In this document: positions 1 through 33,801 of the stretch, in pieces
Numbering within the stretch: the first letter of the stretch is position 1
How the letters are laid out: each line of letters begins with the position of its first letter
Source of the DNA: Chloroflexota bacterium
GTDB taxonomy: Bacteria; Chloroflexota; Limnocylindria; Limnocylindrales; CSP1-4
Direction of reading: 5' to 3'
DNA: 33,801 bases
NCBI GenBank assembly: GCA_031395155.1
Contig: JANNUK010000352.1
Coordinates: forward strand, 1-33,801
Program-made: the position numbers and the translations under genes
The notes under the pieces: generated by a model
Seen by the model: the letters and a program-made list of their open reading frames with translations, nothing else
What the model was told of the DNA's origin: nothing
Database searches by the model: none

Positions 1-705
1 CAGGTCGCCGCCCGGTCCCACGGTCAGGCACTGGGTGGCGCCAAGGTGTCGCCATTCCGCCTGCCAGTTGCCGTCCGGATCGAAGATCTGGATCCGATGG
101 TTGTGGCGATCGCTGACGAAGACCCGACCGTCGGGCGAGACCGCGACAGAGTGCGGCGTGTCGAACTCTCCCGGTCCGCTGCCACGATGACCCCAGGCGC
201 GGATGAAGCCGCCATCCGGGTCAAGTCGGACGACGCGCGAGTTGCCATAGCCGTCGGAAACGTAGATGGATCCGTCGGCACCGAAGGCCACGTCGGTCGG
301 CGCGTGGAAGGACCGCGCGTCGTCACCGCTCACGTCCGGCGTGCCGAGTTCGAGGAGGACCTCGCCATCGACCGTGGTCTTGAGCACGCGATGCCGGCCG
401 CAGTCGGTCAGCCAGAGGTGGCCCTCGCGATCAAGCCGCATGCCGTGCGGAAGGCCGATATCCGCGTCCCAGCTGGACACCGCATGGGCGTCCTGGTCGA
501 ACAGGACGACGGGGGCGATCGCCGGGCCCCGATGGAAGACCACGATCCGGCCGTCCGCGGCCTGGACGACGGCCGACACGCGACCGAACCAGGCACCCGG
601 TGGCAGCCCGTCCTGGCCCCATCGGCTGTCGGCGATATACCTGAGCGGGGCGCCCGGCGGCGTGCCCCAGATGCCGGGCTGGTCGTCGTCACCCACGAGT
701 CCCAC
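1..705 (-). CDS. NHL-repeat beta-propeller protein, partial (3' end runs off the left edge)
   Basis: Absent from the ORF track because the frame is open to nt 1. Manual minus-strand translation (codons ending at nt 1) gives ...PTDVAFGADGSIYVSDGYGNSRVVRLDPDGGFIRAWGHRGSGPGEFDTPHSVAVSPDGRVFVSDRHNHRIQIFDPDGNWQAEW..., which are repeated NHL-type blades. An in-frame TAG lies upstream at 802-804. There is no ATG; candidate starts are GTG 705 or 696, or TTG 729/723. The listed 46..717 (+) ORF is its antisense shadow. Confidence 0.7.
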   Translation of the reverse strand, partial: MGLVGDDDQPGIWGTPPGAPLRYIADSRWGQDGLPPGAWFGRVSAVVQAADGRIVVFHRGPAIAPVVLFDQDAHAVSSWDADIGLPHGMRLDREGHLWLTDCGRHRVLKTTVDGEVLLELGTPDVSGDDARSFHAPTDVAFGADGSIYVSDGYGNSRVVRLDPDGGFIRAWGHRGSGPGEFDTPHSVAVSPDGRVFVSDRHNHRIQIFDPDGNWQAEWRHLGATQCLTVGPGGDL

Positions 706-815
706 TGTACAGCCTGACGACAATCCCAACCGGTTGTTGTCGCCGTACTGCAGGACGCCGCCTGCGACGATCCCGTCGATTGCGCGGCGCGAACGACGAC
801 GCTAGGGTCGCATCA

Positions 816-1181
816 ATGTCGACGCCCGAGGATGTCGTCCAGCGCCAGCTCGATGCCTTCAACGCCCATGATCTCGACGCGTTCCTTCCGCTCTTCGACG
901 ACGATGTCGTGATCGTCGACCTGGTCGACGGGTCGGAGGTCCTGCGCGGCAGCGAAGCCTTCCGCGATCGTTACGTCGCGGTCTTTCGCGACAGGCCACA
1001 CGTCCACGCTCGCCTCGCCGACCGACTGACGCTTGGCGCGTTCGTGGTCGACCGTGAGCGACTGACCGACGGGGACGACCGGGTGTCCGAGGACGCGCTG
1101 GCGATCTACGAGGTGGTCGATGACGTAGTGACCCGCATGTGGTTCATCGAGCCCCAGCATCGCCGACGTGGTCTCGCCTGA
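816..1181 (+). CDS. SnoaL/NTF2-like (ketosteroid-isomerase-like) small protein
   Basis: From ORF 780..1181. An internal ATG at 816 gives MSTPEDVVQRQLDAFNAHDLDAFLPLFDDDVV..., the typical N-terminal helix of SnoaL-like/NTF2-fold proteins of about 120 aa. The 12 codons upstream begin at a TTG and look like read-in. Confidence 0.6.
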   Translation: MSTPEDVVQRQLDAFNAHDLDAFLPLFDDDVVIVDLVDGSEVLRGSEAFRDRYVAVFRDRPHVHARLADRLTLGAFVVDRERLTDGDDRVSEDALAIYEVVDDVVTRMWFIEPQHRRRGLA

Positions 1182-1271
1182 TCCCGGGTGACCGTCAGGC
1201 TTCCGGGTCCGCCGCCGTCCGCCCACGGGCATGAGGCCCCAATCGAGAAGCGAGAACCTTGAGGCCCGTGG

Positions 1272-2303
1272 TCAACCCAACTCCACAGCGACGGCCGCGC
1301 CGGATCGCGCCGATGCCTCTGCGGCGGTCAGCATCGCGGTGGTCCGCCGGCCCTCGTCGCCGCTCACCAACGGATCGTGCCCGTCGCGGACGGCCGCGAC
1401 GAGGTCCTCGAGCTGGCGGGCATACGCCTGGAGCCTGATCGGGTCGTTGGCGTCCAGCGGATCGAAGGACGGCATCTCCGCGGCGACCTCCCAGCCGTCC
1501 CCGCGGCCGAGCAGGAGCCGTCCGTATGGATCGAGCTGGATGATCCCGGTCGAGCCGATGATGACGAACTCCCACGTCGAGGCGAGGCCGGGCTTCGGCG
1601 TCTCGTAGGTCATCAAGACCTGGACGAGCGCGCCGGATGCCATCTCGTACTGCGCCATGGCACTCTGCCCGACGTCGGGCGGGTTGCCCGAAAAGTTCGT
1701 GATCCGGGCGTAGGCGCGGGCCGGCTCACTGCCGCTGAGCCAGCGGATCAGGTCGCAGCCATGGGCGGACCATGACGCCCAGGCCGTCTGCTGTGCCGGA
1801 TCGAGCTTCCACTCGTCGCCGCGTGCCTTGAGGTCCCACCAGCCCACCTCGGCGCCGGTCAGTCGGACCATACGGACGGAGCCTATCGCGCCCTCCGCGA
1901 TGAGCCGATGAGCGGCCGATGGGGTGTCACGGAAGCGATGCTGCGAGACGACCGAGAGCCGGACGCCGGTCGCTCGGCAGGCATCGACCATCGCCGCACA
2001 CTCGCGGGTGTCCTGCGCCATCGGCTTCTCGACGAGCACGTGCTTGCCGGCTGCGGCGGCGGCCAGGGTCTGGGCGAGGTGGACTGCCGGCGGGGATGCC
2101 AGGATCACCATGTCGACGTCAGCGCGGGGGATCAGCGTCTCGGGCGACGACTCGAGCTCGACCCCGTAGTCCGCGGCGAGCGCAGCCGCCCGACCCCCAC
2201 CGGCGACCGCGACAAGGGTCGTCCCCTCGGCATGGTGCGCGGCAACCGCGGACCACGTGCGGCCCATGAACCCGGATCCGACGACCCCGATGCGAATGGT
2301 CAT
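1272..2303 (-). CDS. Gfo/Idh/MocA family NAD(P)-dependent oxidoreductase (paralog 1)
   Basis: From ORF 1272..2333. The ATG at 2303 gives MTIRIGVVGSGFMGRTW (N-terminal Rossmann GxGxxG) and HVLVEKPMA (the EKP motif of the family). Its ATG overlaps the stop of the upstream gene (ATGA at 2303-2300). It is a clear paralog of 9310..10338. Confidence 0.85.
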   Translation of the reverse strand: MTIRIGVVGSGFMGRTWSAVAAHHAEGTTLVAVAGGGRAAALAADYGVELESSPETLIPRADVDMVILASPPAVHLAQTLAAAAAGKHVLVEKPMAQDTRECAAMVDACRATGVRLSVVSQHRFRDTPSAAHRLIAEGAIGSVRMVRLTGAEVGWWDLKARGDEWKLDPAQQTAWASWSAHGCDLIRWLSGSEPARAYARITNFSGNPPDVGQSAMAQYEMASGALVQVLMTYETPKPGLASTWEFVIIGSTGIIQLDPYGRLLLGRGDGWEVAAEMPSFDPLDANDPIRLQAYARQLEDLVAAVRDGHDPLVSGDEGRRTTAMLTAAEASARSGAAVAVELG

Positions 2304-3283
2304 GTCAGTGGCTCCTTGACGTGGTCGAAGCAATCGATGCCGGCGCTGCGCACGTCGTCGATGAGCTCATAGACGCCCTCGTCCGAGTCGACCAGGCCCG
2401 GTACGCCGCAGATGATCCGATCGAGGCCGAGCTCGACCCAGTGCGCGAACTCCTCGGATCGGCTGGTCAAGGTGCTGAAGTCGGCCGACATGATCGCCGG
2501 CACATCCTCCTGGCGCATCATCCGCTGGCGGCCGATGGTCTTCAGCCCGGGGTACGGCCAGGCCGGGTTGGTGCCGCCCACGATCATCAGGCTCGCGGGG
2601 TCGCGGCCGATCTCCTCGCACCGCCCGCGGACCGCGGCGATGGCGTCAGCCATCTCGTCGGGCGCGGCGTCGATGTTGACCTCATCGCAGTACCGGGCGG
2701 CGAGCCGGAACGTGACGTTGCGCCCGTGCCCACCGATAGCCAACCTGACGTGATCGCCGCCGCCCGTGCGCGGCGAGTTGGCCACATCCTCGACACGAGC
2801 GCGCTCGCCGACGAACGTAAAGGGCGGCTCGTCCCGCCGGGTCATCCGGCTGATGATCTCCAAGTGCTCGGACAGGATCGCCATCCGCTCCTTGAGCGCA
2901 GGGAAGGGTTGGCCAAACGCACGTGCCTCGTTCTCCTTGAAGCCGGCCCCGAGTCCGAGGATCAGCCGGCCGCCGCTGATGGTGTCGAGGGTCGACGCCA
3001 TCTTTGCCGTCATCGCCGGATTGCGAAACGTGGAATTGATGACGCCGAACCCGATGTCGACACGCGGGACGGCCGCCGCGATCGCCGTGTGGAGCGTCAC
3101 GCCATCGAAGGAGAATCCCTCGGGGTCCCACTTGGCCAGGACATGCTCGCCCGCCCACAGCGAATCGAAGCCGAGCCGCTCACCGAGCCTGGCGACCGTG
3201 AGGATCCGCTCCCAGGCCGCCGCGGCCGTCCAGCCCTCGAACTCGTTGAAATAGCCCTGCGGCAACAAGAGGCCGATCTTCAT
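2300..3283 (-). CDS. Luciferase-like monooxygenase (LLM) family oxidoreductase, probably F420- or flavin-dependent
   Basis: From ORF 2300..3349. The ATG at 3283 (MKIGLLLPQGYF...) is preceded by GAGGAAG. Family-typical strings are LWAGEHV, GGRLILGLGAG and RLAIGGHG. It is translationally coupled to the downstream Gfo gene. Confidence 0.8.
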   Translation of the reverse strand: MKIGLLLPQGYFNEFEGWTAAAAWERILTVARLGERLGFDSLWAGEHVLAKWDPEGFSFDGVTLHTAIAAAVPRVDIGFGVINSTFRNPAMTAKMASTLDTISGGRLILGLGAGFKENEARAFGQPFPALKERMAILSEHLEIISRMTRRDEPPFTFVGERARVEDVANSPRTGGGDHVRLAIGGHGRNVTFRLAARYCDEVNIDAAPDEMADAIAAVRGRCEEIGRDPASLMIVGGTNPAWPYPGLKTIGRQRMMRQEDVPAIMSADFSTLTSRSEEFAHWVELGLDRIICGVPGLVDSDEGVYELIDDVRSAGIDCFDHVKEPLT

Positions 3284-3437
3284 GGAGCGCTTCCTCGGTG
3301 GCCATGCCGGCCATCTGCCGTCCGTCACCGGGAATGGTATTACACTCAAACTGCAACATTACTGGCGGAGTGCACCACCCTGATCCCACCGTCCTCACCG
3401 CCTCGCCTGCTGCCTCATGGCGTCACCGGGAGCGCAG

Positions 3438-5075
3438 ATGCATGACCTCCTGATTCGCGGTGGCTCGGTCGTCGATGGGACTGGGGCACCTGCGAGACGA
3501 TCGGATGTCGTCGTCGACGGTTCGCGGATCGTGGCGGTCGGGCCGGGCGCCTCGGACGGATCGACGAGGCGCGTCCTCGATGCTGACGGTCTCGTGGTGG
3601 CGCCCGGTTTCATCGACATGCACTCACACGCCGACTTCACGCTGCCGTTCTATCCGGGAGCACGTAACTCGCTCGGCCAGGGCGTGACGACGGAGGTGCT
3701 CGGCAACTGCGGGTATTCGCCGGCGCCGGTTGCGACCGACGCGGGCCGCGCCGACGAACAGCGCGCGGCCTGTCACGGGCTAGGGCCTGGACTGGCGTGG
3801 GATTGGCACTCATTCGGCGAATTCCTCGACCGGCTCGATGCGGCGCGACCGGCCGTGAACTGTGTCCAGCTTGTCGGCCACGGCATGCTGCGGCTGGCGG
3901 TCGTGGGCGCCGATCAGCGGGCGGCGACCGACCCGGAATTGGCTGCCATGCAGGCGAAGGCAGCCGACGCGCTCGCCGCTGGCGCGTGGGGGATGAGCAC
4001 CGGCTTGGTCTACCCGCCCGGCGCGTTCGCCTCGACGGACGAGATCGTACGAGTGGGGCAGGCGCTCCAGCCTCTGGACGGGCTGTATGCGAGTCACATC
4101 CGCGATGAGACCGACGGGTTGGCCGATGCGCTATCGGAGGCCGTGCGGATCGGCCAGCGGCTCGGCGTCCGGGTCCAGGTCTCGCACCTGAAGGCCGCCG
4201 GTCGCTCGAACCACGGACGCGCCGCCGAGGCGCTGTCCATCCTGCGCGCGGCGCGAACGGCCGGCGTTCGCGTGACGCAGGATGCCTATCCGTACACGGC
4301 CGGCAGCACCCTCCTGACCCAGCTGCTCCCGCCCTGGGTCCACGACGGCGGGACGGACGAGCTGGTGGCCCGCCTGGGCTCCGCGGATATCCGGGCACGA
4401 ATCGCCGACGATATTCGCGACGGCCTCCCGGGCTGGCCCAACTACAGCCAGTCGAGCGGCGGGCCGGATTCCATCAGGATCGCGGCGGTCGCCCGGCCGT
4501 CGCTCGCTGGGCTGGAGGGCCTGACGCTGACCAGGGCCGCGGCGATAGCCGGCACGGACACACTGACCGTCGTGCTCGACACGATCGTCGCCGACCGTGG
4601 GGCGACCACCATGATCGTCTCGCTCATGGACGAGGCGGATGTCGACGCGATCCTGGACGATCCACATACGGCGATCGGCTCCGATCAGCTGGGCGTCACC
4701 TCGCCGGACGCCCGCGTGCATCCTCGAGCCTATGGGTCGTTCGTCAGGGTGCTGGGGCGATACGTTCGGGATCGTGGCCGGCTCGACCTCGCCGCGGCGA
4801 TCCACCGGATGACCGGTTTCCCGGCCGACATCCTTGGTTTGTCCGACCGGGGACGAATCACGGCGGGCGCAATCGCCGATCTCGTCGTTTTCGACCCCGA
4901 CAGGGTGGCCGACCTGTCCACCTACGAGGCGCCGAACCTGTCACCGGTCGGCGTCGAGGCCGTCCTGCTGGGCGGGCGATTCGCTTTCGATCGAGGCGAG
5001 GCGGTGGACGTGCGTCTGGGCCGCGTCCTGCGACGGACCCTCAGTGGACCCCGCCGGCCGCGTCGATCGGAATGA
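3438..5075 (+). CDS. N-acyl-D-amino-acid deacylase (D-aminoacylase) family amidohydrolase
   Basis: From ORF 3417..5075. The ATG at 3438 is preceded by GGGAG with a 5-nt spacer. It begins MHDLLIRGGSVVDGTG...VVAPGFIDMHSHADF...GVTTEVLGNCG, the hallmark N-terminal beta-sandwich plus HxH metal motif of D-aminoacylases. Confidence 0.85.
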   Translation: MHDLLIRGGSVVDGTGAPARRSDVVVDGSRIVAVGPGASDGSTRRVLDADGLVVAPGFIDMHSHADFTLPFYPGARNSLGQGVTTEVLGNCGYSPAPVATDAGRADEQRAACHGLGPGLAWDWHSFGEFLDRLDAARPAVNCVQLVGHGMLRLAVVGADQRAATDPELAAMQAKAADALAAGAWGMSTGLVYPPGAFASTDEIVRVGQALQPLDGLYASHIRDETDGLADALSEAVRIGQRLGVRVQVSHLKAAGRSNHGRAAEALSILRAARTAGVRVTQDAYPYTAGSTLLTQLLPPWVHDGGTDELVARLGSADIRARIADDIRDGLPGWPNYSQSSGGPDSIRIAAVARPSLAGLEGLTLTRAAAIAGTDTLTVVLDTIVADRGATTMIVSLMDEADVDAILDDPHTAIGSDQLGVTSPDARVHPRAYGSFVRVLGRYVRDRGRLDLAAAIHRMTGFPADILGLSDRGRITAGAIADLVVFDPDRVADLSTYEAPNLSPVGVEAVLLGGRFAFDRGEAVDVRLGRVLRRTLSGPRRPRRSE

Positions 5076-6222
5076 CCTCGACCACCGCCTGCCCGCGCAG
5101 CCCGAAGAACCGGCGAGCGAGGTTCGAGACCGAACAGACATGGTTCGGGACGACCCGGATCCGGTCGCCGATCGCGATTGGTGAGTCGGCCGGGATGTCC
5201 AGGACGCCATGTTCTTCCGACAGACGGACGAGGGAGCCCTGCGCGTCGATCAATCGCCCGAACTCCTTGAGCAGGCTGCTCGAGTGTGCGCCTCGGTCCA
5301 GCCCGAAGGTCTTCGATCCGGCATCGATCACAGCGCGGTCGGGCGCCGGCCTGCTCACGACGGTCGTCGCGATCGACAGCGCGCAGTGATCGCTGGTCGT
5401 CGTGCCGAGCGCCACCTGGAGGTCGTCGTAGAAGACGTACGTCCCGGGTCGGAACTCGGTCAACCCAGTGGCGCTGTCCAGGAATCGTGCTGTCGGCGTG
5501 GATCCGGCACTGACGGTGGGGACAGGGATCCCGATCGCGCGCGTGGCGAGAGCGGCGTCCACGACCGATCGGGTCTCTGTGGCGGCGATCGCCTCGACTT
5601 CACCCGCGTCGCGCGCGCCATACGACTGTCCCGCGTGGGTGAACATCCCGGTCAACCGAAGCCCATCGAAGTCTGCCACCGCGCGCGCCAGCTCGGGCGC
5701 TTCGGCGGGCAGGACCCCGCAGCGCATGAGGCCGCTATCGATCTCGATCCACACATCGATCGCGATCCCGGCTGCCGACGCGGCAGCGGAGATCCGCGCC
5801 GCGCCGACGGCACTGTCGACGGCGAGCGTGAGCGGCGTCCTCGCAGCCAACCGCATGGCGCGATCCAGCTTGGGTGCTGCCACGATCTGGAAGGCGAGGA
5901 GGATCGGGGCTCTGACCCCGGCGGCGACGAGCGCCTCCGCCTCGTCGAGCTTGGCCACGGTGATCCCGACGGCTCCCGCGACGAGCTGGCGGTTTGCGAT
6001 GGCCGTGGACTTGTGAGTCTTGAAATGCGGCCGAAGCGCGAGACCCACCCGGCGTCCGTGGTCGGCCATCGAGGCGATATTCTCGTCCATCCGATCGAGA
6101 TCCACGAGCAGCGCCGGCGTGTCGAGCTGGGTCCAGTCCCGCACCTCGAAACCGGCCGATCCGTCGGACGCGCCTGACACCTCCGGCTCATCCCCGGCCA
6201 CTTGTAGTGTGGCTTCGTTCAT
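5041..6222 (-). CDS. DSD1-like / D-threonine-aldolase-like PLP enzyme (alanine racemase N-terminal fold)
   Basis: 393-aa ORF whose ATG at 6222 is preceded by GAAGG. LRPHFKTHKS contains the PLP-lysine motif of the D-serine dehydratase (DSD1)/D-TA family. The C-terminal part is ...GDRIRVVPNHVC. Its 3' end overlaps the convergent D-aminoacylase by 35 nt. Confidence 0.75.
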   Translation of the reverse strand: MNEATLQVAGDEPEVSGASDGSAGFEVRDWTQLDTPALLVDLDRMDENIASMADHGRRVGLALRPHFKTHKSTAIANRQLVAGAVGITVAKLDEAEALVAAGVRAPILLAFQIVAAPKLDRAMRLAARTPLTLAVDSAVGAARISAAASAAGIAIDVWIEIDSGLMRCGVLPAEAPELARAVADFDGLRLTGMFTHAGQSYGARDAGEVEAIAATETRSVVDAALATRAIGIPVPTVSAGSTPTARFLDSATGLTEFRPGTYVFYDDLQVALGTTTSDHCALSIATTVVSRPAPDRAVIDAGSKTFGLDRGAHSSSLLKEFGRLIDAQGSLVRLSEEHGVLDIPADSPIAIGDRIRVVPNHVCSVSNLARRFFGLRGQAVVEVIPIDAAGGVH

Positions 6223-6305
6223 GCCTTCATGGTACAGCCACGCTGTTGCCCATGCGTCCGGAAACGTGACCGGCGCCGGCCCAGGTCCCCCGAGGGACGG
6301 GCCCG

Positions 6306-6917
6306 TCAGAACGTGGGCGGGCTGATGATGATGAGGACCTCCGCCTCGGCGTCGGAGCGATTCATGAACCGATGCGGGAGCGCGCGATGGATCTTGATGC
6401 TGTCCCCGGCCTCGAGGTCATAGAGCTGGCCGGCGACCTCGGCGACGACGTCGCCGCGGAGGACCACCGTGCACTCCTCGCCCGGGTGGCTATTGGGTGC
6501 CGCTCCGGTCGAGCCGCCAGGGGCGATGGTCAGCGACAGGACCTCGAATTCGCCGGACGTGTCGGCCGAGACCAACTCGTATTCCAGCGCTCGATCGACG
6601 AAGGTCAGCTTCGTTCGTCGATCGCGACGGACGACGATCTCGCGCTGCCCGGTCCCGATCAGGAACTGGAACATCGGGACGTCGAAGGCCTGGCTGATCC
6701 GGCGCAGCGAGCTGATCGATGGATCCGAAGCGCCCCGCTCGATCTGGCTCACGGCGCTCACGGTCAGGTTGACCTGCGTGGCCAGTTGAGCGAGCGTGAG
6801 ACCGCGTCGCAGACGCTCGCGCCGAATCCCCTCACCGATGGTCTCCGTATCGCGGCCGCGTTCGCCATCGGTGGCCGCGCCGGAGACTTCGGCCGAAATA
6901 TCGAGCGAGTCCGTCAT
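6306..6917 (-). CDS. XRE-family HTH transcriptional regulator with C-terminal cupin domain
   Basis: From ORF 6306..7037. The ATG at 6917 is preceded by GGAGGG. LTLAQLATQVNLTVSAVSQIERGASDPSISSLRRISQAF is an HTH_3 domain. The C-terminal ...HPGEECTVVLRGDVVAEVAGQLYDLEAGDSIKI...PHRF is cupin-like. It is the only regulator visible in the window. Confidence 0.85.
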   Translation of the reverse strand: MTDSLDISAEVSGAATDGERGRDTETIGEGIRRERLRRGLTLAQLATQVNLTVSAVSQIERGASDPSISSLRRISQAFDVPMFQFLIGTGQREIVVRRDRRTKLTFVDRALEYELVSADTSGEFEVLSLTIAPGGSTGAAPNSHPGEECTVVLRGDVVAEVAGQLYDLEAGDSIKIHRALPHRFMNRSDAEAEVLIIISPPTF

Positions 6918-7242
6918 CCTTGAGCCCTCCCCACATCCAACGCCACCGACCGGATCTGGGTCATCGCGTCGGAGGGTGCTGCTCCAGGGGTTTCGATCAT
7001 GTCGGTCGGTGAAACCACACTGTGCACTCGCTGGCATACTAAACCTGTACGCGATATCCGGTCAACGAGACTCACTCGACCGGAGGCGGCCGACGGGATC
7101 GGTGATCCTGCTCGACACGGAGGCGCTTGGTGTCGAATCGAACGGGTCGGGGGACAGGGTGCGCTCGCGCCAGGAGGGCCCGCCCAAGGCCACTCCGTGT
7201 CGTCGCCTCTGTGGCCGATGCCGCCCAGCTGTTCGTGGCGCG

Positions 7243-8340
7243 ATGAACCGCCGGGTCGCGGTCGTCGGGCTCAGCTGGATCTCGGCGGACGTCGCCGGTG
7301 AGGGCTCTGATCCAACGCTCGGAACGGCGATTCCGTACAGCCATGCGTCGGCCATCGCCGCGATCCCGGGCCTGGAGATCGTGGCGGGCTGCGACATCTC
7401 GGAGACGGCCCGTACCGTGTTTCATGACCGGTGGTCAACGCGCTGGCCGGATCTTCACATCTACAGCGACTTTCGCGAGATGCTGCAGACCGAGCGGCCC
7501 GAGATCGTCGCGGTCGTGACGCCGGACCATCTCCACGCGGCAGTCGTCGAGGCGGCCGTCGAGGCCGGTGTTCGCGGCATTTTCTGCGAGAAGCCGCTGG
7601 CCACAACGCTCCAGGAGGCCGATGCCATCATCGCCGCAGTTCGTGGCGCGGGCGTGACGATGAACGTCAATTACACGCGGCGCTGGTACCCCGAGTTCGT
7701 GGAAGCCAGGCGGCTCGTCCGGGCCGGGGCGCTTGGGCCGCTCTCGCAGATCGTGGTCCAGATGGGCGGCCCGAGGTCCATGCTCTTCCGCAACCACACG
7801 CACGCCATCGACCTGATGAACTTCCTCGCCGACGCCGACCCGGTGTGGGTGTGGGCGGAGCTCGAGCCGGGGTTCGAGGGGTATGGCACGGCCTACGCCG
7901 GCGACGGAGGCAACGACCCGGCGAGCGAGCCCGGCGCGAACTATTACATCGTCTATGCCAACGGCGTCCGTGCCTATCTCACCGGGATGAAGGACACCGT
8001 CGGTCTCGACACCAACGTCACGCTCACCGGGCTTGAGGGGCGCGTGATCGTCGATCTCGAAGGAATCCGTCTCCATTCCGTGCATCACGAGAACATCCGG
8101 ACCAAGCCCGGCGTCACGACCATCCAGCGGATCTTGCCGCGCTGGACCGTGGCGGGCATGCAGGCGGCGGTCCTCGATCTGGTCACGGCCATGGATGAGG
8201 GTCGAGATCCGGCCAGTCCACCCGAAGCCGCCCGCGCCACGGTCGCCATCACCCAGGCGATCCTCGAATCGCAGGCGCGTGGCAACGTCAAGGTCATGCT
8301 CTCGGAGTTCGCCCCAGTCGATCCTCGACCCGCCCGCTGA
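7243..8340 (+). CDS. Gfo/Idh/MocA family oxidoreductase (paralog 2, divergent)
   Basis: From ORF 6796..8340. The in-frame ATG at 7243 gives MNRRVAVVGLSWIS (Rossmann N-terminus) and GIFCEKPLA (EKP motif). The 149 upstream codons are R/S/P-rich read-in across the intergenic region. Confidence 0.8.
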   Translation: MNRRVAVVGLSWISADVAGEGSDPTLGTAIPYSHASAIAAIPGLEIVAGCDISETARTVFHDRWSTRWPDLHIYSDFREMLQTERPEIVAVVTPDHLHAAVVEAAVEAGVRGIFCEKPLATTLQEADAIIAAVRGAGVTMNVNYTRRWYPEFVEARRLVRAGALGPLSQIVVQMGGPRSMLFRNHTHAIDLMNFLADADPVWVWAELEPGFEGYGTAYAGDGGNDPASEPGANYYIVYANGVRAYLTGMKDTVGLDTNVTLTGLEGRVIVDLEGIRLHSVHHENIRTKPGVTTIQRILPRWTVAGMQAAVLDLVTAMDEGRDPASPPEAARATVAITQAILESQARGNVKVMLSEFAPVDPRPAR

Positions 8341-8383
8341 CACGTCCACCGAACCCCCAACAACGAGATCGGAGGCCTACACC

Positions 8384-9307
8384 ATGCGACTTGCCAGCTA
8401 TCGTGGTCCGAACGGCGCCCCGCGCACCGCCGCCGTCGTCGGCGCCCCCGGCGAGGAGCGCATCCTCGACCTGGTCGACGGTTCGGGAGGCCGCTTGCCG
8501 ACGGGCGACCTGTTGGCGTTCCTCGAAGCCGGGCCCGATGCTCTCGCCGTGGCGCGCGAGATCGAGGCGCGCGGTGATGCCGGGACTCCCGTGAGCTCGG
8601 TTCAGCTGCTCGCCCCGATCCGGCGTCCGGGAAAGGTGCTGGCAGTTGCCGGCAACTTCCAGGCCCACATCGAGGAAGGTGGCGGCAAGCGCGTCGACAA
8701 GACGAAGATCGTCCCGAAGCTGTTCATCAAGCCGTCGTCGGCCATCATCGGACCGGGCGAGGCCGTCGCTCTGCCAAGCGTCTCGAATGCCCTCGACTGG
8801 GAACTTGAGCTGGCCATCGTCATCGGGACGCCCGGTCGCGACATCCCGGTCGCGAAGGCCCGCGAGCACATCGCCGGGTACGCGGTGATCAACGACATCT
8901 CGGCACGAGCGATGCAGTGGGGCGTGGATGGGCGGGAACCGGGCGGGTTCGACGACTTCTTCGATTGGCTCAACGGCAAGTGGGGCGATGGGTTCGCGGC
9001 CTGGGGCCCGTGGATCACCACGACCGACTCGGTGGAGCCCGACCCGAACGCGTTGGAGATGACGCTCAAGGTCAACGACAAGGTCTGGCAACACGGCTCG
9101 ACGTCGGACATGATCTTCAGCCCCGAGGAGATCATCGCCTTCGCCTCGCGATTCATGACCCTCGAGCCCGGGGACGTCATCGCCGGCGGGACCCTCGATG
9201 GGACCGGCGACGCTGCGGGCACCTACCTGAAGGCCGGCGACATCATGGACGGGTCGATCGGCGGGCTCGGGACGCTGTTGACGCCGGTCGTCGCGGCGCG
9301 CGTCTGA
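8384..9307 (+). CDS. Fumarylacetoacetate hydrolase (FAH) family protein
   Basis: From ORF 8195..9307. The ATG at 8384 is preceded by GGAGG (8371-8375). ...KVLAVAGNFQAHIEE...KLFIKPSSAIIGPGEAVALP...DWELELAIVIG...AGYAVINDISAR... is the typical FAH/HpcE-like C-terminal domain. Confidence 0.85.
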   Translation: MRLASYRGPNGAPRTAAVVGAPGEERILDLVDGSGGRLPTGDLLAFLEAGPDALAVAREIEARGDAGTPVSSVQLLAPIRRPGKVLAVAGNFQAHIEEGGGKRVDKTKIVPKLFIKPSSAIIGPGEAVALPSVSNALDWELELAIVIGTPGRDIPVAKAREHIAGYAVINDISARAMQWGVDGREPGGFDDFFDWLNGKWGDGFAAWGPWITTTDSVEPDPNALEMTLKVNDKVWQHGSTSDMIFSPEEIIAFASRFMTLEPGDVIAGGTLDGTGDAAGTYLKAGDIMDGSIGGLGTLLTPVVAARV

Positions 9308-9309
9308 CG

Positions 9310-10338
9310 GTGTCCGACATCGTGCGCTTCGGCGTCGTCGGGTCCGGTTTCATGGGTCAGACCTGGGCCCGGGTCATCGACGGCCACGTCCCCGATGCGC
9401 AGCTCGTCGCGGTGGGGGGCGGACGCGGTGCCGCCGACCTGGCGCGCCGGTATGGGGTGGACGCCCTCGACCCGGTCTCGCTGTTCGATCGCGACGACGT
9501 CGACGCCGTCGTGATCGCCACGCCGGTGCCGACCCATCGTCCGCTGGCGGAAGCGGCCGCTCGTGCTGGGAAACACGTCATGGTCGAGAAGCCGATGACG
9601 AATACGCGGGCCGATGCAGACGCTATGGTGGCGACCGCCGACGCGGCCGGGGTCCGTCTGGCCGTGGTCTCCCAGCATCGGTTCCGGGGCGCGCCCATGG
9701 CCGCCAGGGAGGTCATCGCTGCCGGCCGGATCGGATCGATCCGGATGATCCGGGTCTTTGGTCCCAATGCGGGCTGGGACATCCCGGCGGATTCGTGGAA
9801 CTCCGATCGTGCCCAGGTCTCGCCGTACATGGACTGGGGGGCCCACGCCTGCGATATCGTTCGCTGGTTGACCGATGCGGAAGCCACCCTGGCCTTCGCC
9901 CAGTTCGCGAGCTACACGGACGTGCCGCCGGGCGACCAGAGCTCGATGGCCCACTACACCCTTGCGAGCGGGGCGATGGTCCAGATCTGGCTGACCTACG
10001 AGCTGCCGGAACCGACCATGGGTTCGGCGATGCAGTTGGTCGTCACGGGCTCGCAGGGGATCATCGAGTTGGACTCGTACGGTACCGTCAGGCTCGGCAC
10101 GCCCGGCGATGGATGGGAGACTGTGTACCAACAGCACCCGTTCGATCCGCTCGATCCCGACGATCCGATCCGGCTCAAGGCGTATGCCTTGCAGCTGCGC
10201 GACCTGATCGGCGCCATCCACGACGACCGGGACCCGTTCGTCAGTGGACGCGAGGGAGCCCTGACCACCTCCATGCTGGAAGCCGCCGAGCGATCCGCAG
10301 CCAGCGGACAGTCCGTTCGCCTGCCGTTGGAGGATTGA
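9310..10338 (+). CDS. Gfo/Idh/MocA family oxidoreductase (paralog 3, close to 1272..2303)
   Basis: From ORF 8917..10338. A GTG at 9310 lies 2 nt after the FAH stop and gives VSDIVRFGVVGSGFMGQTW, HVMVEKPMT and GVRLAVVSQHRFR. It shares long identical runs with the 1272..2303 product. Confidence 0.85.
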   Translation: MSDIVRFGVVGSGFMGQTWARVIDGHVPDAQLVAVGGGRGAADLARRYGVDALDPVSLFDRDDVDAVVIATPVPTHRPLAEAAARAGKHVMVEKPMTNTRADADAMVATADAAGVRLAVVSQHRFRGAPMAAREVIAAGRIGSIRMIRVFGPNAGWDIPADSWNSDRAQVSPYMDWGAHACDIVRWLTDAEATLAFAQFASYTDVPPGDQSSMAHYTLASGAMVQIWLTYELPEPTMGSAMQLVVTGSQGIIELDSYGTVRLGTPGDGWETVYQQHPFDPLDPDDPIRLKAYALQLRDLIGAIHDDRDPFVSGREGALTTSMLEAAERSAASGQSVRLPLED

Positions 10339-10342
10339 GGTC

Positions 10343-11182
10343 GTGCGCCCCAACCGGCTCCGCCAGCTGCTCTCGGACGGACGACCGTCGATCGGGACGC
10401 ACCTGCACTCGTCCTGGCCGTCGGTCGTCGAGGTGGTGGGTCATACGCGACGATTCGACTACGTCGAGTTCTCCGGTGAGTACGCGCCCTACGATCTGCA
10501 CGGGCTCGACAACTTCTGTCGCGCGGCCGAGCTGCTCGGCCTCGGCGCGATGATCAAGCTCGACCAGGAACCACGGACGTGGCTCGCGCAGCGGGCCATC
10601 GGCGCCGGCTTCCAGTCGGTCGTGTTCGCCGACATCCGGACGGCCGACGATGCCCGCGCCTGCGTCCGGGCCGTGCGCCCCGATACGCCGCACGGCCTCG
10701 GGACGTACGGCGCGGCAGATCGTCGGAACTCCTACTGGGGACAGGCGGCGTCAGCCGACTACGTTCGAGCGCTCAAGGAGATCGTGGTCGTCCTGATGAT
10801 CGAGAAACGCTCTGCCGTGGAGCAGCTGGACGAGATCCTGGCCGTGCCCGGCGTCGACATGATCCAGTGGGGTCCGGCCGACTACGCCATGAGCATCGGG
10901 CGGCCCGGCGGCTGGTTCGACGATGACGTCAAGGCGGTGGAGCGCGACGTTCTGGTCCGTTGCCTCAACGCGGGCATTCCGGCCCGGGCCGAGATCACGG
11001 ATCCCGCCGAGGCGGGCGCCTACATGGACCTGGGGGTCCGCCACTTCTGCATCGGCACGGATCTCAACATCCTGTACTCATGGCTCGACGAGCGGGGCGG
11101 CGCACTGGCCGAGCTGCTGCACACGGACGACCCGCCATCGACGTCCGATCGAGGAGGCGCTGATGTTCACGAACCTGCGTGA
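10343..11182 (+). CDS. HpcH/HpaI family (class II, 2-keto-3-deoxy-acid) aldolase
   Basis: The GTG at 10343 is preceded by GGAGGATTGAGG. MRPNRLRQLLSDGRPSIGTHLHSSWPSVVEVVGHTRRFDYVEFSGEY...MIKLDQ...LMIEK...VDMIQWGPADY matches the HpcH/HpaI aldolase/citrate-lyase-beta fold pattern. Confidence 0.8.
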   Translation: MRPNRLRQLLSDGRPSIGTHLHSSWPSVVEVVGHTRRFDYVEFSGEYAPYDLHGLDNFCRAAELLGLGAMIKLDQEPRTWLAQRAIGAGFQSVVFADIRTADDARACVRAVRPDTPHGLGTYGAADRRNSYWGQAASADYVRALKEIVVVLMIEKRSAVEQLDEILAVPGVDMIQWGPADYAMSIGRPGGWFDDDVKAVERDVLVRCLNAGIPARAEITDPAEAGAYMDLGVRHFCIGTDLNILYSWLDERGGALAELLHTDDPPSTSDRGGADVHEPA

Positions 11183-11720
11183 TGCCACCCGTGAAGACTG
11201 GGACCGGATCGATGCGCTTGATGAGGCGCGCACGGACCATGCGGCGGCGCCGCTGGCCCTGCTCGAATCCCTGCGCGGCGGCGACCCAGCCGGCTACACG
11301 CTCAACCCCTATGACCACAGCCGCCAGGCGGCGACCCGCGCCCTTCGGGCGGGCGAGTCGGCCGAGATGATCGTGTGCGTCTTGCTGCATGACATGGCCG
11401 ACCGGCTCGCCCCGGTCAACCACGGACAGATCGCCGCCGAGCTGCTGCGGCCGTTCGTGTCCGACGATCACCACTGGATGGTCCGGATGCACGGGCTGTT
11501 CCAGAAGGAGAACTTCACGAACCACGGGTACTGGGGCAGCGGCGTGCTGGAACCTCTACTCGAAGCGCAGCGCGACCACCCGGCATTCGATCTGACCCGC
11601 CGCTTCTGCCGGGACTACGACGCCCCGTCGTTCGATCCGGCCTACGACGCCCTCCCCGTCGAGGCGTTCATGCCCCAGATCCGCGAGGTGTTCGACCGAC
11701 CGTACTCGTTCCAGGCCTGA
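11163..11720 (+). CDS. HD-domain protein (about 185 aa), possibly a PhnZ/MIOX-like metal-dependent enzyme
   Basis: From ORF 10923..11720. The ATG at 11163 is preceded by GAGGAGG and overlaps the HpcH 3' end by 20 nt. It carries an H...HD...H...HH...H ligand-like pattern (YDHSRQAA, VLLHDMADR, VNHGQI, DDHHWMVRMHG). Family assignment beyond the HD superfamily is inference. Confidence 0.6.
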   Translation: MFTNLRDATREDWDRIDALDEARTDHAAAPLALLESLRGGDPAGYTLNPYDHSRQAATRALRAGESAEMIVCVLLHDMADRLAPVNHGQIAAELLRPFVSDDHHWMVRMHGLFQKENFTNHGYWGSGVLEPLLEAQRDHPAFDLTRRFCRDYDAPSFDPAYDALPVEAFMPQIREVFDRPYSFQA

Positions 11721-11721
11721 C

Positions 11722-11739
11722 CGCCGTCCGGGGACGGCG
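11722..11739. terminator. GC-rich hairpin between convergent genes (candidate bidirectional terminator)
   Basis: CGCCGTCC-GG-GGACGGCG has perfect 8-nt arms; the inner pair must open to form a loop. It sits in the 33-nt gap between the HD-domain gene stop (11720) and the BNR gene stop (11754). There is no U-tract, as is common in high-GC genomes. Confidence 0.45.
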
Positions 11740-11753
11740 CGTCCGGCGGGCGA

Positions 11754-12851
11754 TCACGGCGCGATGCGCATCCAGCGGATGTTCTTGATGCAGTTCTCTT
11801 CGCACCAGAAGACGAGGAAGACCCGGCCGTCCGGCTCCAGGACCATCTGCGGGAAGCCGAACTTCAGCTGGGCCAGCTCGGCGCCCGGGTTGCTTGCCCC
11901 GGACATTCCCGACGACTGACCGCGCCACAGCGCGACTGTTTCGAGGTTGACCCAGCGGTCGCCCTCGAGCCGCGCGGTCGTCGCCCACAGGCCGGGCTCG
12001 TCGTTGCGCCGGTAGACCGCCAGGATTCGCCCATCCGGCAATTCGACCATCTTCGTGGTCTGGGCGAGGAACCCGGTCAGGCCGTGGACGTCGAAGGACC
12101 GGCCGTCGCGCCCGATGGCGTACGGGGTGGGCTGGGTCAGGTTGGTGTTGAGGTCGACCGCCCAGGCCACGGCCAACCAGCGCCCGTCTCGGAGCTCCAG
12201 GAATGACTGCTCCCAGTGCAGGACGTTCTCCGCCCAGCGGTCGAAGTCGACGATAGAGGACGGCCACGTCCGTCCCTCATCCTCCGAGACAAGGAGGATC
12301 CCATTCATCCCGTTCGGGGCGTCACCATCCCAGCCCATCCAGGTGGACGTCGGCCAGACCAATCGGCCGTCGCGAAGGGTCACAATCGCGTGGCAAACCT
12401 CGAACGCGGGGCCCACCAGCGGCGGATCGATCCGCCTGGGCTCACTCCAGCTGTGGCCGCGATCCTGGCTGCGCAGCAGGAGCAGTTCCATCTCCGTGTA
12501 ACCGAGCGTCGGCACGTTCAGCACGCTCTTGTCGGGATCGTCGCGATACATCAGCGCACCCAACGCCACGACCGAGCCGTCAGCGACGCGGCTCGTCCTG
12601 ACCGAGTGCGTTGTGGGTCGTCCGGGCGGATCGGCGAGTACGCGCGTCGGTGCGGACCACGTAGCGCCACCGTCGGTGGAGTGGCTGGCGTGCGTGCGGT
12701 AGTCGAGGGCGACGTCCGCCTCGGCGATGTCGAACGTCACGAGGAGCTCGCCGTCCTCGAAGCGCACGATCGTCGGGTGCCACGTGTGGCGGGAGCGCAG
12801 CTCGGGGCGAGGATTCCGGTAGACGAGGCCGGTCTCGAGGACATCGATCAT
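11754..12851 (-). CDS. BNR/Asp-box repeat, sialidase-like (GH33-like) beta-propeller protein, no signal peptide
   Basis: From ORF 11754..12950, using the ATG at 12851 (MIDVLETGLVYRNP...). It has three Asp-box motifs of the SxDxGxTW type: SHSTDGGATWS, SQDRGHSWS and SEDEGRTWP. No hydrophobic N-terminus is present, so it is predicted cytoplasmic. Confidence 0.8.
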   Translation of the reverse strand: MIDVLETGLVYRNPRPELRSRHTWHPTIVRFEDGELLVTFDIAEADVALDYRTHASHSTDGGATWSAPTRVLADPPGRPTTHSVRTSRVADGSVVALGALMYRDDPDKSVLNVPTLGYTEMELLLLRSQDRGHSWSEPRRIDPPLVGPAFEVCHAIVTLRDGRLVWPTSTWMGWDGDAPNGMNGILLVSEDEGRTWPSSIVDFDRWAENVLHWEQSFLELRDGRWLAVAWAVDLNTNLTQPTPYAIGRDGRSFDVHGLTGFLAQTTKMVELPDGRILAVYRRNDEPGLWATTARLEGDRWVNLETVALWRGQSSGMSGASNPGAELAQLKFGFPQMVLEPDGRVFLVFWCEENCIKNIRWMRIAP

Positions 12852-12933
12852 CGGGCGGTCCTTGCAGGGTGGGAGAGGGAGGCAAGTGACATCATGCTTG
12901 AGTCCAGGTACCTGCGTGCAGTGTCCGTGTATC

Positions 12934-13890
12934 TCAGGATCGGTTCTCATCGGGCGCGGCGAGGACCACGAGGTTCTCCGAGCGCCCGACGCGCGCCCCG
13001 CGTCGGGCGAGCACCACGACCCCGGCCGCCGACGCGGTCACCTCGGCTCGGACGCCGGTGAGGGGATCGGTCACCACCGCCACGACCTGACCCGGCGCGA
13101 CCGAATCGAGCGGGCGGACGGCGGTCTCGCACACGCCGTCGAACGGCGCGACCATCGCCGGCTGGTCGAGATCGCCCTCGCCCACGAGGCGCAGCGGAGG
13201 AGCGGCCTGGGTCGATTCTCCGGCATCGAGCGCGTCCAGCAAGACCAGGGCCCGGCGGATTCCCGCGACATAGGCGTCGACGTGCGCCGGCATGACGGTC
13301 CCGCCACCGGCGGCCTCGGCATAGATGGACGGGATCCCTGCGGCGTGTGCTGCCGCCAGGGTTCGCCCGGCGGGTACGGGCCCGGGGTGTCGCCACAGCA
13401 CCGGCGCCGCGAAAGCCGCAGCCAGCTTGCCGCTGACGACACACGTCGCGCAGCCATCATCGGTCCAGCCGACCAGCAACGGCATTGCGTAGGCCGTTCC
13501 CGCGCTGTGCAGATCGACGAACACGTCCGAACCATTGATGACGTGCTGCAGCAGCGCATCGGCCAGGCGCTCGGTCGGACTGCCGGCCGGATCGCCTGGG
13601 AACGTGCGGGCGAGGTTCATCCCGTCGACCGGCGAGGACCTCGAGCTGGCGACGTGGGCGGCTTCGTGCGCGACAGGCACGAGGCGAAGGCGGCCGCGCA
13701 GAGCCGTGTCGGCCAGCTCCTCGGCCAACCGAAGGCAGGCGACGACGCCCTCGAACTCGTCGCCGTGGACCCCACCGACCACGGACACGGTCGGCCCGTC
13801 CGATCCGCCGACGAGCTCCACGATCGTGAAGCCCTCGTCCGGCCGCCCTTGAAGCCCGATCCGTCGCCGCTCCACCGTCTGCATGTCCAT
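12934..13890 (-). CDS. Succinylglutamate desuccinylase/aspartoacylase (AstE/AspA) family zinc deacylase
   Basis: 318-aa ORF. VVGGVHGDEFEG (Zn-binding HxxE), NLARTFPG and FVDLHSAG are the family signatures. The start is ATG 13890 or 13884, and neither has a visible Shine-Dalgarno. Confidence 0.8.
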   Translation of the reverse strand: MDMQTVERRRIGLQGRPDEGFTIVELVGGSDGPTVSVVGGVHGDEFEGVVACLRLAEELADTALRGRLRLVPVAHEAAHVASSRSSPVDGMNLARTFPGDPAGSPTERLADALLQHVINGSDVFVDLHSAGTAYAMPLLVGWTDDGCATCVVSGKLAAAFAAPVLWRHPGPVPAGRTLAAAHAAGIPSIYAEAAGGGTVMPAHVDAYVAGIRRALVLLDALDAGESTQAAPPLRLVGEGDLDQPAMVAPFDGVCETAVRPLDSVAPGQVVAVVTDPLTGVRAEVTASAAGVVVLARRGARVGRSENLVVLAAPDENRS

Positions 13891-13927
13891 GAGCGTAGTC
13901 GAGATCGACCCGCTTGACCGGATGGAT

Positions 13928-13947
13928 GTCTATTGTCGACAATCCAT
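13928..13947. promoter_or_regulatory. Operator-like palindrome, copy a (GTCTATTGTCGACAATCCAT)
   Basis: The 12-bp perfect palindrome ATTGTCGACAAT is at 13932-13943. It lies in the divergent intergenic region, and its centre is about 47 nt from both the AstE-like ATG (13890) and the Mo-subunit ATG (13985). Confidence 0.7.
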
Positions 13948-13984
13948 CGACGGCCCGTGCGCGGCCGTAGTGCAGGAGGACGCG

Positions 13985-16309
13985 ATGATCATGGGTCCAC
14001 GAGGCGCGCTGGGGGAGCTCGGGGTCGCCCGACCGCGGACTGACTCGGAGGAGAAGGTTCGAGGCGCCACGCGCTACGCCGCGGACCTGCCCGTCAAGGG
14101 CCTGTTGCACGCGCGGATCGTCCCGAGCCTCTACGCGCATGCTCGCATCCTGGGCATCGATGCCTCGGCCGCCCTGGAGGTACCCGGGGTCGTCGCCGTC
14201 CTGACCGCGGCCGATCTGCCGATCGTCGGCGCTGACGACATGCGGATGTTCGAGCCACTGGCTCGAAGCGAGGCGTTGTTCGCCGGACAGCCGGTGGCGC
14301 TCGTCGTGGCCGAAACGGATGCGGCGGCCGCGGACGCTGCGCAACTCGTGCTGGTCAAGGTCGAGCGGCTGCCGGCGGTGCTCGACCTTGCGGCGGCGAC
14401 CCATGTCGACAGCCCACTGGCACGCCTCGCGCCACTCGTTCCCGACGACGATGCCGAGGGTGGCTCCGCCAAGGCCGCGCATGCGGCCGTCGGAGGCGTG
14501 GGCGTCGAGCTCGACGACGAGGTCCTCTCGGCCAACGTCTTCAACCGGAAGCGCTACGTGCAGGGCGAAACCGCCGCCGCGCTGGCCGCCTCCGAGGCGA
14601 CGGTCGAGGCGACGTTCAACACCAGTTGGGTCTACCAGGGCTACATCGAGCCACACGCCGCGACCGCCTGGCTGGAGCCGGACGGGACCCTGACCGTGGC
14701 CACGGCGACGCAGGGAACGTTCTACGTCCGCAAGCAGCTCGCCCGGATCTTTGGCCGGCGGCTATCCACGATCCGTGTCCAGGCCACGCCGCTCGGAGGG
14801 TCATTCGGGTCGAAGATCCTGGTCGTCGACCCGCTCGTCGCGGGAGCCGCCCTCGTCCTTCGGCGCCCGGTCCGGCTCGTGTTGGACCGCCGCGAGGACA
14901 TCGCCGCAACGAATCCGGCGCCCGGATCGCTGATGGAGCTGCGCATCGGCGCTCGAGCCGACGGCACCCTGACCGGACTCGACGCCCGCCTCACGTTCGA
15001 CGCCGGGGCATACCGTGAATGGTCGATCGAGGGGATCGCCGCCGTACTCATCGGCGGACCATATCGCTGGGAGGCCTTCGATGTCCGGGCCTACGGCGTC
15101 CGAACGAATCGATTCGGGACCGGTTCGTATCGTGGACCCGGCGGGCCCCAGGCGGCATTTGCCATCGAGTCGCTGATCGACGAGCTGGCACAGCGGCTCG
15201 GCATCGACCCGATCGATTTTCGCCTGCGGAACCTGGCCGCGGATGGCGACACGATGGTCGACGGAGCGCCCTGGCCGGGACTGGGCCATCGGCAGGTCCT
15301 CGAGGCGGCGGCGGCACACCCCACCTGGATTGACCGGGCGACGTTGCCGCCCGGCGAGGGTGTCGCGCTGGCCCTCGGCGTGTGGCCGGGCGGCAAGGAG
15401 CCGGCGGCGGCGCTCTGCCGCCTGGATGCGGATGGGACGCTGACCGTCGTGACCGGTGTCGTCGACATGAGTGGGACGACATCGGTCTTCGCGCTGATCG
15501 CCGCCGAGACGTTCGGCGTGCCGGTCGATTCCGTGGACGTGGTGAGTCTCGACACCGACGGCGCGCCGCAATCGCCCATGAGCGGCGGCAGCGTGATCAC
15601 GTATTCGGCTGGACGGGCGATCCGCGAGGCCGCCGCCGACGCCCGACGGCAATTGCTCGCCTACGCCGCGCTCGACATGGAGATCGACCCGGTCGACCTG
15701 GAGATCGTGGATGGCGTGGTCCGGCCGGTCGGCTCACCCGATCGTGGACGGACGATCACCGACCTCGCAAGCGAGCTGCACGACTTCGGCAGTGGCCACC
15801 CCCCGGTGGAAGGGCACGCCTCGACGGTCCAGACCAGCCTGGCCCCATCGACGGCCGCGCACATTGCCCACGTTGCTCTCGATCGGGAGAGTGGCAAGGT
15901 GACCGTGCTCGGCTACGTCGTTGCCCAGGACGTCGGTCGAGCCCTCAATCCGGCCCTCGTGGAGGGCCAGATGCGCGGCGCGGCGGCACAGGGGATCGGC
16001 TGGGCCCTGTACGAGGCGCTGGTCCACGATGCGGAGGGCCAGCTCGTCAGCGGATCCTTCCTCGACTATGCGTTGCCCCGAGCGGCACACATCCCCCCGA
16101 TCGACACGATCATCGTGGAGGTCCCGGCGCCGGACGGCCCGTTTGGTGCAAAGGGGATCGGCGAGGCGCCGGTCATCCCGGCGGCGGCCGCCATCGCCTC
16201 GGCGATCTTCGCTGCGGGCGGGCCACGGCTCCGAAGCCTCCCGATGACCGGGCGTCTCGTCTGGGCCGGGCTTCAGGAGGTCGCCGCAGGAGCGCCGGGA
16301 ACCGGATGA
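13985..16309 (+). CDS. Xanthine dehydrogenase/aldehyde oxidase/CO-dehydrogenase family molybdopterin-binding large subunit
   Basis: From ORF 13883..16309. The ATG at 13985 is preceded by AGGAGG. The N-terminus RPRTDSEEKVRGATRYAADLPVKGLLHARIVPS..HARI is the a/b-hammerhead. About 774 aa with typical C-terminal GAKGIGEAPVIPAAAAIASAI. The polypeptide contains no 2Fe-2S or FAD domain. Confidence 0.85.
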   Translation: MIMGPRGALGELGVARPRTDSEEKVRGATRYAADLPVKGLLHARIVPSLYAHARILGIDASAALEVPGVVAVLTAADLPIVGADDMRMFEPLARSEALFAGQPVALVVAETDAAAADAAQLVLVKVERLPAVLDLAAATHVDSPLARLAPLVPDDDAEGGSAKAAHAAVGGVGVELDDEVLSANVFNRKRYVQGETAAALAASEATVEATFNTSWVYQGYIEPHAATAWLEPDGTLTVATATQGTFYVRKQLARIFGRRLSTIRVQATPLGGSFGSKILVVDPLVAGAALVLRRPVRLVLDRREDIAATNPAPGSLMELRIGARADGTLTGLDARLTFDAGAYREWSIEGIAAVLIGGPYRWEAFDVRAYGVRTNRFGTGSYRGPGGPQAAFAIESLIDELAQRLGIDPIDFRLRNLAADGDTMVDGAPWPGLGHRQVLEAAAAHPTWIDRATLPPGEGVALALGVWPGGKEPAAALCRLDADGTLTVVTGVVDMSGTTSVFALIAAETFGVPVDSVDVVSLDTDGAPQSPMSGGSVITYSAGRAIREAAADARRQLLAYAALDMEIDPVDLEIVDGVVRPVGSPDRGRTITDLASELHDFGSGHPPVEGHASTVQTSLAPSTAAHIAHVALDRESGKVTVLGYVVAQDVGRALNPALVEGQMRGAAAQGIGWALYEALVHDAEGQLVSGSFLDYALPRAAHIPPIDTIIVEVPAPDGPFGAKGIGEAPVIPAAAAIASAIFAAGGPRLRSLPMTGRLVWAGLQEVAAGAPGTG

Positions 16310-16929
16310 CCGCCACGACACATCCGGGCGCCGTGATCCATTGCTGGGATCACCTCGTGATCACGCTTCGCGATGACCCTGGCGGGGAGACCGCCTTCCT
16401 GAGCCTCTACGCGATCGCCTACTCGGCATCCCTGGGCGCCGGTCACGTGGCCTTCGCCGAGATCCGATCCTCCCCTGTCGGACGATGGAGCGCGACGCTG
16501 ACCGACGACCTCGAGCTCGGTCGACGTCAGCAGGATCGACTTGCGGCCATGGGCGACGAGCGAATGCGACGGAGCGGCCCGCCACGGTTGGCGCGGTTTG
16601 AGCGTGAGCCGTACGGTCCCGACGGTTTCGGCTTCCGGATCGAGACGGCCGACCAGCAGATCCACGCACGCTGGGACCACCCGGACGCGCCGTTCTGGGT
16701 CGATGGCCAGGGGGGCGGCCTCAGCGACGACGAGGACATCTGGGCGATGTTCGTCGGCGCGCGCCAGGCGACCTTGACCCTCAACGGCGCGGCCGTTGAG
16801 GGTTCCCCGTTCGACGACGACGTGTGGGTCCCCAAACTCGGCCGCCCGTTCAGTTCCGCGCACGGCGCCTTCGCCGAGGTCCGGGTCGTGCCGGTCAGTG
16901 GTCGTGCCAGAGGAACTGCTCCGGGGTGA
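16306..16929 (+). CDS. Hypothetical protein (207 aa), translationally coupled to the Mo subunit
   Basis: The in-frame ATG at 16306 overlaps the upstream TGA (ATGA at 16306-16309). The composition is protein-like (W, F, Y and D-rich: ...VIHCWDHLVITLRDDPGGETAFLSLYAIAYS...HARWDHPDAPFWVDGQGG...DDDVWVPKLGRPF...), whereas the antisense ORF 16273..16863 is R/G/A-rich. I recognise no family. It has a single Cys, so it is not a CoxS-type ferredoxin. Confidence 0.5.
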   Translation: MTATTHPGAVIHCWDHLVITLRDDPGGETAFLSLYAIAYSASLGAGHVAFAEIRSSPVGRWSATLTDDLELGRRQQDRLAAMGDERMRRSGPPRLARFEREPYGPDGFGFRIETADQQIHARWDHPDAPFWVDGQGGGLSDDEDIWAMFVGARQATLTLNGAAVEGSPFDDDVWVPKLGRPFSSAHGAFAEVRVVPVSGRARGTAPG

Positions 16930-17302
16930 CGACGATGATCACCTGCGCTGCCGCGGCGCTGATCTCCTCCCAGTGGGGGATGACGTCGGGTTCATCGCGG
17001 TACTTGCGGATGAGCGCGATGGCCGGTTCCCGCGCGGCCTCTCCTTCGATGAGGCTGGCCGTCCCGATCACCTGGACATAGTCGCCACTCGCGGGGTCGT
17101 CGATGCACAGGACGATCCGCGGGTCGCGCCGGAGGTTGTGGGTCTTGGCGGTCCCGGCGGCGCTGCAGATCCACAACTCGCCGCCCGTCCACAGATACCA
17201 GCTGGGCGTCAGCTGCGGCCGGCCGTCGCCGCGGACCGTCGCCACGATGACGTTCGGCATCGTCGTCAGGAACGCCTCCTGCCGCTCGGGCGAGGGGATC
17301 AC
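16895..17302 (-). CDS. PPOX-class (pyridoxamine 5'-phosphate oxidase fold) probable F420-dependent enzyme
   Basis: From ORF 16895..17314 (TTG). A GTG at 17302 overlaps the upstream stop (GTGA), which favours that start. ...NVIVATVRGDGRPQLTPSWYLWTGGELWICSAAGTAKTHNLRRDPRIVLCIDD... is typical of the PPOX-class F420-dependent family. Confidence 0.75.
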   Translation of the reverse strand: MIPSPERQEAFLTTMPNVIVATVRGDGRPQLTPSWYLWTGGELWICSAAGTAKTHNLRRDPRIVLCIDDPASGDYVQVIGTASLIEGEAAREPAIALIRKYRDEPDVIPHWEEISAAAAQVIIVVTPEQFLWHDH

Positions 17303-18114
17303 CGCGCCGTCCAACCGGCATCGATCATCTGCGCCGTCCCCGTGATGCCGGCCGCGTCCTCCGAGCAGAGGAAGCGGACGTACGCGGCCACCTCGTCCGC
17401 CTCGAGCAGGCGCGGGATGGCAGCTCCCGCCAGGATGATCCGGTCCAGGACCTCAGCCTCGGGGATCCCGGCAGTCCGGGCCTGGTCCGCGATCTGCGCC
17501 TCCACCAGTGGCGTTCGGACATAGGAGGGACAGACGGCGTTGCAGGTCACGCCATGCGCGCCGGCTTCGAGGGCGACGGCTCGGGTCAGCCCCAGGAGTC
17601 CGTGCTTCGCCGCGATGTAGGCGACCTTGTTCGGCGACGCCACGACCGAGTGGATCGAGCCGATATTGACGATGCGCCCCCAACCTCGCGCGATCATCGC
17701 GGGCAACGCAGCCTGGCTGAGGACGAACGGCGCGGTGAGCATGGTCGCGAGCATCGCATCCCAGCGCTCCATCGGGAAGTCGACGACCGGGGCGACGTGC
17801 TGGAAGCCGGCGCCATTGACCAGGATGTCGAGCCGCTCATGTCGCTCGATCACCGTCGCGATCATGGCCTGACAGGCAGCAACGTCCGCCAGCTCGACGG
17901 CGTGGACCCAGGCCCGGGGCAGCGCCGCCGCGACCGCGTTCGCCCTGATCTCATCGCGATCGACGACCACGACGGTGGCTCCGTCCGCCGTCAGCACCTC
18001 GGCGATCGCCCCGCCGATGCCTCCGGCCGCCCCGGTCACCACGGCCACCCGCTCGGTCAGCGGTGCGCTGGCCACGGCCGCGGCCGTGACCTGGGCCGGA
18101 TCACGGGCGGTCAA
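17299..18114 (-). CDS. Short-chain dehydrogenase/reductase (3-hydroxybutyrate-dehydrogenase-like SDR)
   Basis: VAVVTGAAGGIGGAI is the TGxxxGxG motif, NIGS is present, and YIAAKHG is the YxxxK motif, followed by PSYVRTPLV and ITGTAQMIDAGWTA. The TTG start at 18114 overlaps the ATPase stop (TTGA). Later in-frame GTG starts are possible. Confidence 0.85.
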   Translation of the reverse strand: MTARDPAQVTAAAVASAPLTERVAVVTGAAGGIGGAIAEVLTADGATVVVVDRDEIRANAVAAALPRAWVHAVELADVAACQAMIATVIERHERLDILVNGAGFQHVAPVVDFPMERWDAMLATMLTAPFVLSQAALPAMIARGWGRIVNIGSIHSVVASPNKVAYIAAKHGLLGLTRAVALEAGAHGVTCNAVCPSYVRTPLVEAQIADQARTAGIPEAEVLDRIILAGAAIPRLLEADEVAAYVRFLCSEDAAGITGTAQMIDAGWTAR

Positions 18115-19220
18115 TGGATGATCCGCTGACCGCTTTCTCGATCGAACAGGTGGATCCGCCCCGCCGCCAACACCGCCTGGACCGCTTGCCCGATTTCGAG
18201 GCGGACATCGGGGGCCACCCGGGCGACCACGGTCGCTTCTCCGGCGGCCAGTTCCACGAATGTATCGGAGCCGATCGGCTCCAGCAGCGCGACCGAGGCG
18301 CCGAAGCTTCCGATCGGCAGGTCTGCGACCCCGTTGGAGCGGAGCGTGACGTCCTCGGCGCGGACGCCGAGGGCCACGTTCGACCAGGACCCGTCACGAA
18401 GTCCCAGTTCGGCGGGCGAACCCAGCGCGATCCGGAGGTCCGGCGACACGAACGTCACCACGCCATCCGAATGCTCCAGGGCGCCGTCGACCAGGCTCAT
18501 CTTCGGCTTGCCGACGAACGTCGCGACATACAGATCGCGCGGATTCCGATAGATCTCCCGCGTGGTCCCAAGCTGGACGACCTTGCCGTCGCGCATGACC
18601 GCAATCAGGTCGGACAGCGACATGGCTTCCTCCTGGTCGTGGGTCACGAAGACACTGGTCGTGCCCAGGCTCAGGTGGAGGTGCTTGACCTCGGTCCTCA
18701 TCCGGCTGCGAAGGCCGGCATCCAGGTTGCTGAACGGCTCGTCGAGGAGGAAGACGAGCGGCTCCTTGACGAGCGCACGGCCAAGCGCGACGCGCTGCTG
18801 CTGACCGCCCGACATCTGGTCCGGTTTGCGCTTCAGCAGATGCGAGATGTCCAGCGTCTCGGCGACGGCGCCGACTCGGGAGCGGATCTCCGCCTTGGGC
18901 CGGTGCAGCAGCTTGAGACCGAACGCGATGTTGCCAAAGGCCGTCAGGTGCGGATACAGGGCATAGTTCTGGAAGACCATGGCCATCCGGCGTTCGTTCG
19001 GTGGCGTCATGGTGATGTCTTCGTTGCCCAGCAGGATGCGCCCCTTGTCGAGCCGGTCCAGCCCGGCGATCAGGCTCAAGGTCGTGCTCTTGCCGCAGCC
19101 GGACGGTCCAAGGAGCGTGACGAACGCGCCCGACGGGATGTCGATCGACAGGTTGTCGACGGCGCGGACCTTGCCGTAGAAGCGCGAGACCCCTTCCAGC
19201 CTGAGCGCGATGTCGGCCAT
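18111..19220 (-). CDS. ABC transporter ATP-binding protein, MalK/UgpC/MsiK-type (NBD paralog 1)
   Basis: Walker A is GPSGCGKST, the Q-loop is VFQNYALYP, the signature is MSGGQQQRVALGRAL and Walker B is VFLLDEPFSNLD. A C-terminal TOBE-like regulatory domain is present. The ATG at 19220 is preceded by GAGAGGAAA. Confidence 0.9.
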   Translation of the reverse strand: MADIALRLEGVSRFYGKVRAVDNLSIDIPSGAFVTLLGPSGCGKSTTLSLIAGLDRLDKGRILLGNEDITMTPPNERRMAMVFQNYALYPHLTAFGNIAFGLKLLHRPKAEIRSRVGAVAETLDISHLLKRKPDQMSGGQQQRVALGRALVKEPLVFLLDEPFSNLDAGLRSRMRTEVKHLHLSLGTTSVFVTHDQEEAMSLSDLIAVMRDGKVVQLGTTREIYRNPRDLYVATFVGKPKMSLVDGALEHSDGVVTFVSPDLRIALGSPAELGLRDGSWSNVALGVRAEDVTLRSNGVADLPIGSFGASVALLEPIGSDTFVELAAGEATVVARVAPDVRLEIGQAVQAVLAAGRIHLFDRESGQRIIH

Positions 19221-19325
19221 GCTTGGGTTTCCTCTCGTTGGATGGCTGGCAACGTTGGCGCCGGGCAGCCCGCGTTCCGCGCCTGTCCGGGTTTACTCGT
19301 TGGGCCGGCGGCGCCGCCTCGCAGC

Positions 19326-19345
19326 GCATATTGTTGACAATCTAC
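19326..19345. promoter_or_regulatory. Operator-like palindrome, copy b (GCATATTGTTGACAATCTAC)
   Basis: The core ATTGTTGACAAT is at 19330-19341, with one mismatch from the perfect palindrome. It lies about 110 nt upstream of the ATPase-1 ATG, in the 190-nt gap after the Gfo stop. A half-site-like AATGTCGAC follows at about 19366. Confidence 0.6.
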
Positions 19346-19382
19346 GATGGCATCAGGCCCTCGTCAATGTCGACGGCGGGAT

Positions 19383-19398
19383 CCGGGCGCCCGCCCGG
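19383..19398 (-). terminator. Short GC hairpin just downstream of the Gfo (19411..20469) stop
   Basis: CCGGGCG-CC-CGCCCGG has 7-nt arms, effectively a 6-bp stem with a 4-nt loop. It lies 12 nt after the stop codon on the minus strand. This is a weak call. Confidence 0.3.
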
Positions 19399-19410
19399 CT
19401 CCCGCGATCT

Positions 19411-20469
19411 TCAGTCCACGGGCATGCTCACGAGCGGAAGGTCGACGGCGCGACCGGTCCGGGCCGAGATCTTCGCGGCCTGGGTCATCTCGATGGCCGC
19501 ACGGCCGTCCTCGCCCGTGATCCGGGGCGCGTCGCCCGCGCGCAGGGCGGCCACGAAATCAATCAGCTGGCGCGCCGTGTTGCCGATCCGCCGGGGGTCA
19601 CGCGGCTTGAAATCGGGGAGCGTCCAACTCGGCAACTCCCACACCTGCTCGTCGCGGGCGCCCGTGAGCAGCTCGATCCGATCCAGGTCCCAGAAGATCG
19701 AACCCTTGGTCCCGACGACCTGGTACTGGTTGTTCCGTCGCGTCCCAAAGCCCGATGGACCGATCTCGTAACACAACAGGATCTGCGCGATGGCCTTGTT
19801 CGACAACCGGATCTGGACCATGGCCGTGGGACTCTCCAGTGGCAGGCCGGTGAAGTTCTCGAAGTCGGCGTATACGCGAACCGGCTCCGCTCCGCTCAAC
19901 CAGCGGATGGCGTCGCACGCGTGCGATCCCCAGTCGAGGAAGGCATCGCCCTCGCGCGGGTCGGACGGCCAGCTTTGCGGGACGTTCACGAACCCGGAGC
20001 CGGGCGTCACGCTCATCGGGCGGATGAAGAGGAGGTCGCCGATGAGACCCTCGTCCAGATACGACTTGGCCCGCATGGACATCTCCATGTGGCGGGTCTG
20101 CTTGGCGACCGTCAGACGCACCCCGGCAACCCGGCACGCAGCGATGATCGCGTCGCACTCGACGACGTCGAGAGCCATCGGCTTCTCGAGGTAGACGTGT
20201 TTGCCGGCCGCGGCCACGAGCAAGGCCAGCGGCAAGTGCGTGGAGTGCGGGGTGGCGATGACGACGACGTCGACATCGGCTCTCGCAGCGAGTCGCTCGG
20301 CGGACGGTTCCACCTCGACGCCGAACTCGGCGGCCAGGGCGTCGGCACGCGACCCGAGCGCGACGGCCACCAACCGTCCGCCGTTCACCTGGGTCGCGAG
20401 GGCGTCGGCGTAGACCCGAGCCATGTTGCCCGACCCGAGGATGCCGAATCCGATGGGTGTGTCACGCAT
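19411..20469 (-). CDS. Gfo/Idh/MocA family oxidoreductase (paralog 4)
   Basis: From ORF 19411..20823. The ATG at 20469 is preceded by GGAGGA. It gives MRDTPIGFGILGSGNMARVY (Rossmann) and HVYLEKPMA (EKP motif). The 118 upstream codons cross the operator and are read-in. Confidence 0.85.
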   Translation of the reverse strand: MRDTPIGFGILGSGNMARVYADALATQVNGGRLVAVALGSRADALAAEFGVEVEPSAERLAARADVDVVVIATPHSTHLPLALLVAAAGKHVYLEKPMALDVVECDAIIAACRVAGVRLTVAKQTRHMEMSMRAKSYLDEGLIGDLLFIRPMSVTPGSGFVNVPQSWPSDPREGDAFLDWGSHACDAIRWLSGAEPVRVYADFENFTGLPLESPTAMVQIRLSNKAIAQILLCYEIGPSGFGTRRNNQYQVVGTKGSIFWDLDRIELLTGARDEQVWELPSWTLPDFKPRDPRRIGNTARQLIDFVAALRAGDAPRITGEDGRAAIEMTQAAKISARTGRAVDLPLVSMPVD

Positions 20470-20521
20470 GTCGTGCGTCCTCCGTCGAGTCTGGTGCCCC
20501 CTCGACCTGAAGGTCGACAGT

Positions 20522-20541
20522 GTACATTGTCGACAATCTAC
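20522..20541. promoter_or_regulatory. Operator-like palindrome, copy c (GTACATTGTCGACAATCTAC)
   Basis: The perfect 12-bp core is at 20526-20537, in the 115-nt divergent region between Gfo (ATG 20469) and the 2-hydroxyacid dehydrogenase (ATG 20585). A second inverted repeat, TCGACC-N4-GGTCGA, is at 20502-20517. Confidence 0.7.
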
Positions 20542-20584
20542 GAGATCTACGTCACTCCAGGAAGGACCATCCAGCGAGGCCGGG

Positions 20585-21577
20585 ATGCCCCACGGAATCG
20601 ACCAGCGGGTCGTTGTCACCGACTCGGAAGCGCTGTTGCGGCCGGGCATCGCCCTGCTGCGGGAACGCGGCGTCGAGGTGGAGGTCCTGCGCGACGCGAT
20701 CGGGGGGTCGGAAGCGGCCGCGATCGTCGCCGAGTTTCCGGCAGCCATCGTCGGGTTGCTCCCGTTCCGGGCACCCGAGATCGCGGCGCTGCGCCGAACA
20801 GGCGCGTTGGTCCGGGCGGGCATCGGCTACGACATCATCGATGTCGATGCGGCGACGGCCGCCGGGATCTGGGTGGTCAACGTGCCCGACTATTGTGTCG
20901 ATGAAGTCGCGGATCACGCCGTCCTCCTGCTGCTGTCGGCATGGCGGCGACTGACCGAGCTGGAACGTGTGTGGCATACCGGGTCGTGGGTGGCGCCCGG
21001 CCTCGTCCCACCGGTCAACCGTGTCCGGGGCCGGCGCCTGGGGATCGTCGGGTTCGGGCGGATCGGGCGAGCCGTCGCCACTCGGGCGCAAGCGTTCGGT
21101 TTTGACGTCGTCGCGCACGATCCGTTCGTGTCGGACCACCTCCTGCGGGCGGCCGATGTGGGACCGATCGGGCTGGACGCGCTCTTCGAGACGAGCGATG
21201 CGGTCACCCTGCACTGTCCGCTGACGCCGGAGACAGCGTACCTGGTCAGCAACGAGCGCCTGTCACGCGTCCGGCCCGGGTTGGTCCTGGTCAACACGAG
21301 TCGGGGCGGCCTCGTCGATCTGGCAGCGCTTGACGGCGCGGTCGGAGACGGTCGCGTCGGCGCGGTCGGCCTGGACGTGCTGGAGGACGAGCCCAATCCG
21401 GACCTGACGCGTCCGCTGTTCGCCCGGCCGAACGTGGTCCTGACGCCGCATCTCGCCTGGTACTCGCTGGAGGCGCGCCGCGATCTCGCGTTGCAGGCCG
21501 CCGAGGAGGCGTATCGATTCATCCGGGGTGAACGCCCGCGCAACATCGTCAATCCGGCGGCTCGGCCGGCGTCCTGA
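20585..21577 (+). CDS. D-isomer-specific 2-hydroxyacid dehydrogenase family (CtBP/PGDH-like)
   Basis: From ORF 20423..21577, using the ATG at 20585. RLGIVGFGRIGRAVA is the NAD-binding GxGxxGR motif. LVNTSRGGLVD and DVLEDEP...LTPHLAWYS are the catalytic R/E/H region typical of the family. Confidence 0.8.
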   Translation: MPHGIDQRVVVTDSEALLRPGIALLRERGVEVEVLRDAIGGSEAAAIVAEFPAAIVGLLPFRAPEIAALRRTGALVRAGIGYDIIDVDAATAAGIWVVNVPDYCVDEVADHAVLLLLSAWRRLTELERVWHTGSWVAPGLVPPVNRVRGRRLGIVGFGRIGRAVATRAQAFGFDVVAHDPFVSDHLLRAADVGPIGLDALFETSDAVTLHCPLTPETAYLVSNERLSRVRPGLVLVNTSRGGLVDLAALDGAVGDGRVGAVGLDVLEDEPNPDLTRPLFARPNVVLTPHLAWYSLEARRDLALQAAEEAYRFIRGERPRNIVNPAARPAS

Positions 21578-21601
21578 CGGTCCCGAGCGTCGAGGTCGTC
21601 C

Positions 21602-22687
21602 TCAGGCGTGCGCCCGGGCGGCGTCCACGGCCTCAGCCATCCGACGAAGTGGCGCCATCCGACTCTCCCGTGGTGTCGGGTCGAGGGCTTCGGCCACCTC
21701 CTGCAGCGGACCCATCGAGGCGATCCGCACCGCTTCGCCCATCAGCTCGATCTTGCGCCGGGCGGCATGGCGGCCCACCGCTCGAAGGCTGCCGTTGGAG
21801 GCGATGCCGATTCGTTCCGGGCTCCTCTCGCCGTTCGCGGCCCAGGCCATCGCCCAGACCATGACCTCGGTTTCGTCGCGTGTCGCGTCCCCCGCGTCGA
21901 GCGCTCCGACGATCACGCCCATCTCCGGGGGGACCGCAAACGCGAAACGCCACGCATCGGGGCCGCCCAGGGCGTCCATGAGATAGCTTCGATACGGACC
22001 ACCGAGGATGCTGGCATGTCCGGCCGGATCGACCGCGCCCCGGTACAGGCCGAGGCTCAGATGGTGGTCGTCCAGCCCGGCTGTCAGGCGTCGCTGCGTC
22101 TCGGCATAGAGCAGCCACTCTTGGGTGTCGTCGCCGATCGCCGTGAGGGCGCCCTCGTCGACCTGGATGAGGGGGCAGCCAGCCCGGGCCAGAGCATGCA
22201 GCTCGGCATTGAGTGCTTCGGCGAGGCCAAGCGCCAGCACCTCGCGGGGTGCACCGCCCGGCTCGGCGAGCCGGGCGACGGTGTACGGCCCGACGACCAC
22301 CTGCTTGACCATCTGCTCGGTGGTCTGATCCGCCCATCGCCAGTCGTCGACGGTGATCGGCGCGGTCCAGGTGGGAGCCCGGTCGAACCGGGGCGTTCGT
22401 GCGGACGCTCCGTCCGGCAACGTCACCGCGCGATCCGAGCTCGTCCCGCCCAGTCCCTGTACCACGGCGCGCAGCCGATCGTCATGGACCAGGTTGCCAT
22501 CGGTCAGAACCGCGAGGCCCGCGGCCTCCTGCTCGGCGAGCACGAGCCCCGCGAATTCGCGGCTCGCCGTGAGGTGCTCCGCGGCGCTGATCTCGCCGAT
22601 CGCCAGCCGGCGATCGGCGTCCACGAGCAGGTCCGGTTCCCCGGCGCGCGGCTCCCGGGGATAGTCGGCAGCCAGACAGGCAAACAT
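21602..22687 (-). CDS. MetE-like (cobalamin-independent methionine synthase catalytic-domain / UROD-MetE superfamily) protein, apparently without Zn ligands
   Basis: From ORF 21602..22711 (GTG). The ATG at 22687 has GGGAG 7 nt upstream, whereas the 22705/22711 starts abut a 13-bp hairpin. VVGPYTV and CPLIQVDEGAL resemble the MetE C-terminal barrel. The positions where I expect HxC and a second Cys read HHLSLGLYRG and IGIASNGSL. Family assignment is from memory of the motifs, not from a search. Confidence 0.55.
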   Translation of the reverse strand: MFACLAADYPREPRAGEPDLLVDADRRLAIGEISAAEHLTASREFAGLVLAEQEAAGLAVLTDGNLVHDDRLRAVVQGLGGTSSDRAVTLPDGASARTPRFDRAPTWTAPITVDDWRWADQTTEQMVKQVVVGPYTVARLAEPGGAPREVLALGLAEALNAELHALARAGCPLIQVDEGALTAIGDDTQEWLLYAETQRRLTAGLDDHHLSLGLYRGAVDPAGHASILGGPYRSYLMDALGGPDAWRFAFAVPPEMGVIVGALDAGDATRDETEVMVWAMAWAANGERSPERIGIASNGSLRAVGRHAARRKIELMGEAVRIASMGPLQEVAEALDPTPRESRMAPLRRMAEAVDAARAHA

Positions 22688-22706
22688 GGAGACGCTCCCG
22701 GACATG

Positions 22707-22738
22707 GGCACAGGGCGAGGTTCTTCTCGCCCTGTGCC
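22707..22738 (-). terminator. Perfect 13-bp stem hairpin (GGCACAGGGCGAG-N6-CTCGCCCTGTGCC)
   Basis: Seen directly in the sequence. It lies between the SBP stop (22786) and the MetE-like gene, with 1 nt (22706) separating it from the ATG at 22705. It could be a terminator or mRNA-stabilising element for the permease-SBP transcript, or an attenuator for the MetE-like gene. Confidence 0.5.
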
Positions 22739-22751
22739 GGTGTTTCTCGAT

Positions 22752-22778
22752 CACCCGGCCGGCGGCGCCGGCCGGGTG
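22752..22778 (-). terminator. 27-nt GC palindrome (CACCCGGCCGGCG-G-CGCCGGCCGGGTG)
   Basis: The 13-nt arms are perfectly complementary. It starts 8 nt downstream of the SBP stop codon on the minus strand. It is the first of two tandem hairpins. Confidence 0.5.
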
Positions 22779-22785
22779 GCGCATG

Positions 22786-24249
22786 CTAGGCGCTCAGGTA
22801 CTTGATGATCACATCGTTGACGCCCAGCACGGCGGCATCATGCGCCTGCTGGGCCGAATACTCGCCCTTGATGATCTTGTTGACGACGTCGTCGAAGACC
22901 TGGGAGTAGGTAAACGGCGTCGACCACAGGTTGGTCGCGCCCTTGGCCTGCGCCGTATGGGCGGGGATGAGCGGCTGGGCGGCGAGGACCGCCGGGTCCG
23001 CGAGGACCGAGTTCCGCGTCGGCGGGTAGAGCTCCGGTTCGTGCAGGCTGATCGCGAGCGCGACGTCCGGGGTGAAGAGGCGGTTGAAGTAGCTCCAGGA
23101 GGCCTCAGGCTGCTTGGTCCACTTGTTGACGCCCGTGCCATCCGCGCCCTGCGCCGAACCCGTCGTCCCGGCGGTGATACCGGGGAACTGGCGGACCGCC
23201 AGCTTGCCGGCGGCGACCAGTTCCTTCTCCGTGGGTTCAATCTCTGACTCGGAGTGCATGACCGTGGCCATGTTGCCCTTGGCGAACTCGACGTACGCCT
23301 CGTGCTCATTGGTGATGTTCAGGTATCTGGCATCCCAGAACCCGCTCTTCAGGCCGGCCTCGATCGTACGGAAGGCCGACAGCCCCTCGGGGCCGCCGAA
23401 CATCACCTGGGTCCGATCCTCGCTGAACATGGGATGCCCGGTCGAGTTGTAGATGTGGGTCCAGTACAGCTGGGCGAACGTCCCGCCGGCGCCCTGCCAC
23501 GGCTGAGCGCACGGGATGATTTTCTTCTCGACGAACTTCGGCGTGAGGGCGAAGAGCCCTTCATAGGTGTCCGGCGGATTGGCGCTGTCCTCGCCGATCG
23601 CGGTGAACAGTTCCGGGTTCCAGGTCCAAAGCCAGGCGCTGAAGTGGATCGGCAGGCCGCGCAGGACCTGGTCCGCCTGGGTGGTGAACCCGGCCAGAGC
23701 GCCGTTGACGAAGTCGCTCAGGTCACCGGTGTAGTTCCCCTCGAGCGGCAGCAGCAGGCGTGAGCCGAAGCGCTGCATGTAGTTGTCGTACGTGTAGTGG
23801 AGATCCCACGAGGCATCCTGCGTGGCGATGAAGCTCGCGTACTTGACCGGCTTCTCGTCGAACGGGATGTTGGTAAAGGTGGCATTTCCCCCGGTCTCGG
23901 CCTTCCAGGCATCGAGCCCCAGCTGGAACGCCGGGATCGAATAGCCACCGGTGCTGTTGTTGATGGTCACCCCGGCGTAGCTCACCGGAGCCGCTGTCGG
24001 TGGTGCGGTGGCGCCCGGCGCTGGCGTGCCCGGTGGTGGAGTGGCCGGCGCGGGCGACGGACTTGCCGTCGCGCCGCACGCCGCGACGAACGCCGCGCTG
24101 CCCGCGATCAGTCCACCCTTGAGCACGTCGCGGCGGCTGAGTGCCGACATCGATCGGCCGGCCAATGGTTGCTGTTGCTCGGTCATCTCGTCCTCCATGT
24201 TCGGCGGTTGATGGGCATTCTCACGCTGACCCTCAGGCCCTTCCGTCAT
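22786..24249 (-). CDS. ABC transporter extracellular solute-binding lipoprotein (family 1 / CUT1-type), Tat signal plus lipobox
   Basis: SRRDVLKGGLIAGSAAFVAAC is a twin-arginine motif followed by a lipobox Cys, then a Pro/Ala/Thr linker and a mature domain of about 400 aa typical of sugar SBPs. The ATG at 24249 overlaps the permease stop (ATGA). Alternative ATGs are at 24198 and 24186; the latter has GGAGGA 4 nt upstream. Confidence 0.85.
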   Translation of the reverse strand: MTEGPEGQRENAHQPPNMEDEMTEQQQPLAGRSMSALSRRDVLKGGLIAGSAAFVAACGATASPSPAPATPPPGTPAPGATAPPTAAPVSYAGVTINNSTGGYSIPAFQLGLDAWKAETGGNATFTNIPFDEKPVKYASFIATQDASWDLHYTYDNYMQRFGSRLLLPLEGNYTGDLSDFVNGALAGFTTQADQVLRGLPIHFSAWLWTWNPELFTAIGEDSANPPDTYEGLFALTPKFVEKKIIPCAQPWQGAGGTFAQLYWTHIYNSTGHPMFSEDRTQVMFGGPEGLSAFRTIEAGLKSGFWDARYLNITNEHEAYVEFAKGNMATVMHSESEIEPTEKELVAAGKLAVRQFPGITAGTTGSAQGADGTGVNKWTKQPEASWSYFNRLFTPDVALAISLHEPELYPPTRNSVLADPAVLAAQPLIPAHTAQAKGATNLWSTPFTYSQVFDDVVNKIIKGEYSAQQAHDAAVLGVNDVIIKYLSA

Positions 24250-26156
24250 CCCTTCACAAACCCTCCTGATAGACCGGAGATGATCCGGCGGTGGAATAGA
24301 AGGACAAGCAACAGGCAGGGGATCACCGCGACGATCGCCGCCGCGGCGAGCAGATTCGGTGGCGGCATCTGATTGAGCGGCCCTGGGAAGTTCTGGATCC
24401 CCGTGATCAGGCGGGTGATCGTGACGGCTTCCCGATTGCCCAGGATCACGGCGAACAGGAACTCGTTCCAGGTCCCGATCAGGATGAGGATAGACGCGGC
24501 TGCAAGCCCCGGGCGAGCCGCCGGGATGGTGACACGGAACAGGGTTCCCAGGCGTGAGCAGCCGTCGATTCGGGCGGCCTTCTCGAGCGAGACCGGGACC
24601 TCCAGGAAGAAGTTGCGCAACAACCAGATGATCAGGGGGAGCCAGAACGCCACATTGACGATGACCAGCGATGCCACGGTGTCGGTCAGGCCCAGGATCT
24701 GGAAGATGCGCAGGACCGGGATCGCCATGACGATGGCCGGGACCATCTGGACGATGATGAGGAGGGCGAGGGTCGTCGACTTGCCGGGCAGCTCATAGCG
24801 GGCCAGAGCGTAGGCCGGCGGCGCAGCCAGGATGATGACGAAGAGCGTCGTCAGGAGCGCGGTCTGCAGGCTGACCCACAGTGAGCCCACCCAGCGCGGG
24901 TCGCCCGCGATGATCTGGTAGCCATCCAGCCACAGGTTCGACGTCAGGGCCGGTGGCTGCTGGGCCAGGGCGGCGAACGGCTGCAGGCTCGCGATGACCA
25001 TCCAGGCGATCGGCGCGATGAAAAAGAAGAAGAGCGCCGACACACCCAGCCCGAACGCGATTCGGCTGACCCAGGCCGGGAATCTGATCCAGGACCGCGC
25101 CCGCTCGGCATCCGGCTGGGCGTCGCTGGTCCAGGCCACACGTGATGACCGGGAGCCCAGGCGAAGCGAGGTGCGCGCGGATGCGGCGGCGTTCTCGGCC
25201 TCCTCGTCGACAGGCGGCCCGACCGGCTGGCGGCGACGCAAGAACACCAGGATCAGGAGGCTGGCCGCGACGATGATCGCGAACAGGACCACGGTGATCG
25301 CCGCGCCATAGCCGAGACTGATCTGCTCAAATGTGATCGTGTAGATCGCGTAGATGAGCACGTACGTGTCGCGACCCGGACCACCGCTGGTGAGGCTGTA
25401 CAGCAGGTCGAACACCTGGAGCCCGATGATGATCTGGAGGACGCCCACGACGATCAGCGTGTTCTTGATCGCCGGCAGCGTGATGAAGCGGAAGGATTCC
25501 CATGCCGTGGCGCCGTCCATCCGGGCCGCCCGATAGTGCGCCTCCGGGATGGTCCTCAATGCGGCGAGCAGGAGCACCGCGAGGAGTGGGACCGATCGCC
25601 ACGATTGCGCGATGAGCGCGATCACCACGGCCTGAACCGTGTTGGCCAGCCAGTTCAACGGTTCATCGAGAAGCCCGATCCCGATGAGGACCCCGTTCAC
25701 GATGCCGAAGTTGGTATCGAAGATGAATCGCCAGAAGATCCCGGCCACGATCGACGCGACCGCCCATGGCATCAGCAGTCCCATGAAGAAGATCGAGGCG
25801 CCGCGAAACCCCCGGTTGAGGGCCAGCGCCGTGATCAGGGCCAGAGGCAGGGTAATGGCGGTGGACATCGCGGCGAAGAAGATGGTCCGTGGGATCGCCG
25901 CCAGGACCTCCAAATCGGCCGGGAGTCGGGTCAGGTAATTGCGCAATCCCACGAATGGGGTGAGATCGTCCTTCGCGAGTTCGATGCGGAAGAGGCTCAA
26001 CCCGAACACGGCAAGCGTCGGGGGAAGGACGATCAGGCCCACCAGGAGCAGACCCGGGACGGACACCAGGAGGGCGAAACGCTGTTCGCTCAGCCGATCG
26101 AGGCGGCGCGACAGGCGGCCCGCCCCACGACTGAGTGCCGCCCCGGCTAGCGCCAT
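24246..26156 (-). CDS. Fused double ABC permease (MalF-like + MalG-like halves in one polypeptide)
   Basis: This is the single ORF 24246..26225; I prefer the ATG at 26156, which has GGAGG 10 nt upstream. It has two complete BPD_transp_1-type halves, each with its own EAA loop (EAHYRAARMDGATAWESFRFITLPAI and SLEKAARIDGCSRLGTLFRVTIPAA). A linker of about 50 aa (RRRQPVGPPVDEEAENAAASARTSLRLGSRSS...) joins them. Confidence 0.85.
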   Translation of the reverse strand: MALAGAALSRGAGRLSRRLDRLSEQRFALLVSVPGLLLVGLIVLPPTLAVFGLSLFRIELAKDDLTPFVGLRNYLTRLPADLEVLAAIPRTIFFAAMSTAITLPLALITALALNRGFRGASIFFMGLLMPWAVASIVAGIFWRFIFDTNFGIVNGVLIGIGLLDEPLNWLANTVQAVVIALIAQSWRSVPLLAVLLLAALRTIPEAHYRAARMDGATAWESFRFITLPAIKNTLIVVGVLQIIIGLQVFDLLYSLTSGGPGRDTYVLIYAIYTITFEQISLGYGAAITVVLFAIIVAASLLILVFLRRRQPVGPPVDEEAENAAASARTSLRLGSRSSRVAWTSDAQPDAERARSWIRFPAWVSRIAFGLGVSALFFFFIAPIAWMVIASLQPFAALAQQPPALTSNLWLDGYQIIAGDPRWVGSLWVSLQTALLTTLFVIILAAPPAYALARYELPGKSTTLALLIIVQMVPAIVMAIPVLRIFQILGLTDTVASLVIVNVAFWLPLIIWLLRNFFLEVPVSLEKAARIDGCSRLGTLFRVTIPAARPGLAAASILILIGTWNEFLFAVILGNREAVTITRLITGIQNFPGPLNQMPPPNLLAAAAIVAVIPCLLLVLLFHRRIISGLSGGFVKG

Positions 26157-26190
26157 GCCACGCCTGCCTCCACTGGATCCACGCCAACCT

Positions 26191-26217
26191 CCCGGTGAAC
26201 CCGGTGAGCCCGGTGAT
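26191..26217. repeat. Three tandem 9-bp repeats (CCCGGTGA+N) in the permease leader
   Basis: The plus strand reads cccggtgaa cccggtgag cccggtgat, which is TCACCGGGN x3 on the coding strand. It lies between operator copy d and the ATG at 26156. If the TTG at 26225 were used it would encode SPGSPGSPG. Confidence 0.7.
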
Positions 26218-26233
26218 GATGGCAATGTCTACT

Positions 26234-26253
26234 GTCGATTGTCAACAATAGCC
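26234..26253. promoter_or_regulatory. Operator-like palindrome, copy d (GTCGATTGTCAACAATAGCC)
   Basis: The core ATTGTCAACAAT is at 26238-26249, with one mismatch. It sits in the gap between the VHPO-like stop (26281) and the permease start. On the gene strand it reads TATTGTTGACAATCGAC and contains a TTGACA hexamer. Confidence 0.6.
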
Positions 26254-26280
26254 ATTGCGACAACCGCCTCGCCGGTCGGT

Positions 26281-27696
26281 TCACCGCAGGCTCCCATCGC
26301 GGCTCGCCCGCGCGACCGCGAGCTCGCCGATCTGGCGTCCCACGTCCAGGCCCACCTCGTTATCGCTGCGCCAATGGATGCCGCCATACAGGCGCGATAC
26401 CGCCGCCTCCTCGGACTGCTGGGTGAGCGATGCGCGATCAGCGGGAAAGAAGGCGGACAGGACGAACGAGCTGGCACCCGAGAGGGTCGAATGACCGGAG
26501 ATGTAGGCCGGGAAGTTGGGGGTGATGATTGTCGAGGCGAAGCCCGGGATCAGCCCGACCGGTCGACCCGACCAATAGGCGTACTTGGCGTCCCAGCACG
26601 CGATGAACGCATCTGCCTGGGCGATCGCAAGGTAGGTGAGGACGCGTGCCGTCGACTGGAGCGACAGCGCGTCTCGAGCAGTCAGTCCGATGGCGATACG
26701 CATCCAGTGCCCCGGAGGGGTATCGGTCCCCGAACCGTCCGCCCAGAACCGCGCGATCCCGATCTGTTCGTCCGTGAGCTGCTCGTTCACTCGGACGACC
26801 TCGTCGGCTTCCGCCTGCCACTCCGGCGACCCGTAGATCGGCGGGGGGCCGGGCCGGAGATCCGAGCCGCTGCCCATGAGCCAGGGCCGCCAGGTCCCGG
26901 CCAGGGGCTCGGTCGGCTGGTCGTTCCGGAATGGCTTGGCGGGCACCCATCCCCCGGGCTGGTCGGGAATCGTGCCCTGCCAGAAGGCCGACCCGCCGTC
27001 GCTCTCGGCGCGCGCGACGGCCAGGGCCCCGATCGCCTCGCCTATTGCGGTGCCGGCGGCAAGATCCGAAGCAGTGTGCGTCCCGACGGCGAGTTGGACG
27101 CTGCGCAATTCGTCGGCATGTCCTTCGAACGTCGCTGAGCGGTCCGGATAGATCGTCGAGAGGACCGCCACCGCTGCGGCCGCGATCGCGGCATCCACCG
27201 CGGCGTGGCTGGAAAGTTCGTCCGCCGGTGCGAGCACCTTGATTCGAGAATCGCGCTCGACTGGCGCAGATCGCGGGTACGCGAGCTTGGCGTCGCACGC
27301 GGCAATGATCGCGTCGTACATGGCGGCGTTCAGAAGCGCGAGGGTCCGCGAGACCCGCACGGGATTGGTCTTCGCGTCCCTGACGGCCGTCAGCAGGATC
27401 TCGTTCCAGCGGACGGGGGAGGGACCCGACGTCCAGTAGGCGATCTGGTCGTTCAGACTCGAGGCATCTACCTGGCCGGCGACGATCTCGTCGAGCTCAC
27501 GACGATCCTCGGCCGATCCGATCTCAACCCGGGGGGCCAGCCGGACATCGCTCGGCCGCTGCATGAGGAGCGGCTGCCAGCGGGCGGGCGCCTCGGCCCG
27601 CGCGGACCGCACGACGAAGGTTCCGGCCACGAGGGCGACGACCGTCGCCACCAGGATGATCAATCCGAACCGGGCCTTGCGTGCGCGCGAGGTCAT
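26281..27696 (-). CDS. Secreted PAP2-superfamily protein, vanadium-dependent haloperoxidase-like / acid-phosphatase-like
   Basis: The start is ATG 27696 (TGATG overlap with the upstream stop) or GTG 27699. The N-terminal signal/anchor is FGLIILVATVVALVAGTFVVRSARA. All three PAP2 motifs are present: KYAYWSGRP (Kx6RP), YISGHS (SGH) and SRLYGGIHWRSD (SRx5Hx3D). The N-terminal helical domain (WNEILLTAVRD...LLNAAMYDA) is as in bacterial VHPO-like proteins. Confidence 0.7.
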   Translation of the reverse strand: MTSRARKARFGLIILVATVVALVAGTFVVRSARAEAPARWQPLLMQRPSDVRLAPRVEIGSAEDRRELDEIVAGQVDASSLNDQIAYWTSGPSPVRWNEILLTAVRDAKTNPVRVSRTLALLNAAMYDAIIAACDAKLAYPRSAPVERDSRIKVLAPADELSSHAAVDAAIAAAAVAVLSTIYPDRSATFEGHADELRSVQLAVGTHTASDLAAGTAIGEAIGALAVARAESDGGSAFWQGTIPDQPGGWVPAKPFRNDQPTEPLAGTWRPWLMGSGSDLRPGPPPIYGSPEWQAEADEVVRVNEQLTDEQIGIARFWADGSGTDTPPGHWMRIAIGLTARDALSLQSTARVLTYLAIAQADAFIACWDAKYAYWSGRPVGLIPGFASTIITPNFPAYISGHSTLSGASSFVLSAFFPADRASLTQQSEEAAVSRLYGGIHWRSDNEVGLDVGRQIGELAVARASRDGSLR

Positions 27697-29396
27697 CACG
27701 GCGCACCGTTCGAGGTGACCCGGATGACCTGATCCGCCTGCACCGACCCGAGGTTGGTCGTTGTGGCATCAGACCATGTCACGACGACCTCATCGGCCAT
27801 CTCGGCCTGCCCAAGCCCAAAGTAGAGCTCCTGGGGCATCCCGGCCAGGTAACTTCCTCCGAGGAGCGCAACCTGCGTTGTTCTGATCCCGCCGACGTCG
27901 ACGGTCACACGGGCGCCGGCAGCCTGGGCGCCGGCCCGGCTCAGATCCACGGTAAGCCAGTGCTGGTCGGACGTCCCGTTCTCCAGCAGGACCACGGAAT
28001 AGGCCACCTGGGTCACGAGCAGGTCCGGCCCGCCGTCGCGGTCGTAGTCGAATGGGATCACGGTCCGCTGATCACCCGGGATATCGCAGCCGTTCCCGAT
28101 CGCGCGCACCAACGCCCGCTCTCCCGTGCCCAGGAAGAGACGGGCGTTCTGGCCGCGAAGTTCGGGGCTTTGCTGTGCGATGAATTCCTGCATGCCCTGG
28201 ACGACGTACAGGTCCAGCCGGCCGTCGAGATCCATGTCCGTGAAGGCGGTCCCCCAGCCCCAGCCGGTGTCCTCGACACCCATCCGGGTGGCGTCATCGA
28301 CGTAGGTCAGTGTGCCGTCGGCGGCGCGTCCCCCGATCAGCAGCGTATTCCCGGACCCGGTTCCGAACTCGTTGTTGGGATCCGTGATGTTGGTGACGTA
28401 CAGGTCCAGCGCTCCGTCGTTCCCGAGATCTGCGACGGCGATCCCCATGTCGTTGCCGACATGACCCACGCCGTGCTCGTCGGAGGCCAGGCGGAATTCG
28501 CCCTCGTGATTCTCGAAGAAGAGGTCGCCCCGATGGTCCAACGCGACGTACAGATCCGGCCAGCCATCCCCGGTGAAGTCGGCGAAGACCGAACTGAAGC
28601 TGTCGGCTGTGACCTGGCCGAGATGGACTTCGCTGGTCACGTCCTCGAAGCGAAACCCGCCGAGGTTCCGGTACAACCGGTTCTGACCGGGGAAGCGACC
28701 CTTGATGCTCATCGCGTCGCGTCCGGGGTCTCCACCAAGCTCCATCGTCCAGTAGGTCACATACACGTCGAGGAGCCCATCGCGGTCGTAGTCCGCCAGC
28801 GACAATCCACCGACGAGATAGCCGACGGGATCGAACCCGGAGTCCTTGGTCACGTCGGCGAAGGTGCCATCACCCTCGTTTCGATAGACCTTCGATGGGC
28901 TGCCGGTCTTGTTCCCGTCCCAGTCGTTCATGACGATCAGGTCGAGCTGGCCATCGTTGTCGAGGTCGACGAAGGCGGCGGCGCGGCTCCCGCCCTCGTT
29001 CGTGAGCCCCGCTGAGTCGGTGGCATCGACGAAGTCCGCCTGGCCGGTCGCGCTGAGTTGATTACGGAAGAGGCGATTCGGGTGGCCGAGCTGGCCGAGC
29101 AGCAGGACGCTCAGGCTCCCATCGTCGAACACATCCGCGACGGCCGCACCGTTGCCCATATTGCGAAGCATCATCGCGGCCATGGGTTCCAGGGCGAAGG
29201 GCGTGGTCCCGTAGGCACCGCGATACGAGAGTCCTCGATCGGTCGCCACGTCGCGGCAGAGCTTCGGCGCGGCGGTCGCGGGTCGAGTCAGAACCAGCCC
29301 GCCCGCGACCAGCAGGACCGAGGCCGCGACGACGACGATCAGCGCGGCGATGACCATCCGGCGGCGTCCGATGATCGATCTCGCGGCTATGCTCAT
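27696..29396 (-). CDS. CRTAC1-family protein (FG-GAP/VCBS repeats + ASPIC/UnbV C-terminal domain), membrane-anchored or secreted
   Basis: From ORF 27696..29483. The ATG at 29396 is preceded by GAGGAGAGG. The N-terminal hydrophobic segment is MVIAALIVVVAASVLLVAGG. It has six DxDxDGxxD-type repeats (FVDLDNDGQLDLIV, LADYDRDGLLDVYV, FADFTGDGWPDLYV, VADLGNDGALDLYV, FTDMDLDGRLDLYV, FDYDRDGGPDLLV). The C-terminal ...GGSYLAGMPQELYFGLG is UnbV/ASPIC-like. Confidence 0.8.
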   Translation of the reverse strand: MSIAARSIIGRRRMVIAALIVVVAASVLLVAGGLVLTRPATAAPKLCRDVATDRGLSYRGAYGTTPFALEPMAAMMLRNMGNGAAVADVFDDGSLSVLLLGQLGHPNRLFRNQLSATGQADFVDATDSAGLTNEGGSRAAAFVDLDNDGQLDLIVMNDWDGNKTGSPSKVYRNEGDGTFADVTKDSGFDPVGYLVGGLSLADYDRDGLLDVYVTYWTMELGGDPGRDAMSIKGRFPGQNRLYRNLGGFRFEDVTSEVHLGQVTADSFSSVFADFTGDGWPDLYVALDHRGDLFFENHEGEFRLASDEHGVGHVGNDMGIAVADLGNDGALDLYVTNITDPNNEFGTGSGNTLLIGGRAADGTLTYVDDATRMGVEDTGWGWGTAFTDMDLDGRLDLYVVQGMQEFIAQQSPELRGQNARLFLGTGERALVRAIGNGCDIPGDQRTVIPFDYDRDGGPDLLVTQVAYSVVLLENGTSDQHWLTVDLSRAGAQAAGARVTVDVGGIRTTQVALLGGSYLAGMPQELYFGLGQAEMADEVVVTWSDATTTNLGSVQADQVIRVTSNGAP

Positions 29397-29422
29397 CCTC
29401 TCCTCAGGCCGGGCCCTGGACG

Positions 29423-29442
29423 GGATACTGTCGACAATCGAT
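29423..29442. promoter_or_regulatory. Operator-like palindrome, copy e (GGATACTGTCGACAATCGAT)
   Basis: The core ACTGTCGACAAT is at 29427-29438, with one mismatch. It lies 31 nt upstream of the CRTAC1 ATG (29396). Confidence 0.6.
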
Positions 29443-29556
29443 GCCGGAGTGCCGCGACGATAGCGATTCCCCGGCGTCTCCACAAGGTCCAGTCCGATTT
29501 CGGACCGCCGACCAGTGGTGGTTGGCTGCTGCCTTGACGCTCGGCGCGTTCGACCG

Positions 29557-29576
29557 GTAGATTGTCGACAATCTAC
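29557..29576. promoter_or_regulatory. Operator-like palindrome, copy f (GTAGATTGTCGACAATCTAC, perfect 20-bp palindrome)
   Basis: All 20 positions are self-complementary. It ends 39 nt upstream of the ATPase-2 ATG (29616). TAGATT and TACGCT (TAnnnT, -10-like) overlap or flank it. Confidence 0.75.
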
Positions 29577-29615
29577 GCTGTGGTCATCGGTGCCCGCCAG
29601 CTGCGGAGAGGGTCA

Positions 29616-30722
29616 ATGGTCGTCGCCTCGCTCAGCCTTCGCCATCTCGCGCGCCGCTATGGGCACGTTCGCGCCGTTGATGACCTGGATCTCGAGGTCC
29701 CGGATGGCGCGTTCGTGACGCTCCTCGGCCCGTCGGGTTGTGGGAAGAGCACGACGCTGAACCTCATCGCCGGCCTCGATCGGCCCGATGCCGGGACGAT
29801 CCTCCTGGGTGATCGAGATGTCACGTCGGTGCCCCCGAACGAGCGTCGGATGGCGATGGTCTTCCAGAACTACGCCCTGTACCCGAACATGACGGTGTTC
29901 GAGAATATCGGCTTCTCCCTGAGGCTCCGTCGAACGCCGGCCACGGCGATGACAGAACGGGTCACGGCCGTCGCCGAGATGCTCGATATCGGCCACCTGC
30001 TCCATCGCAAGCCGGCCCAGCTGTCCGGCGGACAGCAGCAACGCGTGGCGCTGGGGCGGGCCCTCGTCAAGCAACCGCTCGTGTTCCTGCTCGACGAACC
30101 ATTCAGCAACCTGGACGCCGCGCTTCGTGCCCGGATGCGCACCGAGGTGAAGCACCTCCATCTGGCGCTCGGGACGACCAGCGTCTTCGTGACCCACGAC
30201 CAGGAAGAGGCGATGACGCTGTCGGACATGATCTGCGTCATGCGCGACGGGAAGATCGTCCAGTCCGGGTCCCCGGGGGAGATCTACGGCAAGCCTCAGA
30301 CGATCTATGTCGCCGAGTTCGTCGGCAAGCCTCGGATGAGCCTGCTCGACGGCTCGCTCGAACACGGCGCCGACGGTGTCACATTCATCCGGGCCGACCT
30401 GCGCATCGATCTTGGCCCGGCGGCCGGACTCGGCCTCAAGGACGGGGCGTGGCCAACGGTCGCGCTCGGCGTCCGGGCGGAGGACGTCATCGTCCATGTC
30501 GGCGGATCGGCGGTGGGACGGGCATCCTTTCCCGCGACGGTTGGGCTGACGGAGCCCATCGGTTCGGACACGTTCGTCGAACTCGACGTCGGCGACGCCA
30601 CCATCGTCGCCCGCGTGGATCCGGACCTGCCGATTTCGCTGGGCCAGTCGGTCTCGGCCGAACTTCGGTCGTCCGCGATCCACCTCTTCACCAGGGAAAC
30701 GGGCGAACGCATCATCGCCTGA
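29616..30722 (+). CDS. ABC transporter ATP-binding protein, MalK/UgpC/MsiK-type (NBD paralog 2), not adjacent to any permease
   Basis: From ORF 29562..30722; the TTG at 29562 lies inside the operator. The ATG at 29616 is preceded by GGAGAGGG. Motifs are GPSGCGKST, LSGGQQQRVALGRAL and VFLLDEPFSNLD. Long identical runs with 18111..19220 include PPNERRMAMVFQNYALYP, RMRTEVKHLHL and LGTTSVFVTHDQEEAM. Confidence 0.9.
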   Translation: MVVASLSLRHLARRYGHVRAVDDLDLEVPDGAFVTLLGPSGCGKSTTLNLIAGLDRPDAGTILLGDRDVTSVPPNERRMAMVFQNYALYPNMTVFENIGFSLRLRRTPATAMTERVTAVAEMLDIGHLLHRKPAQLSGGQQQRVALGRALVKQPLVFLLDEPFSNLDAALRARMRTEVKHLHLALGTTSVFVTHDQEEAMTLSDMICVMRDGKIVQSGSPGEIYGKPQTIYVAEFVGKPRMSLLDGSLEHGADGVTFIRADLRIDLGPAAGLGLKDGAWPTVALGVRAEDVIVHVGGSAVGRASFPATVGLTEPIGSDTFVELDVGDATIVARVDPDLPISLGQSVSAELRSSAIHLFTRETGERIIA

Positions 30723-30735
30723 GGCCGAGCGTCCT

Positions 30736-31494
30736 TCAGGCGGACCGCCAGACGAAGCGGGTGGGTCGGACCTGGATGATCATCCGGTCAGCGCTGGCGC
30801 GCATCTCCTCCCAGCGTCGAACCACGTCGTCTTCAGCCAGATACTTGGCGAGGAGGAGCAGCATCTCGGCCTCGACCTGGTCTCCGTAGAGAACCGCGGC
30901 CACGCCGGTGACGGCGACCGATGCCTCGGACGCCGCGTCCTCCACCAGCAGGCTGACGCGTGGATCCCGTTCGACGTTGGATGCCCGGAGCGTGAATTGC
31001 TGGGCGGGGAGGTGGAGCGTGGTCCCATCCCAGCGGTAGATGGACGTGGTGATGTGGGGCGCACCCGCCGGATCGTTGACGGCGAGCGCGATCTTGGGCA
31101 TCCCGGCCAGGAAGTCATGTTGGTCGGGCGTCAGGGCAAGCACCGGGTCCAGGGCGACGGGCGGCGGCGAGGCTGCCGCGACGATGGGTGGGGCTGCCGC
31201 CGCGACGGGTGGAGCCACCATCTGCGGCGTCGTCATCGTCGGGTTCTCCTGGTCAGGCGGCGGGTCGAGGCTGAGAGCCGCCGCATCACCGGCAGCGAAG
31301 ACCGATCGCCGAATCATCGATGAGAATCCGGCGACCCGTCCGGCCGTCCAGGCAGCGTCCCTCGAAATGTTTTGGAGGAAGGCCCGCCGATCGGACGCCG
31401 CATCGGGCCCGGTCTCAGCCTCGCCTGCGGTGGATCCCACGGGATCGGCATCCGAGGCGGTGTCCGGATCTGGCTCACCTGGTTGGTCGGTCAC
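30736..31494 (-). CDS. PPOX-fold (probable F420/flavin-binding) domain protein with a ~120-aa low-complexity N-terminal extension
   Basis: The GTG at 31494 is preceded by AGAGG with a 6-nt spacer. The C-terminal ~130 aa (LTPDQHDFLAGMPKIALAVNDPAGAPHITTSIYRWDG...RDPRVSLLVED...MIIQVRPTRFVW) resemble PPOX-class enzymes. The N-terminal part is D/P/A-rich with SDRRAFLQNI and a Pro/Ala tract. An internal ATG (MTTPQM...) is an alternative start. Confidence 0.6.
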   Translation of the reverse strand: MTDQPGEPDPDTASDADPVGSTAGEAETGPDAASDRRAFLQNISRDAAWTAGRVAGFSSMIRRSVFAAGDAAALSLDPPPDQENPTMTTPQMVAPPVAAAAPPIVAAASPPPVALDPVLALTPDQHDFLAGMPKIALAVNDPAGAPHITTSIYRWDGTTLHLPAQQFTLRASNVERDPRVSLLVEDAASEASVAVTGVAAVLYGDQVEAEMLLLLAKYLAEDDVVRRWEEMRASADRMIIQVRPTRFVWRSA

Positions 31495-31577
31495 GTTAGG
31501 CCTCTGATCGATATTCGACGCGTCGATTCCCCTCGTGCAGCAACGTGAGCCTATCCGGCTGACGTCGGTCGCTCAAG

Positions 31578-31616
31578 GAAGGATTCGAAGCCTTCGATCT
31601 CCGATCAAGAGTCAGA
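31578..31616 (-). pseudogene. Decayed tRNA 3'-fragment (T-arm plus part of anticodon arm), copy 1
   Basis: aggattcgaaGccttcgatctcc-gatcAagagtcag aligns with the better copy at 31729-31765. The T-stem GAAGG/CCTTC is intact, but the T-loop has one extra nt, the anticodon stem cannot pair, and there is no acceptor or D arm. Confidence 0.4.
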
Positions 31617-31715
31617 CGCCCGAAGCAGGTCCCGCGAGCCACAGCAATGTGAGCGAGGAGGACCGCTATCTCCGTCCGTTCCGATCGGAGGGAATCGGTC
31701 GTCAGACAGAGGGCT

Positions 31716-31791
31716 TGGCTGGCGAGACAGGATTCGAACCTTCGATCTCCTGATCCAGAGTCAGGTGACCGATTTTCGCGATTCCTCGCTC
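31716..31791 (-). pseudogene. tRNA-Gln(CUG)-like remnant: authentic-looking 3' two-thirds, non-tRNA 5' third
   Basis: Reverse complement: ...CCTGA-CTCTGGA-TCAGG (anticodon arm, U33, CUG, purine 37), AGATC, GAAGG-TTCGAAT-CCTGT (T arm with one A.G mismatch), then CTCGCCA-G-CCA (A72 and G73 as in bacterial tRNA-Gln, with encoded CCA). The 76-nt register fits. However, positions 10-25 cannot form a D stem and only 5 of 7 acceptor pairs form. I therefore do not call a functional tRNA. Confidence 0.45.
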
Positions 31792-31836
31792 GTCGTGAGC
31801 ACGAAACCGACCGATTTCCGCCCCGAATCCTACCGA

Positions 31837-31890
31837 GTCTGGTGACCTGACGCAAACGCGGTCAGGTGACCTTGGGCGGGTCACCTGACT
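31837..31890. repeat. Cluster of GTCAGGTSACC(TGAC) palindromic units, including an 11-bp perfect hairpin
   Basis: The units are gtcTggtgacctgac (31837-31851, 14/15 palindrome), gtcaggtgacc (31861-31871) and its exact complement ggtcacctgac (31879-31889) with a 7-nt loop. The same 11-mer is at 31760-31770 inside the tRNA-like remnant. The cluster lies about 125 nt downstream of the lipoprotein stop, so the hairpin may also act as its terminator. Confidence 0.6.
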
Positions 31891-32012
31891 CGCTGGGCTC
31901 CGCGTCATCGACCGGGGCCGATCAGTTGGTCGGGACGAATGGAGGGGCACCGGCCATGACGGTGATCCCGAATCTGCTCGTGACGCGCCCTGACCCGCTC
32001 CGAGCTCGGTCC

Positions 32013-33416
32013 CTATCGTTGCCCGACGAACTCTCCGGCCGGCGAAAAGACGAGCGTCTCGTGCTCCGGGTCTTCGCAGGTCGGAAGCTCAAATGACGGC
32101 TCGCAGGTGACGTCGGCGACGAGCCGGCCGCGTTCGTCGACCGCGAGGTGGGTCGTGCGGGTCTGCTCCCCGAGTCCGACGGGCCAGCCGCGGACGACCG
32201 CGCCCGCAGGATCGATCGCGGTGAGCGAGCCTTCCGCGAGTGCCACGTACAGGGTCCCGTCGGGCCCGAATGCGGGGCGGATGAGACCGGCGCACGCCAC
32301 GTCGCCCATCTGGCACCGGGTCTCCACCTCGCCACCGAGTGGCACCGGCCAGCCGCGCGCTACGTCGCCGTCCAGATCGAGGACGATGGCGTGATCCTGA
32401 CCATCGGAGATCGGAAGAAGGAATACGAGGCGTCCGCCCGGAGCGAGCTCCGGCGCCACCGGCAACGGCAGCTCGTAGGGCCACCCGTCGGCGTTCTTGC
32501 CGTCGGCGAGGAGCCGCCACGCGTTGCCGGACGCGCTGGCAAACGCGATCGACCCGTCGCCAAGGATGACCGCGTGTGACGCGGCGCCGACCGATCCGCG
32601 TGGCCAGCCCGGACGGACGCCTCCGTCCGCGCCGTACATGGCAAATTCGGTCCTCGCGGCCACCAGCTCAATCGCCGGCTCGACGCCTTCGTAGCCCCAG
32701 GCGAGAGTCCGACCGTCCGACCCAATCGCGAAGCCTCGGCAGCCGTTACCGCCGATCCCATCGACCCCGGGCGGATCGCCCGGGAACGGCTGAGGCCATC
32801 CGGCGACGCGGCGACCTACGGGCGTCAGGACGTGGAGGCGCGCTGCGGTCTCGTCCGCGACTGCGACGACGATCGTCCCGTTGGGCTTGATGGCAAGGGA
32901 CGAGCCTTCATCCCCGCAGCCAACCGTAAAGCGGTTCTCGTAGACGGATGCCGTCGAGCCCGGCAGCGAGAGCGGCCAGCCGACGACCGCGTTCGCCCCG
33001 GCGTCGAAGGCGTGAACGAGCATGCCGTCCGGACTGTCGCACGCGGCATAGGCCACGCCGCCCGGCGACTTGGCCGTCCCGCGGCACCGCCCGGGCAGGA
33101 GGACGGGCCAGCCAGGCTCGTCACCGGCCGGTTCCGGGACATAGGTGACGCGGCACGCATCGTCGCCCGAGCAGTCGAGGGCGTGCCACTCGACGCCGTC
33201 GGTCGGGAACCCGTTGGTCGGCAACTCGGCCGACGGGGTCGGCAGCGAGCCCGAGGGAGACACTTCGAGTGTCGCTGCGGGCGATGCCGACGATGGTGGA
33301 GGCCCGGACGGTCCCGGGCGGACCGATGGCGCAGGCGCGACCGTGCACGATGCGAACAGGGCAGCAAGCAGGATCGTCCCGACCCTGATCCAGCGGGAGG
33401 GCGGGGCCGAAGGCAT
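32013..33416 (-). CDS. Lipoprotein with seven GWP-motif repeats (beta-propeller-like), Cys-rich
   Basis: From ORF 32013..33701. The ATG at 33416 gives MPSAPPSRWIRVGTILLAALFASC (signal plus lipobox) and then a Pro/Ser linker. There are seven spaced GWP motifs: PGWPVLLPG, VGWPLSLPG, AGWPQPFPG, PGWPRGSVG, DGWPYELPL, RGWPVPLGG and RGWPVGLGE. Each is followed by a xDG[ST][ILV] strand. I recognise no named family. Confidence 0.65.
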   Translation of the reverse strand: MPSAPPSRWIRVGTILLAALFASCTVAPAPSVRPGPSGPPPSSASPAATLEVSPSGSLPTPSAELPTNGFPTDGVEWHALDCSGDDACRVTYVPEPAGDEPGWPVLLPGRCRGTAKSPGGVAYAACDSPDGMLVHAFDAGANAVVGWPLSLPGSTASVYENRFTVGCGDEGSSLAIKPNGTIVVAVADETAARLHVLTPVGRRVAGWPQPFPGDPPGVDGIGGNGCRGFAIGSDGRTLAWGYEGVEPAIELVAARTEFAMYGADGGVRPGWPRGSVGAASHAVILGDGSIAFASASGNAWRLLADGKNADGWPYELPLPVAPELAPGGRLVFLLPISDGQDHAIVLDLDGDVARGWPVPLGGEVETRCQMGDVACAGLIRPAFGPDGTLYVALAEGSLTAIDPAGAVVRGWPVGLGEQTRTTHLAVDERGRLVADVTCEPSFELPTCEDPEHETLVFSPAGEFVGQR

Positions 33417-33466
33417 ACGACGGACCTCGTGGGGCGTGGGAACGCTGATGAGACGCGCAACCCCGG

Positions 33467-33801
33467 TCAATGTGGCACGAGAGGCGACGTCGGCTTCTGC
33501 CACACGGAAACCTGTTCGCGGCTCTCGGCTGTGAACGGCTGGCGCTTCCAGCTTGACCAGCGCTCGCGGAGCTCCATCCCGGCGAGCAGCGCCATCAGGT
33601 CGAGCTCGGCGGGCCAGGCGTAACGGAACGGGATCGAGCGGCGCTCGAAGTGGTCCCAGCGGTACGTCACGCTGCTCGATGCCGACCTCCGCGCCGCGCA
33701 CAAGCGCTTCTCGCCGGGCGACGACCTCGCCCGGCTCGGCGGCGTTCGCCCGGCGAGGCCACCGCGTCTCATGCCCGAGCGAAGGCCCGCGAGACGATCG
33801 C
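33467..33801 (-). CDS. Class I SAM-dependent methyltransferase-like C-terminal region (partial; possibly frameshifted or a remnant)
   Basis: From ORF 33467..33772. ...VTYRWDHFERRSIPFRYAWPAELDLMALLAGMELRERWSSWKRQPFTAESREQVSVWQK resembles the C-terminal end of many small-molecule methyltransferases. Upstream of about 33665 the same frame becomes R/S/G-rich (RRGGLAGRTPPSRARSS), while another minus frame reads GEVVARREALVRGAEVGIEQRDV. GC3 in 33481-33600 is visibly lower than in neighbouring genes. Confidence 0.4.
   Translation of the reverse strand, partial: DRLAGLRSGMRRGGLAGRTPPSRARSSPGEKRLCAARRSASSSVTYRWDHFERRSIPFRYAWPAELDLMALLAGMELRERWSSWKRQPFTAESREQVSVWQKPTSPLVPH

Follow-up and report, generated by a model that had tools for sequence, protein, structure and literature searches.

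What does a 19-kb block of eight transcription units, joined by one common repressor-type palindrome in the genome of an uncultured soil Chloroflexota bacterium, do for its host, and is it a single system? Along with an ABC importer and two secreted proteins, the block encodes many oxidoreductases (Table 1), and it lies in a stretch of 33,801 nucleotides that we analysed as a whole (the window). An earlier note, made from the sequence alone, had listed its gene families and read them as one co-regulated, uncharacterised system for extracellular processing, uptake and catabolism. Pfam and NCBIfam searches found every listed family in its place, and the block is a genuine conserved regulon of a familiar kind, for carbohydrate or sugar-acid utilisation, several parts of which are unexplained. 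The claim of one regulon stands, while that of one pathway goes beyond the evidence. Among characterised enzymes and transporters no protein of the block has a close orthologue, and among solved structures no close relative, in keeping with the view of the system as uncharacterised.

All six copies of the palindrome GTAGATTGTCGACAATCTAC that the window contains (0.04 expected) fall in promoter regions from 13.9 to 29.6 kb. Allowing at most one mismatch, ATTGTNNACAAT gives 6 sites (0.11 expected), and a weight-matrix scan of the 33.8 kb returns the same 6 sites at 21–40 bits and no others (0.04 in shuffles), which confirms the proposed borders, 11754–30722; the genes tied together by the palindrome are exactly the set listed earlier. 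O1 lies between the divergent AstE-BNR and Mo-subunit units, overlapping a −10-like hexamer of the plus-strand promoter, with a site at the orthologous position in L178. O2 and O6 each overlap a −10-like TAGATT, in the promoters of the ATPase 1-SDR-PPOX unit and of ATPase 2, respectively, and O6 is kept in more than 10 relatives. O3 separates the divergently oriented genes for Gfo and 2-hydroxyacid dehydrogenase and is kept in L001 and L005–L009, O4 overlaps a perfect TTGACA −35 box in the promoter of the permease-binding protein-MetE-like unit, and O5 is proximal to the start of the FG-GAP gene. Sigma-70-like promoter matches number 4 in the 19 kb (1.1 expected) and all 4 overlap operators, which fits repression.

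Table 1. Genes, predicted operators and a hairpin of the regulon, in window coordinates.
Feature	Position	Strand	Basis
BNR_2 six-bladed propeller, 365 aa, cytoplasmic, sialidase fold	11754–12851	−	Pfam BNR_2 8.6e-15
AstE/AspA-family deacylase, 318 aa, first gene of AstE-BNR unit	12934–13890	−	Pfam AstE_AspA_cat 1.6e-24
O1, predicted operator, GTCTATTGTCGACAATCCAT	13928–13947		weight matrix, 28 bits
Xanthine-oxidase-family molybdenum (Mo) large subunit	13985–16309	+	Pfam Ald_Xan_dh_C, MoCoBD_1, MoCoBD_2
207-aa partner protein, unnamed family	16306–16929	+	frame analysis, GC3 0.83
F420-dependent PPOX-class oxidoreductase	16895–17314	−	PNPOx_N 6.8e-18; TIGR03618 91.6 bits, cut-off 79
SDR, 3-hydroxybutyrate-dehydrogenase subfamily	17299–18114	−	adh_short 2.6e-52; TIGR01963 308, cut-off 307
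MalK-type ABC ATPase 1, TOBE domain	18111–19220	−	Pfam
O2, predicted operator	19326–19345		weight matrix, 31.7 bits
Gfo/Idh/MocA oxidoreductase, 352 aa	19411–20469	−	Pfam
O3, predicted operator	20522–20541		weight matrix, 38 bits
D-isomer-specific 2-hydroxyacid dehydrogenase, 330 aa	20585–21577	+	Pfam, NCBIfam
MetE-fold (beta/alpha)8 barrel (MetE-like)	21602–22687	−	Pfam Meth_synt_2 1e-13
Hairpin, 14-bp stem	22707–22738		gap between binding-protein and MetE-like genes
Solute-binding lipoprotein, SBP_bac_1 (CUT1) type	22786–24249	−	twin-arginine leader and lipobox
Fused double permease, two BPD_transp_1 domains	24246–26156	−	Pfam
O4, predicted operator	26234–26253		weight matrix, 24.8 bits
Secreted PAP2/vanadium-haloperoxidase-type (VHPO-like) protein	26281–27696	−	Pfam; signal peptide
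FG-GAP_3/UnbV_ASPIC propeller, CRTAC1-like, extracellular	27696–29399	−	Pfam; N-terminal membrane anchor
O5, predicted operator, one core mismatch	29423–29442		weight matrix, 20.7 bits
O6, predicted operator, perfect 20-bp palindrome	29557–29576		weight matrix, 39.8 bits
MalK-type ABC ATPase 2, TOBE domain	29616–30722	+	Pfam

Footprinting in related Limnocylindria-type Chloroflexota genomes places operators at orthologous promoters down to 44–49% binding-protein identity, and synteny is kept in all 14 close relatives. Together these bear out the proposed co-regulated set and show its units to be co-localised elsewhere too, although much of the synteny is non-independent evidence because close relatives share descent. 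The binding protein, ATPase and Gfo protein are present in 14/14, the permease and PPOX gene in 13, an enolase-superfamily dehydratase in 12, the partner and Mo subunit in 11, the FG-GAP, VHPO-like and AstE genes in 10, and the 2-hydroxyacid dehydrogenase in 7. The core conserved down to 44–49% identity comprises the fused permease, binding protein, MetE-like barrel, ATPase, Gfo dehydrogenase and enolase-superfamily dehydratase, the last of which has been lost in this window. At that distance the 2-hydroxyacid dehydrogenase and FG-GAP genes are also kept and SGL and Amidohydro_2 lactonase-type genes join the set; the Mo subunit and its partner are absent from the most distant conserved loci, and the VHPO-like gene from more distant versions. 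In one relative the BNR and Mo-subunit units lie ∼50 kb from the transporter, beside an HpcH-Gfo-FAH-XRE/cupin block with its own regulator. Operators remain on both displaced units, which points to functional coupling.

The regulator gene is not in this 33.8-kb window. Sixteen Chloroflexota loci have an operator 16–100 bp from the start of an orthologous GntR/FCD gene, and with the operator upstream at this distance the gene is taken to be autoregulated; its locus and the cluster share contigs in relatives and are ∼60–70 kb apart. The same 18-mer adjoins GntR/FCD genes in Shewanella, Williamsia and others. At least three types of locus are under this operator in relatives; the regulator locus and further loci linked to the operator contain three to four acid-sugar-dehydratase-like enolase-superfamily paralogues, along with an FMN-dependent 2-hydroxyacid dehydrogenase, a 2-hydroxyacid dehydrogenase, HpcH and Gfo genes. 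Characterised FCD-type GntR regulators (among them DgoR, UxuR, LldR and NanR) sense carboxylates.

The block has one importer only, and CUT1 importers are mostly sugar carriers. The binding-protein leader reads SRRDVLKGG...FVAAC, and homologues carry PF01547/PF13416, with the nearest PDB match reaching only E = 7e-4. Permease orthologues are 636–642 aa long, and the two ATPases are 68% identical.

Among the cytoplasmic proteins, the Mo subunit carries GGSFGSK and GIGEAP motifs, with AGGAGG preceding its ATG at 13985, and is closest to hydroxylases of aromatic and N-heterocyclic compounds (best PDB match 1rm6, 9e-78). No gene for an Fe-S or FAD subunit lies nearby, which makes its activity uncertain. 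The partner gene overlaps the stop of the Mo gene by ATGA and the convergent PPOX gene by 35 nt, and its product has no Pfam or NCBIfam match. Partner orthologues (79% identical in L018, 62% in L178, 41% in L177) are always convergent with a PNPOx gene. The protein described before as the partner of the Mo subunit exists, on the plus strand, but tracks a PPOX gene rather than the Mo subunit. The BNR_2 protein has three Asp-boxes and no signal peptide, and its model (pLDDT 90) matches Dfer_1899 best in Foldseek, followed by GH33 sialidases at TM ∼0.7; its family is widespread and cytoplasmic, in widely variable gene contexts. For the AstE/AspA protein the best NCBIfam model is DoeB (100 bits, cut-off 403). 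The Gfo protein has inositol dehydrogenases as its best PDB matches (6e-25) and scores 135 bits against the IolG model (cut-off 355). The MetE assignment was confirmed at family level (model pLDDT 93; Foldseek matches to MetE, TM 0.72–0.75) and refined as to origin: the barrel lacks the two zinc-binding Cys (HLS for HxC, PNGSL for NPDCG), and paralogue analysis shows it to have arisen by duplication of the N-terminal-type half of a split MetE, the non-catalytic one, which we take to be the folate-tail-binding half.

Outside the cell, the FG-GAP/UnbV protein has four Dx[DN]xDG calcium motifs and human CRTAC1 as its sole PDB match (9etn, 2e-17). The VHPO-like protein has a complete active-site signature (K..RP / SGH / SR..H..D), weak VCPO_N and VCPO_2nd matches and, as its best PDB match, the Zobellia V-iodoperoxidase (4cit, 1e-27); since the signature is common to acid phosphatases too, its chemistry is left at either type. 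The pair that these genes had been taken to form is present here but is not general, both being absent from some close relatives (4/14), while 70 VHPO-like loci in other phyla (35–47% identity) have no FG-GAP or binding-protein neighbour. The VHPO-like gene is confined to the clusters of this clade and dispensable, and the FG-GAP/UnbV gene is frequent.

The reading we favour, with a confidence somewhat better than even, is a repressed regulon that answers to a sugar-acid-type effector and serves to import a carbohydrate-derived compound and then oxidise it non-phosphorylatively. The block would be the main locus of a multi-locus regulon, whose repressor, a GntR protein of FadR type that carries an FCD ligand domain and has its gene at another genomic site, would occupy the 20-bp palindrome where it spans −10 or −35 boxes of the eight units and presumably be released by a carboxylate. 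The lipoprotein, the fused permease and probably a heterodimer of the two paralogous ATPases would form the CUT1-type importer and bring in the carbohydrate-derived substance, which the Gfo-type dehydrogenase may convert, unphosphorylated, to a lactone and on to a sugar acid. The enolase-superfamily dehydratase of relatives, lost at this position here, would act next, then 2-hydroxyacid and SDR dehydrogenases and possibly Mo-dependent oxidation of an aldehyde or heterocycle. The BNR_2 propeller and AstE-type deacylase may trim the imported molecule in the cytoplasm, and the anchored CRTAC1-like propeller and secreted VHPO/PAP2-type enzyme would be accessories that bind or pre-process source material outside. 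Because no protein of the regulon reaches an equivalog cut-off in model scoring, each step is assigned at family level only, and we infer reaction order, substrate, effector and every single enzyme role; what the data show directly is the regulon, the family of its regulator, the overlap of operators with promoters, the families and localisation signals of the proteins, and the conservation. Against this reading, the dehydratase and any operator-linked aldolase or lactonase are missing from the window, and regulator and effector were not seen in this genome. We know of no place in described sugar-acid pathways for the PPOX/F420 enzymes, the partner, the MetE-like, BNR_2 and AstE proteins or the two extracellular proteins.

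It is possible, though unlikely, that the 19 kb is not one pathway and that one FCD regulator governs a broad regulon over several unrelated ones. The three or more locus types under one operator, the units found ∼50 kb away beside another block, the variable membership (FG-GAP and VHPO-like genes, 2-hydroxyacid dehydrogenase, lost dehydratase) and the very different contexts of the BNR_2 and VHPO-like families elsewhere all suggest such a mosaic, but the core genes remain neighbours at binding-protein identities as low as 44%, the displaced units keep their operators and the importer is single. We give little credence to the substrate guess of the earlier note, in which a sialidase-like protein, deacylases, a NanOx-like enzyme and an aldolase scavenge an N-acylated or anhydro keto-deoxy sugar acid of the nonulosonic type, as in Ruminococcus gnavus, and which found no specific support. 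The Gfo protein is nearer inositol dehydrogenases and matches NanOx (2e-17) and YjhC (4e-11) in the Rossmann half only, and the cytoplasmic BNR_2 family, with its varied contexts, has no invariant Tyr at the expected GH33 nucleophile position, even though it shares the sialidase fold and Asp-boxes, its E214 aligns with the conserved GH33 Glu and one orthologue adjoins DHDPS in a planctomycete. A CUT1-type importer and a Gfo protein are indeed both there, but the PDB comparison gave the binding protein no sialic-acid-binding match. In some relatives the cluster is flanked by DHDPS-family genes (the NanA family) and by genes of Amidohydro_1 or PIG-L deacetylase type, and NanR is an FCD regulator too, although at 57 bits its match here is weak; within the window, the part occupied by the regulon holds no NanA/NanK/NanE-type genes, with neither kinase nor epimerase. 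The HpcH aldolase and second deacylase, previously counted as support, lie outside the regulon at 3.4–11.2 kb with no operator on either within the window, and the several acid-sugar-type dehydratases of the regulon would be superfluous for nonulosonate catabolism.

A glycosylated or ribitylated N-heterocycle (nucleoside-, pterin-, flavin- or deazaflavin-type) is likewise a very improbable substrate. The Mo hydroxylase and F420/flavin-binding PPOX enzymes would act on its ring, the Gfo protein, dehydratase and dehydrogenases on its sugar part, and the PAP2-type enzyme would remove phosphate extracellularly. This would suit the nearest relatives of the Mo subunit, the stable membership of two PPOX-class genes and the PPOX-linked partner family, the folate-tail-binding ancestry proposed for the MetE-like barrel and the intact PAP2 signature. 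The argument is compositional only, however, and none of the members closely resembles a characterised enzyme of any such pathway. Sugars are what CUT1 importers mostly carry, the electron-transfer subunits of the Mo enzyme are missing, and the most distant conserved loci lack the Mo subunit and partner. We consider it extremely unlikely that a true vanadium haloperoxidase and the CRTAC1-like propeller attack soil organic matter oxidatively and that the small acids set free in this way enter through the importer. The iodoperoxidase and VCPO matches and the signal peptide would agree with this, and bacteria are documented to secrete VHPOs that act on exogenous molecules (PMC11312541), but acid phosphatases show the same signature, more distant and some close versions of the cluster lack the gene, and no H2O2-generating enzyme is encoded beside it.

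Several open reading frames of the block truly start downstream of the longest-ORF start, because the operators fall within the 5′ extensions.

Six copies of a 20-bp palindromic operator (O1-O6; consensus GTAGATTGTCGACAATCTAC), of the T.GT..AC.A class that is repeated at promoters, serve eight transcription units of the window. The palindrome was first detected by a repeat search (family D8), and ATTGTNNACAAT, allowing up to one mismatch, is present six times where 0.11 occurrences are expected. A weight matrix built from the window and orthologous sites returned only the same six sites across the 33.8 kb, at 21-40 bits, compared with 0.04 in shuffles. All six lie in promoter regions and none is found elsewhere in the window, so the borders that the earlier note drew around its motif-linked gene set (11754-30722) delimit the regulon part exactly. 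Scanned against the promoter consensus, 11.7-30.8 kb yielded four sigma-70-like promoters where 1.1 were expected, and each of the four overlaps an operator: the -10 box is the TAGATT arm of the operator at O2 and O6 and GACAAT at O1, while the -35 box TTGACA lies within O4. Read from these sequences, the overlap has the geometry predicted for repression by occlusion.

Genes in the window, whose G+C content is 68%, were called from codon-position G+C and then checked with Pfam and NCBIfam, which placed every family named in the earlier note where it had been put; leaders were judged by eye. Equivalog cut-offs were reached by no protein, apart from matches of the SDR and PPOX to subfamily models, and a search for riboswitches and other RNAs with Rfam gave no match.

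Coordinates of operators, genes and other features in the window and in loci (L-numbers) fetched from other genomes
Feature	Source	Position (strand)	Remark
O1	window	13928	between divergent AstE-BNR and Mo subunit-partner units
O2	window	19326	5' of ATPase1-SDR-PPOX
O3	window	20522	between divergent Gfo and 2-hydroxyacid dehydrogenase
O4	window	26234	5' of permease-binding protein-MetE-like
O5, O6	window	29423, 29557	both between divergent FG-GAP-VHPO-like and ATPase2
Partner	window	16306-16929 (+)	207 aa
Antisense ORF	window	16273-16863 (-)	rejected as partner
Partner/PNPOx pair	window	16306-17314	convergent
Partner/PNPOx pair	L177	6534-7841	convergent
Partner/PNPOx pair	L178	4900-6226	convergent
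ATPase1	window	18111-19220 (-)	
ATPase2	window	29616-30722 (+)	
ATPase inverted repeat	window	18347-19189, 29647-30489	
Spacer	window	19221-19410	190 bp, with O2
MetE-like barrel	window	21602-22687 (-)	
Hairpin	window	22707-22738	
VHPO-like	window	26281-27696 (-)	
FG-GAP/UnbV	window	27696-29399 (-)	CRTAC1-like
Upstream block	window	1-11720	
XRE/cupin	window	6306-7037	
Downstream genes	window	30736-33801	
Second PNPOx	window	30736-31494	
Lipoprotein-like ORF	window	32013-33800	>560 aa
Dehydratase	L005	15478-16668	between Gfo and ATPase1
MetE-like, HPr, Enzyme I	L016	11549-14888	
18-mer, GntR/FCD	L091	4842-5553	Shewanella fidelis
BNR_2 paralogues	L096	5952-13681	another Chloroflexota genome
Split MetE, cox-like set	L221	10001-18411	

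The sole regulator encoded within the window, an XRE/cupin protein, was dropped as the regulator of the motif because no operator lies close to its gene. In a scan of one genome per GTDB species, the exact 18-mer TAGATTGTCGACAATCTA was found at 73 loci, about 45 of them in Chloroflexota. Some are promoters of this cluster; the others represent a second locus type, in which the operator abuts a GntR+FCD gene with a product of 248-254 aa. This gene is flanked by three to four enolase-superfamily genes, a GNAT gene, and genes for FMN-dependent and D-specific 2-hydroxyacid dehydrogenases. In 16 Chloroflexota loci an orthologue of the regulator (65-100% identical) begins 16-100 bp from an operator, and on two megabase contigs the regulator lies 60-70 kb from the cluster. 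These orthologues abutting operators in relatives argue for control of the regulon by a GntR/FCD protein that regulates its own gene and whose gene lies outside the window. The 18-mer also stands immediately 5' of GntR/FCD genes outside Chloroflexota, in Shewanella, Williamsia, Actinomadura, Neptunomonas and others, which points to a generic FadR-type operator common to FCD-type regulators across phyla. In Shewanella fidelis, the 18-mer and its GntR/FCD gene are beside methylisocitrate lyase.

The predicted arrangement resembles FadR/FCD-type GntR regulons for sugar acids (E. coli DgoR/dgo and UxuR-ExuR), which share an autoregulated GntR/FCD repressor, a TTGT..ACAA-type palindrome across promoters, and an enolase-superfamily dehydratase with an aldolase-type partner in the regulon. 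It differs from them in a regulator that has no equivalog match and in its much larger extent, with an ABC importer, extracellular proteins, a Mo subunit, F420 enzymes and a MetE-like barrel as additions.

The importer has the composition of a CUT1 transporter. Its SBP_bac_1 binding protein bears an export signal, read by eye as a twin-arginine leader plus lipobox; the other components are two permease domains and a MalK-type ATPase whose C-terminal domain is of the regulatory type. The binding protein of the window falls below the Pfam threshold, and homologues up to 84% identical to it carry PF01547 (P0009, P0013); an identical protein is present in the Chloroflexota MAG GCA_031399035.1. Soil-type Chloroflexota (under the labels Chloroflexia, Limnocylindrales or Thermomicrobiales) are the sole source of homologues for both the binding protein and the MetE-like barrel. 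The maltose importer MalEFGK2 likewise joins an SBP_bac_1 binding protein to two BPD_transp_1 domains and an ATPase of the MalK type that carries a TOBE/OB domain, but here the permease halves are fused, the obligate operon partner is the MetE-like barrel, and two paralogous ATPases, 68% identical as proteins, are expressed from separate operator-controlled promoters 10 kb apart. At the DNA level, the two ATPase genes form a long inverted repeat with 73-75% identity over ∼800 nt. A strong hairpin with a 14-bp stem between the binding-protein and MetE-like genes may act as an intra-operon mRNA stabiliser or attenuator that favours expression of the binding protein.

The model of the MetE-like barrel (pLDDT 93) is a (beta/alpha)8 fold that superposes on MetE barrels with a TM of 0.72-0.75. 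The His-Cys-Glu-Cys zinc site of MetE is not kept, as both cysteines are replaced (HLS, PNGSL) in all 21 aligned members, and the family is confined to this lineage. Matches below ∼47% identity are the first gene of a split MetE, in which a 374-aa N-terminal-type half is followed by a complete 346-aa catalytic half; the regulon copy is thus a duplicate of the non-catalytic, N-terminal-type half. MetE-like and Mo-subunit genes co-occur in 31 of 36 distant loci, a link that was rejected as the regulon because it reflects the conserved synteny of a split housekeeping MetE with a cox-like operon. In L221 and about 30 similar Limnocylindria-type loci, the split MetE genes are followed by a cox-like set of Fer2_2, Mo large subunit, MoCF_biosynth and AAA ATPase genes. 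In two MetE-like members (P0337, P0341), the C-terminal part is a PTS HPr domain that contains the active-site motif GLHARPA, and in L016 the genes for HPr and Enzyme I come after a MetE-like gene, an association that hints at phosphotransfer or regulatory coupling.

Conservation was followed by tblastn of every window protein against loci that had been retrieved with the binding, VHPO-like and MetE-like proteins. Among 14 loci with a MetE-like protein at least 60% identical, the binding protein, ATPase, Gfo and operator are present in all 14, the permease and PPOX in 13, an enolase-superfamily dehydratase in 12, the partner and Mo subunit in 11, FG-GAP, VHPO-like and AstE in 10, the SDR in nine, the 2-hydroxyacid dehydrogenase in seven, and BNR in six, this last count being limited by the 10-kb flank. 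In most relatives, the dehydratase is a 396-aa galactonate-dehydratase-like gene between Gfo and ATPase1; it is absent in the window, where the spacer holds O2. The regulon core is kept in more distant versions too. The genes and sites at L013 (binding protein 49% identical) are GntR/FCD, GNAT, BNR_2, PALP, Asparaginase_2, FG-GAP/UnbV, permease, MetE-like, binding protein, operator, ATPase, two dehydratases, Gfo and 2-hydroxyacid dehydrogenase. Those at L177 (44%) are lactonase-type genes (SGL and Amidohydro_2), dehydratase, Gfo, ATPase, a one-mismatch operator, PPOX, partner, permease, binding protein, MetE-like, FG-GAP/UnbV, a dehydratase and 2-hydroxyacid dehydrogenase. At L016 (46%), a tandem pair of permease/binding protein/MetE-like triads adjoins HPr, Enzyme I and a mannose-type PTS, and the locus lacks an operator. 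One relative has its BNR and Mo units ∼50 kb away from the transporter, yet with their operators retained.

The partner, a protein with one cysteine and no family match, was assigned to the plus strand since codon-position GC favours that frame over the antisense ORF. In three genomes (the window, L177 and L178), a partner of ∼200 aa is convergent with a PNPOx-family gene, their 3' ends overlapping by 21-38 nt; the window copy of the PNPOx gene is of the F420-type PPOX class and passes TIGR03618 with 91.6 bits against a cut-off of 79.05. The partner in L177 occurs without any Mo subunit, and this, with the constant convergence, suggests that the partner is linked to PPOX rather than to the Mo subunit. 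The Mo subunit is a large subunit of the xanthine-oxidase family of molybdenum hydroxylases, with intact Moco-binding domains and catalytic-Glu motifs; neither in the window nor next to the orthologous genes of L018 and L178 is there a gene for a [2Fe-2S] small or an FAD medium subunit.

Of the two extracellular proteins, the PAP2/VHPO-like one has a Sec-type signal peptide (by eye) and complete KxxxxxxRP, SGH and SRxxxxxHxxxD motifs (K372-R379-P380; S401-G402-H403; S435-R436...H442...D446), whose residues are invariant or nearly so among homologues. These motifs are common to vanadate-dependent halide oxidation and phosphatase activities. The best solved match is the Zobellia vanadium iodoperoxidase 4cit (1e-27), with acid phosphatases at only ∼1e-4, and the family counts 7167 representatives. 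The FG-GAP/UnbV protein carries an N-terminal membrane anchor (by eye), and its sole solved relative is human CRTAC1 (9etn), with which it shares an FG-GAP calcium-binding propeller, a UnbV_ASPIC domain and a predicted extracellular location. Unlike human CRTAC1, it is bacterial and membrane-anchored, and its gene is co-transcribed with or divergent from ABC importer genes; to our knowledge, no biochemical function is known for either protein. A literature search on the function of bacterial CRTAC1/UnbV members, or on their pairing with a VHPO, found none. The VHPO-like protein has the active-site signature and secretion signal of the Zobellia enzyme, the AQ-VHPOs (PMC11312541) and class A acid phosphatases; its own chemistry may be that of vanadate or that of phosphate, and it differs from them in lying within a nutrient-uptake operon beside a CRTAC1-like gene, an arrangement confined to this clade.

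The surface or secreted pair described in the earlier note holds within this clade and not elsewhere. With the VHPO-like alignment searched across GTDB species genomes, an FG-GAP gene and transporter adjoin the VHPO-like gene in ∼10 of 80 loci, all of this clade, and no such neighbours accompany VHPO-like genes at 35-47% identity in Actinomycetota, Acidimicrobiia, Armatimonadota, Nitrospirota and other phyla; a general CRTAC1/VHPO pair was rejected. In three close relatives, both extracellular genes are missing at this position. The linkage of FG-GAP to the transporter reaches further, being kept at 44-51% identity, in two cases without a VHPO-like gene.

The 365-aa BNR_2 protein is modelled as a six-bladed propeller with Asp-boxes, as in GH33 (pLDDT 90), and its nearest structural neighbour is Dfer_1899, followed by GH33 sialidases (TM ∼0.7, 13-20% identity). 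Invariant residues include YRNP (R12), E214 and R224/R281-282. Profile alignment to GH33 left the first and last BNR_2 blades uncovered; by eye, no invariant Tyr follows R282, at the place expected for the GH33 nucleophile, and an invariant GFP stands where GH33 has GYS, in a blade that sialidase profile alignments miss. Neither BNR_2 nor AstE has a leader by eye, and BNR_2 family members, at ∼365 aa, lack the signal peptide of secreted or surface bacterial exo-sialidases. Unlike the binding-protein and MetE-like families, BNR_2 is present in further phyla (>900 matches; 52-55% identical in Planctomycetota and Latescibacteria), in varying gene contexts. In L096, three BNR_2 paralogues are interleaved with two luciferase-like oxidoreductases and a phosphotriesterase-family gene, and the set adjoins an Opp-type ABC importer; BNR_2 with a flavin-or-F420 enzyme is a recurring association.

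These features bear on the nonulosonic-acid-like substrate suggested in the earlier note by analogy with NanOx. The Ruminococcus gnavus 2,7-anhydro-Neu5Ac cluster and E. coli YjhC do offer a likeness, in that a CUT1 importer shares its locus with a Gfo/Idh/MocA enzyme and a sialidase-fold protein. The Gfo protein, however, matches inositol dehydrogenases over its full length (6e-25) and NanOx (2e-17) and YjhC (4e-11) over residues 18-213 only, with no specific likeness to the NanOx/YjhC enzymes; the sialidase-fold protein here is cytoplasmic and atypical, and a NanA/K/E set is absent. The guess is a possible one but has no specific support. Other readings are possible too: the regulon may be a mosaic, the substrate may be a heterocycle conjugate, or a haloperoxidase may drive an attack on organic matter. 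Secreted bacterial VHPOs that modify exogenous molecules are documented (AQ-VHPOs; PMC11312541).

At the level of protein families, the set fits a system that imports a carbohydrate-derived compound and then oxidises it without phosphorylation, the likely effector being a carboxylate intermediate. The supporting families are the FCD repressor, the CUT1 importer, the Gfo dehydrogenase, 2-hydroxyacid dehydrogenases and multiple acid-sugar-type dehydratases, together with lactonase-type genes in distant versions and HpcH/DHDPS aldolases in relatives. The pathways of non-phosphorylative aldose oxidation (L-rhamnose LRA1-6, L-fucose and Weimberg/Dahms type) similarly combine a dehydrogenase, lactonase-type genes and an enolase-superfamily dehydratase with an HpcH aldolase or an SDR plus FAH hydrolase. 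In contrast to these, all scores here are far under equivalog cut-offs, the dehydrogenase is of the Gfo type, the dehydratase is missing in the window, and FAH and HpcH there lie outside the regulon. Close solved relatives were sought for the binding protein, MetE-like, BNR_2, FG-GAP, VHPO-like, Gfo, Mo subunit and the relatives' dehydratase, and none is near enough to name the substrate.

In general architecture, the block is a repressor-controlled carbohydrate or sugar-acid utilisation regulon of a familiar kind, and the surprise therefore lies in its accessory parts, not in its principle. We think it rather unlikely that the lineage has built a new ABC-importer-centred acquisition system, with the CRTAC1-like propeller, the MetE-half barrel and the PPOX-linked 200-aa protein as functional components for an undescribed substrate class; if so, it would give the first functional context for bacterial CRTAC1/ASPIC-UnbV proteins. 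Limnocylindria-type Chloroflexota are abundant in soils and uncultured, and their diet is largely obscure. Literature searches on Limnocylindria carbohydrate use, ASPIC/UnbV with ABC transporters, CRTAC1 with haloperoxidase, and VHPO in Chloroflexi found no such system described. With one operator, one regulator family and one importer, the regulon is compact, well delimited and testable. The identity of its substrate would give functions to the cytoplasmic BNR_2 'sialidase family', bacterial CRTAC1/UnbV, the MetE-derived barrel and the PPOX-linked 200-aa family, and would reveal the use of the orphan Mo subunit.

The flanks carry further genes. Downstream, a second gene of the PNPOx family, whose product has a long N-terminal extension rich in Ala and Pro, adjoins ATPase2, as it does in relatives, and a lipoprotein-like ORF has no family match but a faint strictosidine-synthase-like one; these genes are without an operator of their own. 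Upstream is a separate catabolic block with no GntR operator, encoding an NHL propeller, Gfo, an F420-type luciferase-like oxidoreductase, Amidohydro_3, a D-Ser-dehydratase/BhcC-like PLP enzyme, XRE/cupin, Gfo, FAH, Gfo, HpcH and an unassigned 265-aa ORF. Its HpcH-Gfo-FAH-Gfo-XRE/cupin-...-Amidohydro_3 order recurs in a Limnocylindrales MAG (L178), where this syntenic stretch adjoins BNR and the Mo subunit.

Follow-up and report, generated by a model that had tools for sequence, protein, structure and literature searches.

The operators of FadR-subfamily regulators within the GntR family follow the consensus NyGT-Nx-ACNy, in which TKGT and ACMA boxes are arranged with 2–3 nt between GT and AC (PMC4494728). 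The sugar-acid regulators of this subfamily control uptake together with dehydratase/aldolase pathways, and the inducer is the substrate or an intermediate (PMC4494728; PMC11705089). Pseudomonas PrpR (PA0797), whose predicted operator is ATTGTCGACAAT, was shown by EMSA to bind the DNA upstream of its own gene (10.1101/2022.08.25.505149). PA0797 is identical to PmiR, for which a DNase I footprint over two neighboring sites was reported, as were further targets that are GC-rich (PMC9728974).

Here, we analyzed a complete 33.8-kb contig (33,801 nt; hereafter, the window) from a Chloroflexota MAG of the Candidatus Limnocylindria type, representing an uncultured soil bacterium. A first-pass annotation had proposed six copies of a palindromic, operator-like 20-mer in this DNA, and all six were found where it had placed them. 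None has an assigned strand, and they are located at 13928..13947 (site 1, GTCTATTGTCGACAATCCAT), 19326..19345 (site 2, GCATATTGTTGACAATCTAC), 20522..20541 (site 3, GTACATTGTCGACAATCTAC), 26234..26253 (site 4, GGCTATTGTTGACAATCGAC on the minus strand, i.e. the reverse complement), 29423..29442 (site 5, GGATACTGTCGACAATCGAT), and 29557..29576 (site 6, GTAGATTGTCGACAATCTAC). Searching the window for ATTGTCGACAATC with up to two mismatches returned 12 strand matches, which correspond to these six palindromic sites, while 100 dinucleotide-preserving shuffles gave 0.56 expected matches, a maximum of 5, and no case reaching 12. A symmetric position weight matrix (PWM), trained on 53 sites from other genomes only, scored the sites at 28, 28.5, 36.5, 20.7, 18.2, and 39.6 bits, respectively, site 5 being the weakest of the six and site 6, a perfect consensus palindrome, reaching the maximum score. 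The rest of the window remained below 8–9 bits, and in block shuffles, hits scoring 9 bits or more averaged about 0.1 per window. The consensus from the 53 external and 6 window sites is a palindrome of 18–20 bp, (G)TAGATTGTCGACAATCTA(C), which can be written with its center as TAGATTGT-CG-ACAATCTA. The TTGT-N4-ACAA spacing initially described for the repeat was wrong, the actual arrangement being TTGT-N2-ACAA (GT-CG-AC). With TKGT/ACMA boxes and a 2-nt gap between GT and AC, the motif has the form of a FadR-subfamily operator, and we consider it very likely that the six palindromes are the operators of one dimeric GntR-family, FadR-subfamily repressor encoded off this contig.

All six sites fall within the approximately 4.5% of the 11.7–31.5 kb region that is intergenic, and four of them are distributed over three intergenic regions with divergent genes (13891-13984, 20470-20584, and 29397-29615). 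Together, they precede eight transcription units, as the first-pass annotation had counted, and no site is present in 1–11.7 kb, in line with its claim that the early operons lack the motif. The upstream placement that it reported also stands, while its distance of 30–115 nt from the start codons is replaced by a measured range of 26–105 nt, with the starts re-set from SD sequences and ortholog lengths. Site 1 lies in a divergent region, 37 nt from each flanking start, between unit 1 (11754..13890, minus strand), encoding an AstE/AspA-like deacylase (12934-13890) and a BNR-repeat protein (11754-12950), and unit 2 (13985..16929, plus strand), encoding a xanthine-dehydrogenase-family molybdopterin subunit followed by a ~205-aa ORF for which no family match was found. 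Site 2 is located 105 nt upstream of unit 3 (16895..19220, minus strand), which encodes an MsiK/UgpC-like ABC ATPase, an SDR, and an F420-dependent PPOX-class oxidoreductase. Site 3 is shared by the Gfo/Idh/MocA oxidoreductase gene of unit 4 (19411..20469, minus strand, start 20469) and the D-isomer-specific 2-hydroxyacid dehydrogenase gene of unit 5 (20585..21577, plus strand, start 20585), at 52 and 43 nt from their starts. Site 4 is positioned 77 nt upstream of unit 6 (21602..26156, minus strand, start 26156), which comprises a fused MalF/MalG-type ABC permease (24246-26156), a solute-binding protein (22786-24249) whose orthologs match SBP_bac_1, and a protein with only a MetE-like catalytic domain (21602-22711). 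The remaining divergent region carries site 5, 26 nt upstream of unit 7 (26281..29396, minus strand, start 29396; an FG-GAP/ASPIC-UnbV protein and a PAP2/VCPO-like protein), and site 6, 39 nt upstream of unit 8 (29616..30722, plus strand, start 29616; a second MsiK/UgpC-like ABC ATPase). The predicted regulon spans several operons and forms a system for uptake and catabolism of the sugar-acid type. It includes a CUT1-type ABC transporter served by two ATPases, Gfo/Idh/MocA and 2-hydroxyacid dehydrogenases, and enolase-superfamily dehydratases, along with aldolases of the HpcH/HpaI and DHDPS types and a number of unusual proteins.

Comparison with relatives revealed the same palindrome at orthologous intergenic positions of syntenic loci, where the permeases are 73–87% identical and the flanking DNA has diverged. 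Orthologous sites were identified for site 2 (L001:18641), site 3 (L001:16264), site 4 (L001:9913, L002:9928, and L050:17924), and site 6 (L001:6698, L002:6583, L050:14534, and L004:8794). Across the seven gene-called loci (the window, L001, L002, L004, L049, L050, and L053), which are 90–96% coding, 28 of 28 sites are intergenic and each lies 23–180 nt from a start codon; the motif was not found in their coding DNA. Several near-identical short palindromes in AT-richer intergenic patches could also be expected from a dispersed repeat or MITE, or from chance matches containing the SalI-like GTCGAC. However, the 60-nt flanks on each side share only 27–34% identity from copy to copy, no more than the background level for this composition, the conserved block spans only ~20 bp, no shuffle reached the observed count, and the positions are orthologous across genomes. 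Because the flanks of the copies are unrelated and similarity ends with the short palindrome, a mobile or repetitive origin is refuted, and we regard this explanation, chance matches included, as having practically no likelihood.

The operator-like sites overlap promoter-like elements. Sigma-70-like promoters were recognized at 13914..13943 on the plus strand (TTGACC-N18-GACAAT, with the −10 element inside site 1), at 19339..19367 on the minus strand (TTGACG-N17-TAGATT, with a half-site of site 2 as the −10), at 26216..26245 on the minus strand (TTGACA-N18-(TG)CATCAT, with the −35 inside site 4), and at 29534..29563 on the plus strand (TTGACG-N18-TAGATT, with a half-site of site 6 as the −10). 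At site 4, a C-to-T change in the center creates the TTGACA −35 box, and this arrangement of the permease promoter recurs at L001:9921-9950. TTGACA-like boxes peak 22–23 nt upstream of the site, in 34 of 122 orientations, and no other offset exceeds 5. In support of this overlap, an independent sigma-70 scan of 19.8 kb of the window detected four promoters (1.2 expected), all of which overlap operator sites, as do three of four in L001 and three of three in L004. The canonical TTGACG-N17/18-TAGATT arrangement is limited to two of the six window sites, and sites 3 and 5 lack a convincing −35 box.

In many sites, TAGATT is spaced from a TTGACg box as expected of a canonical −10 element, and sigma-70 scans detect almost only these sites. 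Both observations would also suit a symmetric core-promoter element in which two −10-like hexamers, one TAGATT per strand, stand back to back and are read directly by the RNA polymerase holoenzyme. Yet the most conserved part of the motif, at 98–99% per position, is the inner TTGTCGACAA between the −10 hexamers, which has no role in sigma-70 recognition. Moreover, the full palindrome is retained at unidirectional promoters (L001:18641, L002:14626, and window site 2), it coincides with the −35 instead in the permease promoter, and it is restricted to a specific catabolic gene set while other promoters in the same loci lack it. A pure core-promoter element is thus a very improbable reading, and an operator placed over promoter elements is preferred.

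The candidate cognate protein was found in relatives. It is a ~230-aa protein of the FadR subfamily with a GntR winged helix-turn-helix (wHTH) and an FCD domain, and the motif is located 46–111 nt upstream of its gene in 22 of 22 Limnocylindria-type loci that have upstream DNA, compared with 0 of 20 distant homologues from other phyla, with up to one mismatch allowed. This association, together with the fit to the FadR-subfamily consensus, bears out the earlier proposal of a GntR-type winged-helix dimer. As the first-pass annotation had also anticipated, the regulator is encoded elsewhere: tblastn revealed no copy in the window, and no site occurs near the gene of the XRE-cupin protein, which was rightly set aside as non-cognate. 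The link between regulator and motif therefore rests on the relatives, where the regulator gene adjoins the cluster or, in one case, lies ~60 kb from it on the same 2.14-Mb contig, and forms an operon with a conserved partner, an enolase-superfamily sugar-acid-dehydratase-like gene. The site tracks the regulator gene through four upstream-neighbor contexts, namely a divergent FMN_dh operon in most loci, a co-directional GGT gene in L002, L005, and L051, a divergent ABC-permease operon in L019 and L053, and a divergent GGT gene in L024. The same operator in the regulator's own promoter implies autoregulation, but since the site also serves the divergent operon in most genomes, it is by itself no proof of it. 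Genes of a paralogous GntR+FCD group (47–54% identity) are likewise preceded by the motif or by a degenerate form of it, in some cases within one genome (L019 and L025); judging from sequence, either paralogue, or both, may bind the predicted operator.

Another factor might instead own the sites, such as a LacI-family protein using the central CpG or another winged-helix protein, with the GntR+FCD gene as a mere regulon member. The central CG step indeed resembles LacI-type operators, most sites upstream of the GntR gene serve a divergent operon as well, and the window does not encode the cognate protein. Nevertheless, no LacI-type or other regulator recurs beside the sites in ~50 loci, the MarR, MerR, and XRE-cupin genes in these loci lack a site, and the site stays with the GntR gene as its neighbors change. 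The match to the FadR-subfamily consensus and a core identical to that of PrpR/PmiR, the closest structurally solved homologue, argue in the same direction. In addition, the more distant genome L052, with a permease 62% identical and a different GntR protein only 33% identical, has no motif site at all and lacks an ortholog of the regulator. We thus judge a different factor to be unlikely and retain the GntR+FCD protein as the probable repressor.

Pfam assigned GntR (2.5e-14) and FCD (1.3e-21) to the regulator; in four representatives, the N-terminal winged HTH (PF00392) was matched at E 2.5e-14 to 2.9e-16 and FCD (PF07729) at E 1e-21 to 3e-25, and PF00392 is also present in the precomputed annotation of ~120 homologues. 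All NCBIfam hits of the regulator were below cut-off, the best being phnR_burk with 115 bits against a cut-off of 271 bits. The AlphaFold model (pLDDT 83) displays three helices with a two-strand wing and six C-terminal helices, and its top Foldseek hits are all FCD-type GntR proteins (Atu1419/VanR with DNA, McbR, and PmiR). The best PDB sequence match is PmiR 7XP0 (E 2e-20; structures 7XP0/7XP1). Four conserved, putative metal-binding residues of the FCD domain, Asp138, His142, His195, and His217, do not vary among 31 sequences, and PmiR has the same residue at each aligned position.

How the protein would bind the sites, repress, and respond to an effector is inferred from these data as follows. 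The repressor of ~230 aa, in which a winged HTH at the N terminus is combined with an effector-binding FCD domain of six helices, would control its own expression through a copy of the operator in the promoter of its gene. In most cases, the outer half-site TAGATT also serves as the −10 hexamer, 17–18 nt downstream of a TTGACg −35 box, so that the operator covers the −10 element and the transcription start and a bound dimer would extend from about −13 to +7; the permease promoter instead has its −35 box in the operator center. Such overlap with −10 or −35 elements implies repression by promoter occlusion, as binding should exclude RNA polymerase, and in divergent regions it should do so at the two facing promoters simultaneously. 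The repressor is expected to be released by a carboxylate that enters the putatively metal-containing FCD pocket; this effector is probably a sugar acid or an intermediate of the pathway. As regulatory biology, this system is well supported but ordinary.

Of the analogues named initially (AraR, DgoR, and PdhR), the GntR-type shape is confirmed, while the closest group is a different one: AraR has N4 and DgoR and PdhR have N3, whereas the closest spacing group is N2, with PrpR, GntR, MdcY, and HypR (PMC4494728). Bacillus subtilis GntR and Escherichia coli DgoR, ExuR/UxuR, and LgoR share the domain architecture and TKGT/ACMA palindromes overlapping promoters with the system described here. DgoR, ExuR, and most others differ by a 3-nt GT..AC spacing compared with 2 nt here, no orthology was detected between the sugar-acid regulators and the present one, and the regulon here is much larger and spread over the chromosome. 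The best structural matches, Atu1419/VanR-type proteins (PDB 6ZA3, with palindromic DNA) and E. coli McbR/YncC (Foldseek E 2-3e-10), resemble the modeled regulator in a six-helix FCD domain and predicted binding of short palindromes, but identity is 26–28% and effectors and regulons differ. Atu1419 reportedly assembles as a tetramer.

Orthology to PrpR/PmiR was considered and rejected, given an identity of only 32% to 7XP0 and no prp linkage; prpB, prpC, and prpD are absent, as the methylcitrate synthase, dehydratase, and methylisocitrate lyase families are missing from every gene-called locus. The system here differs from that of Pseudomonas aeruginosa in phylum (Chloroflexota versus Pseudomonadota), in extent (at least eight operons of transport and sugar-acid-type catabolism versus one prp operon), and in a motif that extends to 18–20 bp through its TAG/CTA flanks. 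The two nevertheless share an identical 12-bp core, ATTGTCGACAAT, with equal GT-N2-AC spacing, the Pseudomonas operator being a prediction backed by whole-fragment EMSA, and in both the regulator gene itself is preceded by a site. Overall identity of 32% rises to about 45% in the wHTH, and the Asp/His/His/His set of the FCD pocket is conserved. We also count as a likeness that PmiR represses until a carboxylate effector (2-methylcitrate or 2-methylisocitrate) releases it.

The window has a G+C content of about 68%, and gene calls based on codon-position G+C, Pfam and NCBIfam placed a catabolic cluster with an XRE-cupin regulator at 1.2–11.7 kb and eight transcription units, each preceded by a palindromic site, at 11.7–31.5 kb. 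The six 20-mers claimed in the first-pass annotation were all present, beginning at 13928, 19326, 20522, 29423 and 29557 and, on the reverse strand, spanning 26234–26253. A search with ATTGTCGACAATC allowing up to two mismatches returned 12 matches over both strands of the window, corresponding to the six palindromic sites, while 0.56 were expected from dinucleotide-preserving shuffles, none of which reached 12. A symmetric weight matrix trained on 53 sites, all from other genomes, scored the six sites at 18.2–39.6 bits and identified no further position at 8 bits or more in the whole 33.8 kb; a rescan at a 9-bit cut-off recovered the identical six sites, with block shuffles giving ~0.1 hits. 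All six lie inside the ~0.9 kb (4.5%) of intergenic DNA in the 11.7–31.5 kb region, 26–105 nt upstream of start codons set by SD sequences and ortholog lengths, and three divergent regions hold four of them. A MITE or other dispersed repeat was ruled out, since identity among the flanks of the six copies (27–34%) is at background level and the repeated unit is therefore only ~20 bp long. The six-site finding is real and its initial interpretation essentially right; the description was accurate apart from the spacing, which is two nucleotides (TTGT-CG-ACAA) and not four.

The same palindrome was found in related genomes. Homologues of the permease (24246–26156) with 62–87% identity come from MAGs annotated as Chloroflexota or Candidatus Limnocylindrales, and in the loci syntenic to the window (L001, on a 2.14-Mb contig, L002/L003 and L004) the palindrome occupies matching intergenic positions: in the gap separating the ABC ATPase gene from the FG-GAP gene, in the gap separating the 2-hydroxyacid dehydrogenase gene from the Gfo/Idh/MocA gene, and ahead of both the permease and the other ABC ATPase. 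Across seven gene-called loci, which are 90–96% coding, 28 of 28 sites were intergenic and 23–180 nt from a start codon. In the more distant genome L052, where the permease is 62% identical and the GntR protein only 33% identical, no copy of the motif was found. Three promoter regions of the equivalent transporter cluster in L052 (3535–3702, 7820–7922 and 9785–10000) instead contain GATCA-rich inverted repeats (e.g. TGATATATGATCATAG and CACAGATCAAAGATCATTGAC) that adjoin a different GntR+FCD gene, and the 660-nt gap at 6171–6829 holds G+C-rich tandem repeats with CCCGCTGGGCGG palindromes.

The relatives also revealed a candidate for the cognate regulator. In L002, a GntR+FCD gene (2735–3427) encoding a 230-aa protein is preceded by a site at a distance of 56 nt, and a scan of one genome per species yielded 44 loci with relatives of this regulator. 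The motif was located 46–111 nt upstream of the GntR+FCD gene in 22 of the 22 Limnocylindria-type loci that have upstream DNA (18 regulators at least 65% identical, four 47–54% identical) and, at up to one mismatch, upstream of none of the 20 distant homologues, which belong to phyla such as Verrucomicrobiota and Actinomycetota. An enolase-superfamily gene always follows the regulator gene in these relatives, while the upstream neighbour varies: a divergent FMN_dh operon in most loci, and otherwise a co-directional GGT gene, a divergent ABC-permease operon or a divergent GGT gene. The site accompanies the regulator gene in each of these four contexts.

The window itself holds no copy of this regulator, which in the L001 genome shares a contig with the cluster, ~60 kb away, and adjoins it in L002, L050, L051 and L053, bearing out the earlier proposal that the cognate regulator is encoded elsewhere. 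Synteny with the relatives ends at ~31.15 kb, which is the regulator position in the closest relatives. The idea that the gene is hidden in the unannotated right end (31.5–33.8 kb) was rejected, as no Pfam hit appeared in the frames tested and tblastn returned no GntR. The synteny break falls inside a PNPOx-like gene region, and the remaining 2.6 kb (31150–33801) includes the window's G+C minimum (0.616, at 31501–32000), a 562-codon ORF on the reverse strand (32013–33701) and several other ORFs with no Pfam or NCBIfam hit. Because the closest relatives carry the GntR regulator and its partner gene there, a rearrangement or insertion at the right end is likely. The XRE-cupin protein (6306–7037), already discounted on first reading, was likewise rejected as the regulator, with no site of at least 8 bits anywhere in 1–11.7 kb.

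Several neighbouring features were observed in passing. The left-half cluster (1272–11720), in which no motif copy was found, encodes three Gfo/Idh/MocA proteins, a luciferase-like protein, an amidohydrolase, a D-Ser-dehydratase-like protein, an FAA hydrolase, an HpcH/HpaI aldolase and the XRE-cupin regulator. In relatives (L049:3293 and L050:4457), unlike the window, the motif precedes an HpcH/HpaI aldolase gene; whether this type of aldolase belongs to the regulon thus differs from genome to genome. In the permease operon, a strong, perfect hairpin (22707–22738; 14-bp stem with 10 G–C pairs, 4-nt loop) occupies the 74-nt gap between the solute-binding-protein and MetE-like genes and may act as an intra-operon terminator, attenuator or mRNA stabiliser; hairpins with such roles occur after solute-binding-protein genes in other ABC operons. 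In L051 (contig_14130, 503,917 nt), the MR_MLE, FMN_dh, GGT and Meth_synt_2 gene calls are each in pieces, probably due to frameshift errors of a long-read assembly, and protein lengths from this locus are therefore not trustworthy.

The regulator matched Pfam GntR (E about 1e-15) and FCD (E about 1e-22), and its AlphaFold model (pLDDT 83) displayed a winged HTH followed by six helices. The best structural matches of the model were FCD-type GntR repressors, namely Atu1419/VanR bound to palindromic DNA, McbR and PmiR. FCD domains are known for a metal-assisted carboxylate pocket, and Asp138, His142, His195 and His217, which are invariant among 31 homologues and each aligned with an identical PmiR residue, fit such a pocket. 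A paralogous GntR+FCD group with 47–54% identity to the main regulator, noted at L023, at L024 and on a 652-kb contig that holds both L019:5895 and L025:5890, can share a genome with it; its genes too are preceded, at about 60–110 nt, by the palindrome in intact or half-degenerate form (GTATATTGTCGACA..), which could reflect cross-regulation or shared specificity. A related palindrome, ACTGTCGACAGT, was also found 101 nt upstream of a GntR homologue in the actinomycete Saccharothrix obliqua (L045:5900, NZ_JAHXGQ010000002.1), and the wHTH of this homologue is 47% identical to that of the regulator; FadR-subfamily proteins across the Terrabacteria may commonly use TGTCGACA-type recognition.

The positions of the sites relative to promoter elements point to a mode of action. 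Counted over 61 non-redundant sites in both orientations, TTGACA-like hexamers peaked 22–23 nt upstream of the site (34 of 122 orientations, other offsets reaching at most 5), which places the half-site TAGATT at the −10 distance of 17–18 nt; this TTGACA–TAGATT arrangement recurs in at least seven different gene contexts. Independent sigma-70 scans identified four promoter-like matches in 19.8 kb of the window (1.2 expected), four in L001 (0.9 expected) and three in L004 (0.8 expected), of which four, three and three, respectively, overlap operator sites. At the permease operon (26234–26253), the site's centre reads ATTGTTGACAAT, with a C-to-T change that yields a perfect TTGACA −35 box upstream of an extended −10 element (TG-CATCAT). 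L001 (9913–9932) retains both this variant and the promoter, which suggests selection for a dual operator/−35 function. Alignment of the regulator's intergenic region revealed three conserved blocks: the operator in the middle, flanked by a TGGACa box and, opposite it, by the reverse complement of GGCTTGAC. This arrangement indicates two putative face-to-face promoters with one common operator. No good −35 box was found near the sites at 20522 and 29423. Transcription is predicted to start within the operator, about 7 nt downstream of TAGATT. A bound dimer would cover about −13 to +7 on a site of the common arrangement and −43 to −24 at the permease promoter and, because the sites overlap promoter elements, would block RNA polymerase; we infer that the regulator acts as a repressor.

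The recurrent members of the regulon include a CUT1-type ABC transporter (fused permease, SBP and two MsiK-like ATPases), Gfo/Idh/MocA and D-2-hydroxyacid dehydrogenases, an FMN-dependent hydroxy-acid oxidase, several enolase-superfamily proteins whose nearest matches are galactonate, talarate or arabinonate dehydratases, and HpcH/HpaI, DHDPS-type and RraA-like aldolases. They are accompanied by a PIG-L deacetylase, GNAT acetyltransferases and an aminotransferase, as well as by unusual FG-GAP/ASPIC, VCPO-like PAP2 and MetE-like proteins. The set resembles a pathway for the oxidative, non-phosphorylative breakdown of a sugar or amino-sugar acid; NCBIfam gave no substrate name, with every hit for the regulator and the enzymes below curated cut-offs and those for the enzymes far below.

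Candidatus Limnocylindria is an abundant class in soil and freshwater, and to our knowledge it is known only from metagenomes and has no cultured, genetically tractable members. Here, one 20-bp matrix ties about eight operons of the contig, and more in relatives, to one regulator, yielding a comparatively validated regulon for this Chloroflexota class together with a promoter architecture, TTGACg-N17/18-TAGATT, for a lineage lacking promoter data. The regulon aids functional annotation of genes in the cluster that lack an assignment, namely those of the SBP (which had no family hit in the window) and of the FG-GAP/ASPIC, VCPO-like and MetE-like proteins. Its value lies in this annotation and in a candidate repressor–operator pair that lends itself to a simple in vitro test (operator 20-mer, GTAGATTGTCGACAATCTAC; the same 20-mer with a mutated core, GTAGATTcaCGtgAATCTAC); it introduces no new principle and leaves the understanding of how GntR/FadR regulators work unchanged.

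The system is well supported as a putative FadR-subfamily GntR repressor with palindromic operators, a well-known kind, in an uncultured class. The literature search found no work on regulators in Limnocylindria, and the bare sequence TTGTCGACAA returned mostly SalI-site cloning primers, with only a Pseudomonas PrpR paper being relevant. FadR-subfamily operators follow a palindromic consensus containing TKGT/ACMA boxes, in which the GT..AC gap is 3 nt in most groups and 2 nt in GntR, HpxS, HypR, MdcY and PrpR (PMC4494728); the window motif has the spacing of this 2-nt group. The 12 bp at the core of the motif recur unchanged in the operator predicted for PrpR (PA0797), a GntR-type regulator of Pseudomonas aeruginosa that bound its own upstream region in EMSA (bioRxiv 10.1101/2022.08.25.505149). 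PA0797 is also PmiR (PMC9728974), whose structure (PDB 7XP0) was the regulator's top sequence hit among solved structures (E 2e-20, 32% identity). Orthology with PrpR/PmiR was ruled out by this low identity and by the lack of prp genes in all gene-called loci.

A broader reading, which we hold only tentatively and consider rather doubtful, is that of an undescribed, large regulon specific to Candidatus Limnocylindria (at least 8–10 operons, roughly 25–30 genes), possibly encoding a new catabolic route. Such a route may act on a plant- or soil-derived sugar acid or N-acylated amino-sugar acid and would combine the fused-permease CUT1 transporter, several enolase-superfamily dehydratases and aldolases with an FG-GAP/ASPIC exoprotein, a VCPO-like PAP2 protein, a MetE-catalytic-domain protein and a xanthine-dehydrogenase-family subunit, the last four not normally found in such pathways. 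Separately, and with the same caution, the exact reuse of the PrpR/PmiR operator core by proteins only 32% identical would, if true, cleanly illustrate how a DNA-recognition code can persist in nature from one phylum to another while both effector and regulon are exchanged.
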